The translations under genes and the position numbers were made by a program. From a virus: 64,000 bases of DNA. The DNA lies in IMG/VR virus record IMGVR_UViG_3300042691_021876, positions 1 to 64,000 of that record, one strand, 5' to 3'. The number at the start of each line of letters is the position of its first letter. Positions within the stretch are counted from its first letter, which is position 1. The notes below the pieces were generated by a model. It ran no database searches, was not told the DNA's origin, and saw only the letters and a list, made by a program, of their open reading frames with translations. Shown one piece after another: positions 1 to 64,000 of this stretch.

Positions 1-188
1 AATACCGTGTCAACTTTAGATTTAGTTTGGAATACCAACTTTGATGTATTAAAAGAAGTGTCAGTATAACTTATTCTTCCTAATGTTGGAGCAACGATTC
101 CGTGCTTGTTACAAACAGCGGCAATAGCAGCCTCTAGTTCAGATCTTAACATTGTTAAATTTCTTGCGTCAAATTTTTGAATACTCAT
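1..188 (-). CDS. hypothetical early protein (3' end runs off the window)
   Basis: ATG at 188-186 directly downstream of a class I promoter; open frame MSIQKFDARNLTMLRSELEAAIAAVCNKHG... to the window edge. Confidence 0.7.
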   Translation of the reverse strand, partial: MSIQKFDARNLTMLRSELEAAIAAVCNKHGIVAPTLGRISYTDTSFNTSKLVFQTKSKVDTV

Positions 189-200
189 GATAATATATGT

Positions 201-277
201 TTGATTAATATTGATAGTTAAAATTAACCAAAATACTCATGCAAAGCAAATTTAGAATGTTAAATTTTTGTTAAACT
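201..277 (-). promoter_or_regulatory. class I (host-sigma, early) promoter cassette, tandem TTTAACA type
   Basis: minus strand TTTAACA-N4-TTTAACA-N7-TTTG-N20-TAATTTTA; near-identical copies at 2486, 4561, 13371, 14213. Confidence 0.8.
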
Positions 278-490
278 TTACTTCTTATTGTAATCACGCC
301 AATCTAAATAAAACCCTATAGCAACGAGCACATTCATAATTAATGAAGCACCGTATTCTACAAGATCATGGTAAACATTCATTGTTAAATGAACATGGCC
401 AATAACCCAAAAGGGTATGGCTAAGTTTTGTGAATACCAAGTAACGAAGTATTTAAGAAACCGGAGTATCTTCTGGAGCCTCTTCTTCAA
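278..490 (-). CDS. small membrane protein
   Basis: 70 aa, two hydrophobic segments; stop abuts the promoter repeat. Confidence 0.6.
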   Translation of the reverse strand: MKKRLQKILRFLKYFVTWYSQNLAIPFWVIGHVHLTMNVYHDLVEYGASLIMNVLVAIGFYLDWRDYNKK

Positions 491-776
491 TTTGTGGAAC
501 TAAAATTTCTAATGCTTGTTCAAAAGCAAGTAAGTGGTCTTTACTAGGTTTCAAAGCAACGATTGGTTTTTCGCCGGTTCTTCGACCTGCGCGAGTTGAT
601 TCGTAAATCTCAATTTGATTGATGCCCATACTTACAAATTTTAAGATTACGTAATTTTGTTTTTCAACTTGAAAGCCCCAAGCTAATACTCGAGTTGTGG
701 TAGGGATTTCTCTTAATGATTTTCTAATGTTATCTTTTAGATCCTCTCTTGTCTGTGGTGTAGTTTGTTTTGCCAT
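453..776 (-). CDS. hypothetical protein
   Basis: 107-aa ORF downstream of a class II promoter. Confidence 0.65.
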   Translation of the reverse strand: MAKQTTPQTREDLKDNIRKSLREIPTTTRVLAWGFQVEKQNYVILKFVSMGINQIEIYESTRAGRRTGEKPIVALKPSKDHLLAFEQALEILVPQIEEEAPEDTPVS

Positions 777-780
777 ATTA

Positions 781-808
781 ATTATATTTAAAGGCGGACC
801 ATTAGTTC
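781..808 (-). promoter_or_regulatory. class II (ECF-type, putative middle) promoter
   Basis: GAAC-N18-TATAAT. Confidence 0.7.
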
Positions 809-1219
809 TTTATTTTTGTACACAGAGATACATGTACCTTGTCCAAAAGTATATGCAATTTGCCAGCCTCGGTATTCAATAAGTTCTGATGGAAAACTTT
901 CAGTAAGTCCATCGAGTGGTTGTGTATCTGAACCGTGTTCTTCAAACACAGACATCATTGCATAGAGAACATTGTTAGGATGAGGCATGTAACCTTTTGC
1001 ATAACACGCATCTTCATAGGCATCATCGTGCATATCACAAATCTTGTGCATAATAATGTCAAAAGATTCTTGGTCAGTGAACATCTTTTCCATTCGTAAA
1101 CGATTAGCGGTTTCCCTTTCTTCTTTACGTTTCATTTCCTCACCAAACTTTTGCATGGCAATTTCACCTTCTGGACTTTCCATAAAGGCTTTCAGTTTTT
1201 CTAACATATCATTTGCCAT
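788..1219 (-). CDS. hypothetical protein
   Basis: 143-aa ORF in a tightly packed operon. Confidence 0.7.
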   Translation of the reverse strand: MANDMLEKLKAFMESPEGEIAMQKFGEEMKRKEERETANRLRMEKMFTDQESFDIIMHKICDMHDDAYEDACYAKGYMPHPNNVLYAMMSVFEEHGSDTQPLDGLTESFPSELIEYRGWQIAYTFGQGTCISVYKNKELMVRL

Positions 1220-1508
1220 ATTCTTGGTATTTAATAATCATTACAAGACTGTCTCCAACTTCACGGTTTTGCCTTGATGTAACCCAAACATTTGTACCTT
1301 TAAGATGACACTTCCAATACGGATCAAACTGCATAGTGTTGTCTTTTCCTGATGGGTGATAGTCAACGCTATCAATAGCAAAGGATTTACTATTATCTTT
1401 AAATTGATTTTCTTTTGTGGTTTCAACACCAGCAAGAAATGCTTTCATACATACACCTAAGGCTATCATACATAGACCAATAAGGATTAAAGTTTTTCCT
1501 GCGTTCAT
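1209..1508 (-). CDS. hypothetical protein with N-terminal membrane anchor
   Basis: 99 aa, hydrophobic N-terminus. Confidence 0.6.
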   Translation of the reverse strand: MNAGKTLILIGLCMIALGVCMKAFLAGVETTKENQFKDNSKSFAIDSVDYHPSGKDNTMQFDPYWKCHLKGTNVWVTSRQNREVGDSLVMIIKYQEYGK

Positions 1509-1729
1509 ACTTCTTTTAATTTAGTTTGTATTTTTTGATAATTCTTTATGATGCGACCAAACTGAGCAATAGACTTAAAGTCTTCATCACTCACATCTTC
1601 AGGGTGTAAGCCATGAATAGAGCTTGTTGGTTTTACAAATTCTACTTTATCATTGATTACATCAATGACATCAAGAATGTAAAAATCAGCAAGCTGTTCT
1701 AATTCAATAATAGTCATTTCCTTAAACAT
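1505..1729 (-). CDS. hypothetical protein
   Basis: likely start MFKEMT at 1729, overlapping the HD gene stop. Confidence 0.55.
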   Translation of the reverse strand: MFKEMTIIELEQLADFYILDVIDVINDKVEFVKPTSSIHGLHPEDVSDEDFKSIAQFGRIIKNYQKIQTKLKEV

Positions 1730-2261
1730 TGGTTCTGTTGAATTTAAAAGATTTTTCAATGTTTGCCAAATCAAAATCCTCAAGCATGTTGTCAGCAGCA
1801 CCCATGATTTGTAGCATATCCCAAATACCCATAGATTTCCAAGTGTCAACTTGTGCAGCAGATTTAGCTGGTCTCATATCTCCAAGTTGGTGGAACCTCA
1901 TGTGTGCACCGCAAAGTTGAGCAACGATATCAGGGTCCGCCCCGTTTTCAACACAGAATGCTCTTACTTGATTGTTTTCCATTACAAGAACAAGCGCAGC
2001 AGAGTCATGTCCTGGAGAAGTAGGCCACCCGGTTTTCTCGTTCATTCTTACCGTATCAAATTTACAGATGTCGTGTAGAACTCCGCACATGATAAGGTTA
2101 GGATTTTCCGTTTGCATTAGTCTTTCCGTTACGATTGCAATGTGGTGGAACGCAGAAGGCTCTGGGTGAAAGTCAGGACGCTCTCTAAGAAACTTTAATT
2201 GCTCAAGTTTTCTTTTGATGATATGAGGAGCTCCTTCAATGATTTCGTTAAATGTTTTCAT
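1722..2261 (-). CDS. HD-domain phosphohydrolase
   Basis: FHPE...HH, VLHDICK, GHD, HM, AAD motif series. Confidence 0.8.
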   Translation of the reverse strand: MKTFNEIIEGAPHIIKRKLEQLKFLRERPDFHPEPSAFHHIAIVTERLMQTENPNLIMCGVLHDICKFDTVRMNEKTGWPTSPGHDSAALVLVMENNQVRAFCVENGADPDIVAQLCGAHMRFHQLGDMRPAKSAAQVDTWKSMGIWDMLQIMGAADNMLEDFDLANIEKSFKFNRTNV

Positions 2262-2264
2262 TTC

Positions 2265-2468
2265 TTAGTTAATTTTAGTTGCATTGTTTTCATTTAGAAA
2301 ATTCACAAGATCTTGAATTTCATTATGGTAATAACCTTCTCTTTGTCCAGGGTTATGACATGAAACACCAGTATAAGTTTTATGCTGAGTTATTTCATGG
2401 ATAATAAATGAAGTCCCTGATTCGATTTTAAATTCTGATTTCTCTGTGATGTCTGATATTGTAAACAT
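2265..2468 (-). CDS. hypothetical protein
   Basis: start re-assigned to MFTISD, downstream of the promoter repeat. Confidence 0.55.
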   Translation of the reverse strand: MFTISDITEKSEFKIESGTSFIIHEITQHKTYTGVSCHNPGQREGYYHNEIQDLVNFLNENNATKIN

Positions 2469-2485
2469 ATTTCCTTTATTAATTA

Positions 2486-2550
2486 GATAGTTAAAATTAA
2501 CCATAATAAAGAAGCAAAGCAAATTCTAAATGTTAATTTTTTGTTAAACT
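2486..2550 (-). promoter_or_regulatory. class I promoter cassette, tandem TTTAACA type
   Basis: same architecture as 201-277. Confidence 0.8.
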
Positions 2551-2771
2551 TTTGCTGGCTTTAATTGCTTGAGCAAATGATCACTTAATAATTTAAGATC
2601 TTCTTGATTTAAGTAAGTAAGAAATATGTCAACACCATTTGTCATAGTGATCTCAACGTCACCTTCTTTGTCAGCATGAAATACTTCCAAGGTTTCCCAC
2701 TTTCCTTTAAATTCAACAGACTGCCATTTTGTACCTTCGTCAATTATTCTACCTTTTGTAAGTGTTGCCAT
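2544..2771 (-). CDS. hypothetical protein
   Basis: 75-aa ORF; its last codons lie inside the promoter repeat. Confidence 0.6.
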   Translation of the reverse strand: MATLTKGRIIDEGTKWQSVEFKGKWETLEVFHADKEGDVEITMTNGVDIFLTYLNQEDLKLLSDHLLKQLKPAKV

Positions 2772-2777
2772 TATTAG

Positions 2778-3323
2778 TTAATTAAGTTCTTGCGTTGTTT
2801 TAGAACCATCAGGTTTTGAATACACAATCTTAGACGGTGTAACTTCAAAAGATATGTCTTCTAGTTGTTTAATGTAATCAGCTGCTTTTCCTTTCTTAAG
2901 ATAAGCAACCGTAGCATGCGGGTGATAGTCTGGGAAATTTGTTGTATGAGGAAGTTTACTAAGTTCTTTATTAATTTCATGTAACTTAGGGCATTCCGCG
3001 TCAAATTTTAGTACATCGTATTTTTCATTTTCAAATGCAGAAGCATTTGCTAAACGAATAGGTGGAATTTGGCCAGCACTGATACGCATAACATCAGCTT
3101 CTTCAATTTCTTCAGAATGTAATCCATAAAGTAATGTTACGTGATGTTCATCTTCAATTCCATATTGGTCACCTTCTTCAGCATACAAATCATCAGGATT
3201 TATTTGTTCTTGAATCTTTGCCAGCTCCGGGCAGTCAAAATAAACCATTGAACAACCAAAATCATATGTATTGCTTTTTTCTTCTAACTTGCTGGAGTTA
3301 GTAAACTCATTGTAATTTAACAT
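2778..3323 (-). CDS. 2H phosphoesterase, T4 gp57B/Acb1-like (candidate anti-CBASS nuclease)
   Basis: two HxT motifs (HHVTLLYG; FPDYHPHATVAY, compare T4 57B FDDYTPHITLSY). Confidence 0.75.
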   Translation of the reverse strand: MLNYNEFTNSSKLEEKSNTYDFGCSMVYFDCPELAKIQEQINPDDLYAEEGDQYGIEDEHHVTLLYGLHSEEIEEADVMRISAGQIPPIRLANASAFENEKYDVLKFDAECPKLHEINKELSKLPHTTNFPDYHPHATVAYLKKGKAADYIKQLEDISFEVTPSKIVYSKPDGSKTTQELN

Positions 3324-3340
3324 ATATAGTGTATTTAGAT

Positions 3341-3368
3341 TTTATATACACATATGTCACAATGGTTT
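3341..3368 (-). promoter_or_regulatory. class II promoter
   Basis: AAAC-N18-TATAAA. Confidence 0.65.
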
Positions 3369-3943
3369 TATACGGTGTAATAAGAGCCGTCCTTTAAAAA
3401 CACTTCTCCTTTTTCTTCTAAGATTTCTGTAACACTTTCATCAGAAGTTAATTCTTCATAGTAGTTTTCTAAGTCCTCATAGTATTTGTCAGATTGTGTT
3501 CTTGCCCATTCGGTTACAGTAGTTTCAAAGGCACGAATATAGTCAGGCATTTGAATATCATAAACTTCAATGTTTGCCTCAATAGTATTTGAGTGACAAT
3601 AACGAGAAGCAAAAGTTGTACCGCGTTTTATGATTGAGATTTCCATTGCTCCGTCAAAGTCTCTAACTTCTTGTGGAAGATTTTCAAAATTTTCCATAAA
3701 TAACCTTAAGTCAGTAACTCTTCCCATAAAGCAAGCGCCATCACCTTGTGACCAGAACCCAGAAAATTGAGTTTCAATTTCAGCAAATCCAGCTTCAGTC
3801 ATATCTTCAGTAAATCCTTCAGTTATAGGATCATGCCAATCATCAAATTCCGTTTCGTAATGACGATTCTTTTCTAAAAGCTGTTCTTGAACTTCTTTTG
3901 ATAATTCAGAGAACTTGTAAAGATTAGTAGTAATAGTTTTCAT
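3368..3943 (-). CDS. acidic hypothetical protein with FSGFWSQGDGACF motif
   Basis: motif seen in phage/plasmid hypothetical proteins; likely start MKTITT; very D/E-rich. Confidence 0.65.
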   Translation of the reverse strand: MKTITTNLYKFSELSKEVQEQLLEKNRHYETEFDDWHDPITEGFTEDMTEAGFAEIETQFSGFWSQGDGACFMGRVTDLRLFMENFENLPQEVRDFDGAMEISIIKRGTTFASRYCHSNTIEANIEVYDIQMPDYIRAFETTVTEWARTQSDKYYEDLENYYEELTSDESVTEILEEKGEVFLKDGSYYTV

Positions 3944-3956
3944 ATAGAATAAATGT

Positions 3957-4196
3957 TTAGTTATTGACTTCGGTAAAGTTTGCATATTGAGTTACAAAAC
4001 ATTCCATATTACGAAATGTGTTATACCCAAGCGGCGATGGAAAATATCTTTCAAACCATTTTGAAACTTCCAACGAAGGAACAGTATCACCGTGTTTAAG
4101 CATGTCCTGAGCAAAGCATTGTGCAGCATAAGGAAAGCTTCTTGATAAAAATAATGTAACGTCGTTTGTTTTGAAATTTGCAGATTGTAATGCCAT
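3957..4196 (-). CDS. hypothetical protein
   Basis: 79-aa ORF. Confidence 0.6.
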   Translation of the reverse strand: MALQSANFKTNDVTLFLSRSFPYAAQCFAQDMLKHGDTVPSLEVSKWFERYFPSPLGYNTFRNMECFVTQYANFTEVNN

Positions 4197-4210
4197 ATTG
4201 ATTAATTTTT

Positions 4211-4229
4211 ATTGATAGTTAAAATTAAC
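4211..4229 (-). repeat. truncated copy of the class I promoter repeat (-7 element only)
   Basis: ATTGATAGTTAAAATTAAC identical to 4570-4588. Confidence 0.75.
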
Positions 4230-4551
4230 AGTTCATCATTGCGTGATCCATATCAGATTGCGAATAAAGCATTCCGTCTCTGCCTCTAGTAACAGGCCTG
4301 TAATAATTATTTGCAGCAATTTCAGCTTCCGCCATAAAGGTTCTTTCAAAGTAATCCGCTATAGAATAATGTTGGTCCTCAGTCCAAGATTGAAATTTTC
4401 TAATGCTAAGGTTAATATCACCAAGTGGACAAATAACTGCATTAACAGCCTTGGCCATTAGTTTGTTCCCGGTTCTAAATAATTTGTGAATTTCAGTTTT
4501 AGATAATCCTAATGAATAATCCGAGTTTGAGAAAGGTGAGCAAGAATCCAT
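4225..4551 (-). CDS. hypothetical early protein
   Basis: start re-assigned to MDSCSP; flanked by 19-bp direct repeats. Confidence 0.6.
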   Translation of the reverse strand: MDSCSPFSNSDYSLGLSKTEIHKLFRTGNKLMAKAVNAVICPLGDINLSIRKFQSWTEDQHYSIADYFERTFMAEAEIAANNYYRPVTRGRDGMLYSQSDMDHAMMNC

Positions 4552-4560
4552 AATATGTGT

Positions 4561-4637
4561 TTGATTAATATTGATAGTTAAAATTAACCAAAATACCAAA
4601 GCAAAGCAAATTTTAAATGTTAAATTTTTGTTAAACT
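4561..4637 (-). promoter_or_regulatory. class I promoter cassette, tandem TTTAACA type
   Basis: near-identical to 201-277. Confidence 0.8.
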
Positions 4638-4638
4638 T

Positions 4639-5274
4639 TTAATCACCCCAGCGCTCAAGGTTTTGTTCCATTAATTTGAATAAAAGTTTTCTTGCGCGAT
4701 CATGGTTAATACGCCCAATGTTCATTGCAACAATTTGATTATCGTCTTCACGCCCTTCTCTACCAAAGACACCTTCACCAGCTAGAACCCTTCTGTAGAT
4801 TAGTGGATATTTTTTAAAGTAGTCATTAAAATTCTCTTCAATTATTTTGGACTCCCAAGAACTATAACCTGGTTTATCTGGAACATCTTCAAACCAATGT
4901 TTTGTTTTATGATAGTTAAAATACTCAGAACTATAAAATTCTTCTTGAACTAATCCCATCAGTTTAACACACAGTCTCATAGTACGAGCGTATTCTTGAG
5001 ATCTTGTATGTCTATCATTATTACTGATGTAATTAGCTTGTGCTGATAGCTTGTGCTTCATTATTTCGAAGATGTAATGAGAATCCCAATGACGGTCTTT
5101 CCAAATAATCGGTAACCAATACCAAACACTTTTAACTCCTCGTTTAAATGTTGTATGCATATACCTACCGTCATTATTCCACCAAAGGGAAATGAATCGC
5201 AGCTTTTTTACGATCCAAGATTTCTTTTCTCTTTCTTCAGCCCATTGTTCAAAGATGTCTTTTTCTGGTTCCAT
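4639..5274 (-). CDS. conserved phage hypothetical protein
   Basis: 211 aa, WLPIIWKDRHWD motif. Confidence 0.7.
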   Translation of the reverse strand: MEPEKDIFEQWAEEREKKSWIVKKLRFISLWWNNDGRYMHTTFKRGVKSVWYWLPIIWKDRHWDSHYIFEIMKHKLSAQANYISNNDRHTRSQEYARTMRLCVKLMGLVQEEFYSSEYFNYHKTKHWFEDVPDKPGYSSWESKIIEENFNDYFKKYPLIYRRVLAGEGVFGREGREDDNQIVAMNIGRINHDRARKLLFKLMEQNLERWGD

Positions 5275-5285
5275 AGATTTTGTTT

Positions 5286-6359
5286 TTATTTGTCAGCAAA
5301 AGGTCTACCGTAAGCTGGTTTAACTAATTTCCAAATGTGTTGTGAATAGTCTTTTTCAGTATACATACAGAATAAGATACCGGAGTACTTATATCTTTTT
5401 GCAAAACTTGCAAAGACAGCACGATCTTCAATACCTTCAGCTCTCATTAATACTTTGAAGATCCACTTGTATTCGTCTTCAATTTTAGCATAGTGATTTT
5501 TGATAGAAGTTTCAGTTGCTTTAACCCAATCAAAAAATTCATCAGGAACATCAGCAAGCATAGCCTCTGGAAGTTTCCCAAATAGTTTTAGGTTTTCATA
5601 TATATCGTAAGTAGAACATTGAGTTAAAATACGGTGCAAAGCAACATAATCTGTAAACTTAATTTTAGTTCTAAAGTTAGATGGTGAAAATCTTAAAACA
5701 TAACCTTCTTCATTCTCAACATTTTTAGCTTTAAGAAATTCATATAATGAATCACCTATTGGTTTATGAACTTCGGATTTCACAATGTATTGTTCTACAT
5801 TGTAAGAATATAAAACTTTCTTTGCAGCTTCCCAAGTAAGTTCTTCTTCACCGTTAAAGATACTTAAGAATATGAACTTTTCCTCAATCCCGTAGTCAAC
5901 TACAATTCTGTTTTCTGGGTAAATGATTTCACCCACGTAAACAAGATTAATGTCAAACCTGGATAGGTCACAGTTTTCGTTTACAATTTTTAAACCTTTA
6001 ATTGCTTGGTCAGAAGTAAAAGATCCACGAGTTGCCATAACCCAATTCCCAGCATAGTTAAACAAGATCCCTAAAGATCCGTCCATCTTATCTTGAACGG
6101 TTACATGCTCAGACTCTGTCCAAGGAATGACATTTTTGTGAACAAGTTCTTCATAGTTAAAAAACTTACCAAATGGTTTAGCAATAATGTTTCCTTCATT
6201 ATCTAAAATAAGACCTCTACACATTAAAGTGATTTCGTCCCAATAAGACTCATATTGAGTTGCTTGCGTATAGTTATAAATAGAAAGAGGTAGGGTTGGG
6301 TGAACTTGTTTCATTACCCAGCCTTCCTCTATGTATTTGTTTAGCTTTTCAATTAACAT
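5286..6359 (-). CDS. RNA ligase 1 (T4 RnlA/Rnl1 family)
   Basis: CRGLILD, KPFGKFFNY, adenylation motif KMDGSLG, EGYV, KIK. Confidence 0.9.
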   Translation of the reverse strand: MLIEKLNKYIEEGWVMKQVHPTLPLSIYNYTQATQYESYWDEITLMCRGLILDNEGNIIAKPFGKFFNYEELVHKNVIPWTESEHVTVQDKMDGSLGILFNYAGNWVMATRGSFTSDQAIKGLKIVNENCDLSRFDINLVYVGEIIYPENRIVVDYGIEEKFIFLSIFNGEEELTWEAAKKVLYSYNVEQYIVKSEVHKPIGDSLYEFLKAKNVENEEGYVLRFSPSNFRTKIKFTDYVALHRILTQCSTYDIYENLKLFGKLPEAMLADVPDEFFDWVKATETSIKNHYAKIEDEYKWIFKVLMRAEGIEDRAVFASFAKRYKYSGILFCMYTEKDYSQHIWKLVKPAYGRPFADK

Positions 6360-6379
6360 AATAATGCAGTTTTAATTAT

Positions 6380-6442
6380 AGAGCAAAATTAACCAATTAA
6401 ATTGAATAAAGCAAACTTTTTAATCCAAAGTTATTAACAACT
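6380..6442 (-). promoter_or_regulatory. class I promoter with DnaA-box-like TTATTAACA (6431-6439)
   Basis: minus strand TGTTAATAA-N15-TTTG-N20-TAATTTTG; perfect Bacteroidota -33/-7 consensus. Confidence 0.8.
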
Positions 6443-6875
6443 ATATAAGACCTTTAAAAGAATCGTCTTTAGCGCCAATTATGTCAAACGCAATCACTTG
6501 CTTAATTTCTACTTCGTGATCGTCATTAATAGAACCGACGCATCTTGGGCGCATAACAGCAAACCCATGTTCAAGCATACTTAATGCTGTTTTGCCATTC
6601 ATATTATTAAGGAATGTTGCGTCAGCAAAAACTATGTCTTCTTTAATGTAAACGTCGTCAATCGTGTGTGATGCTTTACTAAGGTCAACTGCACCGAAAG
6701 ATTCACCGTCTACGTACGATGGGTAATGTAATTCACCAAACATAGGTTTATTGTCATTAAGGGTTTTTCTATACTGAGATACGATTTCTTTAGCAGCGTC
6801 TTTAGTATAGATTCTGTCATTTCCATTACTTACTCCTATTTTAAGGACAGGTATTAACTTAACTTGTTCCGGCAT
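6441..6875 (-). CDS. prohead protease (gp21)-like paralog, probably inactive
   Basis: NGNDRIY, GELHYP, ASH and FDII motifs; canonical SSRG replaced by RPRC. Confidence 0.7.
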   Translation of the reverse strand: MPEQVKLIPVLKIGVSNGNDRIYTKDAAKEIVSQYRKTLNDNKPMFGELHYPSYVDGESFGAVDLSKASHTIDDVYIKEDIVFADATFLNNMNGKTALSMLEHGFAVMRPRCVGSINDDHEVEIKQVIAFDIIGAKDDSFKGLI

Positions 6876-6877
6876 AA

Positions 6878-7135
6878 TTAAAATGGTAAATCATCATGTT
6901 TTTTAGCTTCTGCCTTTGACAGCAAATGCCCCAAGTCTTGGTAAGCATCTGCAAGAATCATTCCAGCATTTTCTAATTTTTTGCGGATCTTCTTTTTCTT
7001 CTGAGCTAACGGATGATCTATTAAATGGTCTTGTACATTACATAACACAACGTGTGTTCTATCAAGTAACTCTAAGTAGTGACCATCGTTTATTTCAATC
7101 TCAATCTTAATCTTCTTTTCTTTATTTTTTCCCAT
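6878..7135 (-). CDS. hypothetical protein
   Basis: 85-aa ORF ending DDLPF. Confidence 0.65.
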   Translation of the reverse strand: MGKNKEKKIKIEIEINDGHYLELLDRTHVVLCNVQDHLIDHPLAQKKKKIRKKLENAGMILADAYQDLGHLLSKAEAKKHDDLPF

Positions 7136-7149
7136 AGTAATAGTTTATT

Positions 7150-7177
7150 GTTATATTCAGAATTAGACTTAAGGTTC
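7150..7177 (-). promoter_or_regulatory. class II promoter
   Basis: GAAC-N18-TATAAC. Confidence 0.7.
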
Positions 7178-7561
7178 TTTACTATATTGATCTTTTACTT
7201 TTTGTGATATTGGAATTGCGTCCCCGCCTTCATCTATTCTCACAAACTTCATGTTTGTTGATAGTATAATTGATTGCGTTCCCGAATACACATTGTGCGA
7301 ACGTGCTTCCATATAAATTGTGATTGATGTAGTTCCTATTGCTCGGACCTCACCATAGATTTTAATTAGCTGGCCTTCTCTAGCAGGTTTCTTAAAAACA
7401 CATTGGTCAATCATTACAGTAACCATTCTTGGTGTATCACAAACTTGCATTGCATAAGCCGCTGCAGCTGCATCTAACCAAGCTAAAAGTTTACCGCCAA
7501 ATAAATTTCCATGAAATCCTAAATCAGATTTCTTAATTGGGTGTGTTGAGATTAGTTCCAT
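7169..7561 (-). CDS. hotdog-fold acyl-CoA thioesterase (YciA-like)
   Basis: DLGFHGNLFGGKLLAWLD, MVTV, FKKP, GTTSI motifs. Confidence 0.85.
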   Translation of the reverse strand: MELISTHPIKKSDLGFHGNLFGGKLLAWLDAAAAAYAMQVCDTPRMVTVMIDQCVFKKPAREGQLIKIYGEVRAIGTTSITIYMEARSHNVYSGTQSIILSTNMKFVRIDEGGDAIPISQKVKDQYSKEP

Positions 7562-7764
7562 TATAAATCTGGGTTTACTTCAATTATATGAGGAGCTGTA
7601 TATAAGTGCATAAGAGTCCCAGCGCAATCACTGTCTAATCCTATAATCCAATTTTTACCAAGCTCTTTTACATCACCTGGGCATACCAAGAAATCGTGTA
7701 TGTATTGGCTTTGCTTTAACAGATCTTGTTTCTGTTCTACAGTTTTAACAATTATCTTTATCAT
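7561..7764 (-). CDS. hypothetical protein
   Basis: 67-aa ORF coupled to neighbours. Confidence 0.5.
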   Translation of the reverse strand: MIKIIVKTVEQKQDLLKQSQYIHDFLVCPGDVKELGKNWIIGLDSDCAGTLMHLYTAPHIIEVNPDL

Positions 7765-7904
7765 ATGTTTTCATATTTATAATTTTCCATAAAGGAAAAT
7801 ACTTGTTAAGTTGATTCATTATGTAATCATATGAATGATTTTCAAAATCAATGGTTACAACGGCAAAACCAACTAAAGGGACTATTGTTACAAATGTGTT
7901 CATT

Positions 7905-9212
7905 TTAATTACTTAAAGGTGCTGGAATATGTGGATGTGCTTTATAATCGTTTAACATAAAGTCCTCGATTTCAAAACTATCAATTAAACCGTTCATACC
8001 TTCAGTATAAGTACCAGGACCCATACCGCAGCCTTCATCCGTTCCAGGATTCCAAAACTCGGTATTCATTATAAGTTTTGGTAAAGGGTATGGAGTTCTT
8101 GAACGTTGAAGTATAGTTTCAAGTAAATCTCGTTCAGCCTGTCTTGCAGCAGCAGCCTCTCCATAGTTTTGTTTATTGATTTCGTCTATCTTTATTTTAC
8201 GAAGTCTTTTTAATTCAGGGTAGGTTTCTTCTAATTCTTCATCAGTATATTCTTTGCCAATTTGTTCTTTAGCTTGGTCTATATGATTTAAGTATAAGTG
8301 TGTATCTCCAAGATTTCCGATAAGTTGGTCGGGAACCATGTTTACGATTTCTCCAATGATACTTAAAAGCAATCCGTAAGATGCAATGTTAAAAGGCAAT
8401 CCAAGGAATGTATCAACACTTCTCTGATTCCACATTAAAGATACTGCTCTAGTAGGAATACGTAATTCATCACAATGCATGTAATTAATTGTGGTTCCTA
8501 ATTTCCATAACCCTCTTTCTGAACCATAATCAACTCTTTCCTTTAAAGTCAATTCACGAGTATATAATTGAAAGTCTGTATGACAAGGCGGCAAAGTCAT
8601 ATGATGTAATTCACCAACATTCCAAGCACTTACTCGGTTTCTTCGAGAGTCCGGATCTGTTTTTAGTAAATCTATTGCATCTTGAAATTGGTCAATGTAT
8701 CTTGAACCTGCAATATCTAAAGATTCTCCAAAGCTATCTTTTAGAGTTGACGGTATTCCTTCACCAACTCTCCAAGATCTCCACTGTGCTCCATAAATAG
8801 GGCCAAGACTGCCATACCTTTTATTAAAGTTATCGTCAGTCATAATCTTTTCTTCAAATTCTTTATGAGTTAAGCGAAGAGGATACGGTCCACTGAACGG
8901 TGGGTGTTCACAGTCAAAATCTTTATCATAAACCTTGTAAGCATCACCGGTCCAAATATGACAACCATTTTCTAATAAGTATCGTAAATCAGTACGTCCT
9001 TGTAAGAACCATAATAATTCTGTTACGATTAATTTCCAAGGAAGCTTTTTTGTTGTAAGTATTGGAAATCCTTCTTTCATATTGTGACGAACTGTATAAC
9101 CAAAAATACTTTTAGTTCCCGTTCCCGTTCGGTCTTCTTTTTCTACACCGTGTTCTAATATAGTTTTTAATAAGTCAGTGTATTGCTTATCTAACGTATT
9201 TAGTTTATTCAT
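7905..9212 (-). CDS. thyA: thymidylate synthase with insertions
   Basis: DRTGTGT, ELLWFL, LGPIYGAQWR, LPPCH, QRSVDTFLGLPFNIASY, DTHLYLNH. Confidence 0.95.
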   Translation of the reverse strand: MNKLNTLDKQYTDLLKTILEHGVEKEDRTGTGTKSIFGYTVRHNMKEGFPILTTKKLPWKLIVTELLWFLQGRTDLRYLLENGCHIWTGDAYKVYDKDFDCEHPPFSGPYPLRLTHKEFEEKIMTDDNFNKRYGSLGPIYGAQWRSWRVGEGIPSTLKDSFGESLDIAGSRYIDQFQDAIDLLKTDPDSRRNRVSAWNVGELHHMTLPPCHTDFQLYTRELTLKERVDYGSERGLWKLGTTINYMHCDELRIPTRAVSLMWNQRSVDTFLGLPFNIASYGLLLSIIGEIVNMVPDQLIGNLGDTHLYLNHIDQAKEQIGKEYTDEELEETYPELKRLRKIKIDEINKQNYGEAAAARQAERDLLETILQRSRTPYPLPKLIMNTEFWNPGTDEGCGMGPGTYTEGMNGLIDSFEIEDFMLNDYKAHPHIPAPLSN

Positions 9213-9565
9213 ATATATGTTTGTATCAAGTCAATGATTATAATAGACAGCTTGTAACCTGTAAATGCTCCTAATGCAGATGGAATAGGAAACACAATTA
9301 ATTGTCCTAATTCAGTTACATACTTTGGACGGTTCACTATTCTTCCCATAAAGAAGTAATAGACTATATAACCGCCAAGAACAGCAATATCTGTTCGGGT
9401 TGCTATAAAGACAACAAGAATTGCTCCAAGGAATCCAAATATAAAGTTGTCGCGAATACCTTCCCAAATCTCTTGAGCAGTAGCGTCTTTATATTCTTTC
9501 TTTATCCTACGGTGCAATTTATGTTTCTTAATTGAATTTGTTCCGAAGTCAGTGTGTTCACTCAA
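9209..9565 (-). CDS. membrane protein
   Basis: 118 aa, about 3 hydrophobic helices. Confidence 0.65.
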   Translation of the reverse strand: MSEHTDFGTNSIKKHKLHRRIKKEYKDATAQEIWEGIRDNFIFGFLGAILVVFIATRTDIAVLGGYIVYYFFMGRIVNRPKYVTELGQLIVFPIPSALGAFTGYKLSIIIIDLIQTYI

Positions 9566-9846
9566 AACTTATTTACTTTTAGTTCCAAAAATTCTTGTAG
9601 CTTTACACTTGTTGGTTTTGCTCCTGGGTGCTCTTCAGTATAACGGTATGTTTTATTATAACTTGTAGTCACAGCGATATCACCTTCAAGAAATTCAGCT
9701 AGTTCTAAAGAATCCCATTCAGCAATAATTTCATGATGATCGTCAACGATTGTGTAATGGTCGTTAGGTAATTTGTAAGCACGTACCACATCGCCTTCAA
9801 AATTGATAAGACCTAAGTACGGATAGTTTCTATTTGCAAATTTCAT
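9562..9846 (-). CDS. hypothetical protein
   Basis: 94-aa ORF. Confidence 0.6.
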   Translation of the reverse strand: MKFANRNYPYLGLINFEGDVVRAYKLPNDHYTIVDDHHEIIAEWDSLELAEFLEGDIAVTTSYNKTYRYTEEHPGAKPTSVKLQEFLELKVNKF

Positions 9847-9847
9847 A

Positions 9848-10090
9848 TTAGTGAATTTTAATAGTTGAGTATTCTTTAATTGTCAAGAATCTTTTGTCCG
9901 CTCTGTAATAGCCTTCCAATACTAATTCAAGCAAATCTTTTTTGTTTTCAGCTGTGTAAATAAAACTTGCTTTACCAGCATCACCACCAAGAACATACCT
10001 AATGTAAGTCCACCCGAACCAAGCTTTACGTTGTATCATAAAGATATCATTGTGCTTGACGAATCTAATTTTTATAGTTTTTGTTTTCAT
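9848..10090 (-). CDS. hypothetical protein
   Basis: 80-aa ORF. Confidence 0.55.
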   Translation of the reverse strand: MKTKTIKIRFVKHNDIFMIQRKAWFGWTYIRYVLGGDAGKASFIYTAENKKDLLELVLEGYYRADKRFLTIKEYSTIKIH

Positions 10091-10093
10091 ATC

Positions 10094-10480
10094 TTATAGT
10101 TGTACTTGGAAACGGTCTTTCATTCTATCCAAAGCTTCTTGTGGAACTCCATGTTCATTAACACCGCCATGTCGGTTCTCAACAATTAATGAGAACACTG
10201 TATAACCCAATTCTTCAGCAAGAATGTAGTATGCTTCCATTTCCCATTCTTGAGTAAATGTGTTAGAAACAATAACTTTAGGTTCACCGGCTTTCATTGC
10301 GTCCATTACAGAATGTCTACACCAGTTGTGAGCATCTTTAAGTTTAGTTGCATCAAACTTGTATTTGCCGTTTTTCATAAAGAACATATCAGCCTCAAAG
10401 TGTGCACCGCCAATTTCTTTGGCTAAAGTAGATTTCCCAGCGCCTGGTAAGCCTCTTAATAAAAATAAATGTTTTTCCAT
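10094..10480 (-). CDS. P-loop kinase (AAA_33, polynucleotide-kinase-like)
   Basis: LLRGLPGAGKSTLA, EADMFF, VSNTF, HGVP. Confidence 0.85.
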   Translation of the reverse strand: MEKHLFLLRGLPGAGKSTLAKEIGGAHFEADMFFMKNGKYKFDATKLKDAHNWCRHSVMDAMKAGEPKVIVSNTFTQEWEMEAYYILAEELGYTVFSLIVENRHGGVNEHGVPQEALDRMKDRFQVQL

Positions 10481-10495
10481 AGTTAATTATTATAT

Positions 10496-10556
10496 GTTAA
10501 AATTAACCAATAGTTTTCACAATGGCAAATTTAATCGTATGAAGTTATTAACAACT
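10496..10556 (-). promoter_or_regulatory. class I promoter with TTATTAACA box (10545-10553)
   Basis: TGTTAATAA-N15-TTTG-N20-TAATTTTA. Confidence 0.8.
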
Positions 10557-10927
10557 TACACAAGGTTTTCTAAATTCCAAGGATCCATTTGATTATAGTA
10601 ATCGTGTAGACGTTCTAACCATTTCAGCTGTGTTTCAGTATATGTTTCTGTAATGTGATCCCAATCTCTAAGTAATCCAGCCTCATCAGCAAGACCATCT
10701 TCAACTTCAGCAGGAACTACATAATCCGGGTTTTCATAAAACTTGTCCATTTCCAATTCCACTAAAGATTTCTCCAAGTCTATTAAAGTTCTATGATCTT
10801 TTACGTAATCATAATCTTCATCATTAAATATAATTCTCCATGTTTCACCTGTGGGATGGTTATACAGTCTTTCATATTCTGTATGTGTTACCAATGTAAT
10901 AATGTTTTCTTCTCTGTAAATACTCAT
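10556..10927 (-). CDS. acidic hypothetical protein
   Basis: 123-aa ORF. Confidence 0.6.
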   Translation of the reverse strand: MSIYREENIITLVTHTEYERLYNHPTGETWRIIFNDEDYDYVKDHRTLIDLEKSLVELEMDKFYENPDYVVPAEVEDGLADEAGLLRDWDHITETYTETQLKWLERLHDYYNQMDPWNLENLV

Positions 10928-10937
10928 AATAAAAATT

Positions 10938-11543
10938 TTAATTTGTGTCTAAACTATCTGGGTAATAAAGTAATGTTGGATTCTTCTTTTGTATATCAAT
11001 GTCAGGATATTTCTCACTAAAAGTTTTAACATCAAATCTTTCCGTAATTAAATGAAATCCATTTTTAGTTGGAATAGTAGTTACAACTTTATTTCCAGCG
11101 GGTCTAAGTTCATCAATAAAATTACCAACTGACACTAACGTTTTAAAATCCTTTGTATCGATGTCAACAATCCATCTCTTCTCTTGGGTTTTGATTTGAC
11201 CAACAACAGAATCAAATAAACCCTTTTGATTATTATTCCCATCTTGAATTCTTTGTGCTAAAGCAACCATCATATTTAAAGAAACGTCAAAGTGATTCTG
11301 CTTCTGAACATGAATATACGCGCGCGCTTTAAACATTTCACACAGTTGAATAACTTCATTATAACGTTTTTCTAAATGCTCAACACTTTCAATACAGTAA
11401 GTTTTAATTGTTCTTACAGACTGATGTTTATCTCGTTCACCAACAGGCTGATCTTTTTTACGCTTAAATACATAAAGCATATAGAAGTCACCAGGCTTTT
11501 CAAAATTTAAAAGTCCTTTGATTTGTTCAATGTTGTTTATCAT
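10938..11543 (-). CDS. conserved phage protein, possible AEP/primase-like fold
   Basis: WIVDID (DxD) and TKNGFHLI motifs resemble AEP motifs I and II. Confidence 0.5.
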   Translation of the reverse strand: MINNIEQIKGLLNFEKPGDFYMLYVFKRKKDQPVGERDKHQSVRTIKTYCIESVEHLEKRYNEVIQLCEMFKARAYIHVQKQNHFDVSLNMMVALAQRIQDGNNNQKGLFDSVVGQIKTQEKRWIVDIDTKDFKTLVSVGNFIDELRPAGNKVVTTIPTKNGFHLITERFDVKTFSEKYPDIDIQKKNPTLLYYPDSLDTN

Positions 11544-11550
11544 AATTCCT

Positions 11551-12024
11551 TTATTTTCCTAACATATCTTTATCAGATATTATAAGTGGGTTATCTTTTC
11601 TAAAGAAGTTTACCACTTCTTTAACCTTTTCGTTTGTAGTCCAAACAATACTATGTTCAGATTGCGGATTATACTCACCTTCTACAAGATATGCAACAAT
11701 TGTATTAGGTTCTAGTGTTAAGAACCCATGTGCTTTATCATTTGGAATTAACACGGCATCATCGGATCCTATAGCAAGAAATTCAGCGTCTCCTGTTTTT
11801 AAGTCAACTGCAAAATCAACGATTGAACCTTGAATAACTTTAATGTATTTTGTTTGCGGTGGATCTGTTTGATAATGAAGACCTCTAAATGTATATGCCT
11901 GTTCATTAATACTAATTGAACATTGGTCCCATGACAAGTCTAATTGATTTGTTAGTATTGGTGTATAAGAACCCCGGTTATCTTTAAATGTTTTATGTTC
12001 TATTCTTTCCATCTTATTCTTCAA
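11551..12024 (-). CDS. rmlC: dTDP-4-dehydrorhamnose 3,5-epimerase
   Basis: FKDNRG, FRGLHYQ, QTKYIKVIQGSIVDFAVDL, AHGFLTL, ISDKD. Confidence 0.9.
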   Translation of the reverse strand: MKNKMERIEHKTFKDNRGSYTPILTNQLDLSWDQCSISINEQAYTFRGLHYQTDPPQTKYIKVIQGSIVDFAVDLKTGDAEFLAIGSDDAVLIPNDKAHGFLTLEPNTIVAYLVEGEYNPQSEHSIVWTTNEKVKEVVNFFRKDNPLIISDKDMLGK

Positions 12025-12241
12025 AATGTTCTAAACTTGTTATGGTGTAACGGTCACCTGAGTATGCACCAACATTTTTTAATAGTTCTTCGTAACCATT
12101 CCAATCACCTTCTAAAGAATAATGGTATTCATTGCCGATGTCAGGTGTCATCATTCTTAATAAAATGTTATTTCTTGTTAGATCTTTTTCAAAATCCATT
12201 TTCTGCTCATCGGTAGCAATTATAGTTACAAAGATTTCCAT
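12014..12241 (-). CDS. hypothetical protein
   Basis: 75-aa ORF. Confidence 0.55.
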   Translation of the reverse strand: MEIFVTIIATDEQKMDFEKDLTRNNILLRMMTPDIGNEYHYSLEGDWNGYEELLKNVGAYSGDRYTITSLEHFEE

Positions 12242-12244
12242 TAA

Positions 12245-12823
12245 TTATTCATTTTCGTTATCGTTGTAGTAATCTTCATTATCGTCTGCTTGACGTAATG
12301 CTTTTACCACAGGGTCAAGATCTTCATCTTCATCTTCAGGATTTTCATCAAGATCATCATTTTCAAATGTATCATCATCAACGATTATTTCGTCTTCATC
12401 AATCTCATCATCAATAGATTCAAACTCATCAACCACAACCGGTTCAATATCCTCAAGAGCTTCAAGAGCTTCAAGTTTAAATTTGTTTGCTTTCTTGATG
12501 CGGAACTCAGCAGCCATATCATAAGGGACCTGTTCACCAGTTACAAGATTACGATAATTTGTAAATCCTAAAGCCTCGGCAACTATTTTGCTATCAGCAT
12601 AAGCATAACTTGTTTCTTTGCCTACTTCTTTAAGTAAGATGTTTTTCTTGAATCCAATAATGTCCCAGATACCTGCAATGGTATAATCAAAATCATCAAT
12701 AGTAACTTTCTTGCCAAGGTCTTCAGCAATCGTATAAGATGAGTGAATAAATTTTGCGTGTTCTTTAACATAAAGTTTTCTGCAAGTTTCTGCAGATTGC
12801 GGTTGTAATGAAATGTGTTTCAT
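12245..12823 (-). CDS. hypothetical protein with long acidic C-terminal tail
   Basis: last ~65 aa dominated by D/E. Confidence 0.7.
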   Translation of the reverse strand: MKHISLQPQSAETCRKLYVKEHAKFIHSSYTIAEDLGKKVTIDDFDYTIAGIWDIIGFKKNILLKEVGKETSYAYADSKIVAEALGFTNYRNLVTGEQVPYDMAAEFRIKKANKFKLEALEALEDIEPVVVDEFESIDDEIDEDEIIVDDDTFENDDLDENPEDEDEDLDPVVKALRQADDNEDYYNDNENE

Positions 12824-12827
12824 AGGT

Positions 12828-13109
12828 TTATTTAAGTCTGTTTAGTATTCTTGATTGAAGTTCGGCTATTCTTTTATCAAATTTGATTGCGTCTTCAATA
12901 GCGGTTGACGCATGTATTACTGAACCATGTTGAACTCGGTTATGTGCAGCTGCAATTTTTTGTAAAGATGCACCAGAATACCAGCGGCAAGCCCACATAC
13001 TCAAATGTCGAGCTAAAACTCTATCTTGACGACGAGATTGACTAATGATATCCTTAGCAGAGATTCCTGATTCCTCAGCAACGATTTTAATGATTTGGTC
13101 TATATTCAT
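12828..13109 (-). CDS. stand-alone DnaA C-terminal DNA-binding domain (domain IV, Bac_DnaA_C)
   Basis: IDQIIKIVAEESGISAKDIISQSRRQDRVLARHLSMW...SLQKIA...RVQHGSVIHA aligns with DnaA domain IV (basic loop, helix-turn-helix, RDHTTVxHA signature). Confidence 0.85.
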   Translation of the reverse strand: MNIDQIIKIVAEESGISAKDIISQSRRQDRVLARHLSMWACRWYSGASLQKIAAAHNRVQHGSVIHASTAIEDAIKFDKRIAELQSRILNRLK

Positions 13110-13130
13110 AATGATTAATTTATTAGAATG

Positions 13131-13158
13131 GTTGTATACTTCAACTTTTAATTAGTTC
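13131..13158 (-). promoter_or_regulatory. class II promoter for the mini-DnaA operon
   Basis: GAAC-N18-TACAAC (variant -10). Confidence 0.55.
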
Positions 13159-13356
13159 TTATTTTGTTGCAGGTTTTTCAAAAGAAAATACTACAAGCAT
13201 AAACCCCATGACAGAGGATAAAGCAAGAAAAGCAAATTCATTTTTACCGCCAGCAAAGTGGATGTAATTTTGAACAGTTCCAGTAGCAGTAAAATAAGCT
13301 AAAGTTAAAAATAAGATACCTAATAGCAAATGTTTAATAGAGATTGTAACTTTCAT
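13159..13356 (-). CDS. small membrane protein
   Basis: 65 aa, two hydrophobic helices. Confidence 0.6.
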   Translation of the reverse strand: MKVTISIKHLLLGILFLTLAYFTATGTVQNYIHFAGGKNEFAFLALSSVMGFMLVVFSFEKPATK

Positions 13357-13370
13357 AATTAAATTGTGTT

Positions 13371-13446
13371 TGATTAATATTGATAGTTAAAATTAACCAA
13401 TTAGAAGAAGCAAAGCAAATTCTAAATGTTAAATTTTTGTTAAACT
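13371..13446 (-). promoter_or_regulatory. class I promoter cassette, tandem TTTAACA type
   Basis: near-identical to 201-277. Confidence 0.8.
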
Positions 13447-13614
13447 TTACTTTTTCAATACAAAGCAAAATTCACCTTTAATTGATGACGTTAAACTTGA
13501 TGCTGTAGAAACAGCCACATGTTGAGCTGTTACTGAAACCACAAACCATCCAGCGGCAAGCATTTCATTAATAACAGATTCGTCTTTTGTAATAATTACT
13601 TTATGTTCGTACAT
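13447..13614 (-). CDS. small hypothetical protein (55 aa)
   Basis: MYEHKVIITKDESVINEMLAAGWFVVSV...; below the ORF-track cutoff. Confidence 0.6.
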   Translation of the reverse strand: MYEHKVIITKDESVINEMLAAGWFVVSVTAQHVAVSTASSLTSSIKGEFCFVLKK

Positions 13615-13631
13615 ATGATTTGATTTAGTTG

Positions 13632-13778
13632 TTAACGATCAGCTAATCTTTTGAAAACATCAATGTGCTCCATGATCTTTTCGTTTAAAGATTTCATTTT
13701 GTCATCCAAGAATTTTTTGTAATCCGCTTCAGTAGCAAATCCCATTTTCTTCCAGTCCATTTTTGTTTCTTGAGTCAT
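13632..13778 (-). CDS. small hypothetical protein (48 aa)
   Basis: MTQETKMDWKKMGF...VFKRLADR; fills the gap between neighbours. Confidence 0.55.
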   Translation of the reverse strand: MTQETKMDWKKMGFATEADYKKFLDDKMKSLNEKIMEHIDVFKRLADR

Positions 13779-13780
13779 GA

Positions 13781-14191
13781 TTATTTTCTTTTTCTTTGGT
13801 TATATTGCTCAGCAATTCTTTTACGAGATTCTGTAAAGTAGTCAGTATTTCCGTTAGACCATGCAGGGTACGCAGACCAAGATCCGTTTCTTAAATAAAC
13901 CAAAACCGTATCAAACGGAACTCCGTCAATATCGTAATAAGAACCATTTTGGCATTGACGAGTTTTAACACTTTCACGAATCAATTTTTTAATCTGCGGT
14001 AACGTATCTTTACGATGATCTACATAATCAGTGTAACCGGCTAAAGCATTTGCGGGTGTATAACAACTCAATATAAAATCAAGTTCAGTATTACCTTCAG
14101 TTTTATCTACTATTATAGTAGTAGCTTTGCGATTAAGAACAGTTACTCTTGTTTGTGTAATTGTTTTGTAAAAGAATTTATCGTCTGCCAT
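13781..14191 (-). CDS. hypothetical early protein
   Basis: 136-aa ORF directly after a class I promoter. Confidence 0.65.
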   Translation of the reverse strand: MADDKFFYKTITQTRVTVLNRKATTIIVDKTEGNTELDFILSCYTPANALAGYTDYVDHRKDTLPQIKKLIRESVKTRQCQNGSYYDIDGVPFDTVLVYLRNGSWSAYPAWSNGNTDYFTESRKRIAEQYNQRKRK

Positions 14192-14212
14192 AATAATGTT
14201 GTTTTTAATTAT

Positions 14213-14275
14213 AGAGCAAAATTAACCAAAATATAAACACAAAGCAAATTCTGAATGTTAAATTTTTGTTAAACT
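14213..14275 (-). promoter_or_regulatory. class I promoter cassette, tandem TTTAACA type
   Basis: tandem TTTAACA plus TTTG-N20-TAATTTTG. Confidence 0.8.
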
Positions 14276-14623
14276 TTAGATCTTATCCATTTTCTTTAAT
14301 AGTTCTCTACCGCTTTCAGTTGCAAAGAATACTTCGTCACCGTGTTCATCATCAATAGAACCAACGAATCCTTTCTTTTCAAGACTCATCATTCGTCCAT
14401 GAACTATGATTAACTTAAGCATTTTTTCAAACCATCCGTCTTCTTCAAAATTCATTTCACCATTAAGCCATTGTTCTAATAACATTGGTCCTGCAACTTT
14501 ACGAGTTGCTTCATAACCAAATTCTACAATGTCTTCATCAAAATAAAATCCGTCATCTACAAGACTTTCATAAATACCATTTAAGTATGTTTCAACTTCT
14601 TGGGGGTAAGTAGTATCAATCAT
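14276..14623 (-). CDS. hypothetical protein (possible winged helix at C-terminus)
   Basis: SLEKKGFV...FFATESG pattern. Confidence 0.6.
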   Translation of the reverse strand: MIDTTYPQEVETYLNGIYESLVDDGFYFDEDIVEFGYEATRKVAGPMLLEQWLNGEMNFEEDGWFEKMLKLIIVHGRMMSLEKKGFVGSIDDEHGDEVFFATESGRELLKKMDKI

Positions 14624-14844
14624 TATTTTTTAGTTAAAGATTCATACTTATTAATCATACTTCTCATGTTAAAGTATATGACGGTAAAAATACCAGCACC
14701 TACTGGGACAATCACCCAATCCATATCAGTTGGTTTATTAATTGACATGTACGTCATTGCAGCAGAGGCAACCCACATAAGTAATGCACACCAACCTGCT
14801 TGTGTTTTAAAATGTTTTGCTTCTTTTAATGTTTCTGGACTCAT
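14623..14844 (-). CDS. small membrane protein
   Basis: 73 aa, two hydrophobic helices. Confidence 0.6.
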   Translation of the reverse strand: MSPETLKEAKHFKTQAGWCALLMWVASAAMTYMSINKPTDMDWVIVPVGAGIFTVIYFNMRSMINKYESLTKK

Positions 14845-14862
14845 AAATTAATTGTTTTTTGA

Positions 14863-14928
14863 TTGATAGTTAAAATTAAACAAAAAATTCCAGAGTAGAA
14901 AACTCTGGAATCTAAAGTTTTTAACATC
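14863..14928 (-). promoter_or_regulatory. composite terminator + class I promoter with TTTTTAACA box
   Basis: hairpin TTCCAGAGT/ACTCTGGAA plus U-tract between the box (14918-14926) and the -7 element. Confidence 0.75.
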
Positions 14929-14929
14929 T

Positions 14930-16006
14930 TTACTTTTCTCCTAAAAGAAAGATGTTACTAATTGCTTTAAAAGAATACTTACGGTCAAGAGTACGGATTA
15001 CCACACCTTCACGATCTGTCTTATCGTGCAGAACAGATTTACCATCTGCATATTTGATTAATTCATCAATAGTCTCTGGTAAATGAAAGTGTGTATCAAG
15101 AACAGGCACCACTGGCAAATCCAATGTATGTTCAGCGGCGGCTAAGAACATCGGTAATCCAAAGTATTCTTGACTGTCAATGTCAAAGATATTATACAGT
15201 CTTAAAGTTTGTCCTTTAAGTTTATAAGGATTTCCTTGAATACCTTCACCAATAAGTTCACCTTGAATTGATAAGTTACGTCCTAGTTCTTTACACGCCT
15301 TTTCAAGTTTTTCTTTAATTTTCATTTCTTGGGCAACTTTCCAAAATGTGTTTTGCTGGCGTGGTCTTTCAATTCCATCCTCACACATTACCATACCTTC
15401 AACGAATGCTTCAGGTTCAGCTAGTTCAAGATTACGAGAGCACACTCCAAATTCACCGTCTTTCATGTAATATGTTGCAGAAGAACCGTCAAGTTTTTCT
15501 GTCACGTAGTATGTACGGGTTTTCATTTCAGCGTATTCTTTTGCTAAGTTTTGAACTCTTTCCTCATCAGTCTTTCTTATGAAGCTTGGGAAGTATCCTT
15601 TGGCAACTCCAGAAAGTTGAGCAGGCATTGGTGGTTCATATTTAACAATTCCTAATCTTTCAGTTACGTCAAGACCTTCATATGCAGTCCAACCAAAATC
15701 ACCAAAGATACTCATTGGTAAAATAAGTCCTTGAGAGACCTGTCCTCTTAAACGAATTGTTTTTAATCTGAACCCTTCTTGGCCACCCATTTTCTTGAAA
15801 GAACTTTTTCTTAAGAACTCAAATTCTTCACGAACTGGTAAGAAAGAGTCAATCTCGCAATAAACAACCATGTTGCCAATTTTGTGCCCAACATTTTTAG
15901 CCACTACAACTTTCCATCCGTTTACGATTGCAAGTTCAATCGCATCAGCACCTTCAATAGGTTGGATATCACTGATGATTTGCAAAGAAGCTAATTTCCT
16001 TTCCAT
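14930..16006 (-). CDS. RNA ligase, DRB0094 (Rnl5) family
   Basis: N-terminal OB-like PIEGADAIE...YCEIDSFLP...RLRGQVSQGL; KTDEERVQN, TEKLDGSS, GELIGEGIQGN, REGVV, SFKAIS. Confidence 0.9.
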   Translation of the reverse strand: MERKLASLQIISDIQPIEGADAIELAIVNGWKVVVAKNVGHKIGNMVVYCEIDSFLPVREEFEFLRKSSFKKMGGQEGFRLKTIRLRGQVSQGLILPMSIFGDFGWTAYEGLDVTERLGIVKYEPPMPAQLSGVAKGYFPSFIRKTDEERVQNLAKEYAEMKTRTYYVTEKLDGSSATYYMKDGEFGVCSRNLELAEPEAFVEGMVMCEDGIERPRQQNTFWKVAQEMKIKEKLEKACKELGRNLSIQGELIGEGIQGNPYKLKGQTLRLYNIFDIDSQEYFGLPMFLAAAEHTLDLPVVPVLDTHFHLPETIDELIKYADGKSVLHDKTDREGVVIRTLDRKYSFKAISNIFLLGEK

Positions 16007-16035
16007 TACTTTTGATTTTATAGTTTTGTAATTTA

Positions 16036-16155
16036 TTAATCGTCATCACCGCCATGTTCATAACAACGTTCACATATTGGTTTTGATTGAGTTCCCATGT
16101 TTTGACCGGAACCTACGTTTTCTACAGTTTTACCACAATAAGCGCATCTTGCCAT
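16036..16155 (-). CDS. 39-aa zinc-ribbon microprotein
   Basis: MARCAYCGK...PICERCYEHGGDDD: two CxxC pairs; first gene after a class I promoter. Confidence 0.6.
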   Translation of the reverse strand: MARCAYCGKTVENVGSGQNMGTQSKPICERCYEHGGDDD

Positions 16156-16177
16156 AAGATTTAGATTTATTATTAAA

Positions 16178-16239
16178 GTATAAAATTAAACAAAAAATCC
16201 CAGAGTAGCAAACTCTGGGACTATAAGTTATTAACAACT
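16178..16239 (-). promoter_or_regulatory. composite terminator + class I promoter with TTATTAACA box (16228-16236)
   Basis: hairpin TCCCAGAGT/ACTCTGGGA plus U-tract; homologous to 14863-14928. Confidence 0.75.
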
Positions 16240-18066
16240 TTATAGTTTGAGAGTATATGCAAAATCACCGCTATCAAATTGACTTGGCGCCATCAGAGGG
16301 TATGCTGGGTTAAATTCATAAGCCCAATCTTTCATGCCTACTTCTTCAAAGCGATTCTTAATGTCTTCATTATATTTTTCTGCAATAGAACGGACTCTAC
16401 GTTGAATGTCTTTTCTTGTTCTACCGCCATCACTGTTTTGTGTATTATTGCCATCATACATTTGTAAGTAACAACATTTAGGTATTCTTACAAACCTTGT
16501 CATTAAAAATGCTCTGACTGTTATTTCGTAATCATCAGCAATAGTTAATCTGCGGTTGTGTCCACCTAAAGCATGATATGTGCTTCGTCTCCAAGATCTA
16601 AAATGGTTTGGCACCCCAACGATATGACGAATGGTTTTAGGATTCACTGGCGTACAAGCACATACATCAAGTTCTTTGCCGTTATACATTTGCTTATAGT
16701 AAGATCCATAACTGAAAGCAAAATCATCGCCATAACATAATGAATTTAAGTCAGTGTCGCATTCAACACAATCACTATAAGCGTATCCTGCGTCTGGGTA
16801 TTCCGTGAATGCTTTAACCATAAGTTCAACTGCGTCAGGAAGTAAATAATCATCATGATCTAATTCCATAAGATATTCTCCATCGCATAACATTGCTGCT
16901 CTATATTTTGCTTCACCTATGATGCCACCAGACTTTTTAGAAAATGAATACACTTTAACTCGAGGATCATTCTTTGCTATGTCTTCAAGTAAATGATCCA
17001 TTGTTGTATCTGTTGAGTCATTTACAATAACCCATTCCCAGTTTACATACGTTTGATTTTTTAACGATTCGTACGTCTTATAAATCTTTTCACCTGTATT
17101 ATATGATGACGTAAATATTGATGCTAGTTCAGTATTACGATTTAAGATACCATGATTTGCTGCATGATAAATTTCATTACCGTTATTCTCATCTTTCTCA
17201 TTTGAGAAATGCAACCACTTTTTACGAATCTCAATAGGCATTTGAGCAAGACTTGGAAAATCTGTCCAATCTTCGGATCTTGTTACAATTACATCAGGAT
17301 TAAATGTATAGATTACTTTTGCAATTTCATTATCATTTTCTATATGCTGAACAAGTAATTCATCAGATTCATATTCATATAGATTACCTCCTGTTTGTTT
17401 TGTCTCTGGCAATTCACCTACATATAAAACTCTAGGAGAAGATCCTCTTTTAGCTTTAAGCAATTCCAATTTATTATAGTAAGTTAAAATAACTTGTGAA
17501 AGATAAAACCTAGTAGGGTCTTCTTTATAAACTCGCTCAATAAAAAGACCGTCTCCACAGTAACCCATATCCCAACCACCTTTTTCTTGTAAGAAGTAAT
17601 TTAGTATAAAGACTTGCGCAGCATCAACGCCTTGTAAACGCATGTTCTCCGGTTTAGCCTCACGAATATCAAGACCTGTGAAATCTTTACCATCTACCTC
17701 TTGTCCAAAAACTATTGCATATGAACTGTTAATGATTGTAGGATTATCGGAAAACCAAGTAAAAACTTTTGGATTTGGTAAGTTATCGTCATCAAGTAAA
17801 TTAATCCACAGATCTCTATCAAGATTATCTGTTACAAAGTTTACAAGATCATAGCCATAAGTTTCTGGCGCCGATTTTTTAATCTCCCATGATGTTGCAT
17901 TTGCATTTAAGATTTGCTGCGTGTACTCATCTATTTCAGGTACAACGTTTCCATCAATGATAACATGCCATTCATGTCCTAAAGGTCTGTACAACGTTAA
18001 AGACTCAGCAATCTTAAATAGATTATCCGGACGTGTACAGCGAGTTATGAATGCTATCTTGTGCAT
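16240..18066 (-). CDS. glycosyltransferase with two GT2-like domains
   Basis: N-domain WINLLDDDN; C-domain SIFTSSYN, SLKNQTYVNWEWVIVNDS, LMELDHDDYL, ADDYE. Confidence 0.85.
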   Translation of the reverse strand: MHKIAFITRCTRPDNLFKIAESLTLYRPLGHEWHVIIDGNVVPEIDEYTQQILNANATSWEIKKSAPETYGYDLVNFVTDNLDRDLWINLLDDDNLPNPKVFTWFSDNPTIINSSYAIVFGQEVDGKDFTGLDIREAKPENMRLQGVDAAQVFILNYFLQEKGGWDMGYCGDGLFIERVYKEDPTRFYLSQVILTYYNKLELLKAKRGSSPRVLYVGELPETKQTGGNLYEYESDELLVQHIENDNEIAKVIYTFNPDVIVTRSEDWTDFPSLAQMPIEIRKKWLHFSNEKDENNGNEIYHAANHGILNRNTELASIFTSSYNTGEKIYKTYESLKNQTYVNWEWVIVNDSTDTTMDHLLEDIAKNDPRVKVYSFSKKSGGIIGEAKYRAAMLCDGEYLMELDHDDYLLPDAVELMVKAFTEYPDAGYAYSDCVECDTDLNSLCYGDDFAFSYGSYYKQMYNGKELDVCACTPVNPKTIRHIVGVPNHFRSWRRSTYHALGGHNRRLTIADDYEITVRAFLMTRFVRIPKCCYLQMYDGNNTQNSDGGRTRKDIQRRVRSIAEKYNEDIKNRFEEVGMKDWAYEFNPAYPLMAPSQFDSGDFAYTLKL

Positions 18067-18242
18067 TAAGATTTCTTTCTTTTAAATAATAGTAAAGCTG
18101 TTCCTATTACCATTGGGATCCAAAAAATAGCTGTAAGTGAAAGCCATGTATATGAAGCAAACGGCTGAACATTTGTAACCTTTAATAAGATAAGAATAAA
18201 CTGTAAGTAAATTAAAGCACTAACTTCGGGATTGTTTTTCAT
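18066..18242 (-). CDS. small membrane protein (58 aa)
   Basis: MKNNPEVSALIYLQFILILLK...; coupled to the GT2 start. Confidence 0.55.
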   Translation of the reverse strand: MKNNPEVSALIYLQFILILLKVTNVQPFASYTWLSLTAIFWIPMVIGTALLLFKRKKS

Positions 18243-18258
18243 TTTTGTATTCTTTAAG

Positions 18259-18286
18259 ATTATATACAGAATGATTCGTGTAGTTC
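18259..18286 (-). promoter_or_regulatory. class II promoter for the GT2 operon
   Basis: GAAC-N18-TATAAT. Confidence 0.7.
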
Positions 18287-18345
18287 TTATTACCTGTAGG
18301 ATACGGCAATAATTAAGTAATGGTAATCTATATTATAAACAACTA

Positions 18346-18373
18346 AGGCTATCTAATGTACATTAGATAGCCT
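18346..18373. terminator. perfect 28-bp palindrome, probable terminator
   Basis: AGGCTATCTAATGT|ACATTAGATAGCCT downstream of 18397-18621. Confidence 0.6.
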
Positions 18374-18396
18374 GAGTTAATCTGTAGTGTTATCAG

Positions 18397-18621
18397 TCAA
18401 TCTTGAATTTTATATCTTTCACGCTTGCGCAATAAATAATATAGTCCAAAGAATGATGCTGACAGGCAGTAAAAAATAGCGTCGGTAATCCAAAAGGAAC
18501 CTGTCCACTTCATCACAAGAGCGAAAAGTGCATCGAATCCAAGCGGGTTGAAGAATGTTGCAATCATAAGTACTATGGTCGCCAGGTTCTTCTTGGTTGC
18601 ATGTTTTACTTTCTTTATCAC
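18397..18621 (-). CDS. small membrane protein
   Basis: 74 aa, hydrophobic, FFNPLGFDALF motif. Confidence 0.6.
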   Translation of the reverse strand: MIKKVKHATKKNLATIVLMIATFFNPLGFDALFALVMKWTGSFWITDAIFYCLSASFFGLYYLLRKRERYKIQD

Positions 18622-18695
18622 TGGGGTCTTCCATTTTATGTTTTTAATTTGTTAGCCTAATTGCCTACAAGTGTATTAATTTAATATGTTAAAGT

Positions 18696-19219
18696 AAACT
18701 CAAGGGTACTATGTTTACTTAATTTTTAATGTTTTAGGTTTAGCTTCATTAGTAATAGGAATGTCTATTCTTAATAAACCATGTTCCATTGCTGCTTCCG
18801 CCTTACCTAAATTGTATTTTGCAAGAGGAATGCGATAGCCTAAGTTAAAAGACTTTTTACTTATACCTCTATGATAATATTTACAATCGTTTACTTCGCA
18901 ACATTTATCATCTTCGGGTTTTGTATAAGAAACTCTTAATACGTCGCCCTCAATTAAAATGTTTATGTCATCTTTTGTTAAACCGCTTCCTGCAATTTCA
19001 AAATGTAAACCACTTTCGTTTTCGTAAATGTCTACGGGATGTCCAATGCGTCTATCAATTACAGGAGCAAATAATGATCCGTTATTAAAAAAATTTTTGA
19101 ATAGAATATCAAATTCATCCAAATCTCTTGTTGTAATGTGCGTCATAGTTCTAAAATCTATTTTTAAAGTTAATGTTTTGGCTTCCTTAAGGTAAGCCGT
19201 TAGTTGTACCCTTGAGTTT
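18696..19219. repeat. 14-bp perfect inverted repeat flanking the Hsp20 gene
   Basis: AAACTCAAGGGTAC (18696-18709) and GTACCCTTGAGTTT (19206-19219). Confidence 0.8.
18715..19146 (-). CDS. small heat shock protein (Hsp20/alpha-crystallin)
   Basis: PVDIYE, EIAGSGLTKDDI, YHRGISKKSF, MEHGLLRIDIP, PKTLKIK. Confidence 0.9.
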   Translation of the reverse strand: MTHITTRDLDEFDILFKNFFNNGSLFAPVIDRRIGHPVDIYENESGLHFEIAGSGLTKDDINILIEGDVLRVSYTKPEDDKCCEVNDCKYYHRGISKKSFNLGYRIPLAKYNLGKAEAAMEHGLLRIDIPITNEAKPKTLKIK

Positions 19220-19228
19220 TAACTATTT

Positions 19229-19236
19229 TATATATC
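19229..19236 (-). promoter_or_regulatory. class III (late-type) promoter
   Basis: GATATATA upstream of Hsp20. Confidence 0.6.
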
Positions 19237-19239
19237 AGC

Positions 19240-20484
19240 TTACTTTCCGAAACCTAAACGATTTTCTTTAACAACGACTCCGTGTGTAAGGACTGTGTTT
19301 TCAATGTTTGATGAATAGAACTCTGCAAGTGATGCAGGATAAGTAATTTCCGGTAAGTCCATTTTTAATGTTTCCGCTAATGTCACAAACATTTCTTTTG
19401 GAAGTTTCTTAAATTCTTTTCGGGCAAGTAAACGTTTTGGCCTAAGTAATGCGCTATCAATTTTTGATATCTGAGTATTAAAAGTGGCAATTACTGTCAG
19501 ACCTAAAATATCGTTAAGAAGACCATCAGTCATATTAAGTAAATTGCTAATTCCAGTAGATCTTCCAGAATTATCTCGAGATTCTAATAATGGTTCAGCA
19601 TCTTCAATTAGTAAGATGCAGTCTCGTTCCTCGTCCATAATCCATGAACTGATAAACTCAATCATTGCAGGTTCTGTTAAATTTGCAGAGATACTTGGTG
19701 GCGCATATATGATTGACTTGTTTAAGACAGCTAATTCTTTAAGTAATAATCTTATGTATTGTGTCTTGCCTGTGCCTGGATCTCCATGTAAAAGAACAAG
19801 ACCTTTGGTATTCTTATCAAGACGGTCCAACAGATTTTTATGAAACTCCTCAAAGCCTTCACCGTAGTGTAAGTCAGGGTATGTAAAATCTGGTGTCTTA
19901 CCTTCAAGTGAAAATCTTTTTACATAAAAATCACCGTTATCTACAGAGATAATTCCAATAGACGGACTTGTACTATCAGGGACAATCATTTCTTTAAGAG
20001 CCTCAGAAATACTTAGTATTGGTTTATCATCATATTTAGAATTAGAATCAAATAGTGTAAGGAAAGTTAATTGGTCAGTCTGAACAAGATCTCCGGCAAT
20101 TCCTTCAAGTTCATCAAGCATATATGGACCGCTTTTTTGATTTGCTTCTTTCTTACGATAATTAATTCCAAAAAATAACAACATATTATCCCTTACATAA
20201 ACGCATTCTGTTGGTTTGTGTTTATTTTCCTCAATTATACAATAGAATTGTGTAGCTAACCGAACCCAACCATCAGCCTCAACTTTTTCAATTAATTTAT
20301 TTGCGTCAAAAGTTTTCTTGGTAGTTACATAATGTGCTTGCATATCCGGTGTACCAAACAGTCTTGTAAAAAGTTGACGGTGTTCCAACATCATAGGTCG
20401 AGCTGGACCCATAGATGCTAATTGGATAGCAGGAGTAGTCTCAACATTATGTAGCTGTCGAGTAAAATCAGCGATATCTTTCAT
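19240..20484 (-). CDS. AAA+ ATPase
   Basis: Walker A GDPGTGKT, Walker B LLIEDAE, LLNMTDGLL, IDSALLRPKRL. Confidence 0.9.
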   Translation of the reverse strand: MKDIADFTRQLHNVETTPAIQLASMGPARPMMLEHRQLFTRLFGTPDMQAHYVTTKKTFDANKLIEKVEADGWVRLATQFYCIIEENKHKPTECVYVRDNMLLFFGINYRKKEANQKSGPYMLDELEGIAGDLVQTDQLTFLTLFDSNSKYDDKPILSISEALKEMIVPDSTSPSIGIISVDNGDFYVKRFSLEGKTPDFTYPDLHYGEGFEEFHKNLLDRLDKNTKGLVLLHGDPGTGKTQYIRLLLKELAVLNKSIIYAPPSISANLTEPAMIEFISSWIMDEERDCILLIEDAEPLLESRDNSGRSTGISNLLNMTDGLLNDILGLTVIATFNTQISKIDSALLRPKRLLARKEFKKLPKEMFVTLAETLKMDLPEITYPASLAEFYSSNIENTVLTHGVVVKENRLGFGK

Positions 20485-20497
20485 AGGTTAGTTTAAT

Positions 20498-20525
20498 GTT
20501 ATATTTACGCAAGTTCTAATTGTTC
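20498..20525 (-). promoter_or_regulatory. class II promoter
   Basis: GAAC-N18-TATAAC. Confidence 0.7.
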
Positions 20526-21479
20526 TTCATTCTTTTTAACAATTATTTGCGGGCGAGGGCCAGATTTCCAATATTCTTGTATACTTAATTCTTTGGCTTT
20601 GGATTCACACATAAACCAGCCAGCAGTTCCCCAATCATTTAGTTCATCATAAATGTAGTCAGCGTGTGCTACTGATTTTGAGTCATAAGATTCATATAAT
20701 TGTTTTGATGAACTCCAGTGTATAACAAGAGGAGCATCTTTCCAAGTATCTGCGGCTAATGATGCAGCAGCCTGCGCAGATAATTCACCAGTACAAAATG
20801 TATGATGGAAAATATCAAAGGTAATAGGAACACCAACCTTTAAGTAAATCATTTCATAAAGATCCGCAACCGAATACATATTGGCTTTGTCATCATTTTC
20901 CACAACGACTCTTTTACGACAGTTTTCTGAAAGTTTTAAAAAGTTATCACACCATCTTTGAGTTGCGGATTCTTTATCACCGTAAGCACCACCCACATGT
21001 ATGTTTATACAATTCCAATGAGAAGGTTCTAATCCCATTTCATCAAACACACGAGAATGCTGTTCAAGATCTTTCATACCTTTAGTAACAGTAGCCTCAG
21101 TAGGTGAAGCTAAAATTGTAAAATGACTTGGGTGAAATTCCAAACGCTGATTAAATCTTGTAGCGTCTTTTCCAATACTTAACAAGATGCCTTTAATCTT
21201 GGGCCAGTCTGGTAAATCTTCAAAGTTATATTCTGTCCACCAAGGAAATAATCCACTAGAGATACGATAAAACTTAATTCCATTTTCTTCATTCCAATGA
21301 ATTACCTTTTGTAGGTCAGTCACATTTGCCAATGCAAGTTTGCTGATGTGAGGTAATCCTTTAGTGGTAAAAGTTCTTTTAATGGCATCACGGTTAGTTG
21401 TGATACCTTTAGCGGATAGCTGTGTATTAATACAAGCATAGCCGATTCTTTTGTCAAATGGAATTACTTCAGTTTGCAT
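20505..21479 (-). CDS. uvsE: UV damage endonuclease
   Basis: RIGYACIN, FYRISSGLFP, RLEFHP, NIHVGGAYGDK, VENDD, FDIFHH, AHADY, ESKAKE. Confidence 0.92.
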   Translation of the reverse strand: MQTEVIPFDKRIGYACINTQLSAKGITTNRDAIKRTFTTKGLPHISKLALANVTDLQKVIHWNEENGIKFYRISSGLFPWWTEYNFEDLPDWPKIKGILLSIGKDATRFNQRLEFHPSHFTILASPTEATVTKGMKDLEQHSRVFDEMGLEPSHWNCINIHVGGAYGDKESATQRWCDNFLKLSENCRKRVVVENDDKANMYSVADLYEMIYLKVGVPITFDIFHHTFCTGELSAQAAASLAADTWKDAPLVIHWSSSKQLYESYDSKSVAHADYIYDELNDWGTAGWFMCESKAKELSIQEYWKSGPRPQIIVKKNEEQLELA

Positions 21480-21757
21480 ACAGGAATATTTACAAACCCA
21501 CTTGCAACATAGCGGTGAGGTAATTCAACAATGTTATTTTCAAGTAGAAAATCCAAGACACCTTCATTTTCTGAATAGTTCTTGATGGCAACTTCGCCTT
21601 CGGTTAAACCTGGTAAGTTAACGGTTGCAGTAGCAAAAGGAAATCCATCAGCACAATCAATTAATTGCATAGATGTGTTACCTTCTCTGTAGGTTCCGTA
21701 TTGAATTTGTAATGTGTAACGGCTATTACCGTAAGGAGATTGAAATTGGTAGTTCAT
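21464..21757 (-). CDS. DUF4313-like protein
   Basis: PFATATVNLP, IKNYSENEG, SGFV pattern. Confidence 0.65.
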   Translation of the reverse strand: MNYQFQSPYGNSRYTLQIQYGTYREGNTSMQLIDCADGFPFATATVNLPGLTEGEVAIKNYSENEGVLDFLLENNIVELPHRYVASGFVNIPVCKLK

Positions 21758-21760
21758 ATA

Positions 21761-22804
21761 TTATCGGTTAATTAAGAATTCTTTTTTGTCAATGATTGCT
21801 GCGCGAATATCTTGAGTCAAGGCTTGCACATTATACAGACGGGCATTCATATGTTGGTCTGTTATAGAACATGCCTGAAACGCACGAATTGCATTTGTTA
21901 AGTGGATCTCTGCAGCAGCAAGTTTAAGTACTTCAGTATAATCTGTGGTAGACTGTGAATTACCTGGAATTGCTGTAGATGGTTTGAACTCAGATTCCTC
22001 TCCGGCTAAAATTGAGATATTAGTTTTATTCACATCTTCAATATAGTTTTCAGTTTTAGGAATAATTTTTTCTACAGTAGTAAAATAGATGGCACTGTAG
22101 CGTTCTTTTAAAGCAATTTGATTAACTTTAAATGTGTACCTATTATTTATATTACTTCCACGCTCAATGATACCATCGGCAATTAAATGTGCTATAATAG
22201 GTCTGTAGTTTTTATCCCCGGCATAGTAAGGTGCACCGTTCTTTTGGTATCTTTTATTCTGAGGATTTTTTAAATCTTCTATAAAACAGTATAAAGCATT
22301 TTGACTTCTAAAAAATAAAGGTCCGTTTGCATTCACATGTTTAATAAAAAGATTGTATACATGACGATTAGTTTTATATAATCTAGGAAGTGATTTTTTT
22401 ACAGGCGCTGGAGTTTTACCTTCAAGTTTATTAAGGATATCCGCAACGGTCATTCCTTTATAATTGTTATGAAATTCTCTGCGGTAATTGCCATCCTGCA
22501 CCCAGTCATATCCACCATAACCACGTAAGAATAATAAATGACCTAAGTCAAACCAATCAGGAAAATGTTTGATGACTTTGTATTTACCGTATGAAATTCT
22601 TGTTATGAATTTCTCTACGTTTTTAACATGTGATAGATAACTCCTAGTTGTATAGTAAGGATTGTTATTCCAATTTTTCCAACGACTTGGAGTTTCATGT
22701 GGTCCTACCTTATTGATAAGATCAGATACTTGAAAGATTTCCCCTTCTTCAACAGAATTGATAAAGGTAACTAAATGATTGAATAATGAATCTGGGTTTC
22801 TCAT
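21761..22804 (-). CDS. hypothetical early protein
   Basis: 347-aa ORF after a class I promoter. Confidence 0.7.
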   Translation of the reverse strand: MRNPDSLFNHLVTFINSVEEGEIFQVSDLINKVGPHETPSRWKNWNNNPYYTTRSYLSHVKNVEKFITRISYGKYKVIKHFPDWFDLGHLLFLRGYGGYDWVQDGNYRREFHNNYKGMTVADILNKLEGKTPAPVKKSLPRLYKTNRHVYNLFIKHVNANGPLFFRSQNALYCFIEDLKNPQNKRYQKNGAPYYAGDKNYRPIIAHLIADGIIERGSNINNRYTFKVNQIALKERYSAIYFTTVEKIIPKTENYIEDVNKTNISILAGEESEFKPSTAIPGNSQSTTDYTEVLKLAAAEIHLTNAIRAFQACSITDQHMNARLYNVQALTQDIRAAIIDKKEFLINR

Positions 22805-22822
22805 AGTGATTAATTAATTATT

Positions 22823-22884
22823 AGTTAAAATTAAACAAAAAATCCTACAAATAAAAATTTGTAGGACTAAAGTTATTAACAACT
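22823..22884 (-). promoter_or_regulatory. composite terminator + class I promoter with TTATTAACA box (22873-22881)
   Basis: hairpin TCCTACAAAT/ATTTGTAGGA plus U-tract. Confidence 0.75.
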
Positions 22885-22888
22885 TAAT

Positions 22889-23308
22889 TTATTTCTTTGA
22901 CTCTGCTAACCAATTTTCATATGATAGGACGTATGTTTCAACTACGTCATCCATTTGGCCATTGTGATTATCTCTTACTGCAGTAGTTGGGTCAATGATT
23001 ACTTCTTTACCATTTTTATCAAGTACTTTATAACCAGATACTTCTTGACCACTTCTTAACACAACCAATACTTTTCCTGAGGCTTCTTCACCTTTTTCTC
23101 GAGTATCAGATAAAGTTTCTCCAAAAATGTAATCACCTATTTTAATTGCGTCTTGTTGAGCTGCATCGGATTTTGCTCTAGGTTTTTCTTCCAGCGCTCC
23201 GTCTACTGATACGATTGCTACTTTAAACGCAGGATTGTTCGCAACGATAGGTATCATTGGCGAACCGTTACCGGTGTTTATACTTCTTCCTGTTAGTGTT
23301 ATTGGCAT
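22889..23308 (-). CDS. hypothetical late protein
   Basis: probable start MPITLT, preceded by late-type GATAAATA (23313-23320). Confidence 0.6.
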   Translation of the reverse strand: MPITLTGRSINTGNGSPMIPIVANNPAFKVAIVSVDGALEEKPRAKSDAAQQDAIKIGDYIFGETLSDTREKGEEASGKVLVVLRSGQEVSGYKVLDKNGKEVIIDPTTAVRDNHNGQMDDVVETYVLSYENWLAESKK

Positions 23309-23607
23309 GTTGTATTTATCTTTTTCCAATTCTCAATACAATCACGCGACCTTGCCGCAAGCTCGTATTGTTCAACATCAGCAAAGTATAACATAGAACG
23401 CTCAAGTGAGTCAAGTATTCCTATGATATCTTTAATAATGAATTTTGTTATTCCTGCTTCAGTTTTAAGTAAAGCAACTTCTACTCGATTAAAACCGTCG
23501 GGATTTAAGAGTTTTTGTTCACATTGAATTAATACATCACGGTAGATATCCTCTTTATGCTCAAGGACCCAATTTGGTATCGGTTTATCTACGGTATATA
23601 ATTTCAT
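23299..23607 (-). CDS. protein with C-terminal UVR (UvrB/UvrC) motif
   Basis: YFADVEQYELAARSRD. Confidence 0.65.
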   Translation of the reverse strand: MKLYTVDKPIPNWVLEHKEDIYRDVLIQCEQKLLNPDGFNRVEVALLKTEAGITKFIIKDIIGILDSLERSMLYFADVEQYELAARSRDCIENWKKINTTCQ

Positions 23608-23612
23608 TGCAT

Positions 23613-24191
23613 CTAATTGAGTATTTTGTGTAACTTGCATATAAACCATTCTTGTGCAGGAGTGTCATTCATTTCCGAATGTTCGGGGTGCCACTGTACT
23701 GCAAATTCTTTTCTTTCTTTATTCTCTATTGCTTCAACGATTCTATCACTTGTCATATCTATAACTTTATATTCAGATACATCTTTTTGAAATATCCCTT
23801 GATGATGTCGCGAATTTACAAATAATCCAAGTTCTGTTGTGTGCCAAGCGCTTTCACCTTTCCAATCACCTGTGATGGTTGTGTGAAGTATTTCTTTTGT
23901 GTAATCAGGAATGTGTTCAAGCAATCCTGGTCCTTTTTCATTTAAATAAATCATTAACTGCAAACCTCTACATATTCCTATAATAGGTTTTTCTAATTCT
24001 CGGTATTTATTGTAAAGATAGATTTCATATTCATCTCGACCATCTCTCATTCCAATATCAGCACCTCCTGGCAATAATAAGAAGTCTGCTACATTAGGAT
24101 CTTCTTCCCTGGCGTATCCTGCTTTTTCCATCAAGACTAAATACGGATTAATGTATAACGGAAATTCACCCGTTGGTATATAGTATGTCAT
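23613..24191 (-). CDS. class I glutamine amidotransferase / peptidase C26
   Basis: LLPGGADI, GICRGLQ, VNSRHHQG, AVQWHPE (Cys-His-Glu triad). Confidence 0.9.
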   Translation of the reverse strand: MTYYIPTGEFPLYINPYLVLMEKAGYAREEDPNVADFLLLPGGADIGMRDGRDEYEIYLYNKYRELEKPIIGICRGLQLMIYLNEKGPGLLEHIPDYTKEILHTTITGDWKGESAWHTTELGLFVNSRHHQGIFQKDVSEYKVIDMTSDRIVEAIENKERKEFAVQWHPEHSEMNDTPAQEWFICKLHKILN

Positions 24192-24195
24192 GTTA

Positions 24196-24223
24196 TTTAT
24201 ATTAAGTTAATCCTTAATAGTTT
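24196..24223 (-). promoter_or_regulatory. class II promoter
   Basis: AAAC-N18-TATAAA. Confidence 0.7.
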
Positions 24224-24231
24224 TACTCTTA

Positions 24232-25278
24232 TTAGAATAGACAAGCACCAGCTGCAGAAATATTTGTGATTTGGCCAGTAGCTGATATTTGATATAACCT
24301 ATCAATCCAACCGTTATCACCAATTCTAAACCACAAAGCAAACCATAGATCGCCACCGTTAAATGGAGAAGTTAGTAAATAATCATTAAAAACAAAATTT
24401 CCTACTGCAAGACTTGTATATGGAACTGTACAATATAAAGGAGTTGTTCCAGGAAACGGTATTTGACATCCTGGATTCAATGAACTATTTGCACCTCCAG
24501 TTGTTGCTCTAAAAAATGTATAAGCACCTACACGATTAACAAGTCTTATGTTAGCCTTTGGCACTGAATTAACTTTTAATGTGGCATTTGGATCAATACT
24601 TAATACATATTGTCCTAACCCAGTTTCTATTTCTAAATACGGAGCGTTTGTACCTCCGTTTATTGCATTACCAACACTTGTTCCAGGGTCTCCTGGCGTG
24701 GGGCTTGTGTATAAGTAATCATATGTATAGTCAACAAGTGCTAACTTAAATTGCGCTAAAGTGTTAAGGTCTGCAACTGCTGCCGCATTCAGCGGAATTG
24801 CGTTCCAACCATTGTTCCAAACTGTGGTTACGCTATCTGCATAATCTACAACATTGCCAACGGTGTTGGCGTTCATAGCATAACCCGTTTCATATTGAAA
24901 AATAGCATTATAATCAGTACCAACAATATTAGTTGTAGTTGTTGGGGCAGTTGCTTTAACTGGGATGATATCTCCGTTATTTAATCCTGTGGTTTGTTTA
25001 AAAACCCATAAGATTGCGGATTGTGCTGTTTCAGTTAAAGCAGTAGTATCAAAAGCCATGAAATATCTACCGCATCTTCTAGTAGTTAAATCAAGTCCAC
25101 TTACATAAGTGTCCTGTACATTAACACCCGCGTTTAAATTACCTTGTGCTGCTGTAGGCGTACCACCCGCGCCGTCGCGGCAGTCTATTTCCCATGAATC
25201 TAGTGGAAACCCTTCAGTTGAGGTAACCATTCTTGCGGTACCTCGTGTTGTTGCTGATGTTAAAATAACTGTTGCCAT
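24232..25278 (-). CDS. probable virion/fibre-associated beta-rich protein
   Basis: 348 aa, T/G/N-rich, downstream of the collagen fibre genes. Confidence 0.6.
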   Translation of the reverse strand: MATVILTSATTRGTARMVTSTEGFPLDSWEIDCRDGAGGTPTAAQGNLNAGVNVQDTYVSGLDLTTRRCGRYFMAFDTTALTETAQSAILWVFKQTTGLNNGDIIPVKATAPTTTTNIVGTDYNAIFQYETGYAMNANTVGNVVDYADSVTTVWNNGWNAIPLNAAAVADLNTLAQFKLALVDYTYDYLYTSPTPGDPGTSVGNAINGGTNAPYLEIETGLGQYVLSIDPNATLKVNSVPKANIRLVNRVGAYTFFRATTGGANSSLNPGCQIPFPGTTPLYCTVPYTSLAVGNFVFNDYLLTSPFNGGDLWFALWFRIGDNGWIDRLYQISATGQITNISAAGACLF

Positions 25279-25291
25279 ATCTTATAATTTA

Positions 25292-31996
<6,705 letters not shown>

Positions 31997-32015
31997 GACA
32001 CAACACTATTTTTAC

Positions 32016-32023
32016 TATATATC
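32016..32023 (-). promoter_or_regulatory. class III late promoter
   Basis: GATATATA upstream of the UVR/collagen operon. Confidence 0.65.
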
Positions 32024-32070
32024 AATATAGAAGTCTGTATGAAAACAATAAAAGGTAAAGGTAAAGCTGC

Positions 32071-32388
32071 CTATATGCGCTCAGAAGTTGAAATCCCCAT
32101 TACCTGGGTTTCGGTAGAATTTGGTCCAACGTCACAAAGTTTATTTATTTTCAAATAATAAATTGCTCCTTCTACTAAAGATGTAGCAGGGAACCTAATA
32201 ACTTGTCCTGTGACGGTTTCAACTGTTAACCAAGATGTTGGGCTCCAATTAAAAATATGTAAACCCGTTATGTAAGGTTCATCATGGTGTATGATATATT
32301 CACCTGGTATTAGGTTAACAGGTTTTACACCACCATCTCTAAAAAATATGTCAGAGATAGGATAATATTTAGATGCAATAATAGCCAT
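32071..32388 (-). CDS. hypothetical (probable virion) protein
   Basis: 105 aa in a late cluster. Confidence 0.6.
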   Translation of the reverse strand: MAIIASKYYPISDIFFRDGGVKPVNLIPGEYIIHHDEPYITGLHIFNWSPTSWLTVETVTGQVIRFPATSLVEGAIYYLKINKLCDVGPNSTETQVMGISTSERI

Positions 32389-32400
32389 AATTCATTAGTA

Positions 32401-33525
32401 TTATCTACCAATCATATATCTTATCGGTATATCAAAGGTATGTGGGTTTTTAAGTATAATCGTTTCTATAAAGCAACGGTCAGCATCTTCAATGTCAGTA
32501 GCTCCTGATAAGAATAAGAAATCCCCAACGTTTCTCCATCTTGGCGTTGCAGGACCGTATACATTTGAAATTAATTCTCCATCGTATGCTATGTTAACTG
32601 GGGCGTCAAGCTGAATGTCTTTACCGTTCAAATATTCTATGTTAGCTCTAAAAGGAATACCATTATCAACTTTCATTAAACTATTAACACCAAAATGATA
32701 TCCAATGTGGTCAGTTACTGCTGGATAATCCCATTCACAATTAACATTTGTAGCACCAACTGTAAGTATTACATTAGTATCAGGATTATTCACCTCATCA
32801 TATTCTCCACGATTAACGTATTGGAAAAACTTTTGATTAGATTTCATATCACCTGATGAATTTGCGCATCCGCAAGTTGTAACATCTACTTTATCATAAT
32901 CGGGAAAAACTAAAATATACTTAACTCTTCCTTTAGGATATTTTGTGTAAGGCACAAGTAAAGTTCCTGGCGAAGGTAAGTCAACACCACTAGTATCAAA
33001 TGTGAATACGTGGCGAAGTTTAATGTTTCTTGTAATTGATCGTACAGTTAATATACCTGTTGTCAATGATGTAGATGCATCAAAAGTGACTTTAGATTTG
33101 ATTACAGTAGAATTACCATAGGCGGTAGTAAGAGCTGTTGGAAAGTCACTATAGTCGGGATCATTTATATCAATAGTAAATGATAAAGACTCTAAGAAAT
33201 TTAGGTTTTCATCATATAATGAATATTCATGAGATGTTCCGTCATCAAAAATGTTTGGGTTAGCTGCAAGTAATGCGTCAAAGCTGAACTGCTCATTAAG
33301 AGGGCCGTATTCAGCAATATCATCAATGTTAAGTAAACGCTCCGTTCCTCCTTTAAGAGTTAATGTTCCTTCTGTGTGTTCAGCTATCGGAATATATAAA
33401 TTATTAAGGTCTAAGGCAGCAAGTTTATTTACCCCTTTCACAACGCTTGCTAATTTACATTCAGAAATTCTGAATGCAAGTATTGACCAATCTGGAGGAC
33501 AAACAATAGGTGGTTTAAGTGACAT
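32401..33525 (-). CDS. hypothetical (probable virion) protein
   Basis: 374 aa, beta-rich, late cluster. Confidence 0.65.
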   Translation of the reverse strand: MSLKPPIVCPPDWSILAFRISECKLASVVKGVNKLAALDLNNLYIPIAEHTEGTLTLKGGTERLLNIDDIAEYGPLNEQFSFDALLAANPNIFDDGTSHEYSLYDENLNFLESLSFTIDINDPDYSDFPTALTTAYGNSTVIKSKVTFDASTSLTTGILTVRSITRNIKLRHVFTFDTSGVDLPSPGTLLVPYTKYPKGRVKYILVFPDYDKVDVTTCGCANSSGDMKSNQKFFQYVNRGEYDEVNNPDTNVILTVGATNVNCEWDYPAVTDHIGYHFGVNSLMKVDNGIPFRANIEYLNGKDIQLDAPVNIAYDGELISNVYGPATPRWRNVGDFLFLSGATDIEDADRCFIETIILKNPHTFDIPIRYMIGR

Positions 33526-33628
33526 TATAGTATGTGATCTTTTTACGCATTAACTCCAGGACGAACCTGTGGATTAACTTTCTTTTTTGCTTTTGGTTCT
33601 GGCGTGTATTCTAAATCAAAGTAAGAGT

Positions 33629-34504
33629 TTAAATCAAACTTTTTTTTTCACTACCATTTATATTATCTATTTCCGAAGATTCTTGAAATTCTTTAAGAAT
33701 CTCTTCTTGATTTACCGGAGCAATAGTTGGCGGTAATTTTTTAGTCTCTTTAACTGCTTCTTCCGGAGTTCCTGTTAAAACGTTTGCATCTTCTAAATGT
33801 GCAACAATTTCAGTTTCTTTTTCAGGTAAGGCATCAAGACCATTAATTTCTAAAGCATCTTCAATAAATGGAAGTTCTTCTTTATCTTCTAAACGATATT
33901 TAGAATTAGCAAGAGCCGTTGGTTCATCATCGGTATGATCTGCCGTTGGCAGTTTACCTTCTGCTTTTAAATCTTCAACGATTTGTGCAACTCTTTTTTG
34001 TTCAGCTTTTAAATCAGGTGCTTGCGTAGTTTCATGTAGTTGTTCATGTATGTTTACATCATCTTCAATCGCTGGACGAATGTAATCAACAAGAGACTTA
34101 ATAAAACCTAAAGCAACAAGTGGTAAGATTGCACCACTTATAATAGAAAGGATTCTTTTTTGGTAAAGAGGATCTTCATCTACAAGTCCAAATAATTCTA
34201 CCCAAGATTGGTAGTCTTGTAAATTTGTAAAGGCATAATATGTATTACCCATCATTTGCATACAAGTCAAAATAATGAATAAGCCCCAAACTAGAGACTT
34301 ATTCATTTTATCTAATACTATAAGAGATGCAAGAGATGCAGCTGCTCCAATTTCAAAAGCAATCGCTAATGAAATAGAAAGCCATTGCGGATTCGATAAA
34401 CTAAAGAAATCAATAACGTGAATAGTTGAAATAACACTCACAATTAGATACAAACTTACAAAAGTTGTAATTATGAATCCGTGTAGTAATTTATCTTTTT
34501 TCAC
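33629..34504 (-). CDS. multi-pass membrane protein with acidic tail (possible lysis function; possible -1 extension to 33543)
   Basis: 4 hydrophobic helices; likely GTG start at 34504; ends at an A9 run. Confidence 0.7.
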   Translation of the reverse strand: MKKDKLLHGFIITTFVSLYLIVSVISTIHVIDFFSLSNPQWLSISLAIAFEIGAAASLASLIVLDKMNKSLVWGLFIILTCMQMMGNTYYAFTNLQDYQSWVELFGLVDEDPLYQKRILSIISGAILPLVALGFIKSLVDYIRPAIEDDVNIHEQLHETTQAPDLKAEQKRVAQIVEDLKAEGKLPTADHTDDEPTALANSKYRLEDKEELPFIEDALEINGLDALPEKETEIVAHLEDANVLTGTPEEAVKETKKLPPTIAPVNQEEILKEFQESSEIDNINGSEKKSLI

Positions 34505-34781
34505 TTTCAAGTTTAGTAATTTCAGCATCAATCGCTGTTTGGCGATTAACATCAAGGATCTTACGGTCAGTAGATTGGATCATACGTTTTTCAGCTTTTA
34601 ATCCTTCTATTTGTAAATCCTTTTGAGATGCGCAAGAATCAAGTCTTGCCTCTATTTTGTCAAGTCTTTTGTTAATACTTTTAACATCACCTGAACCACA
34701 TGTTCTCACAAAGATTGCTACCAATAAGATGATAGCAATCTGTTGAAAACGTTTATCGAGTAATTCGTTTATTTTATTCAT
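34491..34781 (-). CDS. membrane-anchored coiled-coil protein (possible lipoprotein/spanin-like)
   Basis: hydrophobic stretch ending VRTCG, followed by heptad repeats. Confidence 0.6.
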   Translation of the reverse strand: MNKINELLDKRFQQIAIILLVAIFVRTCGSGDVKSINKRLDKIEARLDSCASQKDLQIEGLKAEKRMIQSTDRKILDVNRQTAIDAEITKLESEKR

Positions 34782-34783
34782 TT

Positions 34784-35341
34784 TTATTCTGCTTCATTTT
34801 CTAATGCAATTTCAGCAATAAGTTGATCTTCATATTCTGATACTGCTCCTTGGTCAATAGCATTTTGTACTTGTCCTAAATCTCTTTCCAACTGATCTTT
34901 CTTTTCTTTATCTTGTTTAGCGCGAGATAAAGCATCTGTCACAGGTTTTAAGATTGTGTTAAAGTAATGCAATGCTGAACTTAATCCTACACCAGTTTCT
35001 TTTGATAAGAAATAGTAAATAGCCTCAAGAGCTAATGTAGATAACATGATTTCTTTACGTTTTCCAGTCTCAAGATCTTTGATGATAACATCAAGCTGCT
35101 TTCTTGTTTCAATGATTCCCATTGATTCTGAAAAATTCCATTTAGCATCGTTGGTAATAAAGTCATGTAAAGCTTTTGCTGTTGTAATCTGACCTTCTAC
35201 AAGATACGTTTTTGTTTCTAATTCTGCGCGGAAATTATTTAATTTCTTTTCAAGATCCGCTGCAAGTTTTTGTCTTTGTTCTAATTTCCCGTCAATATCA
35301 ACAGGTGCTTTCTCAATAGTAAGAGTTGCTTCTTTTGTCAT
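34784..35341 (-). CDS. coiled-coil hypothetical protein
   Basis: 185 aa; late motif GATATATA at 35363-35370. Confidence 0.7.
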   Translation of the reverse strand: MTKEATLTIEKAPVDIDGKLEQRQKLAADLEKKLNNFRAELETKTYLVEGQITTAKALHDFITNDAKWNFSESMGIIETRKQLDVIIKDLETGKRKEIMLSTLALEAIYYFLSKETGVGLSSALHYFNTILKPVTDALSRAKQDKEKKDQLERDLGQVQNAIDQGAVSEYEDQLIAEIALENEAE

Positions 35342-35379
35342 GGTTTTTGTTTTTTCTTAATTTATATATCTTGGTGAAT

Positions 35380-35835
35380 TTAGATTAGCGTTTTGCATAA
35401 TTCTACAACCCAGTTAATTGCACTTGCGATATTCGAACGGAATATCAATATAAGTGTAAGATAGAAAGCATTTAAAAATACTTTCCAAACAGATAAGTAT
35501 TTAAAGATAGGATAATACACAATAAGATAAGAGTCAGAGTCAGGAATCTTTTCACCGGATACTGCAACCACTTCACTTAATCCCATTGTGTCAATAAACT
35601 TATGGCAAGGAATCATTCGCTCACCAAGTTTAATGTCAAGCATTTGTTTATCATCACCTGCATCAGCTGGACTTGGATTAAACACGGTGTAGATTCGGCC
35701 AACCCAATCAACTCGTAAATTGAATCTTTCCCAATCCGGTGTACCGCGGTACTTACGAATAGCTAATCTAAGGACAGTGTAATTTTTTACATCCTGTAGA
35801 AAGTTTTTTAGATTTCTAAATCTGAATAGTTTCAT
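35380..35835 (-). CDS. hypothetical protein with C-terminal membrane helix
   Basis: 151 aa. Confidence 0.65.
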   Translation of the reverse strand: MKLFRFRNLKNFLQDVKNYTVLRLAIRKYRGTPDWERFNLRVDWVGRIYTVFNPSPADAGDDKQMLDIKLGERMIPCHKFIDTMGLSEVVAVSGEKIPDSDSYLIVYYPIFKYLSVWKVFLNAFYLTLILIFRSNIASAINWVVELCKTLI

Positions 35836-35836
35836 A

Positions 35837-36487
35837 TTATGATATTTCTTGATTGTATAATTTAACTAAATTAGGGTCTTTCTTTAAAAGACCAGCCCTA
35901 ACAAGTTCACGAGCTTTACGGATACGAGTTCTAACAGTATTGTGTTTCCAACCAAGTTGGTCAGCAATTTCTTCATATTTCATTTTATCAATTTCACGAA
36001 GTGTTAAAACTGTTTTGTATAATTCTGGAAGATTACCAATTTCTTCAACTGCCATATCATATAGCAAATCAACTGGATGATCTTCATCAGATAAGAAAGC
36101 GTCAGACTCAGTAATAGGACCTTTAGCTTCCATGTTTATACCCATCTCTTGCATAGCATCGTATGAATATGTTTTCTTTTTACTTCTAAAAAATAGAAGA
36201 GCCTCATTTCGAGCAATACGATAAACCCAAGTACTGAAATTCCAATATGGATCATACTGGTGAATCTTTTGCCAAACTTTAGCAAATGCTGTTGCGATAA
36301 CCTCGTTACGATCATCTTGATTAGGAACCAATTCTCTCAAGTAATATGAGATGCTTGGGCGAAGGCGATGATACACATTTGTAAAATCCCTTTCGGATCT
36401 TGACTCAAAAAATGCTAATCCCATTTCTTGAAGTGATTTCGGTTTAGTTGACATAGAAGGCTGTTGAGAATTTTTAGTTAGTGCCAT
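35837..36487 (-). CDS. ECF-type RNA polymerase sigma factor
   Basis: region 2 AFAKVWQKIHQYDP..NFSTWVYRIARNEAL; region 4 LPELYKTVLTLREIDKMKYEEIADQLG...TVRTRIRKAR. Confidence 0.92.
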   Translation of the reverse strand: MALTKNSQQPSMSTKPKSLQEMGLAFFESRSERDFTNVYHRLRPSISYYLRELVPNQDDRNEVIATAFAKVWQKIHQYDPYWNFSTWVYRIARNEALLFFRSKKKTYSYDAMQEMGINMEAKGPITESDAFLSDEDHPVDLLYDMAVEEIGNLPELYKTVLTLREIDKMKYEEIADQLGWKHNTVRTRIRKARELVRAGLLKKDPNLVKLYNQEIS

Positions 36488-36523
36488 AGAGACTGTTAGG
36501 TTAAGTTAGTTGATTAATTATTT

Positions 36524-36584
36524 TACAAATATAATAATTTTATTGTGAAATAAAAAACAATTAAGGATAAAGTTATTAACAACT
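36524..36584 (-). promoter_or_regulatory. class I promoter with TTATTAACA box (36573-36581) driving the sigma gene
   Basis: -7 element TATATTTG plus upstream TTG and box. Confidence 0.7.
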
Positions 36585-36587
36585 TTA

Positions 36588-36615
36588 AGCAGGATAGAAT
36601 TGCTTCCGTCCTGCT
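36588..36615 (-). terminator. probable intrinsic terminator
   Basis: AGCAGGA/TCCTGCT stem downstream of 36632-36958. Confidence 0.5.
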
Positions 36616-36631
36616 AGTTGTTTAAGATAAA

Positions 36632-36958
36632 TTAGTTTGCTGGTTCAGCTTCAACTTTTTTAGCTTTTTTCTCAGCTTTAGGAGCAGCTGCTTCTGGTTC
36701 TCCTGAAATACCAACCTCTTGACCATCTGCATCAGTTACTTGTGTAACAATAGATGGTAATCTGTTAAATAATTCAGCAACCTCATTGTATGAAAATTCT
36801 CCAAGGAATTGTACAAGTTGGTTTAACTCAGTTTCAGAATATTGAAAACCTTCACGGTTAATCAAATTCATAAATGGAAATACCTGAGTAAATTTTTTAG
36901 TGTTTAGAATGTCTGTTACTCTTTGTTTAAACTCAGGAGTTACTACGTAGTTTTGCAT
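36632..36958 (-). CDS. hypothetical protein
   Basis: 108 aa; preceded by overlapping class II and III motifs. Confidence 0.65.
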   Translation of the reverse strand: MQNYVVTPEFKQRVTDILNTKKFTQVFPFMNLINREGFQYSETELNQLVQFLGEFSYNEVAELFNRLPSIVTQVTDADGQEVGISGEPEAAAPKAEKKAKKVEAEPAN

Positions 36959-36977
36959 ATGTCTATTTTATTTATAG

Positions 36978-37005
36978 TTTATATATCATTGTGGTTCATT
37001 AGTTC
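36978..37005 (-). promoter_or_regulatory. overlapping class II and class III promoter
   Basis: GAAC-N18-TATAAA containing GATATATA. Confidence 0.65.
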
Positions 37006-37535
37006 TTGAAATCTGAAAAAAGTTTAGACAAAAATCTAAATTTATCAGTCATGCGATAATCCATTGCTAAATCCCAATCTTCACTTTTAATATAGTCAGC
37101 AAAGTCAGCATCATCAGTTTTCATACGACGATTAACTTCTTTAGGATCATCTCCTCTTTGTATAGATCTGTCTAAACGAACTTTATCAGGAGTGTGCATA
37201 AAAATAACAACCAAGTTTTCTCTACCTACTGCATGTATAAGTTTTTCCAGCCCTCTTGGTGTTAATACTAAAAGATCACAATGTTCATAATCAGTTCTTG
37301 TTAAACCATAATACCAATCATTAAATTCATCCCACTCAATAAATTGATCAGTATCAATCATCATTTCAAAATTTGCACGTGGTATGAAATTATAACTAAC
37401 ACCATTAATTTCATTATGGCGCATGGGTCTTGATGTGGTTGATATGCCAGGACGACAGCCGGTTTTTTCTAACATTGCCGCCAGTTCAGTTTTACCTGAA
37501 CAAGATTTTCCAATAAGGACTATTTTCTTTTCCAT
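36999..37535 (-). CDS. gmk: guanylate kinase
   Basis: GKSCSGKT, STTSRPMRHNEINGVSYNFI, FIEW, WYYG, RGD. Confidence 0.9.
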   Translation of the reverse strand: MEKKIVLIGKSCSGKTELAAMLEKTGCRPGISTTSRPMRHNEINGVSYNFIPRANFEMMIDTDQFIEWDEFNDWYYGLTRTDYEHCDLLVLTPRGLEKLIHAVGRENLVVIFMHTPDKVRLDRSIQRGDDPKEVNRRMKTDDADFADYIKSEDWDLAMDYRMTDKFRFLSKLFSDFKN

Positions 37536-37756
37536 AAAGTAGACATAAACGTAAGGTAAATTACCAGAGTTTCTAAAAAGTTAAATGGAGTGTAATTAAA
37601 CTTGGTTAAGATTAACCATAGTGTGCCATAAATGGCTAAGAATTTTGCAACAAATAATAACAAGAAAGCAAAATGATTAGGTCTTTCAGATCCATCATTT
37701 ATTTTTTCGTCGGCTATTTTTTGTCTTAATAGATTTGTTTTCTCAAAGTCAATCAT
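37520..37756 (-). CDS. small membrane protein
   Basis: 78 aa, two hydrophobic helices. Confidence 0.6.
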   Translation of the reverse strand: MIDFEKTNLLRQKIADEKINDGSERPNHFAFLLLFVAKFLAIYGTLWLILTKFNYTPFNFLETLVIYLTFMSTLWKRK

Positions 37757-37774
37757 ATAAGGATATTTTTGTAG

Positions 37775-37802
37775 ATTATATTCTACAGGTTAAATAAAGT
37801 TC
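37775..37802 (-). promoter_or_regulatory. class II promoter
   Basis: GAAC-N18-TATAAT (GAACTT -35). Confidence 0.7.
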
Positions 37803-37835
37803 TTTACAGATATATAGAGGACATTTGCGGACATA

Positions 37836-37866
37836 CAAAAAAATGTATGATAATTACCATACATTA
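37836..37866 (-). terminator. intrinsic terminator
   Basis: AATGTATG/CATACATT stem followed by a T-run on the minus strand. Confidence 0.6.
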
Positions 37867-37890
37867 ATTTCTATAATAGATTAGAAGTTC

Positions 37891-38121
37891 TTAATTTTCC
37901 TCTTGTTCATCAGGCGTTTGACCGTTGCTATCAGGAAGTTCTTTGTTAGAACTTGCAATTCTTGGTTTAAAGAATGACTTCTGATTATCAAATGCTTTCT
38001 TAAACATATAAAACCCAGTGTCGCCTGGCGCAGGCTGAACTAAATATTTTGGTGCTTTATATTCTGCAGTCTCTGCTTCAAATGTAGCAAAGTCAGGTGT
38101 ATTATTTATCTTCTTTGACAT
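37891..38121 (-). CDS. hypothetical late protein
   Basis: 76 aa. Confidence 0.6.
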   Translation of the reverse strand: MSKKINNTPDFATFEAETAEYKAPKYLVQPAPGDTGFYMFKKAFDNQKSFFKPRIASSNKELPDSNGQTPDEQEEN

Positions 38122-38434
38122 TAGTCTTCCCTTCTTTTGATGTAGTTAAAGCAATAGTCTTAGCATGCTCTAAGTCTTGTTTCTTTTTGATTAAATCATT
38201 TCTTTCAATTTCTATCTTGATAAGTCTTGCTTCAATTTCTAAAATTTGTGATTGGAATGATTCTTTATTACGAACAGCTTCTTTGCGAGCTTTTTCAACA
38301 TCAGCAAGCTGAGCAATTAAAGCTGCATTTGCCGAAGGCTCAGCAGCAGTTTTAATTTCTTCTGCGTCTTCTTTAACCGCAGCATCATATTTCTTTGCTT
38401 CCCAATCAGAGAATCTCATATATGTTCTTTCCAT
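38102..38434 (-). CDS. coiled-coil late protein
   Basis: 110 aa; late motif AATATATA at 38439-38446 suggests the real start is MRFSDW (38419). Confidence 0.65.
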   Translation of the reverse strand: MERTYMRFSDWEAKKYDAAVKEDAEEIKTAAEPSANAALIAQLADVEKARKEAVRNKESFQSQILEIEARLIKIEIERNDLIKKKQDLEHAKTIALTTSKEGKTNVKEDK

Positions 38435-38466
38435 ATTCTATATATTCTTCAGTTTACTTTTGTAAT

Positions 38467-41400
38467 TTACCATTTCTTACCATTTATGTAAAGGTTCGTT
38501 ACTTCTAGACGAGCAATAACACCTCCACCAAGATTATTAGACTGAGAAGCTGGTGGCGGAGCCGCAGCTGCAGCAGCTTGTGCTGCGCCAAAAGTAGATT
38601 GCTTAGCCTTCTCAGCTGGTTTAGCAGCAGCGCCTTTTCCGTCAGCAGTGGTAGCCCCACCACTTGGTGTAGTTTTCTGTGAATTGTTTAAGTCTGCCTG
38701 AGCTTGTGCTTGTTCTTTAAGCGCTTTTGTGACCGATGATAATTTTCCTGCGTCCACACTTGCTATAGTTTTTAATGAATCAGCGTATGTCTTTAAGTTG
38801 GTAGCGTCATCTTTTCCAAATGCGTCCCATACTTTAACAAAGGCACCCATATCTTTTGTAAACTGGCCAAACGTTTTAGTGAACTTTTCAAAAGGTGTGG
38901 TAATCTTTGTCATACCTTCTGTAATTGATGCAAACTTTTTATACAAAGTAAGTTTATTATTGTCCATTTTATTAAAAGAAATACCTATTAATGTTAATGA
39001 AGTAGCAAACCCACTTATTACACCGTAAATGTTTGTTCCTGACTTACTAGACTCCTCAATGTTCTTTGTAATTTCAAGATAAGATTTAGAAACATCAAGT
39101 ATATCTTTTGATGCAGAAGACATCTTTGGCATAAACTCGATAGCAGTATCAATTTCATCTTCCCATTTGTCAATGTATATACCTAAGTTAGCAAATAATT
39201 CTGGAAATGCCCATAGCAATTTCTTTACATTTTTAATTGCCATCGGAACCGCGTCAGCAAAAGTTATTACACCTTTAGGAACAATTTTTGCATCTTTAGT
39301 CCCAGGGTTAATTACTTCATTAATAGTTGCTTGTCCACCTGCAAGTTTAATAATCATATCAGCCATTTTAGCAATAGGATCAACTATCTTACCAGTTGCA
39401 GTTATACCAGCCTCAAGCGCGCTATCAGTAAACCATGAACTACCATCTTTATAAGCTCTACCAAAATCAGTAAGTGGTTTTGTTAATGTTTCAAGAATAA
39501 GTCCAACATTCACAGCTGCTAATACAAAGTCACCGACGTTTAATTTACGAACCGCTTTAGGAACAAGCTTACCATCAACAACCTCGTTTTCCACAATGTC
39601 GAGACTTGCCATATCAAAAACACCTTTTGCAATAGATGCGATTGCATTTCCTACCTTTCCTGCAGCTTCTATTCCTTTAGTAACATACCCATCTCCCCAC
39701 AGTCGCCCTTCACCATTTGCAGCTTCTTTTCCAAATGTTGAAAGAGGTGTTACCAATGTGTCTAAAATTAATGCGGTATTTAATGCTGCTAGTATAAAAT
39801 CACCAGGAGTTAATTTACGAACTGCTTTAGGAACAAGTTTGCCTTCTCTAACTTCATAATCAACAACATTAAGCTGAGCCATGTCAGCAACACCTTTAGC
39901 TATACTAGAGATAACATTTCCGATGCCTGCTGCTGCTTTAATACCTTTTGCCATGTAACCGGCTCCAATGGTAAAAGGACCAAACCCGGTTTCACCCATT
40001 GTTGACCACATACCAAAGTTTGTAAGTGGCATTGCAAGCGCATTAAGTATCATTGCGGTATTTGGACCAACCGCTTGTATTTCAGCATCAGTTAATTTAA
40101 CTACTCTTTTAGGTACAAGTTTTTTAGCATCTTTATCATATTCCATTTCTGTGAATGATAAAGTTGCCATTGCTTTTACACCAGCGGCTAAAGAAACAAG
40201 AGCATTACCCATTGACGAAATCATTGGGATTGCTGCCATTGCTTTAAGTATACCTTTTATGCCTAATCCATCAAGTGCGTGTGCAAATCCTTGGACAGTA
40301 CTGCTTAAAGCATTTTTTAAAGCCTCACCATCAGATTCTTGCCAGTCAATTGTTTTAAATTTTGACAATGCATATGTAAGTGGTAAAAGAGCAAGTGACG
40401 CAGGTATAAGAACCGCGGCGCCAATAGCAGCGGGTACTGCAACTAATCCAAATTTTGCAAGTGCAAAACCTATCTCAGCAATAGCATATCCAAGGTTTTC
40501 AGTTTTTTCTTTTGTAAAATCAGCTTTTGATAATAACCAAAGTGCACCAGCAAAAACTACAAGTGACGCAGCTAATGATATAAGTACACCTGCACCCAAT
40601 TCAACAAATGCTGCTACAACAGGAATACCTAAAGCAGCCGCGGCTAATCCTAAACCAACTATAGCTGCACCCATTAGAGCAAGTTTAAGGCCAAGTGTAA
40701 CGGGGTCATCTTTAACAAGACTACCCACTATTGCAACACCAACAGCAAAGCCTATCATAGGTGGAATTAATAAATCTAAAACTACTGATCCTTTCTTAAT
40801 ATCTTTATCAAATTTACCAAGTCCATAAGCTGCAAGACCAATAACTGTCATAGCGGCAGCAAGTGAAACCGATCCCTTTAAAATCTGTTGCCATACTAAA
40901 CCAGCAATAGCCATAACTACCCCAAAAAATGCCAGAGGTTTAGCCATACTGCCTAGCGTTTTAACACCTTTATTAATCTGTATTGATTTCTTTCCTACCT
41001 CATTCATTACTATTGAAACAAATCCAATAGCAAGTCCTAATACAAGTGCTCCCATAGCTATGTATTGGGCAGCAAAGCCAGCAGCTACCATAACTATTCC
41101 AAAGAATAGCATAGGTTTAACTATATTAGTTAAAGCCTTGGCTCCTCTATTAATCATTACTGATTTTTTACCCATATCGCTTATAGCCCACGTAATAGCT
41201 TTTATGGCTAATATGAAAACTAATGTACCTAATGCAAATAGTGGAGCAACTAATGCAATACCAACCATTGTTAAAGCAAAGATAGCAATGTATCTGCCAA
41301 GTTTCATTAAAGTGGAAAGTGCGGTTGCACCTCTTCCAGCAAATCTATTTGCAGTGTTTAATGCTGATAAGATTCCTTTGATTGCTAGTATGAATACTAA

Positions 41401-42009
41401 TGTACCAAATGCAAATAGCGGAGCAACTAACGCAATACCTACCATTGTTAATGCAAAGAGTGCAATACCTCTGCCTATGCCCATTAATGTAGCTAATGCA
41501 GTTGCGCCTCTACCAGCCGCTGCATTAGCTGTTTTTAAAGCGTTAAGTATTCCTTTAATTGCCAGGATAAAGACAATTGTTCCAAGTGCTACTGCGGGGG
41601 CTAATAATGCAACGGCTGTCATTCCTAATGCAAATGAAAATATGCTTTTAGACATTTTTGTCATTGCATCAATTAGTTCAATGCCGTTAACATCTTTAAT
41701 ATTGTTGGCGGCATCTCTAAGTCCTTCGGAAAAGTTTACTAAGAAGTCTTTAACTTTTACACCTGCTTTAGAACTAAGAACATTAGTTGCAACAATTAAT
41801 TTTGCTATTGAGGTAGCCATACCACCAATTGCCATTGCTTCTTTAGCAGAATCAATAGCCGGTCCTTTAGTAGGACCTTCCTTAGACTTAGTGGTTTTAC
41901 CTTCAGCGCCACCTTTCTTACTATTAGTGGGATTAAGATAACTCTCAATCTTTGTAGTTAATTGAACTAACGCTTTTAGGCTGGTATTTGCCTCAGTGGC
42001 TACTGACAT
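38467..42009 (-). CDS. tape measure protein (probable)
   Basis: 1180 aa, A/G/L-rich helical repeats (~60 aa), downstream of tube and chaperones; late motif at 42031-42038. Confidence 0.75.
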   Translation of the reverse strand: MSVATEANTSLKALVQLTTKIESYLNPTNSKKGGAEGKTTKSKEGPTKGPAIDSAKEAMAIGGMATSIAKLIVATNVLSSKAGVKVKDFLVNFSEGLRDAANNIKDVNGIELIDAMTKMSKSIFSFALGMTAVALLAPAVALGTIVFILAIKGILNALKTANAAAGRGATALATLMGIGRGIALFALTMVGIALVAPLFAFGTLVFILAIKGILSALNTANRFAGRGATALSTLMKLGRYIAIFALTMVGIALVAPLFALGTLVFILAIKAITWAISDMGKKSVMINRGAKALTNIVKPMLFFGIVMVAAGFAAQYIAMGALVLGLAIGFVSIVMNEVGKKSIQINKGVKTLGSMAKPLAFFGVVMAIAGLVWQQILKGSVSLAAAMTVIGLAAYGLGKFDKDIKKGSVVLDLLIPPMIGFAVGVAIVGSLVKDDPVTLGLKLALMGAAIVGLGLAAAALGIPVVAAFVELGAGVLISLAASLVVFAGALWLLSKADFTKEKTENLGYAIAEIGFALAKFGLVAVPAAIGAAVLIPASLALLPLTYALSKFKTIDWQESDGEALKNALSSTVQGFAHALDGLGIKGILKAMAAIPMISSMGNALVSLAAGVKAMATLSFTEMEYDKDAKKLVPKRVVKLTDAEIQAVGPNTAMILNALAMPLTNFGMWSTMGETGFGPFTIGAGYMAKGIKAAAGIGNVISSIAKGVADMAQLNVVDYEVREGKLVPKAVRKLTPGDFILAALNTALILDTLVTPLSTFGKEAANGEGRLWGDGYVTKGIEAAGKVGNAIASIAKGVFDMASLDIVENEVVDGKLVPKAVRKLNVGDFVLAAVNVGLILETLTKPLTDFGRAYKDGSSWFTDSALEAGITATGKIVDPIAKMADMIIKLAGGQATINEVINPGTKDAKIVPKGVITFADAVPMAIKNVKKLLWAFPELFANLGIYIDKWEDEIDTAIEFMPKMSSASKDILDVSKSYLEITKNIEESSKSGTNIYGVISGFATSLTLIGISFNKMDNNKLTLYKKFASITEGMTKITTPFEKFTKTFGQFTKDMGAFVKVWDAFGKDDATNLKTYADSLKTIASVDAGKLSSVTKALKEQAQAQADLNNSQKTTPSGGATTADGKGAAAKPAEKAKQSTFGAAQAAAAAAPPPASQSNNLGGGVIARLEVTNLYINGKKW

Positions 42010-42045
42010 CTATGGTCTGGGGTCTTTTTGTATATATCATATCAT

Positions 42046-42315
42046 CTAAAACTTAAAGTTTGGCATAGACGGCATGTTAAAGTTTGGTATAGATGGCATC
42101 TTAGGCATACTATTACTTGCAGCAGACATTAGTGAACTTGCAGATTCACCTTGCGATTCTTCCTCTTTCTTACGTCTACCTTCTTCTTCTTCATTGAAGT
42201 TTTTCAAATTCTCCATAAGAATTTCAGCTCGGTAAAATTCCAGCCTATCTAATTCAGAAGGCTGGAGTTTTAATACTTTTAATAAAATGAACTCAGCCTC
42301 AAACCAGTTCGTCAA
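42046..42315 (-). CDS. tail assembly chaperone / gp51-like protein (probably the +1 frameshift extension of the upstream gene)
   Basis: LKLQPSELDRLEFYRAEILMENL motif; TTG start only, overlapping the upstream ORF. Confidence 0.65.
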   Translation of the reverse strand: MTNWFEAEFILLKVLKLQPSELDRLEFYRAEILMENLKNFNEEEEGRRKKEEESQGESASSLMSAASNSMPKMPSIPNFNMPSMPNFKF

Positions 42316-43261
42316 AGATATCTGAAATAAGGAAAATAGATTTGATTCCTCCTTGAAAGTTTAAGGGCGCTTTCCCTTCCCCTCCTCCGGACGTTTGATA
42401 TCTGATACCAGGATTAATTGAATCTGATAACATTTCTACAAGTTTGTCCATTACAGAGATTTTCTGTAAACTCCAAGTAAAAGATTCTTGAACTGCTCTA
42501 TCATATGAAGTTTGGTTTAATACTTTCCAATCACTAAATGAAAACGGAGCATACTTAATAAATGTTTTATCAAATGTTTGTCCTGCTTGTTGTTTTTGTT
42601 TAATGAAGTTTTTGATGAATGACATAATACCAAGAGATGGCAAATAGATTTTGAAGTTCTCACCATTTTTCATTTGAATGTGAAAAGATTGATCTTCAGC
42701 ATTGTAATACTTCATGATTCTTTCATCAGGATTAAAATAATCCAATGAATCTTTAGTTACTTCAATTTTTTGGTCTGCGCCATCTTCATCAGATACACTT
42801 ACAAATAAACGGTTCTCGCCATTCTTAAATGTATAATCACGCACTGCAAAGATTAGGTAAAAACGGTCAATTTCTAAAAGATCTTTATAAGTACCAGGTT
42901 TTCCAGGCACTTTAATTCTAACACATTTTTCCATGATAAAGTTAAGCATATCATCTACACCTAATAAGTCATTATCATCGATTGTTGACCAGTGACGGAT
43001 TTCTGAAACTGTTGCTGCTCTTAAAGCAACTTGTGTTCCAGCTCTGTAAAACATACCTTGTGAAGGTAGAGATTCCATTGGCATATTCTTCCAGCCAATT
43101 TCTGCTGCTAACACTTCATCATCTTCATATTCTACAAATTTCTGTGCTTTACCAATAATAGCCGGTTTAGCTTCTTCGGTAATAGCTTGTTCTTCTTGTT
43201 GAACTAAAAGAGCCGCTTCTTTTTCAAGTAGATCTTTTACATTCTCTGTTTCTTGTGACAT
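42299..43261 (-). CDS. tail assembly chaperone / T4 gp26-like baseplate hub protein
   Basis: LPSQGMFY, LRAATVSEI, DLLEIDRFYLIFAVR; between tube and tape measure; start re-assigned to MSQETE. Confidence 0.75.
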   Translation of the reverse strand: MSQETENVKDLLEKEAALLVQQEEQAITEEAKPAIIGKAQKFVEYEDDEVLAAEIGWKNMPMESLPSQGMFYRAGTQVALRAATVSEIRHWSTIDDNDLLGVDDMLNFIMEKCVRIKVPGKPGTYKDLLEIDRFYLIFAVRDYTFKNGENRLFVSVSDEDGADQKIEVTKDSLDYFNPDERIMKYYNAEDQSFHIQMKNGENFKIYLPSLGIMSFIKNFIKQKQQAGQTFDKTFIKYAPFSFSDWKVLNQTSYDRAVQESFTWSLQKISVMDKLVEMLSDSINPGIRYQTSGGGEGKAPLNFQGGIKSIFLISDIFDELV

Positions 43262-43285
43262 ATATTCTATATTATTTAGATTTAG

Positions 43286-43313
43286 TTTATATATCACAGG
43301 TATGTAATGGTTC
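43286..43313 (-). promoter_or_regulatory. overlapping class II and class III promoter
   Basis: GAAC-N18-TATAAA containing GATATATA. Confidence 0.65.
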
Positions 43314-43327
43314 TTAAATTTAGGCAC

Positions 43328-43356
43328 AAAAAAAGAGGGAACTTGCGAACCCTCTT
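43328..43356 (-). terminator. intrinsic terminator after the tail tube gene
   Basis: AGAGGG...GCAA...CCCTCT followed by a T-run. Confidence 0.75.
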
Positions 43357-43375
43357 ATTATTAAGTTTAAATTTC

Positions 43376-43933
43376 TTAAAGAATTGTTTCTTCCCAGTAA
43401 TCTGCAGTAAGTGAAAATCCTGTGATTTTGTAGATTCCATTATCCACAAAGTCAGATCCCATTGCAGGAAGCGGTGTTTTAGGAAATACCACAGGACATT
43501 TAACTTGACGGAAGATATCCCCCGCTTTGTTAAAATAATTGATGATCATTGGACCACCTGTGTAATCTTTCTTAAGTCCCATCTTACCAGTTAGCGGATC
43601 GTATATAAGGTCACACCATTTACGAAGTGCTTTATACACATAAGCTGAGTTGCTGTCATCTAAGTTAACCTCAAAATCTAATTTGATTTCAAGAACTGCG
43701 TCAGTAACCATACCACCAGCAAAAGTTCTAGTTGCTGATTTGTATGTTTGCTTTACTTGTTCTGGTAATCTGTTAGTTTCAATTCCTTCAACTTTTGTAC
43801 AGTTTTCCATTACCAGTGTCCAACCAGTAACGGCTGCAGGCGGAGTTAGAAGAACCTCGAACTGTGCGTTGTACAACGGTTCGAATTTTTGCATTGCCGC
43901 CTGGGAGTTTCTATAATGTGGAAGTCCTGCCAT
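43376..43933 (-). CDS. tail tube protein (gp19-like)
   Basis: FEP...FEV, LRKWCDLIYDPLTGKMGLKKDY, VFP; follows the sheath gene. Confidence 0.85.
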   Translation of the reverse strand: MAGLPHYRNSQAAMQKFEPLYNAQFEVLLTPPAAVTGWTLVMENCTKVEGIETNRLPEQVKQTYKSATRTFAGGMVTDAVLEIKLDFEVNLDDSNSAYVYKALRKWCDLIYDPLTGKMGLKKDYTGGPMIINYFNKAGDIFRQVKCPVVFPKTPLPAMGSDFVDNGIYKITGFSLTADYWEETIL

Positions 43934-43974
43934 TTTTATCTTTTATTTATTTTTGCTAATTCTATTGTTAATCC

Positions 43975-46900
43975 TTAGGCTGCTGTAAAACCTCCAGAAG
44001 AGATTGTTCCAGTTTTAAGTATTGTCATACGGTTAATAAATTTCTGGATTCCACGAGCAGGCTCAATAGCAACATCGATTATACCGAAGTTTTGGTCGAT
44101 AATTGCTGGCGTATTATTCGTATCATCCATGATAACAGCGTAATTGTATACACCTCCAGCATTTCTTACAGTGTCAAGATAAGTCTCTACGATAGAACGA
44201 ATTTCTAAACGTGTTGAAGCATCATTAAACTCAAATAAGTATTGTTGTAAGATTTCTTCAATCGCTTCTTCAATCGTAATAAGTAAATCTCTAACGTGTA
44301 AGTTATTAAATGCGGATAGCGTGCGTTGGTAAGCTGTTTGGTTTGCGAATATCATCGGACCAACATTTTTAACTGTAACGATTGGGTTAATACCTTTTGG
44401 TTCAAGATTCTCTCTATCAGAAAGTAAGTAATCGTATTCCATTCTAACAAATTTCGGATTAGAGATTACACCACGGCGTGGACCAGCAACGATTGCAAAT
44501 GGTTCACCGTTAATGAATTTTCTTACGAAATTGTTTGATACGTCTGCAGCTGGCGGAACGCTGATCTCTTTGTTGTTCTCACGGATAATAACGTTAGGTG
44601 AGAATACACCAATGAATTTAGCTCCTTGACCTTCATCAGGTAACCCCCAGATATACGATGGTCCTAATGAAAGGTTACCTCCATCAGCAATATACGTAGT
44701 GTTAAGAACTGGTTTTGGATTTCCAGCAGCCGGGTCAGGCAAGTCTGTAAATCTTGGGTCAGTACTGTTTTGGAACTGAGCACATGATGGCGCATTAAGA
44801 AGAGCTAAACATTTTTGACGATTCATAGCTAATCTACTTAATACTTGTTTTGGACCCATGTTAGGCTCAAGACCACCGTTAAATGTATCAACGATATAAC
44901 GGAAAGCAATTACATCTTTATCTGCAAGTGTTACTGCAAGATTTGTATTCTCAAGAACTCCGTATATTTTTTCTAATTGAGTAGGAGTACCAGGTAAGTG
45001 GTAATCAGTCAATGTAAATCCTGAAAGCCTTGTAAATTGGTAACGATCACAGAATTTTTGGATTGGCGCAAACTTAGTAATTTTTGATGTACCTGATGTA
45101 ATATCAACAAGAGGAGTATCAAGAACTGTATATTCGAAGAATGGTAATCCAGTAGCTGGATCAAGTTTCTTAACCTTAGCAGTTACTCTAATAAGAATAG
45201 GATTAGCAACATTGTTGTTTACAACGTAATCACCAATTTCTAAGCTAGCAGCATTTGTTGGAGTTAATTTGAATTTTTTACCACCACCGTAAAGTCCTGG
45301 CGCTTCAATCGCAATTTGTTCACTAAGGTTTTTCGCAAGAGATGAATAGATTGCAATATCATTAGTTGCATTAGATCCATCAGTATAAACTATAGAACCA
45401 TCGTATGTAAGGTTAACATCAGCAAATGTGTTATCAGCTTTGTTTAATAATGTGTTTGCTGTGTATTGCTCAACTTTTGCTCCAGATAAACCATATGCAA
45501 TTTTAGTATAAGTATCTTTATCAGCGTTCCAAGAATTTGTTACATTCAAGTAATTGTATTGTGAAGAACCAGAACCATATTTAATACGGTCACCGTCAAT
45601 CACAAGGCTACCTGCAATGTTTTTAGCAAGTTTGTTACCTGGATAAGATTCGTAAACAGCAAGTGATGCAATAGAATTTCCTGTAGAAGGAGCAGAACCA
45701 TTGTATGTATTAGTTGGTACGTTTGTTGCTGTATTATTAACTTCAACATAAAATTGTTGACCGCCTGGTAATGTAACTTTAATAAGATCACCTGAAACAG
45801 TTGGTGCAGTATCAAAAGGATTTTCATTAGCCGTTGCAGTACCTACAATACGAACAGATTTGAAATCACCAGAAGTGTTATCAATATCATATGCAGCTAA
45901 TACACCAGTTTCATCAACGATATGCCAATCATCAGAACCTGTATTAATATCAATACCTTGAGTTACATTATAAAGAGTTACTTTATTTTTGTCATCTTTA
46001 GTTTCAGTTTGACCTAAACCTGCAATTTTTGAGTAAACAGTATTTACAGAAGCAATGTAACCAAAATCATTATTACCGTTAATATCAAGATCTGGTATTA
46101 AGTTTATAGCAACAGGCTCATGCGTATCAAACATTGTTACTGTAATATCTCCAGGTTGTAAGTAAGATGCAAATTCATCAAACGGGAATCCTGCAGTACA
46201 GTATTTACTTTGATAGAATGGAGCGCCATTAGTTAAACCTGTTGTTTTAAATGTAACAGTCATGACACCACCTAGTTGTGATACAGTGTCAACTTCAAAA
46301 TACTTAGCATATCCTGGAGCTTGGATTAATACGATATCATCTTGTGTAAGTGATGGGCCTGTAGAAATACCGGTTACTGTTACTGTTCCATTTGATGCAG
46401 GAGCACCTCCTAAAGATGCAGAAGGAAGGGTAAGTACATCATTTAAAGTGTAACCTTCACCACCTTGCGCAATAGTTACAACAGCAGCACCCTGGTTATT
46501 ATATGTTACATTAAATATTGCACTGTAACCAGTTCCTCCAGTTGCGGCAATATTTGTGTATGTAACTGGTAAGAAACCTGTAGTTGCAATTGGAATAAGA
46601 GTAATATCATTAGCTCCTGATACTCCACCAATTAAAGCACCGTCAATAGTTAATGTATCACCTGGGCGATATTGTGATCCAACAGAAGTTAATAGAGCTG
46701 GTAAAGCAATACCATAAACATTCAGTGAACTAACAGTAACAGTTAATGTAGCACCTGTACCATTAACCGATGTTGTTGTTGTGGCAACACCAGCATATGT
46801 AGCTCCTACAATAAGTGAAACATCAATAGTTACGTTTTGACCAGATAGACCTCCAAGAAGAGTGCCATCAATAGTAATAGTATCACCAATGAAGTAACCA

Positions 46901-48681
46901 TTACCACCCGCATTAACAGTTACACCGCCAATTGCTTGAACATTACCAGAACCGTCAGTAATTACATCCACAGTTAAACCAGTACCACCACCCGTTGTTG
47001 CAATAGCGGTAAATGTTGTAGACGGTGTATAAGCACCACCCGTTTGTCCTAATGTACCATCATCAAACTGAAAAGCAGGTCGCCCAATAGTTGGAGGAGT
47101 CCAAGTATTACCAATAGCAGTAATTGCTTGCCCTTTTGCCGTTGTTTGTGTTAGTGTAGAAATAGTTGTGATTGTATCACCAGTATTTGCTGGCTCTATT
47201 ACTTCAATAGTATTTGCTAGAGTCGGAACAGTAGCAGCAACAGTTTTCATAATGTAATTTGATTCTGGACCATCTGCTAAAAGAACACCTGAATTTTCAT
47301 AAGCAGCATCAACGTGAAGAGGAGTGCTTAATTGTAACTCAAGTGATGAACCAGTGTCAATGATATTGTCAATTTTAACAAAGTCATTAGGTAAAGAACT
47401 ATCGTTAATAGTATCAGTACCAAAAGTTTTAATTAATGAATTTGTTGTAAGAGCAGCTGATAAAGCATCATATTGTGCAACTGTAAAAGTTGTATCAGAC
47501 GGGTACGGCTTAGGAATAACTAATACGTTATTAAATAAACCTTTATCACCGCCGAAAGGATATGACTTAACATATACGATTGGTGATAATGAAACGTCAG
47601 TTACTTGAAGCGTTGGATCAAATCCAAAATTAACTGTATTTTTTAAACCTGTGAAAGTTAAAAGAGTTTTAATTGGTGTATTGTATGATAAGAAGTCAAT
47701 CACGTCATCAGTTGTGTTAATTAAGCTGTTTCCAACCATGTCAACTTTATATACTGAATTATCGTAATCATCAAAAGCTTCTTTATTCAAGTTACAGAAT
47801 ACTCCTGTTAATGCAACTGCTGAATTAAGGATAACATCAATAGATTGGTTAGAACCGTTGTTATCAATAAAGTCAGGTATGATAGTTCCTGTAAAAGATC
47901 CAGTCATTGTTACACCGTCAAGGCTTAAGAACTCAAAGAAGTTGCTTGATTTGATACCTCTTAAGTCAAAGTATTTAGAATACGTTGGATCTTGAGAAAG
48001 TAATTGTAAATTTGTCCAGTCTCCTTTCACAACATAAACGTCAACGAAATAATCTGAAAGATAATCGTTAGGTTGGATGTATGAAGGAACGTTTCCTCTT
48101 CCATAGTAATCATCAGCTGTTATATTGTATAACGATGCATTGTCTGATTTACGAACGATGATTGATTGTACTTCTTGTCCAAGATTAACGAAGTTAAACA
48201 AACGGCCACGGTTGGCAGGCTTGCTGTCTACTGTTGCTTGTAAGTATGCTTCATCTGGGAACCAGAAGCGTTCTTTGTTGTAAAAAGATGAAAGAAGCGC
48301 TCTTGTTAAGTTACCGTTTGATTCGTTTGCTGCAATAGCAAAAGAACGATAGTCAACAGCGTCTCCACCTTCGTTTACCGGGATGTTATTCAACGGTAGA
48401 AGATTTAATCCGAATACCGGTGCTGTCTGTAAACAAGTTTCGATTGCTCTGTGGAAAAAAGAACCTCTTTTCTCAAGGAAGGAGTCAACTTCACCAAATA
48501 CTTTACGAGATGTTGCTACATCACGTAAAAATACTGGAGCGTTAAACGGTCCTTTACGAGAGAAACCTACTACAAGACGGATAGTCTGTGTAGTCACAAC
48601 GATTCTTTCTGATGCGTCAAACTCTATTGTGTAGACACCAGATGCCTTAAATCTATTAAGATCAAGTGTGATTTTGGCCAT
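43975..48681 (-). CDS. tail sheath protein (gp18-like) with large insertions, 1568 aa
   Basis: ASGVYTIEFD, VGFSRKGPFNAP; C-terminal VAGPRRG, GINPI, LHVRDLL, FEFNDASTR, DDTNNTPAIID. Confidence 0.92.
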   Translation of the reverse strand: MAKITLDLNRFKASGVYTIEFDASERIVVTTQTIRLVVGFSRKGPFNAPVFLRDVATSRKVFGEVDSFLEKRGSFFHRAIETCLQTAPVFGLNLLPLNNIPVNEGGDAVDYRSFAIAANESNGNLTRALLSSFYNKERFWFPDEAYLQATVDSKPANRGRLFNFVNLGQEVQSIIVRKSDNASLYNITADDYYGRGNVPSYIQPNDYLSDYFVDVYVVKGDWTNLQLLSQDPTYSKYFDLRGIKSSNFFEFLSLDGVTMTGSFTGTIIPDFIDNNGSNQSIDVILNSAVALTGVFCNLNKEAFDDYDNSVYKVDMVGNSLINTTDDVIDFLSYNTPIKTLLTFTGLKNTVNFGFDPTLQVTDVSLSPIVYVKSYPFGGDKGLFNNVLVIPKPYPSDTTFTVAQYDALSAALTTNSLIKTFGTDTINDSSLPNDFVKIDNIIDTGSSLELQLSTPLHVDAAYENSGVLLADGPESNYIMKTVAATVPTLANTIEVIEPANTGDTITTISTLTQTTAKGQAITAIGNTWTPPTIGRPAFQFDDGTLGQTGGAYTPSTTFTAIATTGGGTGLTVDVITDGSGNVQAIGGVTVNAGGNGYFIGDTITIDGTLLGGLSGQNVTIDVSLIVGATYAGVATTTTSVNGTGATLTVTVSSLNVYGIALPALLTSVGSQYRPGDTLTIDGALIGGVSGANDITLIPIATTGFLPVTYTNIAATGGTGYSAIFNVTYNNQGAAVVTIAQGGEGYTLNDVLTLPSASLGGAPASNGTVTVTGISTGPSLTQDDIVLIQAPGYAKYFEVDTVSQLGGVMTVTFKTTGLTNGAPFYQSKYCTAGFPFDEFASYLQPGDITVTMFDTHEPVAINLIPDLDINGNNDFGYIASVNTVYSKIAGLGQTETKDDKNKVTLYNVTQGIDINTGSDDWHIVDETGVLAAYDIDNTSGDFKSVRIVGTATANENPFDTAPTVSGDLIKVTLPGGQQFYVEVNNTATNVPTNTYNGSAPSTGNSIASLAVYESYPGNKLAKNIAGSLVIDGDRIKYGSGSSQYNYLNVTNSWNADKDTYTKIAYGLSGAKVEQYTANTLLNKADNTFADVNLTYDGSIVYTDGSNATNDIAIYSSLAKNLSEQIAIEAPGLYGGGKKFKLTPTNAASLEIGDYVVNNNVANPILIRVTAKVKKLDPATGLPFFEYTVLDTPLVDITSGTSKITKFAPIQKFCDRYQFTRLSGFTLTDYHLPGTPTQLEKIYGVLENTNLAVTLADKDVIAFRYIVDTFNGGLEPNMGPKQVLSRLAMNRQKCLALLNAPSCAQFQNSTDPRFTDLPDPAAGNPKPVLNTTYIADGGNLSLGPSYIWGLPDEGQGAKFIGVFSPNVIIRENNKEISVPPAADVSNNFVRKFINGEPFAIVAGPRRGVISNPKFVRMEYDYLLSDRENLEPKGINPIVTVKNVGPMIFANQTAYQRTLSAFNNLHVRDLLITIEEAIEEILQQYLFEFNDASTRLEIRSIVETYLDTVRNAGGVYNYAVIMDDTNNTPAIIDQNFGIIDVAIEPARGIQKFINRMTILKTGTISSGGFTAA

Positions 48682-48731
48682 TCTGCTTATTAGTTATTTT
48701 TCTTTGATTGTTATTATTATTCAATCCGTAG

Positions 48732-48739
48732 TATATATC
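48732..48739 (-). promoter_or_regulatory. class III late promoter
   Basis: GATATATA upstream of the sheath gene. Confidence 0.7.
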
Positions 48740-48768
48740 TTAGTAAAACTATCAATTTTTAAAAGATA

Positions 48769-50592
48769 TTACCGCATTCTGTAGTTGTGCGACATTGCGT
48801 CTTTTGGTAAAACATAAGGTGTTGGAGATTCAAAAGACTTAATAGTTTTAAACGCGGATAAGAAATCGTCTTCACCTTTATTATTTTGAGACATTGCCTT
48901 TTCTACAGCTAGTTTATATATTTCAGATGTATTATCATATTTATCCTCAACCATCTCAAAATAATCTGTAGTATCAAATAGAGATACAAGATTAACGCAA
49001 GTCATTGCTACATCATCATGAGCAAGTTGAGATTCATATCTTCCTGACGATGAAATACCGAAAGAACTTAATTCATCAAAGGTTCTCTTTTCATTTATTG
49101 TGATTTTCTTAGATTTAACTAGGTTGCGTAATTCACGACAGAATGTTTCACGGTTATCTTTTAACATTTTAACACCCATCTTTAAACTAGTGTTTGCCAT
49201 TGAATGTCTTGTGTATAAAAATATCTCCGGAAAAAACTCTGTATTTTTAGATAACTTTTCAAATATGATGTTACCTTTAAAGTTAATCTCTAATACTATT
49301 TTACAATTTTCAGGTTCAAATAATTCAAACACTAATAGTTCTAAGACTTTTGCAAGTTCCTCAACAGATTGCATATTAGAACGGAACACACCTACTTGAT
49401 TAAGTCTAAAGAAACTTGTTTCATCATCCCAGTCTCGTGTTTTTCTAACAGATGCAATAGATTGCGGAACTAGATTAAAAATGTTAATCACTGAAAAGTC
49501 ACGACCTACACCATCACCTACGTCAACTGCAAACACATATTTGTCTTTTCCATTCCAAGCATCACCTGGATCAAAAGCCGGTAACCATTTTAAGTTATTA
49601 TTATAGTCAGGATAATCCAAGAAAGGATCTGTCTCTTTACAAACAAACTCTTTAGAAACTCTTTTCATTAACATTAATGTATGGCTATCAAAAAGTAATC
49701 TTGATGACGCTAAGAATTGATTACCGTATTCCTGATTAAATAATTCCTCAGAACCAAGGTTACCAATTTCTCGAGCTTTCCAATCTTCATCACGGCCAGG
49801 TACTTGCCACCAATCAACTCGAATTGGGAAGTAACTATTTTTCCTTTCAATCGCACCTTGATAAATTTCATAAAATAAGTTCATGCCATTTGGCGTAGAA
49901 CATATAATAATTCTTGAAATTTGAGATGATGCAAGTGTAGGGTAAATAGAACGATAGAATGGTAATAAGAAGTTTGAATGAATGTGCGCAAACTCATCGG
50001 CAAATAATAAGTGAATGGTAAAACCGATAGCTGCTGTTTTTGTTGTTGCTTGTGAGAATAGACGGCAACCATTATCAAACCTCATACCTGTTACACCACC
50101 TGCAGTAATACCAGGTTTCATAAAGAATGGCAAATTCTTAAGAACAGTTTTAATCTTATCAACAATTTCAGAAGTAGTAGCTAATTTATTTGCAACTACC
50201 ATGATATTTCTATCAGAGTGAAAACATAAATACCATGCAATGAAAATCGATGATGTTACAGTTTTACCAATCTGACGAGATGCAAGCATTACCACAAAAC
50301 GATTATCCTGGAATGCCGCAAGCATATCTTCCTGATATGGTCTTAAACTAATTTGACGAATACCTTCATCCGTCATAGAGTAACAGTACTTGTTACCAAA
50401 GTAAACTACGTCATTAGCACATCTTGCTAATTCCTCAAGCTCTTCTCTTGTATATTCATATACAAGTTCAGGCGCTTTCATATCAATCTTGCCGTCAAAA
50501 AATGGTGAATAATCCGCAGTTAAACCGCGTTCAATTCTATCAACCTCTTCAGCAATTTTCTTGCTATTCCAAATCTTACCTCTATTCGACAT
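48769..50592 (-). CDS. terL: terminase large subunit (gp17-like)
   Basis: LRPYQ, ASRQIGKT, LFADEFAH, STPNG, FNQEY, AVDVGDG, HDDVAM. Confidence 0.95.
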   Translation of the reverse strand: MSNRGKIWNSKKIAEEVDRIERGLTADYSPFFDGKIDMKAPELVYEYTREELEELARCANDVVYFGNKYCYSMTDEGIRQISLRPYQEDMLAAFQDNRFVVMLASRQIGKTVTSSIFIAWYLCFHSDRNIMVVANKLATTSEIVDKIKTVLKNLPFFMKPGITAGGVTGMRFDNGCRLFSQATTKTAAIGFTIHLLFADEFAHIHSNFLLPFYRSIYPTLASSQISRIIICSTPNGMNLFYEIYQGAIERKNSYFPIRVDWWQVPGRDEDWKAREIGNLGSEELFNQEYGNQFLASSRLLFDSHTLMLMKRVSKEFVCKETDPFLDYPDYNNNLKWLPAFDPGDAWNGKDKYVFAVDVGDGVGRDFSVINIFNLVPQSIASVRKTRDWDDETSFFRLNQVGVFRSNMQSVEELAKVLELLVFELFEPENCKIVLEINFKGNIIFEKLSKNTEFFPEIFLYTRHSMANTSLKMGVKMLKDNRETFCRELRNLVKSKKITINEKRTFDELSSFGISSSGRYESQLAHDDVAMTCVNLVSLFDTTDYFEMVEDKYDNTSEIYKLAVEKAMSQNNKGEDDFLSAFKTIKSFESPTPYVLPKDAMSHNYRMR

Positions 50593-51259
50593 TTGTTATG
50601 TTGTTGTCATTTGGTGTTGATCCTGCTCTACGCTCTGGTATTGCATCGCGAAGAGTTTCAATAAGAGCTTTACCACCTCTCATTTGATAAGTTCCTGGTG
50701 TTGTTTCAATTTCAGCGTCTTGGTCAATTAATAGTGGTTCATCACTCATCTTAACTCTATAATCTTCTTTCAGATTCTTGTAGTTATTTTCCATGATTAC
50801 CATGAATTGCGCAAGATGCTTAACAATTTCCATTTTAGATCTTTGCAGTGAAGCAAGAACCTCAAATGTACGTGGGTGTAAATTACCTCCGTCAATTTCT
50901 TCAAGTAATTTAATGATTGCATGTTCTGCGGTTTTCATTTGGAAAAGCAAATTTGAAACTGTGATTTTATCAACCACACTTTTTTGCTTTACATACGGAA
51001 TACTTGAAATGATTTCAGGGTTTAAATAAAACTCTGCGATAGAATTAACAATCGTTTCGGAATTGCTATCAGAATATGTTTTTACTCTTTCGTAATCCAT
51101 AAAGTTACCTTCACGTGCAGGTAACATACTCTTTGCGTCTTCAATACTTAATTGAATATCTTCAATTCCCGAGGATAACATTTTTTCCAGTTCATCGCGA
51201 AGTTCCATTTCTCGCTTTTTGTCTTCTGGTATTTTTCTCATATTACTTAGTTTTGCCAA
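50582..51259 (-). CDS. probable terminase small subunit
   Basis: directly upstream of and overlapping terL; HPRTFEVLASL resembles the gp16 motif. Confidence 0.6.
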   Translation of the reverse strand: MAKLSNMRKIPEDKKREMELRDELEKMLSSGIEDIQLSIEDAKSMLPAREGNFMDYERVKTYSDSNSETIVNSIAEFYLNPEIISSIPYVKQKSVVDKITVSNLLFQMKTAEHAIIKLLEEIDGGNLHPRTFEVLASLQRSKMEIVKHLAQFMVIMENNYKNLKEDYRVKMSDEPLLIDQDAEIETTPGTYQMRGGKALIETLRDAIPERRAGSTPNDNNITNVE

Positions 51260-53240
51260 TCCACGGAAGTCTTAAACGTGGTATTGCGTTGTCAATGATA
51301 ATTCCAAATTGTGCATCTTGAACAATAGTTTCATTTAATATGATAGACTGTTTATCTAAATCCGTTTCCGTTTTATCATATAAACGTAAATTAGTTAATG
51401 CAAGATTACTTCCAACTAACTTATACTTAGAATTTAAACTTCTATCTATTGCATCAAATGGCATGCTTGTATTACTGTATATATTCTCAAGATCTGTTGT
51501 AAGTTCAGGCTGTGGAGTTTCTTCGTTCCACTTTCTAACCCAAAGGTCAATCGTTAACTGTCTATAAAAGTTTGACATATTTACAAATATTGCATACCAA
51601 TAATTTTCTACAAGATTTGCATTAAGAATGTTAAGGTATTCTTTTTGTGAATCTTTAAAAATTATGTATCGGCTTGCATAAATTGAAATTTTCCAACCTG
51701 CTCCATTTGAATATCCGTTAAATAAAATTTGTTCATTAGTTGCTTCTGCAATGTAACCAGTGTTAGAAAATGAAGATGCCCAATTTGAGTAATAAGTACT
51801 TAAGTACTGAATGATTTCATTTTTAACATTAAGCGTGTATACATAACCCGCAGTTACTGCAGTCACTGACGCAATTTCACCATAAAGTGCTAATCCGTTG
51901 TAGTGGCTTATTTTTATGTAAGAACCAACTGCATAATTTCTTTTAGCCGCAATCGTATACGTTAAAGGAGTTGTCAGTGGTCCAGCAGATCCTAATGTAA
52001 GATAACCTTTAACATTATCTTTAGGAAATGGTATAGTAAGTTTTAGTTCTTTAAACCACATGCATAATGATCTATCAACGGTAGCTGGGAAATCCACATT
52101 AGCGCGATATTCAACGGCAGTTGGTTGAACTGTTAAATTGGAATCATAAAGAGATCGTAGATCATATTGTGATTCTGAAAGTATGTTTGTATAATTTGGT
52201 AATTTCAATTGTGATATGATAAGTTTATCATTAATCTGTAAACGAGTTGGATCATAATCAACAGAACCAATCTTCGGATCAAATTGTTGAGGATCTGTTA
52301 TCTGAATTGCTTCAAGTCTAACTTCTTCTCCAAATCTTTCTTCACTATCCCAAGTAAGTTCGTCAAATTGCTCACGTAAATCTTGTGGCTCATAACGGTT
52401 AGCTTTAGGTGCATATTTTTTCAACGATATCTTCCAATAGATTTCCTTTTGCATTAAATCTTTGTAAAGATATGAAGTGTCTATTTCATATATCCTATTT
52501 GTTAATGAAAAGTATATGATGTCTCGTTTTTGAGGCCCTGTTCCTATACCAAAGATTTCTTCGTAGTAATCTTTAACGATTTGAATTTCAAACGGCATCT
52601 CAAAGTCAAGACCCATCGGATTAAACAGAATCTTATTATCAGGAAACTCATTCTTAGGTACAATAACTTTAATACACTTAGGATCATCAACATCGTATAA
52701 AGTCCATTCATGTAATGTTACATCTTTACCAATTGCCATCGGAACAGCTCTTGCATATAAAACATCATGCCCAAATAATTGATTAATACCGTATGATAGT
52801 TGTTTGTATAATGCAACTGCAGGATTAACTGCATAGGGTTTAAAAGTAAAGTTAGCAATCTTTGTTAAGTTACTAATGTTTCCTCTTTCAGAAACTGTAA
52901 ACATTGGAACGAATCCTAAGTAAGGATCTTTAGCATCGGCTGATTGAATACAGTTAACTTCTATACTATTAATTGTAGCAGGTCCGCCACTAATTAATGT
53001 TATACGGAAATCAACGAATAATGTATCGTCAGGATTTAAGATTATGGATTGTAAGTTTTGTGTAGTCAGTTCTATCCAAGATGCACGAACTCTGTTTGAT
53101 ACGCCCCAACGAAATTCTTTTTTAAGTACAGCCACTCCAGTGATGTCATCGCACCAGCCTGTAAGTTGTGTAACGTAATGAAAGGGCTTATCCTGAGTGA
53201 TTTTTACAAAGTCTCCGGGATTAGATAAAATTGCCAGCAT
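51243..53240 (-). CDS. neck/head-closure protein (gp14-like) with C-terminal lectin-like domain
   Basis: INQLFGHDVLY, PQKRDIIYF..NRIYEI gp14-like core. Confidence 0.65.
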   Translation of the reverse strand: MLAILSNPGDFVKITQDKPFHYVTQLTGWCDDITGVAVLKKEFRWGVSNRVRASWIELTTQNLQSIILNPDDTLFVDFRITLISGGPATINSIEVNCIQSADAKDPYLGFVPMFTVSERGNISNLTKIANFTFKPYAVNPAVALYKQLSYGINQLFGHDVLYARAVPMAIGKDVTLHEWTLYDVDDPKCIKVIVPKNEFPDNKILFNPMGLDFEMPFEIQIVKDYYEEIFGIGTGPQKRDIIYFSLTNRIYEIDTSYLYKDLMQKEIYWKISLKKYAPKANRYEPQDLREQFDELTWDSEERFGEEVRLEAIQITDPQQFDPKIGSVDYDPTRLQINDKLIISQLKLPNYTNILSESQYDLRSLYDSNLTVQPTAVEYRANVDFPATVDRSLCMWFKELKLTIPFPKDNVKGYLTLGSAGPLTTPLTYTIAAKRNYAVGSYIKISHYNGLALYGEIASVTAVTAGYVYTLNVKNEIIQYLSTYYSNWASSFSNTGYIAEATNEQILFNGYSNGAGWKISIYASRYIIFKDSQKEYLNILNANLVENYWYAIFVNMSNFYRQLTIDLWVRKWNEETPQPELTTDLENIYSNTSMPFDAIDRSLNSKYKLVGSNLALTNLRLYDKTETDLDKQSIILNETIVQDAQFGIIIDNAIPRLRLPWIGKTK

Positions 53241-53280
53241 CCTGAATGTATTTTATGTATATATTCATGGATGCTGGCAA
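53231..53280 (-). promoter_or_regulatory. start-codon-sequestering hairpin containing a late promoter
   Basis: TTGCCAGCATCC/GGATGCTGGCAA arms covering the ATG at 53240; AATATATA at 53258-53265. Confidence 0.75.
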
Positions 53281-53283
53281 GTA

Positions 53284-53691
53284 TTATTGTGTTATGAGTG
53301 CTTCATACTGTTTTACTTCTGAAATGAATTCTTCACCAAGAATTTTTACCGAAGTGTCAAAATCACGGCGGGACATTTGAAACTTATCACAATACCATTT
53401 TACAGTTTCATCTGTAAACTCTGCTTTTGCTTTTTTGTCCTCTTTAACCTTTTTTGTTTTGACGTACATCCACGAAGGCGTGCGGCTATACATTTTACTC
53501 CAGTTATCCTGCCAATATGAAACAGTCTGCCCTGGGTTAATTCTTAAATGATTAAAGTAAGCTGCTTGCACCGGAAACTTAATTGATGCAAAACGATTAA
53601 TCATAAAGAAATGCTTTGCTCGTTCATGCATAGGAATCTTTTTAAATTCCTGTTGTTTGAACATTGTATTAATAAATTCGAATAAATCCAT
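53284..53691 (-). CDS. clamp loader small subunit (gp62-like)
   Basis: MDLFEFIN...FFMINRFAS pattern. Confidence 0.6.
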   Translation of the reverse strand: MDLFEFINTMFKQQEFKKIPMHERAKHFFMINRFASIKFPVQAAYFNHLRINPGQTVSYWQDNWSKMYSRTPSWMYVKTKKVKEDKKAKAEFTDETVKWYCDKFQMSRRDFDTSVKILGEEFISEVKQYEALITQ

Positions 53692-53737
53692 TGAGTAGAT
53701 GTTTATTAGATGACCCTAGAGGCATTGTTATTTATTG

Positions 53738-53765
53738 ATTATATTTGCTACTGTTAGGATAGTTT
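53738..53765 (-). promoter_or_regulatory. class II promoter
   Basis: AAAC-N18-TATAAT. Confidence 0.7.
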
Positions 53766-53778
53766 TAATCTTTTAGAA

Positions 53779-54885
53779 TTACATTCCAAAATCTTTGAAG
53801 ATATCAGCCTCAACCACAATCTTAGGTCCATTCACATAGTTGGTTCCAGATAGTAAATGAGTCATATCATAATTAGCTGCAGGCAACGAATCATTTTTAT
53901 GTTTCTCAAATGAGATCTTGAAATTATCTTGTATGTCTTGTGGAATAACTCTGCCGTCAAGATAAACTAGAGTTATGTTACGCTCAAGACGAGATTTAAT
54001 AACATCCGCGGCAACAGTCTGTTTACAAGTTGAAGCAATTCCGTTAGCAACTTCCATAGCTCTTTCAGGTAAATGATAGATGTCATCAATGAATTTAGTA
54101 CGGTTTACGATTTCATAAATACGTTCTGCTTTGGCCGGGGTAACTCTAAATGTTTTACCTTTTGCGTCCCATGTCCAAACAGGTGGCACTGCATCACCAG
54201 CGTCTCCAGTAATTACTTTACAGAAAATCATAAATGCTGGATCTATTTCTTCAACAGGAATAGCGTGCATAGCATCTGCAATTAAATCCTTATTACTTCC
54301 CATATAAGTAGAAGCATCGAATAAATCATAGCTTTCGGTTTTAAGCCATTCCTTAAATCCAATAGGAGCAACGATCTTACGATTTTTAGAATTTGGATTA
54401 AAGCATACGACAAAGTTTTTCTCGTTCATGCGAACACATTGTGTTAAGTCACCGTCACCGGTAATGATAACACTGTCTTGTCCTTGTTGAAATAAATGAT
54501 TTGCCCATAAATACATAAGATCATCGCCTTCGGCGCGATCTTCACGAGAAACGATAAATCCTTTTTTGGTTAGGATCTCACCAAACTCATTCATCATTTT
54601 ATAAAACTGGTCCCAGTTAATTTTAGATTCATCCTTGGTACGAGTACCTTTATATGCGCCGTCTTCAATCAGAACCTCCTTTCTCCAGGATCTTGCGTCA
54701 ATTGTAAAGATTATTTTGTCAGGACTTCCGAAGTTACGGATAGCGTGTGACATGTCAGTTGCGATTTTACGCATGAACATATCTTGATCTTTTTTATCAT
54801 CAAGTAGCCTTTTGCCATTTGAATAACCACCGAAGATAAACAGTGTTTTGTAGAATAAGTAATTCCCGTCAAATATTAGATTCAT
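53779..54885 (-). CDS. 5'-3' exonuclease / T4 RNase H-like
   Basis: IFDGNYL, D..SWRK, YKGTR, EGDD, TGDGDL, GDAGDAVP. Confidence 0.88.
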   Translation of the reverse strand: MNLIFDGNYLFYKTLFIFGGYSNGKRLLDDKKDQDMFMRKIATDMSHAIRNFGSPDKIIFTIDARSWRKEVLIEDGAYKGTRTKDESKINWDQFYKMMNEFGEILTKKGFIVSREDRAEGDDLMYLWANHLFQQGQDSVIITGDGDLTQCVRMNEKNFVVCFNPNSKNRKIVAPIGFKEWLKTESYDLFDASTYMGSNKDLIADAMHAIPVEEIDPAFMIFCKVITGDAGDAVPPVWTWDAKGKTFRVTPAKAERIYEIVNRTKFIDDIYHLPERAMEVANGIASTCKQTVAADVIKSRLERNITLVYLDGRVIPQDIQDNFKISFEKHKNDSLPAANYDMTHLLSGTNYVNGPKIVVEADIFKDFGM

Positions 54886-54911
54886 ATAAATATATGTTGT
54901 TTATTATTATA

Positions 54912-54950
54912 TGGTAAAATTAACCAATAGTTTTCACATATGCAAATTTT
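54912..54950 (-). promoter_or_regulatory. class I promoter without an upstream box
   Basis: TTTG-N20-TAATTTTA; spacer nearly identical to the 10496 and 59059 copies. Confidence 0.7.
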
Positions 54951-54968
54951 TGTCCAATTATTTTTGCA

Positions 54969-55439
54969 TTATTTTAATTGTTTTATTCTTGACCTTAACG
55001 CAGCAACCGCAGTTTCAAAATCATTAAATAATGGAACGTTAAATCTATGACAAACTATTTCAACATTACCTTTTCTCCAGAATCCGTCCGGACAGCAAAC
55101 TATTAGTCTATTACTATTAGCATGTAATCCTAATTCCAATAAAGTAATTGGTGATTTAGATTCTGGTAAGATGTTCATAAAGATTATATCAGCTTCTTCC
55201 AATTTGTCCATTTCCCAATTTACTTGACCATTAAACTCTGGATTAGTAGCTCTTTGTTCCCATGAAGAATCCCATTCATCTCTTCGAGGATTAAAGAATG
55301 TTACTTCACAATCATCGAGTTTATTCTGTACCTCTGTCTGCCAATCAACAGACGAACCCATATCTATGGAACCAGCTAAAAAAATCCCAGGGTAATTGTC
55401 CTGGGATTGATTAGAGCTAGTAGGTTTAATTACTTGCAT
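54969..55439 (-). CDS. nucleoside 2-deoxyribosyltransferase-like protein
   Basis: IFLAGSI, DWQ, FNPRR, QVNWE, SPITLLELG. Confidence 0.85.
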   Translation of the reverse strand: MQVIKPTSSNQSQDNYPGIFLAGSIDMGSSVDWQTEVQNKLDDCEVTFFNPRRDEWDSSWEQRATNPEFNGQVNWEMDKLEEADIIFMNILPESKSPITLLELGLHANSNRLIVCCPDGFWRKGNVEIVCHRFNVPLFNDFETAVAALRSRIKQLK

Positions 55440-56943
55440 TAGTCAATTCCATTATTTTAGCTCTGATTGCAGTCAAAGTAGTTTGGTTATAGAAGTTTCC
55501 GTTTTCATATATTGTTTGTAATACTCCCGTGTTCTCTTCTTCAGCAGAACATTGTGTTTTTACAGTGTATACACCGTTTTCTTCAATCACAGCACATTTA
55601 CCTTTTAATGATTTTTTAGTACCATCATCAGTTATTGGTTCTTTATAGATGTCAATCCCTTTTCCGTTATTCTCAAACCAAGCACCTTTTGCAGCGTACC
55701 CAAAAGTATCACGTGTAGTGAATTGGTATGTAAATGAACCTACACCTAAAACAATATTAGTTGAAGCAAATCCTTTAGCTTCTAATCTTGTATAGATTTC
55801 AATTTGACGGTCAAGTGTAATTGAATCTCCATAGATTGCTCCAATATGTGGGTCTAATACTTTGTAACCTTGAGCATTAATAGTACCGCCAAAGATATCC
55901 CAAAGTAATTCAATTACTCCTTTTTCAGCGGAATCCACGTTTTCATCGTATGGATTTTGTTCAGCATTCCAGCTTTTACCACAGATGATATCTACTGGGT
56001 CACCAGAGTCAGGACGAATTACAAGTTTACCATCACGTGACATGATTTGATCTTTGTTTGCTGGTAAATACTCAGTAATTAATTTCCATAGGTCAAAGGT
56101 ATCCGCTACGATAGAAAGGATTCCTTTATCAAATTCTGTTAACCAATCGGATATCATTTGTTGCTCACCTACGGTAAAAATTTTGGTAGTTGAGACAGAG
56201 TGCTCAGAAGCATTTACTGAAGCTATGCAAACTTCATCCTCAGATTCATCATAGAAATAACGGGCAGCTGGAATGACCACGATTGAGTCAGAACCCATAA
56301 AAGAAAAGGCGTGTCCAAGACCAGAAGATAAACTATCCCAAGGAGATAATCCACGAGCTGAGAAATCATGGCATAAGTAAGGAATTAACCAAGCATTTTC
56401 AGGGTCAGTTTTAGTTACCCATTTTACAAGGTTTCTTTTATACTGTAATGCAATAGTTGCAGAAGTAGCTGGTTTCCAAGCTAAAGATGAGATAATAGTT
56501 TCAAGATATAATGTTAACCAAGCAAAGCCAGGTACAGTGTTAATGAAAGTCATATGAGGAATATTTGCATCGGTCTCAATTCCTTCAGGTAAGGCTTTGA
56601 TTTTAATAGGCAAGTATCCTAAATCGTGTAGTGCTTCAAAGTGCGAAGCATCGTATGGCATACCTAAGTATTTTGCCATGTCAGTTCCAAATTTGGTTGC
56701 AGTTTCTCGTGGCATGCTAAAGAAATTCTCTTGCCATTCAGCATGTAACCAACGAACAGTTAATTGATGACCAATGGAAAGAATTTTGTCAATTCCTTTT
56801 GGTGCATGTTTTGTACTTCTTGGGATCCAAGTTCCGTATAAGAAATCCGTGCCTGGGGCAAGCATTCTTTTATGACCAACTTTATATCCGTCAGAATAAT
56901 AAGGAGCAGGTGCTCTAAAAGTCTTTTGTAATTTAGATAACAT
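55426..56943 (-). CDS. nicotinamide phosphoribosyltransferase-like (candidate Namat of NARP1)
   Basis: SDGYKVGH, HDFSARG, ASEHS, SIVADTFD, VIRPDSGDP, IYGDSIT, FTTRDT, KKSLKG. Confidence 0.9.
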   Translation of the reverse strand: MLSKLQKTFRAPAPYYSDGYKVGHKRMLAPGTDFLYGTWIPRSTKHAPKGIDKILSIGHQLTVRWLHAEWQENFFSMPRETATKFGTDMAKYLGMPYDASHFEALHDLGYLPIKIKALPEGIETDANIPHMTFINTVPGFAWLTLYLETIISSLAWKPATSATIALQYKRNLVKWVTKTDPENAWLIPYLCHDFSARGLSPWDSLSSGLGHAFSFMGSDSIVVIPAARYFYDESEDEVCIASVNASEHSVSTTKIFTVGEQQMISDWLTEFDKGILSIVADTFDLWKLITEYLPANKDQIMSRDGKLVIRPDSGDPVDIICGKSWNAEQNPYDENVDSAEKGVIELLWDIFGGTINAQGYKVLDPHIGAIYGDSITLDRQIEIYTRLEAKGFASTNIVLGVGSFTYQFTTRDTFGYAAKGAWFENNGKGIDIYKEPITDDGTKKSLKGKCAVIEENGVYTVKTQCSAEEENTGVLQTIYENGNFYNQTTLTAIRAKIMELTNASN

Positions 56944-56965
56944 AATTTATATTTGTTTTAAATTA

Positions 56966-57027
56966 ATAGTTAAAATTAACCAAAATAAAGATACTAAGCA
57001 AATATTTTGGTGCGAAGTTATTAACAA
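56966..57027 (-). promoter_or_regulatory. class I promoter with TTATTAACA box (57018-57026)
   Basis: TGTTAATAA-N15-TTTG-N20-TAATTTTA. Confidence 0.8.
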
Positions 57028-57501
57028 TTATAAAAGTTCTTGTTTAACTATTGTAATTGCTTGGCCTAAAAGATTAAGACCTTTCCAACACATTGGATAC
57101 TCAACATTAGGATCGTCTTCAGCCATTCCTATACCCCAGATATTATCAAGTGGTGATGCCTCAACCATGATTCTTTTACCTGTAAGCATTAATGCAGCTT
57201 TAAGATCAGGATTTTGTTTAAACTTAAAATAGTTTCCTTTGATTACAATGCTTAGGCAAACTTTATCCCAAACACTTTTGTCAAAGTTTTTAATCATACG
57301 GCCATATTTCTTTTGCTCTCTTGGATTAGATTCTTCCATGATAAGTTTAGCAATTTCCGTATCACCAAATGTTAAGGCTTTTTGGTGCATCATGTATTGT
57401 TCACATGAATTGTAAGTGATACCGTCAATAGTCATATTTGCTTTATGCCATTGAGAGTAAATACCACTCCAGAAGAATACGTATTTATTTGTGGTTTTCA
57501 T
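57028..57501 (-). CDS. NADAR family (YbiA-like) ADP-ribosylhydrolase
   Basis: FFW..YSQW, EQYMMHQKA..FGD, KFKQN, VEASPLDNIWGIG, GLNLLG. Confidence 0.92.
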   Translation of the reverse strand: MKTTNKYVFFWSGIYSQWHKANMTIDGITYNSCEQYMMHQKALTFGDTEIAKLIMEESNPREQKKYGRMIKNFDKSVWDKVCLSIVIKGNYFKFKQNPDLKAALMLTGKRIMVEASPLDNIWGIGMAEDDPNVEYPMCWKGLNLLGQAITIVKQELL

Positions 57502-58142
57502 TATTGTGGTAAGATTACGATTGTTACTTTACAATCAATTAATTCTGTTTGAATAATTTTTTTGATTCTTTCCCAATCGCCACCAGCAAGACCAGCGCCA
57601 ATTTTAGGAAGACCTATATGAAGTCCTTTAAACTCAACATTTAGTTTTCTCATTACGATTGTGATTGCTTCATAATCCACGGGTTTGGAAACGCCGTCTA
57701 TATGATTCTTGCCATAACGATATTGTGTATAGGCATTCACAACAGTTAATTCAGGATCATTGTTAATGTTAGAATCCAATTTGCGATTCCATAGACCACC
57801 TTTAGATATTACAAAGGTTTCATAGTCAATGCAACCTAATTTGTTTATGCTTGGACCTTTAAGTTCTAAGTTAAATTTATCACAGCCAAAAGCTTGAGCC
57901 ATATGTGGAGCAATACCAGCTGCCATAGTTGAATGACAATTACAGCCATGAACAATTACATTAAAAGCACCTTCTTTAGCTAAGGCTATAAGATCACCGG
58001 TAACTTCAGAATATCTTGCTTTTAGTTTTGCTTCTTCTAATACATTAGTGATTGGCGATTCTTGGCATGGATCTATTTTACATTCACCATTACAAGGACC
58101 GTGTTCACAATACCAACAGTGGAGTCCAATACCTATAGCCAT
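57501..58142 (-). CDS. macrodomain protein with Cys-rich N-terminal extension
   Basis: GDL, IVHGCNC..TMAAGIA, VNAYTQY, LPKIGAGLAGGDW. Confidence 0.9.
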   Translation of the reverse strand: MAIGIGLHCWYCEHGPCNGECKIDPCQESPITNVLEEAKLKARYSEVTGDLIALAKEGAFNVIVHGCNCHSTMAAGIAPHMAQAFGCDKFNLELKGPSINKLGCIDYETFVISKGGLWNRKLDSNINNDPELTVVNAYTQYRYGKNHIDGVSKPVDYEAITIVMRKLNVEFKGLHIGLPKIGAGLAGGDWERIKKIIQTELIDCKVTIVILPQ

Positions 58143-59044
58143 TAGAATACGTTATAAACGTTAAGTTTATGTAATTCATTATCGTTTTGGATTGAAAACT
58201 CTGAATCATTTTCAGGACGGATTGAATTAGTTGTGTAAATTGCATCAAACAATTTGTTTAGTTCCTTTAGACCGCTTGAAAAGATACCGTGTGTGATTAC
58301 TAATGTTATAGTATCATTAAATATTTCTTGTGGTCGGATTTCACGAATTGCTTTTGCTAATTCAATAAAGGTTCTACCGCCATCACAAATATCATCAACA
58401 ATAACAAAGTTTTGTGGACCTGCTCCGTAATTACTTTGTGGTATTTCAGTATGAGTAATCTTACCGGTTTTAACATCACGGTGCTTATTTGCCACAATAA
58501 TTTTATCAATACTGAATGTTTCAGCCACATGATAAATTTTCTTTAATGCACCAGCATCAGGAGAAACAAGATGTAAGGTTTCTCGAGCGCCGTTTTTATT
58601 ATCAATCTTGGTTAAAGCAAACTTAACTAACCCTGTGTTATCAGTTTTCTTGAAGTTATTTAAACATGCTTCAAGAACATCGGAATGAGGATCCAATACA
58701 TGCACCTCTGAAAAATTCTGAGAGTTAATGATTGGGCAAATAACAGTCTTAAGGTAATTTGTAGAACCTATTAAGAATTTTCTATCAGATCTTGCACCTA
58801 AGAAATACGGAACATACAGACTAACAGATTTTGCACCAAGTTCAAGTAATGCTTGGTTTGCACAAATGATTAATTCCAAATCACGAAATGAGTTTAATCT
58901 TGATTTGATTTGAACTGATTTGATTTTGTTATTAAAAGAATACCCACTTGGCTCAATCGTAATAGATTGTTGACCGTCAGGAAAGCTTGAGATTTTAAAT
59001 CCAATTTCGGATTTTGTAGAATCTGCTAAATTAAGTATGTTCAT
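58142..59044 (-). CDS. ribose-phosphate pyrophosphokinase-like (candidate Adps of NARP1)
   Basis: FPDGQ, PYFLGARSDR, LDPHS, VSPDAGA, IVDDICDGGRTF, THGIFS; start re-assigned to MNILNL. Confidence 0.9.
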   Translation of the reverse strand: MNILNLADSTKSEIGFKISSFPDGQQSITIEPSGYSFNNKIKSVQIKSRLNSFRDLELIICANQALLELGAKSVSLYVPYFLGARSDRKFLIGSTNYLKTVICPIINSQNFSEVHVLDPHSDVLEACLNNFKKTDNTGLVKFALTKIDNKNGARETLHLVSPDAGALKKIYHVAETFSIDKIIVANKHRDVKTGKITHTEIPQSNYGAGPQNFVIVDDICDGGRTFIELAKAIREIRPQEIFNDTITLVITHGIFSSGLKELNKLFDAIYTTNSIRPENDSEFSIQNDNELHKLNVYNVF

Positions 59045-59058
59045 ATTATTTTTATTTA

Positions 59059-59123
59059 GATAGTTAAAATTAACCAATTGTTTTCACAATGGCAAACTTT
59101 AATCTAATAAGTTATTAACAACT
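59059..59123 (-). promoter_or_regulatory. class I promoter with TTATTAACA box (59112-59120)
   Basis: TGTTAATAA-N15-TTTG-N20-TAATTTTA. Confidence 0.8.
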
Positions 59124-59124
59124 A

Positions 59125-59385
59125 TTATTCAGCTATTACATAATTCCATTTTTGCATTAGCTCTTCAACTCTTGAGTCAAGCTGTTTACGTAAGATTGCT
59201 AATTCATTAACCATTGGAAGCGGTCCTTGCCAAACTCGTTCTCTTTGTAAATCACCTTCTCTGTCTATAAAATAGATATACATTCTCGGTCCAATTTTTG
59301 CAATGTCAAATTTCTTTGGACTTAATGCTGGATATTTTTCAGCAATAAATTTCTTAAGGTCTTTTGCCGTGTTCATTATCTTCAA
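59125..59385 (-). CDS. hypothetical protein
   Basis: 86 aa. Confidence 0.6.
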   Translation of the reverse strand: MKIMNTAKDLKKFIAEKYPALSPKKFDIAKIGPRMYIYFIDREGDLQRERVWQGPLPMVNELAILRKQLDSRVEELMQKWNYVIAE

Positions 59386-59683
59386 TTTTGATTACGTCTT
59401 CACCATCTTTATATTTAGCACGAACTTCGGCTAAAAAGAATTTACCTTGAGATTCCGCGGCGCAAAATTCTCTATATGTTTCAGGCATGAACTTGCAGTA
59501 TTTGTATTTCTTGTCATTATTAAACGTAACTGTAAACTCATATTTTAAAGCATCATATGTAGTTTCTTTTAATAAAGATGATGTCCACTGTTTAGTTTCA
59601 GGAACGTATTCACGAGCATAGTCTCTCATGATTTGGTCTAATGAAACATGTTCATCAGAGCTAATTGGTAATTCGCTTTTCAT
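59354..59683 (-). CDS. KTSC domain protein
   Basis: SSLL...YD....TVTFNN...YKY......Y.EF.AAESQGKFF. Confidence 0.8.
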   Translation of the reverse strand: MKSELPISSDEHVSLDQIMRDYAREYVPETKQWTSSLLKETTYDALKYEFTVTFNNDKKYKYCKFMPETYREFCAAESQGKFFLAEVRAKYKDGEDVIKIEDNEHGKRP

Positions 59684-59685
59684 AA

Positions 59686-60633
59686 TTAAGAATTTAAAAT
59701 GATTTGAGTTTCAAATACTGCTGCAAGCATTGTAATGCAAGGATCAATCACGTGTACTCGTTGTGCTTGATAGTGAGCAATCTTAATTAAGATTTGCGGT
59801 ACCTTTGCAAATTTGGTAGGATGATTATCTCTTATGTAATCTGGAAGCTCTTGACCTAATGCATGAAGAACATCATCAACTTTACTACTATAATTTGTCA
59901 TTAAGAATTTGTAATTCTCTTGAGAATTTGGAGCACCAAGCACAAGATCAAATACATCACGATATGAATAGTTTAATTTACGAACATCTTCAGGCTGGAT
60001 TTCTTTTACACCTTGAACATGGAAAGTTTGAATTTTATTTACAATAGAACGCATGTCAGGAAAATTCCTTTTCACAAATTCAATTACTGCTTCTTTACTA
60101 ATAGTAATTCCACAAGCTGTAAAGATTTGGTATGATCTTTTAATAAACTCAACCATTACTTCTTTTTCTTCTTCTTTACTTAAAAAGTCAAAAGGAATAC
60201 AAGTAAACCTAGATTGAACTGGGTCTGGTACTTTATTAATGTAGTTACAAGTTCCGATGAATCTTGCGTTATTAGCAAATTTCTCAATCGTTGCTCTAAG
60301 AGCTTTGTAAAATTGATCACTTGCTCCGTCCATCTCGTCAAGAATAACCACTTTAAATTTTTCAGCGCCATCAAGAAGACTAATGGTAGAACACCATGTA
60401 GATATCTTATCACGGATTACATCAACTGAACTTTCGTCAGATACGTTAATGTAAAGTGTTGGATAGTTTTTTGCTAACACTTTTGCTAAAGAGGTTTTAC
60501 CTAAACCGGCTGAACCATAGAACAAGTAGTTCTGATGTAATTCGCCGTTACCTAATGATTGTCTGATTCTTTTTGGTAGAATCATTTGGTCCAAATTCTG
60601 TGGACGATATTTTTCTGTAAATAGTTTGCTCAT
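59686..60633 (-). CDS. clamp loader large subunit (gp44/RFC-like)
   Basis: EKYRP, GSAGLGKT, ILDEMD, FIGTCNY, QSRF, FPDMR. Confidence 0.92.
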   Translation of the reverse strand: MSKLFTEKYRPQNLDQMILPKRIRQSLGNGELHQNYLFYGSAGLGKTSLAKVLAKNYPTLYINVSDESSVDVIRDKISTWCSTISLLDGAEKFKVVILDEMDGASDQFYKALRATIEKFANNARFIGTCNYINKVPDPVQSRFTCIPFDFLSKEEEKEVMVEFIKRSYQIFTACGITISKEAVIEFVKRNFPDMRSIVNKIQTFHVQGVKEIQPEDVRKLNYSYRDVFDLVLGAPNSQENYKFLMTNYSSKVDDVLHALGQELPDYIRDNHPTKFAKVPQILIKIAHYQAQRVHVIDPCITMLAAVFETQIILNS

Positions 60634-60637
60634 GTAA

Positions 60638-60666
60638 TTTATATACTTAATGGTATACCTTAGTTT
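60638..60666 (-). promoter_or_regulatory. class II promoter (spacer variant)
   Basis: AAAC-N19-TATAAA. Confidence 0.5.
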
Positions 60667-60674
60667 TTAATTTC

Positions 60675-61355
60675 TTAATATTGTTTTCTTAATAATTCAA
60701 TTACATCCCAAGCATCTTCAACTGCATTGTGTGTAACTATTTCTGGTAATCCTGCTCTGCTTTTACATTCCGATAAGTTAGGCAAAGAATTGTCTTTAGC
60801 CCAATCAACAAAAAGAACCGCAGGATCTATTACTCGTTGTTGGATACGAATAAGTTTTTTCCAATTAGGAAGTCTTTCAAGGAATAGCTTATCAAATGTT
60901 CCGAAGTTTTTACCAGCCACTGTTACAATGACGGGTTTAGTTCTTAAGTTAACTACAGGAACCAAATGTCCTTCAATCCATTTAACTTGTTGACCTATGT
61001 TAATCTCTGTTGTTTTTTCACTGCTGATACCATTTATGTATAAGAATTGATAAATTGCTTCAGCAACTTCCTCCTCCTTCATAAATTGCATGCCAGTGAA
61101 ATGAACCATATCATTTTTCTCATCTTGGTCTACAGCAGTCTGATAGCTGTTAATCGTTTCAATTAAATCAGCGTTCATATTAATTGCGTACGGAGATCCA
61201 GAGATTCTATCTCTTAAGATTGCTATGTGTAATTTTGGAATTTCATCAAATGGCAGTTTCTTTGATGTATCTTCTAAGATAATACCTACTGATAAGACTT
61301 GGTCATTTTCAGGGTCAATACCGGTCGTCTCGATATCTATACTTAAATATTTCAT
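60675..61355 (-). CDS. DEDDh 3'-5' exonuclease
   Basis: SIDIETTG, GKNFGTFD, HNAVEDA. Confidence 0.88.
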   Translation of the reverse strand: MKYLSIDIETTGIDPENDQVLSVGIILEDTSKKLPFDEIPKLHIAILRDRISGSPYAINMNADLIETINSYQTAVDQDEKNDMVHFTGMQFMKEEEVAEAIYQFLYINGISSEKTTEINIGQQVKWIEGHLVPVVNLRTKPVIVTVAGKNFGTFDKLFLERLPNWKKLIRIQQRVIDPAVLFVDWAKDNSLPNLSECKSRAGLPEIVTHNAVEDAWDVIELLRKQY

Positions 61356-61377
61356 ATATGTGTAGTTTTAAATTATA

Positions 61378-61437
61378 TGCAAATATAAACAAAAAGTTCC
61401 GTAGTATTGCTACTACAGAACCAAATGTTTTTAACAA
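61378..61437 (-). promoter_or_regulatory. composite terminator + class I promoter with TTTTTAACA box (61428-61436)
   Basis: -7 TATATTTG; hairpin GTTC.GTAGTA/TACTAC.GAAC ending the portal transcript. Confidence 0.7.
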
Positions 61438-61446
61438 ATTTATGTG

Positions 61447-63066
61447 TTAGAATCCGCCAGCTCCGCCATCTTGGCCTGCTTGAATTTCTTGTTGTTTCTT
61501 CATATATTCAAGATCCTCAATTTCTTGTTTCTTGTTAAGACGGTTATTTTCAGCAATATCAGAAGGATCCAATTTAAGATATTTCTCAACAACAAATTGT
61601 GCATTGAAGTAAGGTACATCAACATCCATTCCCGAAGCATCTTTACGTTTAACCATGATACCCATCATTGAAGTTACAAATTCAATACGTTTGGACATGA
61701 TCTCCATTGTTTTCATTTCCTCAAAGACATTGTCCGCGTTAAATTTTAAAGCAAGGGTAGATTTGAATAATTCGTCTTCAGCAAGTTCTGGGTAAAGAAG
61801 ACCCATTTGAATAAACAAAGGTTTAAGTAAAACTTCTTGAAAGATTGAACGTAAACGATTAATGAATTTTGCAAAACGGATTTCATCACGGTTAGTACTG
61901 TCTGCAGAGAAATTAACTGTTCCTCCACCTTCACCTTGGTCAAAACGTGAGAATGGTATTTTAGAATCTTCTTGAAGTTTAATCTTAAAATATTTAACGA
62001 TATCGTTATTACTAAGATCATAACCTTCACCACCAATAACTGAGATATCAGGTTGCTCACCATTTTTAGATGGGAACAAGTAGTTTTTGTAAAACTGCAT
62101 TGACGGTTGTCCGTTTACTGCAAGTTCTCCAGATTCATAGTTAAGAGAAATATCTTCTTTGTAGATTGACATCATCTCTGCTAGAGATTCTTTTGCTTTT
62201 TGCGGAGATTTTGTGCCAATAGGAACTACCATCTTCATACGGAACGATGAGTTCATAATGTTCCAAATAATTCTAGAGTTCTCCATGATACGTAAAAGGT
62301 TAAAAGAACGTACCAATCTTTCTACATAAGATACACGAGAAGTAAAGTTACCTTTAGCATACGATATGTAAATAATCTGTGAGTCAAGAAGAACCCTTTT
62401 CATTGAAGGAATATCTTCGTACTGAACCCAAATCTTTTTATAGTTCCCGTCTCCGGATTTTTCAACACCAGGACGTAATGATGTAGGGTCTAATTCTTTA
62501 AAACCTACAATGTTTTTACCGTCTGGGTCAAAGATAATCTCAAAGGCAAGGAAACCGTCAATTAAAAATTGTCTAAAGTAACCCCAACCATCATGCCCTT
62601 CATTAAAATGGAAGTGAGAGTAAATCTTTTTAAACTCTGTATTAATTTCACCGCAGATTTCATCAACTGTATCTGGTGAAAGAATTTCTTTAACTTTTGA
62701 AACATCAGGTTTTACAAAATAATTACCTTCATCATAAACGATTGCTTCATCAGATAATGTATCAAGAATAAACTCAATCTCACCGTTCATTGCAAATTTA
62801 CGAAGATATTCTCTACGAGATTTGTAATCTTTGTCAAAGAAAGCAATAAACTTTTTTGAACCTACATCGGATAATGCAAGTGAGTATAAGAATTCTTCAG
62901 GAAGATAACCTTGATTTCCAAATTCTGCTTCAGTTACACCGACTGCTCTAGACTGTCGGATAACCATGTCTTCATACCTCATTCCAAGGTTTGCAAGGTT
63001 TTTCAGACTCTTAGATAACTGTCCGAAAATTGGATTGACTCCTGTTCTATCGATAAAACCTGCCAT
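61447..63066 (-). CDS. portal protein (gp20-like)
   Basis: FRQFLIDG, SYVERLVRSFNLLRIMENSRII, YF..KL...SKIPFSRF, RDEIRFAKFINRLR. Confidence 0.93.
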   Translation of the reverse strand: MAGFIDRTGVNPIFGQLSKSLKNLANLGMRYEDMVIRQSRAVGVTEAEFGNQGYLPEEFLYSLALSDVGSKKFIAFFDKDYKSRREYLRKFAMNGEIEFILDTLSDEAIVYDEGNYFVKPDVSKVKEILSPDTVDEICGEINTEFKKIYSHFHFNEGHDGWGYFRQFLIDGFLAFEIIFDPDGKNIVGFKELDPTSLRPGVEKSGDGNYKKIWVQYEDIPSMKRVLLDSQIIYISYAKGNFTSRVSYVERLVRSFNLLRIMENSRIIWNIMNSSFRMKMVVPIGTKSPQKAKESLAEMMSIYKEDISLNYESGELAVNGQPSMQFYKNYLFPSKNGEQPDISVIGGEGYDLSNNDIVKYFKIKLQEDSKIPFSRFDQGEGGGTVNFSADSTNRDEIRFAKFINRLRSIFQEVLLKPLFIQMGLLYPELAEDELFKSTLALKFNADNVFEEMKTMEIMSKRIEFVTSMMGIMVKRKDASGMDVDVPYFNAQFVVEKYLKLDPSDIAENNRLNKKQEIEDLEYMKKQQEIQAGQDGGAGGF

Positions 63067-63086
63067 ATATGTTTAGTTGTTTAGTT

Positions 63087-63094
63087 TATATATT
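63087..63094 (-). promoter_or_regulatory. class III late promoter
   Basis: AATATATA upstream of the portal gene. Confidence 0.65.
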
Positions 63095-63096
63095 CT

Positions 63097-63834
63097 TTAA
63101 CTTCCACCGGGCTTTTTGAATTTCTTCTGAGCTTGTAAAGCGCGGTTTGCATCTTTATTTCGTCTTTCACTATTTTGTAAAAGTTCAATTCTGTTTTTTA
63201 GGTATAGCGCATAAATTCCACCTATTGGTAATCCCATCATTTCTTTAGGTACAAAGTAAGGAATCATTTCAAAATCTTCCACCTCAATTAAAACAGGATT
63301 CATTATTCTTTTAATTTCGTAATTTCTAACGGCAAAAGATAAACCTATTTTTGCATTCTTGTCAAAATTAAGTGACATAAAATACCAATTTGTGACTAAG
63401 TTATTTATTTGCATCATAGATACTAATCTATCCTCATCACTCATTTCATCTGCCTTCTTGTATGCGTCTCCAAAGATTCGGAAAGCGGTATCTATAAACT
63501 TAGCTTTAACACTCTCTGGAAGGAAATTAAGGTTCACTCCTTGAACTATGCGTTTACCTGTAGATTTTGAAACATATTCACCTATGATATAAACCATTGG
63601 ACGTTTATCGTAAAAATCCAACACGTCAGCACCTTCAGGCATATACTGGTAAGTGTAAACTCGCCCAGGCATAAAGAATTTTAATCCTTTTGCTTTAAAA
63701 CGTTCTGTTTGCTCAATAATCCAATAATTTTGAAACGGATTCTCGATATACTTGTCATTAAAGTATTCGTAAGTAGTTTTTCTTAATTCTGCTTTATTTG
63801 GATTCCTGTCATACCTATCAAAAAAATCTGTCAT
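63097..63834 (-). CDS. DNA end protector (T4 gp2-like)
   Basis: PGRVYTYQY, FYDKRPMV, GVNLNFLP. Confidence 0.8.
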   Translation of the reverse strand: MTDFFDRYDRNPNKAELRKTTYEYFNDKYIENPFQNYWIIEQTERFKAKGLKFFMPGRVYTYQYMPEGADVLDFYDKRPMVYIIGEYVSKSTGKRIVQGVNLNFLPESVKAKFIDTAFRIFGDAYKKADEMSDEDRLVSMMQINNLVTNWYFMSLNFDKNAKIGLSFAVRNYEIKRIMNPVLIEVEDFEMIPYFVPKEMMGLPIGGIYALYLKNRIELLQNSERRNKDANRALQAQKKFKKPGGS

Positions 63835-64000
63835 CGCGTTACTTTAAATAGGAAATCTTCTGTTACAATAATAAATTTATAACCTATAGATTCAGCATGT
63901 GCTTTAGCAGCTGAAAATTTTGCAGTATTAATGATAAATGTTTTAGCTGCATAGTTAAAGTTCTTTAACTTTTGCATTGTTTGGATTCCTTCAAACACTG
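63831..64000 (-). CDS. head completion nuclease (T4 gp4-like), C-terminal part
   Basis: ...TFIINTAKFSAAKAHAESIGYKFIIVTEDFL; adjacent to gp2 as in T4-like phages. Confidence 0.75.
   Translation of the reverse strand, partial: VFEGIQTMQKLKNFNYAAKTFIINTAKFSAAKAHAESIGYKFIIVTEDFLFKVTR

Follow-up and report, generated by a model that had tools for sequence, protein, structure and literature searches.

Early promoters of a T4-like phage carry a candidate non-consensus DnaA box that is shared with replication genes of Bacteroidota

Main finding

The early promoters of a T4-like Bacteroidota phage, recognised as T4-like by its T4-type terminase and portal, carry a short oriented sequence at a fixed distance from the -7 element, and the same sequence occupies the same promoter slot in front of replication genes in Bacteroidota chromosomes. 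The explanation that best accounts for the data, and which we hold with moderate confidence, is that this is a non-consensus DnaA box, a host cis-element co-opted by phages at their early promoters. Binding of the box by host DnaA, as a weak, non-consensus site, is a narrower claim and is considered likely with slightly greater confidence.

The box and the early promoters

The preliminary description had listed nine copies of the 9-mer TTWTTAACA, seven of them TTATTAACA and two TTTTTAACA; all nine are present and all lie upstream of -33/-7 promoters of the Bacteroidota type (Table 1). A motif count across the window (the whole stretch of DNA analysed, 64,000 nt) gave 12 matches, every one on the plus strand, the remaining three (20533, 22620 and 51820) falling within ORFs. 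When enrichment was assessed against shuffled DNA the 9-mer by itself was not significant (shuffle mean 7.1, with at least 12 matches in 7 of 100 shuffles), but the extended 11-mer GTTATTAACAA was, with seven occurrences in the window against 0.15 expected and not one of 100 shuffles reaching seven. Across all 106.5 kb of the genome, TGTTAATAACTT, a 12-mer, has eight copies on the minus strand and none on the plus strand, and a tenth boxed promoter lies beyond the window at 84236. Every gene of this phage lies on the minus strand, and in the coding direction the box is therefore T-TGTTAATAA-CTT. The actual element is T-TGTTAATAA-CT(T), which at 12 - 13 bp is longer than the 9-mer DnaA box, and its orientation relative to the promoter is strictly constant.

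Table 1. Positions of the boxed early promoters, related promoter elements and the gene for the stand-alone DnaA domain in the window
Feature	Position	Strand	Details
Boxed early promoter	6383..6440	-	TTGTTAATAACTT, N12, TTTG, N20, TAATTTTG; upstream of RNA ligase 1 (5286-6359)
Boxed early promoter	10497..10554	-	Upstream of AAA_33 kinase gene (10094-10480); thyA (7905-9212) farther along operon
Stand-alone DnaA domain IV ("mini-DnaA"), P0001, 93 aa	12828..13109	-	Pfam Bac_DnaA_C; recognition helix QHGSVIHA
Middle-type promoter motif	13132..13158	-	GAACT-N16-ATACAA, in front of mini-DnaA gene
Second early-promoter class (class Ib element)	13427..13445	-	GTTTAACAAAAATTTAACA; on the other strand two TGTTAA units, 2 bp apart and opposite in orientation to the box; three further copies at 258-276, 4618-4636 and 14256-14274
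Boxed early promoter	14870..14927	-	Variant box ATGTTAAAAACTT; terminator-like hairpin (-15.7 kcal/mol) between box and -7 element
Boxed early promoter	16180..16237	-	Hairpin (-17.1 kcal/mol) within the promoter; precedes a small ORF and RNA ligase 2 (14930-16006)
Boxed early promoter	22825..22882	-	Hairpin (-13.6 kcal/mol) within the promoter; precedes 21761-22804
Boxed early promoter	36525..36582	-	Upstream of phage sigma-70-family factor gene (35837-36487)
Boxed early promoter	56970..57027	-	Upstream of NAMPT-like gene (55426-56943)
Boxed early promoter	59064..59121	-	Upstream of phosphoribosyltransferase-domain gene (58142-59077)
Boxed early promoter	61380..61437	-	Box variant TTGTTAAAAACAT; spacing of 40 nt; hairpin of -16.3 kcal/mol; precedes RNase_T-like exonuclease gene (60675-61355)

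The sigma-A promoter consensus of Bacteroidota is said to have been defined by Bayley et al. in 2000 as -33 TTTG and -7 TAnnTTTG. The phage promoters have both elements, with a spacer of 19 - 21 nt, upstream of a gene. The arrangement box-N15-TTTG-N20-TAATTTTR proposed earlier holds in the hairpin-free copies, and where there is a hairpin its loop contains TTTG or TTTT. From the end of the box to the "TA" of the -7 element the distance is nearly constant, being 39 nt in nine of the ten boxed promoters and 40 nt in the other, which places the box at an estimated -60 to -48 relative to the transcription start, immediately upstream of the -33 TTTG. It is likewise fixed at 39 nt in the relatives L116, L121 and L122, and in L117 it is 49 nt in five of six copies, i.e. 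one helical turn longer. Pfam matches support the functions previously assigned to the downstream genes in the case of both RNA ligases, the AAA_33 kinase with its thyA operon and the sigma-70-family, NAMPT-like, PRPP-transferase-like and RNase_T exonuclease genes, but not in that of the supposed UvsE gene (21761-22804), which had neither a Pfam nor a PHROG match.

These distances bear on whether the box might simply belong to the 3' end of the preceding gene, as stop-codon context or part of a terminator. Its start lies 1 - 10 nt past the stop codon of that gene, or some 50 nt past it at 36581, one of its frames reads TAA TAA and five copies are followed by hairpins; however, the distance to the stop codon is variable whilst that to the -7 element is fixed, which contradicts such a reading, the spacing is unchanged in the hairpin-free copies, and the host copies described below lie in ordinary promoter regions with no gene ends nearby. 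An origin of the box as a gene end is accordingly regarded as extremely improbable.

The same element in host genomes

A scan of 185,579 species genomes located the exact 13-mer in the same promoter slot at 117 bacterial loci, nearly all of them in Bacteroidota. The 107 downstream ORFs included 21 ribonucleotide reductases (lgN/lgC), 3 - 4 NrdD and 17 DnaE, with ribonucleotide reductase or DNA polymerase III alpha making up about 40% of the downstream genes; DnaB, RecA, Tdk, FtsA and gyrA were found as single cases, and MurA and S12 were also represented. The 11-mer showed no genome-wide enrichment in these hosts, occurring 4 - 7 times per genome as in the control, and this indicates a specific site rather than a general sequence bias. 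The 9-mer family alone was only weakly above control in the slot search (26 versus 16 in 301 genomes). On these comparisons the box is not specific to phages and appears to be a phage copy of a host cis-element.

Certain host sites lie upstream of ribosomal (S12, L19), rRNA, OmpA-like or histone-like genes, for which a growth-rate element would also fit. UP elements, a typical feature of rRNA promoters and others of very high strength, are A/T-tracts located at about -60 to -40 and recognised by the alpha-subunit C-terminal domain (alpha-CTD) of RNA polymerase. The box could be an UP-like element of this kind, a generic module of very strong promoters comparable with the early promoters of T4, and its position, reportedly that of the distal UP subsite in E. 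coli, would agree with this, as would the A-rich stretch between box and -33 element in the hairpin-free copies, the tolerance of a displacement by one helical turn in L117 and L359 and the rRNA, S12, L19 and OmpA-like genes among those downstream. Composition and host gene set nevertheless fit poorly, in that the G and C of the box are invariant and its variants are TGTGGATAA or TGTTGATAA rather than A-tracts, there are few exact sites per host genome, the 40% of sites before ribonucleotide reductase or DnaE genes do not concern the translation apparatus, and the box also occurs in non-promoter arrays adjoining dnaA. We regard an UP-like element as a very unlikely explanation.

Relationship to DnaA boxes

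The box fits neither the Bacteroidetes SOS box (GGA-N5-TCC or CTAA-N5-TTAG) nor the NrdR box, which is a 16-bp palindrome (acaCwAtATaTwGtgt). DnaA of E. coli binds poorly to sites that depart from TTWTNCACA. Both TTATTAACA and TTTTTAACA fail this strict 9-mer consensus (PMC5742627), A replacing C at position 6. The E. coli protein reads TnCACA with the helix of domain IV and TTA with Arg399 (PMC5742627), and in the box TTAT and ACA are preserved. Equivalent positions in T5-like phages hold either the consensus box TTATCCACA or one of TTATCAACA and TTATTAACA (preprint 10.1101/866236).

An unbiased comparison comes from orthologous host promoters. In the upstream regions of dnaE from 30 genomes there were three occurrences of TTGTTAATAACTT, three of TTGTTGATAACT(T/A) and one of TTGTGGATAACTG at an identical distance of 36 nt to the -7 box, a kind of match of which chance would give about 0.01, and in those of nrdJ from 30 genomes there were eight of TGTTAATAA[CG]T and one of TGTGGATAAGT. 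One slot in the promoters of these orthologues can hold TGTTAATAA, TGTTGATAA or the canonical TGTGGATAA. The box also follows the spacing of tandem DnaA boxes. Among 151 genomes, 85 pairs of TGTKRATAA were found 0 - 8 bp apart as against 14 in the control, with spacers of 2 bp in 45 and 3 bp in 21 of them; TGTTAATAA was a member of 13 pairs with a 2 - 3 bp spacer, and in several genomes it was partnered, in phase and with that spacer, by TGTGGATAA or TGTTGATAA. Such arrays run head-to-tail with a period of 11 - 12 bp, one in Dysgonomonas reading TGTTGACAA-gt-TGTTGATAA-ct-TGTTAATAG; the CT of the phage element is the same as the spacer of host arrays, and the 2-bp spacing recurs in the class Ib element of the phage. 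A comparison with boxes of the host dnaA region had been proposed, and in two yidC-dnaA-dnaN loci verified with Pfam TGTTAATAA-CT does stand within a canonical cluster, among TGTGGATAA, TTATCCACA and TGTTGATAA, directly upstream of dnaA.

Because the box takes up one and the same slot ahead of replication and dNTP genes of the host, exchanges with TGTGGATAA, obeys the 2 - 3 bp tandem grammar and occurs in clusters upstream of dnaA, we infer from the comparative data that host DnaA is the best candidate binder. The earlier view of the box as a real, promoter-linked, DnaA-box-like site is upheld. It might be argued that another Bacteroidota-wide regulator, a lineage-specific factor for cell-cycle or replication genes and not DnaA, owns a site that phages merely borrow, as the element is a strictly oriented 12 - 13 bp, nrdJ and dnaE are dominated by TGTTAATAA and not by the canonical box, and lineage-specific regulators of replication genes have precedent elsewhere. 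That orthologous promoters hold canonical TGTGGATAA in that slot, and that the box is phased with canonical boxes and lies in the clusters upstream of dnaA, speaks against such a factor. Only one candidate, an XRE protein, turned out to have the box in the promoter of its own gene, and it was limited to 8 of 81 genomes. We therefore consider a different regulator unlikely and prefer DnaA.

A stand-alone DnaA domain IV

The phage encodes, as the preliminary description had it, a stand-alone DnaA domain IV (mini-DnaA). An HMM check of 12828-13109 against Bac_DnaA_C gave E=2.3e-17 and 63.2 bits (cut-off 31.5 bits) over profile positions 1-68 of 69, and in the PDB it matched the DnaA proteins of Aquifex, Thermotoga and E. 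coli. The ORF of only 93 aa lacks the AAA+ domain III and the N-terminal domain. A word-index search among short forms yielded 21 near homologues (20 of 93 - 102 aa and one 56-aa fragment), and an exhaustive search returned many short stand-alone DnaA-C forms, a large and diverse class that is not peculiar to boxed phages. Mini-DnaA is conserved within the phage lineage. Its altered recognition helix is real: QHGSVIHA aligns with KDHTTVIHA of Aquifex, and the base-contacting Asp-His-Thr signature is absent, with Q-H-G in its place and invariant in 17 homologues. The closest relatives likewise lack Asp at that position, having Q, N, T or S, and host DnaA of Bacteroidota has D/N-H-A or D-H-S. 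The substitutions are Gln for Asp433, Gly for Thr435 and Gln for Pro423, with the minor-groove Arg and His434 retained. The middle-type promoter claimed for this gene is also real, the motif being RAACY-N16-ATAYAA with 22 copies on the minus strand and none on the plus strand of the genome. A middle-type motif overlaps the boxed promoter at 10497-10554.

It had been suggested that box and mini-DnaA form a switch in which host DnaA gates the early promoters and the middle-expressed mini-DnaA later takes the boxes and/or host oriC to bring about shutoff. The protein is certainly there, lineage-conserved and behind a middle-type motif, its substitutions alongside the retained Arg and His434 would be compatible with an altered reading of the box centre, and TTAACA-type elements occur at early promoters in both phage groups that have a mini-DnaA. 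However, the pairing breaks down beyond close relatives. No Bac_DnaA_C gene was found in G311 (eight boxes on one strand, 126 kb), G318 (six boxes, 138 kb, 80% complete) or G312, all of which use the box repeatedly in 64 - 138 kb of sequence, nor in the near-complete phage records G319 and G332. In phage G001, whose mini-DnaA is of the N type, the oriented 11-mer was not enriched. Stand-alone DnaA-C proteins are moreover very common, and a site at about -55 is a poor location for direct repression. The full switch is consequently doubtful. Mini-DnaA is a separate, middle-expressed putative DNA-binding protein that may compete at the boxes or at DnaA sites of the host, an unsupported possibility. 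We attach a similarly low probability to a broader scheme in which a DnaA-dependent replication and cell-cycle regulon of Bacteroidota, acting through the weak, phylum-typical box TTATTAACA at a fixed position upstream in the promoter, is hijacked by several phage lineages for early transcription, and mini-DnaA (Gln at Asp433, Gly at Thr435) is in this lineage a specificity-shifted decoy that prefers the A-centred box to canonical ones and, midway through infection, silences the early genes of the phage together with the replication regulon of the host.

Proposed mechanism and significance

Bacteroidota chromosomes carry T-TGTTAATAA-CT(T) in one promoter slot ahead of DNA-replication, dNTP-supply and cell-division genes, and also in box clusters adjacent to dnaA; the phage, like several other Bacteroidota phage lineages, joins this element to its strong early promoters. 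Under the favoured explanation, in which host DnaA reads the box, a DnaA monomer on the weak site would most probably aid RNA polymerase from an upstream position that depends on the face of the helix; that DnaA at the box activates and does not repress is inferred, the upstream position being the sole ground. As the phage early genes carry the 13-base signal of host replication genes and of the dnaA region, their first transcription is probably tied to the host replication initiator, and early phage transcription would then track the replication-initiation potential of the host.

If this is true, a previously undescribed signal of a replication and dNTP regulon would extend across a whole phylum, including the major gut Bacteroidales and aquatic Flavobacteriia, and unrelated Bacteroidota phages would couple their first genes to the replication-initiation state of the host. 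The analysis yields a candidate DnaA-box variant and a promoter architecture that are concrete enough to be tested. The 13-mer with its -33 and -7 elements could serve as a compact, portable promoter module for Bacteroidota genetics and as an early-gene marker for uncultured Bacteroidota phages, and work on binding specificity has an obvious target in stand-alone DnaA domain IV proteins, which are very common and have hardly been studied.

Comparison with known systems

Transcriptional regulation by DnaA in E. coli (nrdAB, dnaA) and in the regulons of Caulobacter and B. subtilis likewise involves a 9-mer DnaA-type site upstream of promoters for ribonucleotide reductase or the replisome, and weak sites suited to sensing DnaA levels are common to those regulons and the candidate box. 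The candidate site differs from them in the dominance of TTATTAACA, with A at position 6, and in its single fixed slot and orientation throughout the phylum; we know of no DnaA regulon described for Bacteroidota. Host DnaA boxes are also carried on phage DNA in the pR/ori region of lambda, oriR of P1 and the injection-stop region of T5-like phages (preprint 10.1101/866236), whereas here there is no origin or injection-stop array but a single box at a fixed distance in each of 10 early promoters, a design repeated in several Bacteroidota phage lineages. The domain IV structures of E. coli (1J1V) and Aquifex (1L8Q/2HCB) share with mini-DnaA, by sequence, the Bac_DnaA_C fold, the minor-groove Arg and the recognition-helix His, but not its stand-alone form or its three substitutions. 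Finally, in the early promoters of T4 the host consensus is extended upstream, as it is here, to about -60; unlike the UP-like elements of T4, the extension in this phage is no A-tract but a specific 13-mer containing G and C that is common to a defined set of host genes.

The boxed early promoters of the phage

The phage genome is 106,534 bp long, the window forming its first 64 kb, and all of its genes are on the minus strand. The presence of a T4-type large terminase, a gp20-like portal and a sheath protein identifies it as a distant T4-like myovirus. No close named relative was found, a megablast search of 15 kb against named phages giving no match, and among the matches listed in an exact 15-mer scan of IMG/VR there were single chance matches only. 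Public sequencing runs contain relatives, both in metagenomes from lakes and freshwater and as metatranscriptome contigs. For the early region between 5200 and 15000, the mini-DnaA gene included, contigs of 88-99% identity were recovered (runs X9, X10, X15 and X24) from freshwater-sediment and marine metatranscriptome assemblies and lake-water metagenomes; such matches are assembled contigs without transcript starts, and presence in a metatranscriptome is no proof of transcription. A block between 24000 and 32000 with a GC content of 0.42-0.43, compared to 0.34, encodes two collagen-repeat proteins of very large size, 1169 and 919 aa, that are probably fibres.

The preliminary description listed nine early promoters carrying the DnaA-box-like 9-mer TTWTTAACA, and all nine sites do prove to be intergenic and to lie at a fixed promoter spacing, with 15 nt between the end of the box and the -33 element TTTG and 39 nt (40 nt in one copy) to the -7 element TAATTTTR. 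The bare 9-mer is at chance level in the window: its 12 matches, which are all plus-strand and three of which fall inside ORFs, compare with a shuffle mean of 7.1, with at least 12 reached in 7 of 100 shuffles. It is the extended element, reading T-TGTTAATAA-CTT in the direction of transcription, that exceeds shuffled DNA: the window has seven copies of the 11-mer where 0.15 would be expected, no shuffle having as many as seven, and all eight copies of the 12-mer in the whole genome are on the minus strand. A tenth boxed promoter, at genome position 84236, brings the number of copies to ten per 106 kb. The box starts 1-10 nt past the stop codon of the preceding gene (about 50 nt at 36581). The genes downstream are those originally named (both RNA ligases, the kinase/thyA operon, the phage sigma factor, both NAD genes and an exonuclease), apart from the supposed UvsE, which has no family match.

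In five boxed promoters the stretch from the box to the -7 element contains a strong hairpin (-13.6 to -17.1 kcal/mol) and a T-run, the loop carrying TTTG or TTTT and the spacing from box to -7 being the same as elsewhere. An intrinsic terminator hairpin is thereby fused into the promoter, the -33 TTTG or TTTT lying in its loop and its T-run leading into the -7 element, and the same design was seen in four other phage contigs (L344, L286, L305 and L307).

Coordinates of promoter-associated features (window positions unless marked as genome)
Feature	Position	Strand
Early-promoter cassettes with GTTTAACAAAAATTTAACA in place of the box	258-276, 4618-4636, 13427-13445, 14256-14274	minus
Boxed promoters with an embedded terminator hairpin	14870-14927, 16180-16237, 22825-22882, 61380-61437; 84236 region (genome)	
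RAACY-N15-17-ATAYAA motif, examples	808, 3368, 7177, 13158, 18286, 24223, 37005, 37802, 53765, 60666	minus
Gene of the mini-DnaA (P0001)	12828-13109	minus

Conservation of the box in other phages

Relatives with 57-67% protein identity keep TTGTTAATAACT(T) without the upstream AAGT, so the near-palindrome is not the conserved unit, and the palindrome AAGTTnTTAAnAACTT was dropped as a candidate. At the phage loci L117 (six copies) and L359 the distance from box to -7 is 48-49 nt, being 49 nt in five of the six L117 copies; the difference between 49 and 39 nt is exactly one helical turn, which argues for face-of-helix dependence. A scan of IMG/VR for box plus promoter yielded 90 loci, of which about 50 had no gene in common with this phage in the stretch fetched and yet the same architecture, the hairpin version and the version lengthened by 10 nt included. 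Individual phage records hold several copies: there are eight boxes on a single strand in G311 (control 1+1), six in G318 (control 0 on that strand) and three in G312.

The box as a host promoter element

A search was made of one genome per species, covering 185,579 species, for the exact 13-mer followed by N11-13, TTTG, N19-21 and TAnnTTT. It produced 117 loci, almost throughout from Bacteroidota (Bacteroides, Phocaeicola, Prevotellaceae, Muribaculaceae, Alistipes, Flavobacteriaceae, Capnocytophaga, Chitinophaga and Cytophagales), with the summed spacing peaking at 32-33 nt, the phage value being 32. Among 107 downstream ORFs there were 21 for class I/II ribonucleotide reductase, 3-4 for NrdD and 17 for DnaE, and further products were DnaB, RecA, Tdk, FtsA, MurA, S12, L19, a histone-like protein and an OmpA-like protein. 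Across host genomes the 11-mer is not enriched, with 4-7 copies per genome and a similar control, and of all 26 exact copies in five host genomes the ones with CTT or CTA after them lie between genes, ahead of nrdJ, ftsA, gyrA, surE and similar genes. The phage has concentrated a rare host regulatory site. No canonical DnaA-box cluster adjoins dnaA in five Bacteroidia or Flavobacteriia genomes, nor is there one upstream of Bacteroides nrdJ, and these box sites are therefore promoters and not origins.

Four nrdJ promoters of Bacteroides and Phocaeicola (L129, L161, L193 and L223) also have a second conserved element, an inverted repeat centred on GTTTTCC...GGAAAAC, 60-150 nt upstream of the box, and a GAAAAC(C/T) half-site about 8 nt ahead of it. 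The exact 13-mer also stands in the promoters of the genes for small XRE-family regulators of about 105-110 aa (L130, L203, L239 and L160/L449), which are found in only about 10% of genomes; they are probably mobile-element genes borrowing the same host signal. Despite the box in its own promoter, the XRE protein was ruled out as the box binder because of this sporadic occurrence. A reading as an SOS box was rejected as well, the known SOS motifs of Bacteroidetes not fitting.

Host DnaA as the predicted binder

Judged from sequence, host DnaA is the predicted binder of the box, with a better than even probability in our estimation. In a motif-blind examination of dnaE upstream regions from 30 genomes the exact 13-mer and TTGTTGATAACT(T/A) were each found three times and CTGTTCATAACTT once, and one region had TTGTGGATAACTG, a perfect DnaA box, 36 nt from TATCTTTG, an identical distance; about 0.01 matches of this kind would be expected by chance. 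Upstream of nrdJ, again in 30 genomes, TGTTAATAA[CG]T occurred eight times and TGTGGATAAGT and TGTAAATAACT once each, several of these boxes lying 15 nt from TTTG. The slot variants at both genes differ at DnaA-box positions 5 and 6 and leave TTAT and ACA invariant, the segments that Arg399 and the recognition helix of DnaA read in E. coli (PMC5742627).

The arrangement of DnaA boxes in host genomes points the same way. Pairs of TGTKRATAA 0-8 bp apart numbered 85 in 151 genomes compared to 14 in the control, with counts of 1, 5, 45, 21, 7, 1, 0, 2 and 3 for spacers of 0 to 8 bp, the commonest paired unit being TGTGGATAA-CT-TGTGGATAA. Since the host pairs use a CT spacer, the CT after the phage box corresponds to the array spacer. 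In several genomes TGTTAATAA has TGTGGATAA or TGTTGATAA as a partner in this phase, and at the phage and host loci L131, L152, L165 and L361 the box is directly followed by an in-phase TGTGGATAA. Comparison with boxes next to dnaA, suggested in the preliminary description, gave a further line of evidence: two Pfam-verified yidC-dnaA-dnaN loci hold TGTTAATAA-CT amid canonical boxes immediately ahead of dnaA, and at one of the two it abuts the start codon. A 500-bp intergenic region of Dysgonomonas (L253, G007 C22:112350-112700; L244) contains about eleven TGTTGAWAA-type 9-mers in the same orientation, including TGTTGACAA-gt-TGTTGATAA-ct-TGTTAATAG. The DnaA of Dysgonomonas G007 has Asn at the position of E. 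coli Asp433 (KNHATVLHA), and residue 433 of DnaA may co-vary with box position 6.

Against DnaA it has to be set that the box misses the strict consensus at position 6 and that a slot search using the 9-mer family alone was weak (26 versus 16). Binding by some other conserved factor is unlikely, and it is more improbable still that the box is a UP-like element; DnaA is favoured by the orthologous promoters, the array grammar, the dnaA-proximal clusters and the loci with in-phase TGTGGATAA.

Two other observations concern host sites. In the Bacteroidota genome G050 in-phase DnaA-box pairs are dispersed over 19 places, most of them TGTGGATAA-CT-TGTKGATAA, a number far above the other genomes sampled; a repeat element or an unusual system for titrating DnaA may account for them. 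An identical 22-mer, TGTTAATAAAAATTGTGAATAA, is present in six genomes (G056, G104, G156, G060, G021 and G031) and is probably a conserved orthologous regulatory site.

The mini-DnaA and the other promoter classes

The claim that the phage encodes a stand-alone DnaA domain IV with an altered recognition signature was confirmed: the 93 aa protein matches Bac_DnaA_C across the whole profile (E=2.3e-17) and also matches PDB DnaA chains. Its 17 homologues (51-95% identity) are stand-alone in every case, and invariant in them are the Arg equivalent to E. coli Arg399 and the residues Q-H-G-S-V-I, as against D-H-T-T-V-L/I in initiator DnaA; host Bacteroidota DnaA has (D/N)HATVLHA or DHSTVIHA in the same helix. 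An exhaustive profile search showed short stand-alone DnaA-C proteins to be very numerous. The Asp433 position is Q, N, T, S or R in the nearest relatives of the mini-DnaA and almost always Asp in full-length DnaA. With its recognition residues changed, the mini-DnaA may have a different or shifted specificity.

The middle-type promoter assigned to this gene was upheld as a pattern, RAACY-N15-17-ATAYAA being present 22 times genome-wide on the minus (coding) strand and never on the plus strand, with 18 of the 22 copies at most 60 nt from a gene start and one copy ahead of the mini-DnaA gene. The motif overlaps boxed early promoters at 10516, 54933 and 61399, forming dual promoters. The mini-DnaA neighbourhood is flanked by two of the four GTTTAACAAAAATTTAACA cassettes, a second early-promoter class whose members are nearly identical over about 100 nt each. 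On the opposite strand their element reads TGTTAAATT-tt-TGTTAAACT, that is, two TGTTAA units with a 2-bp spacer, a grammar like that of the host DnaA-box pairs but inverted in orientation in the phage.

It had been expected that boxed promoters and the mini-DnaA would occur together in other phages, and this was not borne out. No Bac_DnaA_C gene was found in G311, G312 or G318 (64-138 kb searched) or in the near-complete records G319 and G332, and only 2 of 24 such phage records passed the Bac_DnaA_C cut-off. In L123/G001, which has a more distant N-type mini-DnaA, the oriented 11-mer is not enriched, and TAACA-N6-TTAACA is found at the early promoters in the opposite orientation; the second early-promoter class of the present phage is similar.

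A possible mode of action and its relation to known systems

After injection, host sigma-A RNA polymerase would use the -33 and -7 elements, and DnaA sitting at the weak box, 39 or 49 nt away on the same face of the helix, would assist the polymerase. The box and its geometry are established, and from them we infer both the binder and the sign of its effect. Early transcription would then be strongest in cells with high DnaA(-ATP), i.e. growing, initiation-competent cells. The mini-DnaA would be made later, from its middle-type promoter. That it competes at TTAACA-type boxes or host DnaA sites, as originally envisaged, is doubtful and is without support, since boxed promoters and a mini-DnaA do not go together in other phages.

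DnaA is known as a transcription factor at nrd and replication genes, and DnaA boxes are known in phages. What is new is the phylum-wide, fixed-slot, A-centred box ahead of Bacteroidota replication genes, the systematic fusion of this box to early promoters in several phage lineages and the clade of stand-alone DnaA domain IV proteins that lack the recognition-helix Asp. A full-text literature search for the motif strings and for phage Bac_DnaA_C returned nothing relevant except one preprint, in which consensus boxes of T5-like phages alternate with TTATCAACA or TTATTAACA (10.1101/866236). The non-consensus boxes alternating with consensus ones in the T5-like phages are a parallel to the box described here.

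Follow-up and report, generated by a model that had tools for sequence, protein, structure and literature searches.

The window analysed here, a 64,000-nucleotide stretch of a 106,534-bp viral record with a CheckV completeness of about 37%, carries a cluster of five genes at positions 54969-59077, all on the minus strand. The source is a T4-like phage, probably of a Bacteroidota host. The open reading frame list and Pfam and PHROG scans gave the gene order Prs-like (Adps), macro-like, NADAR, Nampt-like (Namat) and NDT-like, with a promoter ahead of the Nampt-like gene, exactly as a previous sequence-only reading had described it. The cluster and its promoters comprise the following features:

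59065..59122, minus strand: promoter P1 ahead of Adps, with a GTTGTTAATAAC upstream element, a TTTGC box and a TTGGTTAATTTTA box (from enrichment and aligned architecture)
58142..59044, minus strand: Adps, predicted PRPS-like ADP-ribose pyrophosphate synthetase (PF00156; PHROG 619 at 4e-66)
57501..58142, minus strand: Poa1p-like macrodomain, predicted Adpp-type (PHROG 335 'phosphatase' at 2.8e-39)
57028..57501, minus strand: NADAR N-glycosidase, Glu-type, with a YbiA-like core (PF08719 at 1.5e-48, 165 bits)
56971..57027, minus strand: promoter P2 ahead of Namat, with the box architecture of P1
55426..56943, minus strand: Namat, predicted Nampt-like nicotinamide ADP-ribose transferase (PF04095 at 3.5e-33; PHROG 448 at 4e-159)
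54969..55439, minus strand: NDT-like/DNPH1-like predicted N-glycosidase (PF15891 at 1e-33)

Neighbouring genes overlap or adjoin each other; only the NADAR and Nampt-like genes are set apart, by 84 nt. A synteny survey of related phages, as had been suggested, recovered the same five-gene order in at least six other viral contigs, which shows that the genes have not come together by chance.

The TTGGTTAATTTTA box occurs 14 times in the window, 13 times on the minus strand, against an expectation of 0.75. Copies lie at 59065-59077 before Adps, at 56971-56983 before Namat and at 54915-54927 before the next gene, which encodes a 5'-3' exonuclease. Alignment of the 13 minus-strand copies revealed a conserved architecture of about 70 nt in which each box is accompanied by a TTTGC box and, upstream, by GTTGTTAATAAC or GTTTAACAAAAA. 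A generic sigma-70 scan performed no better than chance. As for the 'two boxed early promoters' proposed previously, the boxes are real by their enrichment and the word 'early' is an inference only. The arrangement would give two transcription units, P1-Adps-macro-NADAR and P2-Namat-NDT-like. The Adps reading frame is open from TTG 59077 (58142-59077), but because this codon falls within the promoter box, the start is probably ATG 59044.

By its sequence, the Nampt-like protein is a Namat. Its best PDB matches are the Namat structures of SPbetaL1 (9w5w/9w5x at 1e-118), with human and bacterial Nampt at about 1e-42. Residues 402-412 read GSFTYQFTTRD, an SCH adenine-clamp motif that fits the published consensus GS-X-Phi-X-Phi-X-Phi-TRD (PMC12774641). 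The SCL carries Lys45 followed by His46, and the catalytic and NAD-contact residues D18, Y20, F194, S195, R197, D219, H248, R310, D312 and TRD are conserved. The Prs-like protein scores 84 bits against TIGR01251 (cut-off 113) and lies far under the cut-off of every Prs equivalog model. It shares 34% identity (E 3e-38) with ICP1 Adps, an enzyme shown to be active. The ADPR/ATP-site residues given for ICP1 Adps in PMC13586617 (F18, R87, F92, H121, D161, K185, D212-D213-I-C-D216) are all kept, K185 as K198. Since Namat combines the clamp motif with the SPbetaL1 match, and the Prs-like protein misses the Prs cut-offs and keeps the Adps residues, we read the core of the cluster as NARP1 and not as housekeeping Prs and Nampt, in agreement with the sequence-only reading. 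The core thus represents an already known pathway, and its sequence features support well that Adps and Namat rebuild NAD+. A host NADase (SIR2-, TIR- or SEFIR-type) would cleave NAD+ to ADP-ribose and nicotinamide, Adps would use ATP to convert ADP-ribose to ADPR-pyrophosphate (ADPR-PP), and Namat would swap the pyrophosphate of ADPR-PP for nicotinamide, restoring NAD+.

The same two enzymes, with the Namat selectivity-clamp motif and the Adps ADPR/ATP-site residues and without an NMNAT, constitute NARP1 of Bacillus phage SPbetaL1, Vibrio phage ICP1 and E. coli phage Bas63; Namat shares 44% identity with its ICP1 counterpart. Unlike in these phages, two further genes here lie between Adps and Namat, each of the pair has its own promoter, and the end of Namat overlaps a fifth gene. 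The NMN adenylyltransferase previously noted as missing from the window had no match (PF01467) anywhere in the roughly 37% complete record either, and nor were Nudix, KptA (PF01885) or RyR genes found there. We consider it likely, on sequence grounds, that the whole cluster is an extended NARP1 counter-defence cassette with accessory enzymes.

The macro-like protein, extended at its N terminus by a Cys-rich stretch of about 30 aa, reached only 0.0072 against Pfam Macro; AF2 modelling (pLDDT 82) and Foldseek confirmed a macrodomain fold. TARG1, Poa1p, BT1257 and DarG all matched the model near 1e-8, scores that do not separate Poa1p from TARG1 or DarG. A family profile matched BT1257 at 1e-13 and Poa1p at 5e-10 across the full length, and DarG structures at 1e-5 over the N-terminal third only (positions 1-64). 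DarG family models gave 18-19 bits against a cut-off of 250 bits. These profile and model results do not support a DarG-type assignment, nor the previous suggestion of a thymidine de-ADP-ribosylase that reverses DarT2. Poa1p H23 and S30 correspond to H65 and T72, and the position of Poa1p F152 is occupied by Ala in the family. An AYTQ motif (Q140) is invariant in the family alignment, and Q140 appears, by inspection only, to take the place of K84, the catalytic lysine of TARG1. Relatives with Gln at this position, SCO6735 among them, reportedly have de-ADP-ribosylase activity, which makes a macromolecular substrate possible. The closest cultured homologue is annotated as cd02901, a homologue in Acinetobacter phage TAC1 adjoins Prs-like and Nampt-like genes, and the family is also common in T-even phages without NARP1.

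These sequence comparisons point to a likely Adpp-type ADPR-1''-phosphate phosphatase. Such an enzyme would convert the ADPR-1''-phosphate generated by RES-type NAD+ phosphorylases (aRES) to ADPR and thereby keep NARP1 working, as Adpp does in countering aRES in NARP1-AP (10.64898/2026.01.28.702374). NARP1-AP (Adps-Adpp-Namat) of Vibrio phage Gary also places a Poa1p-like macrodomain gene between Adps and Namat, a likeness of gene order and Poa1p-like type that is indirect as to the tested Adpp protein. Unlike in Gary, the macrodomain has the Cys-rich extension and is followed by the NADAR gene.

NADAR scored 143 bits against TIGR02464 (cut-off 74) and matched 8bau best among PDB entries (4e-14). 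E34 and K41 preserve the E-x6-K spacing of E36 and K43, the residues mutated in AdfN-T4 (PMC11825919, PMC11125620), and E114, which aligns with a Glu of YbiA and of 8bau, is taken to be the last-strand Glu. Judged by these three residues, NADAR is catalytically intact. The fold, the catalytic Glu/Lys pair and the form of a stand-alone phage protein are shared with the phage NADARs AdfN (T4 gp30.3, Bas32, Bas60), but NADAR here lies inside a NARP1 operon; it is also Glu-type (YbiA-like) in the last strand, in contrast to His-type AdfN-T4 and Asp-type DarG1. Because every phage NADAR tested so far hydrolyses guanine-ADPr and counters DarTG1 (PMC11825919, PMC11125620), a guanine-ADPr hydrolase is plausible here, as is anti-DarT1 activity. 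Most likely, the enzyme would take ADP-ribose off guanine (or another base) in nucleic acids.

The first 14 nt of the NDT-like gene are shared with the 3' end of Namat. The NDT-like product matches PDB 4mcj (BDI_0649, uncharacterised) at 1.9e-33, and its AF2 model (pLDDT 92.8) retrieved 4mcj first in Foldseek, followed by YtoQ, NDTs, MilB and DNPH1. It shares with the NDT/DNPH1 (Rcl)/MilB superfamily the N-glycosidase fold and a conserved Glu in the S-x5-E-x-G nucleophile motif, here the invariant E102 in the stretch SPITLLELG; E76, D57, R52 and R53 are invariant as well, and we infer a catalytically intact N-glycosidase. PF15891 is nevertheless a family distinct from these enzymes, with invariant NPRR, QVNWE and VCCPDGFWRKGN motifs and a context of NAD+/ADPR genes instead of nucleoside salvage. 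To our knowledge it has no characterised member. Most likely, the enzyme would cleave the N-glycosidic bond of an NAD+-derived or ADP-ribose-linked nucleotide, which would either supply ADPR or nicotinamide to the pathway or destroy an immune signal.

Viral loci seeded on the NDT-like gene had a Namat-like gene within 8 kb in 42 of 72 cases, in at least six gene orders. Conversely, among 80 viral loci seeded on Namat we found Adps in 68 and the NDT-like gene in 43, whereas the macrodomain was present in 23 and NADAR in 12. All these linkage counts draw on related contigs, not independent events, and those for macro and NADAR genes err on the low side, since tblastn with a single query misses diverged copies. 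In 29 of 33 loci, the distance from the NDT-like gene to Namat is shorter than that to Adps. The NDT-like gene is the new part of the cluster: it turns up repeatedly beside Namat/Nampt genes, in bacteria as well as in phages, and we found no description of it as a partner of NARP1 in the literature searched. The family also occurs without NAD genes nearby, in a clade of 33 bacterial sequences and in Caulobacter, Brevundimonas and Xanthomonas jumbo phages, and beside NARP2-type Nampt+NadM clusters, which make no direct use of ADPR; feeding of ADPR is therefore only one of several readings. Other neighbours are the RNA-repair genes HAD_SAK_2, Thg1 and RlaP, and a single protein of phage Tunturi_5 joins the NDT-like domain to an ART-PolyVal ADP-ribosyltransferase.

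In phages as on Bacteroidota chromosomes, the NADAR and NDT-like genes keep company with Namat/Adps. Of 80 bacterial loci, 11, all from Bacteroidota, combine an Adps-like, a NADAR, an NDT-like and a Namat-like gene, the last with the SCH motif; Pfam scans of two of these operons showed NrtR at the head and KptA among the genes. The phage cassette looks like a trimmed copy of such a host-type NrtR-regulated operon, lacking NrtR, KptA, 2OG oxygenase, metallophosphoesterase and DUF4291 and driven by phage promoter boxes instead. The Prs-like and Nampt-like pair is likewise shared with bacterial nrtR-prs-nadV operons (Rodionov et al., 2008, PMC2330246) and bacterial NARP1, which are under the ADPR-sensing repressor NrtR (PMC2330246, PMC12774641). 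A NARP1 operon that has taken in a glycosidase as accessory is also known from mycobacteriophage DyoEdafos, where the ADPR product of RyDEP feeds NAD+ resynthesis (10.64898/2026.05.28.727677). RyDEP, however, has a RyR-domain fold and cleaves an O-glycosidic ribose-ribose bond, whereas the cassette has no RyR domain and its NADAR and NDT-like proteins have N-glycosidase folds.

The sequence-only reading went further and proposed that a DarG-type macrodomain and NADAR could reverse DarT2 and DarT1 DNA ADP-ribosylation, with the freed ADPR feeding Adps and Namat. We think this unlikely. The activity of the tested phage NADARs, the intact catalytic residues, a macro fold in the TARG1/DarG/Poa1p group and the shared transcription unit with Adps speak for it, but the DarG scores and the DarG alignment confined to positions 1-64 speak against it, as do Q140 at the K84 position (by inspection), the Glu-type last strand and the existence of a tested role, Adpp, for a macro gene at the same operon position. 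That neighbouring hydrolases feed ADPR into NARP1 has published precedent in Adpp and RyDEP; DNA adducts make a doubtful source for such recycling, since by our own reasoning they are few and the ADPR they could free is tiny compared with the NAD+ pool.

A very slim chance falls to classical salvage, in which the Prs-like enzyme would make PRPP, the Nampt-like enzyme NMN and a host NMNAT would complete the route, with NADAR and the NDT-like enzyme supplying ribose-5-phosphate or nicotinamide by nucleotide hydrolysis. Namat can indeed still make NMN from PRPP in vitro, at roughly half the level of Nampt (PMC12774641), YbiA-type NADARs hydrolyse a ribosylamine 5'-phosphate, DNPH1- and MilB-type enzymes release (deoxy)ribose-5-phosphate, and Nampt+NadM clusters also carry NDT-like genes; against this stand the clamp motif conferring ADPR-PP preference, the Prs-like protein's missed Prs cut-offs and Adps-type ADPR-contact residues, and the missing NMNAT in the partial record. 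Quite improbable, too, is that the cassette regenerates NAD+ spent by a Tpt1/KptA-type 2'-phosphotransferase in tRNA repair rather than acting against defences. Appr>p would then pass through ADPR-1''-phosphate, ADPR (macrodomain) and ADPR-PP (Adps) to NAD+ (Namat), with NADAR and the NDT-like enzyme clearing side products. This fits the Bacteroidota operon in which NrtR heads these genes together with KptA, a calcineurin-like phosphoesterase and two macrodomains, the motif-positive Namat-like genes of such KptA operons and the RNA-repair neighbours of NDT-like genes, yet KptA is absent from the partial record, and phage NARP1 and NARP1-AP are experimentally active against NAD+-depleting defences (NARP1-AP: 10.64898/2026.01.28.702374). 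Roles of the cassette in RNA repair and in anti-defence are mutually compatible.

The viral record spans 106,534 bp (about 37% complete according to CheckV) and belongs to a T4-like phage, with a gp44-type clamp loader and a T4-type portal encoded in the window, whose G+C content is about 34%. The nearest cultured relatives of its genes come from phages of Tenacibaculum and Cellulophaga, which makes a host from the Flavobacteriia probable. ORF calling combined with Pfam and PHROG scans recovered the five cassette genes in the order that a reading of the sequence alone had proposed.

Genes of the cassette and phage marker genes in the window
58142-59077, minus strand, Prs-like protein (Adps)
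57501-58142, minus strand, macrodomain-like protein
57028-57501, minus strand, NADAR
55426-56943, minus strand, Nampt-like protein (Namat)
54969-55439, minus strand, NDT-like protein (PF15891)
59686-60633, gp44-type clamp loader
61447-63066, T4-type portal

The 4.2-kb cassette region gave no megablast match among deposited phages. By homology to tested enzymes, Adps would convert ADPR and ATP to ADPR-PP, and Namat would join ADPR-PP with nicotinamide to form NAD+. The best PDB matches of Namat were 9w5w and 9w5x (1e-118), with human and bacterial Nampt at about 1e-42; residue numbering in the 9w5w/9w5x chains agrees with that of the SPbetaL1 Namat residues in PMC12774641. Namat is defined by an adenine ‘selectivity clamp’ consisting of the SCH motif, with the consensus GS-X-Phi1-X-Phi2-X-Phi3-TRD in which X is aromatic, and the SCL loop, whose third position is Arg, Lys or Tyr, stacking being provided by the next residue in the case of Lys or Tyr (PMC12774641). 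The window protein carries GSFTYQFTTRD at residues 402-412 (SPbetaL1 counterpart GSFTYQYNTRD), in agreement with the SCH consensus. In its SCL loop, Lys45 takes the place of SPbetaL1 Arg40, and the next residue, His46, would stack on the adenine. The catalytic core is kept (D18, Y20, F194, S195, R197, D219, H248, R310, D312); this includes D219, the Asp that reads nicotinamide, and H248, the catalytic His. Contacts to ribose and phosphate are likewise conserved. By homology, the enzyme is predicted to favour ADPR-PP over PRPP and to yield NAD+ directly.

The Prs-like protein stayed below the cut-offs of housekeeping Prs models (84 vs 113 bits for TIGR01251; 31-66 bits vs 296-536 for the Prs equivalogs) and matched PHROG 619 at 4e-66. 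BLASTP aligned it with the Adps of ICP1 at 34% identity (E 3e-38), an enzyme for which structures and activity are published and the ADPR/ATP-site residues are named (PMC13586617). The ICP1 site residues F18, R87, F92, H121, D161, K185, D212, D213, C215 and D216 are all kept; the PP loop (ICP1 C215-S220) reads CDGGRT vs CDGAAS in ICP1, F221 is retained and F223 is replaced by Glu. The Adps and Namat genes lie 1.2 kb apart in one cluster, each with its own promoter box. The clamp motif, the Adps site residues and the missed housekeeping cut-offs bear out the proposed NARP1 pair, and we consider it highly probable that the core of the cassette is NARP1, which is already-known biology. The nearest cultured Namat, from Tenacibaculum phage PTm1 (locus L001), shares 64% amino acid identity; in the PTm1 region 91683-105188, no Adps-like, macrodomain, NADAR or NDT-like gene was found within 6 kb on either side of Namat, and its partner, if any, is encoded elsewhere. 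The proposed absence of an NMN adenylyltransferase held for the entire 106.5-kb record (about 37% complete), in which searches found no NMNAT (PF01467), Nudix (PF00293), KptA or RyR gene. NARP2 (Nampt plus NMNAT), which would involve a NadM- or NadR-type enzyme, was rejected on the lack of PF01467 and PF00293 matches in this partial record.

The cassette had also been proposed to stand under boxed promoters. Indeed, the window contains 14 copies of TTGGTTAATTTTA vs 0.75 expected, 13 of them located on the minus strand. All minus-strand copies are embedded in a conserved layout of about 70 nt, in which an upstream element is followed by TTTGC and TTGGTTAATTTTA, with an ATG some 25-30 nt further downstream. 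The upstream element takes the form GTTGTTAATAAC or GTTTAACAAAAA (the other variant also being given as GTTTAACAAAAATTTAAC), and these two variants may represent two promoter classes.

Promoter box sites in aligned architecture (window 219-59122)
219, 2492, 4579, 6384, 10498, 13388, 14217, minus strand
14871, 16181, 22826, 54915, 56971, 59065, minus strand

We take TTTG and TAnnTTTG to resemble the -33 and -7 elements of Bacteroidota sigma-A, and early timing of the boxed promoters is plausible; a generic sigma-70 promoter scan of the window performed no better than on shuffled sequence. Boxes lie ahead of Adps (59065), ahead of Namat (56971) and ahead of the next gene, a 5'-3' exonuclease (54915). 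These positions divide the cassette into two transcription units, Adps-macro-NADAR and Namat-NDT-like. As the first box overlaps the TTG at 59077, the real start of Adps is probably the ATG at 59044.

In the macrodomain-like protein, the Pfam Macro model matched at only 0.0072 and PHROG 335 ‘phosphatase’ at 2.8e-39. Its AlphaFold model (pLDDT 82) shows a macrodomain of the class that comprises TARG1, Poa1p, BT1257 and DarG, and Foldseek scored all four at about 1e-8, so the fold alone cannot tell Poa1p from DarG. A family profile built from 20 members was searched against PDB sequences and matched BT1257 (1e-13), yeast Poa1p, an ADPR-1''-phosphate phosphatase, over its full length (5e-10), SCO6735 (6e-10), TARG1 by a partial alignment only (4e-8) and DarG within the first 64 positions only (1e-5 to 9e-5). 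H23 and S30 of Poa1p correspond to H65 and T72, and Poa1p F152 is Ala here. The AYTQ (Q140) at a strand end is invariant in the family and lines up in the sequence alignment with MIGQ of BT1257 and SCO6735. The catalytic lysine (TARG1 K84/DarG K80) was taken as the mark of the DarG type. The sequence-only reading had assigned the protein to this type, with reversal of DarT2 marks as its possible role. The DarG models failed (NF048014, 18 bits vs a cut-off of 250; PADLOC DarG, 19 bits over 36 residues) and the profile reaches DarG N-terminally only, leaving the DarT2-reversal role unsupported.

The closest cultured homologue, from Cellulophaga phage phi17:2, is annotated as CDD cd02901, presumably the Poa1p-like macro family. 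In the window the gene is located between Adps and NADAR/Namat; homologues take the same place at 23 of the 80 related loci. They do so as well in Acinetobacter phage TAC1, where the homologue abuts the Prs-like/Nampt-like pair. Poa1p-like macro genes (Adpp) are reported in the operons of 15% of NARP1 phages (Osterman et al., 10.64898/2026.01.28.702374). Adpp converts ADPR-1''-phosphate, which arises by NAD+ phosphorolysis by RES-domain (aRES) enzymes, to ADPR, and the three-gene system NARP1-AP defeats aRES (10.64898/2026.01.28.702374). The window gene sits in the position of Adpp, and we liken the two by this position and by the Poa1p-like profile. We therefore favour, with reasonable though not high confidence, an Adpp-type ADPR-1''-phosphate phosphatase that would likely return ADPR-1''-phosphate to the ADPR pool. 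Our confidence stays at this level because Poa1p F152 is replaced and because the tested protein of Vibrio phage Gary, Adpp (KNV71_gp137), was absent among the tblastn matches listed, which were sampled across the whole ranking. The macro family is also frequent in T-even phages that have no NARP1 (RB69 Tk.4 is one case), so its role is wider than NARP1-AP. The first ~30 residues of the window protein (58050-58142, minus strand) form a Cys-rich extension (C9, C12, C17, C21, C26; HCWYCEHGPC..C....C) that is shared with the two nearest relatives alone (L003, L005). The model has low confidence in this part, which may form a small zinc knuckle.

NADAR family membership is clear (PF08719 at 165 bits; TIGR02464 above cut-off). 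In the alignment with 8bau and YbiA, E34 and K41 match the Glu and Lys of both proteins, and the E-x6-K spacing is that of E36 and K43 in AdfN-T4, the residues mutated there. Glu114, which aligns with a Glu of both YbiA and 8bau, is taken as the last-strand Glu. The residue at this position is His in AdfN-T4, Asp in DarT1-linked NADARs (DarG1) and Glu in the YbiA type, which groups the window protein with the YbiA type and apart from the clades of AdfN-T4 and DarG1. In vitro, NADARs of the YbiA type act on guanine-ADPr (PMC11125620), every NADAR subtype assayed to date, including YbiA and three unrelated phage NADARs, hydrolyses guanine-ADPr, and phage NADARs counter DarTG1 (PMC11825919, PMC11125620). 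Such activity across the tested NADARs makes anti-DarT1 activity a fair expectation, and by this analogy we put the chance that the window NADAR possesses it at somewhat below even. The neighbourhood of phage NADARs with NAD+-salvage genes was pointed out by Iyer et al. (2022), who favoured soluble, N-linked ADPR compounds as substrates. The proposed erase-and-recycle module, in which ADPR removed from DarT2 and DarT1 marks feeds Adps, stands in its NARP1 part, on the clamp motif and the Adps residues, is plausible in its NADAR, and is not supported in its DarG-type macrodomain (18-19 bits vs 250).

The product of the fifth gene, the NDT-like protein, matches PF15891 at 116 bits and is 42-46% identical over the aligned chains to the JCSG structure 4MCJ. 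The AlphaFold model (pLDDT 92.8) retrieved in Foldseek, after 4MCJ, YtoQ, nucleoside 2'-deoxyribosyltransferases, the CMP N-glycosidase MilB and DNPH1; the protein thus fits the NDT/DNPH1/MilB N-glycosidase superfamily with its Rossmann-like NDT fold. Across 51 family members, E102 in SPITLLELG is invariant, as are E76, D57, R52, R53 and the VCCPDGFWRKGN block. SPITLLELG presumably resembles the NDT/DNPH1 nucleophile motif, by which E102 would be the nucleophile. The enzyme looks catalytically competent and may be built for an anionic substrate. The literature searched gave no function for 4MCJ or YtoQ and no characterised member of the PF15891 family, and the ESM Atlas offers the Pfam name alone. 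An NDT-like domain also occurs in Tunturiibacter phage Tunturi_5 gp225 (L163:5950-9738), fused to an ART-PolyVal ADP-ribosyltransferase; this polyvalent protein of 1262 aa is encoded directly upstream of the portal gene and is annotated as MutT/NUDIX, with no Pfam Nudix match at E <= 0.001.

When viral contigs were searched with the NDT-like protein, a Namat-like gene was found within 8 kb at 42 of 72 loci, in at least six gene orders (for example Adps-NDT-Namat, Adps-macro-NDT-Namat, Namat-NDT and Adps-macro-NADAR-Namat-NDT), and most of these Namat-like genes encode the SCH motif. A search seeded with Namat, and hence independent of the NDT-like gene, found among the best 80 viral loci Adps at 68, the NDT-like gene at 43, macro at 23 and NADAR at 12. 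The synteny survey that had been suggested for related phages thereby returned the exact five-gene order of the window six times among these 80 loci. At 29 of 33 loci, Namat is nearer to the NDT-like gene than Adps is; in the window the NDT-like gene overlaps Namat by 14 nt. Unsupervised clustering of its same-strand neighbours within 4 kb ranked Namat first (48 loci), followed by Adps (31), macro (19), NADAR (15), NadM-type NMNAT-Nudix (15) and KptA (7). The contigs behind these counts are related to one another, and tblastn with a single query gives too low a count for divergent macro and NADAR genes; the counts document association and not a number of independent events. In a tree of 126 NDT-like sequences, NARP1 linkage was clustered (14 changes vs 29.5 in shuffles) and still spanned several clades. 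The window protein falls into a viral clade with 16 of 22 members linked to NARP1, and a clade of 33 bacterial sequences showed NAD-gene linkage in none. The cultured jumbo phages CcrColossus, Gurke, X1, RsoM2USA and L02 carry the NDT-like gene away from NARP1, so the linkage is clade-specific and not universal.

The gene is also found in macro-NDT-Nampt clusters with a NadM-type NMNAT-Nudix, a NARP2-like layout (L033, L035, L038, L039, L044, L051, L071) that recurs at 7 bacterial loci. The Nampt of these clusters lacks the Namat motif, so the NDT-like gene is a companion of both nicotinamide-dependent routes for rebuilding NAD+. NADAR and NDT-like genes are often directly adjacent (L124:7399-8423, a Moraxellaceae MAG; L011, L182, L105, L113, L125), once without any NARP1 gene nearby, which hints that the two enzymes act on related substrates. 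The loci most closely related to the window have a gene for a 631-aa SPFH/Band-7 protein between Namat and the NDT-like gene (L004:6093-7988; likewise L003), L005 has the same gap between the two genes as L003 and L004, and a second Band-7 gene adjoins the NDT-like gene in L026.

Bacterial genomes yielded 306 confirmed matches to the NDT-like family, from which 80 loci were kept. Adps-like, NADAR, NDT-like and Namat-like genes occurred together at 11 of the 80, all 11 from Bacteroidota chromosomes and MAGs (Chitinophaga, Flavobacterium, Dokdonia, Fluviicola, Ferruginibacter), and their Namat-like proteins carry GS[FY]TY[QE][YF][NV]TRD.

Bacteroidota loci with the gene cluster
L144:2792-10467, plus strand
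L105:4616-9246, plus strand
L088, L113, L125, L126, L133, L135, L136, L150, L152

L144 and L105 are the two operons that were scanned with Pfam, the NADAR and NDT-like genes of L144 being placed by tblastn. L144 reads NrtR, Prs-like, NADAR, macro, KptA/Tpt1, 2OG-Fe(II) oxygenase, metallophosphoesterase, DUF4291, NDT-like, Nampt-like, macro, and L105 (Chitinophaga rupis) reads NrtR, Nampt-like, NADAR, KptA, NDT-like, Prs-like. The effector of NrtR is ADPR (PMC2330246). In such an operon KptA would spend NAD+ to give ADPR-1'',2''-cyclic phosphate and nicotinamide, phosphoesterase and macrodomain would turn the cyclic phosphate into ADPR, Adps and Namat would restore NAD+, and the ADPR sensor NrtR would govern the whole operon. 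We infer that the Bacteroidota operon may be a closed, NrtR-controlled loop that regenerates KptA-spent NAD+. This suggests a purpose for cellular NARP1, a question left open by the 2008 NrtR paper (PMC2330246) and the 2026 bacterial NARP1 paper (PMC12774641). The cassette of the phage resembles a copy of such a bacterial operon that has been trimmed and given other promoters.

NADAR and the NDT-like enzyme are probably both N-glycosidases with products or substrates in the same NAD+/ADPR network, and how the NDT-like enzyme would act there can be read in three ways. It could act on a compound or adduct that carries N-linked ADPR and either free the ADPR or swap the base for nicotinamide. The enzyme could instead free nicotinamide for Namat or Nampt, which fits its adjacency to Namat and its occurrence in Nampt+NadM clusters; with NMN as the substrate, the reaction would be futile in those same clusters. 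It could also destroy a signal or adduct apart from NAD+ synthesis, its place beside NARP1 being mere co-location. In its fullest form, release of ADPR or base exchange would make the NDT-like protein a third class of NARP accessory, which acts on an immune molecule derived from NAD+ by an N-linkage and yields ADPR or, by exchange with nicotinamide, NAD+, with the Bacteroidota gene set as a closed NrtR-controlled loop for KptA-spent NAD+. Candidate substrates are His-ADPR, N1- or N7-cyclic ADPR and an ADP-ribosylated base or nucleotide. We regard this proposal as unlikely. If true, the third accessory class would carry NARP1 to defences beyond those met by Adpp and RyDEP.

Much of the setting has been published: NARP1 in 2024, NARP1-AP and bacterial NARP1 in January 2026, RyDEP-NARP1 in May 2026, anti-DarT1 NADARs in 2023-2025 and the NADAR/NAD-salvage neighbourhood in 2012 and 2022. 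The NARP1, NARP1-AP and RyDEP papers mention neither a NADAR nor an NDT-like gene, and a virus-wide survey from 2022 gave viruses only ARC-type members of the NDT-like superfamily. The literature searched contained no mention of PF15891 or its Pfam name Nuc_deoxyri_tr2 and no link of PF15891 or an NDT-like gene to NARP1. Two Aravind-lab papers, by de Souza and Aravind in 2012 and by Aravind and colleagues in 2015, probably describe NADAR/KptA/NAD-salvage neighbourhoods and might mention the association. The element absent from the literature searched is the NDT-like gene as a companion of NARP1; the value of the cluster lies in this accessory enzyme and in the bacterial KptA-NARP1 operons. Much of the conflict between phages and bacteria centres on NAD+, and 2026 brought reports of two accessory enzymes that broaden NARP1: Adpp, which counters aRES, and RyDEP, which counters Thoeris signals. 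PF15891 is another enzyme family, located beside Namat at 43 of 80 loci of uncultured phages, ahead of macro and NADAR, and in bacterial NARP1 operons, and thus a concrete, cheaply testable candidate for a new counter-defence reaction or for a defence-made NAD+ derivative not yet known.

Elsewhere in the window, the minus strand at 25292-31578 encodes a pair of very large proteins with collagen repeats (PF01391), 1169 and 919 aa in length. Their genes account for a local rise in G+C to 0.40-0.46, and the products are probably fibre or decoration proteins.
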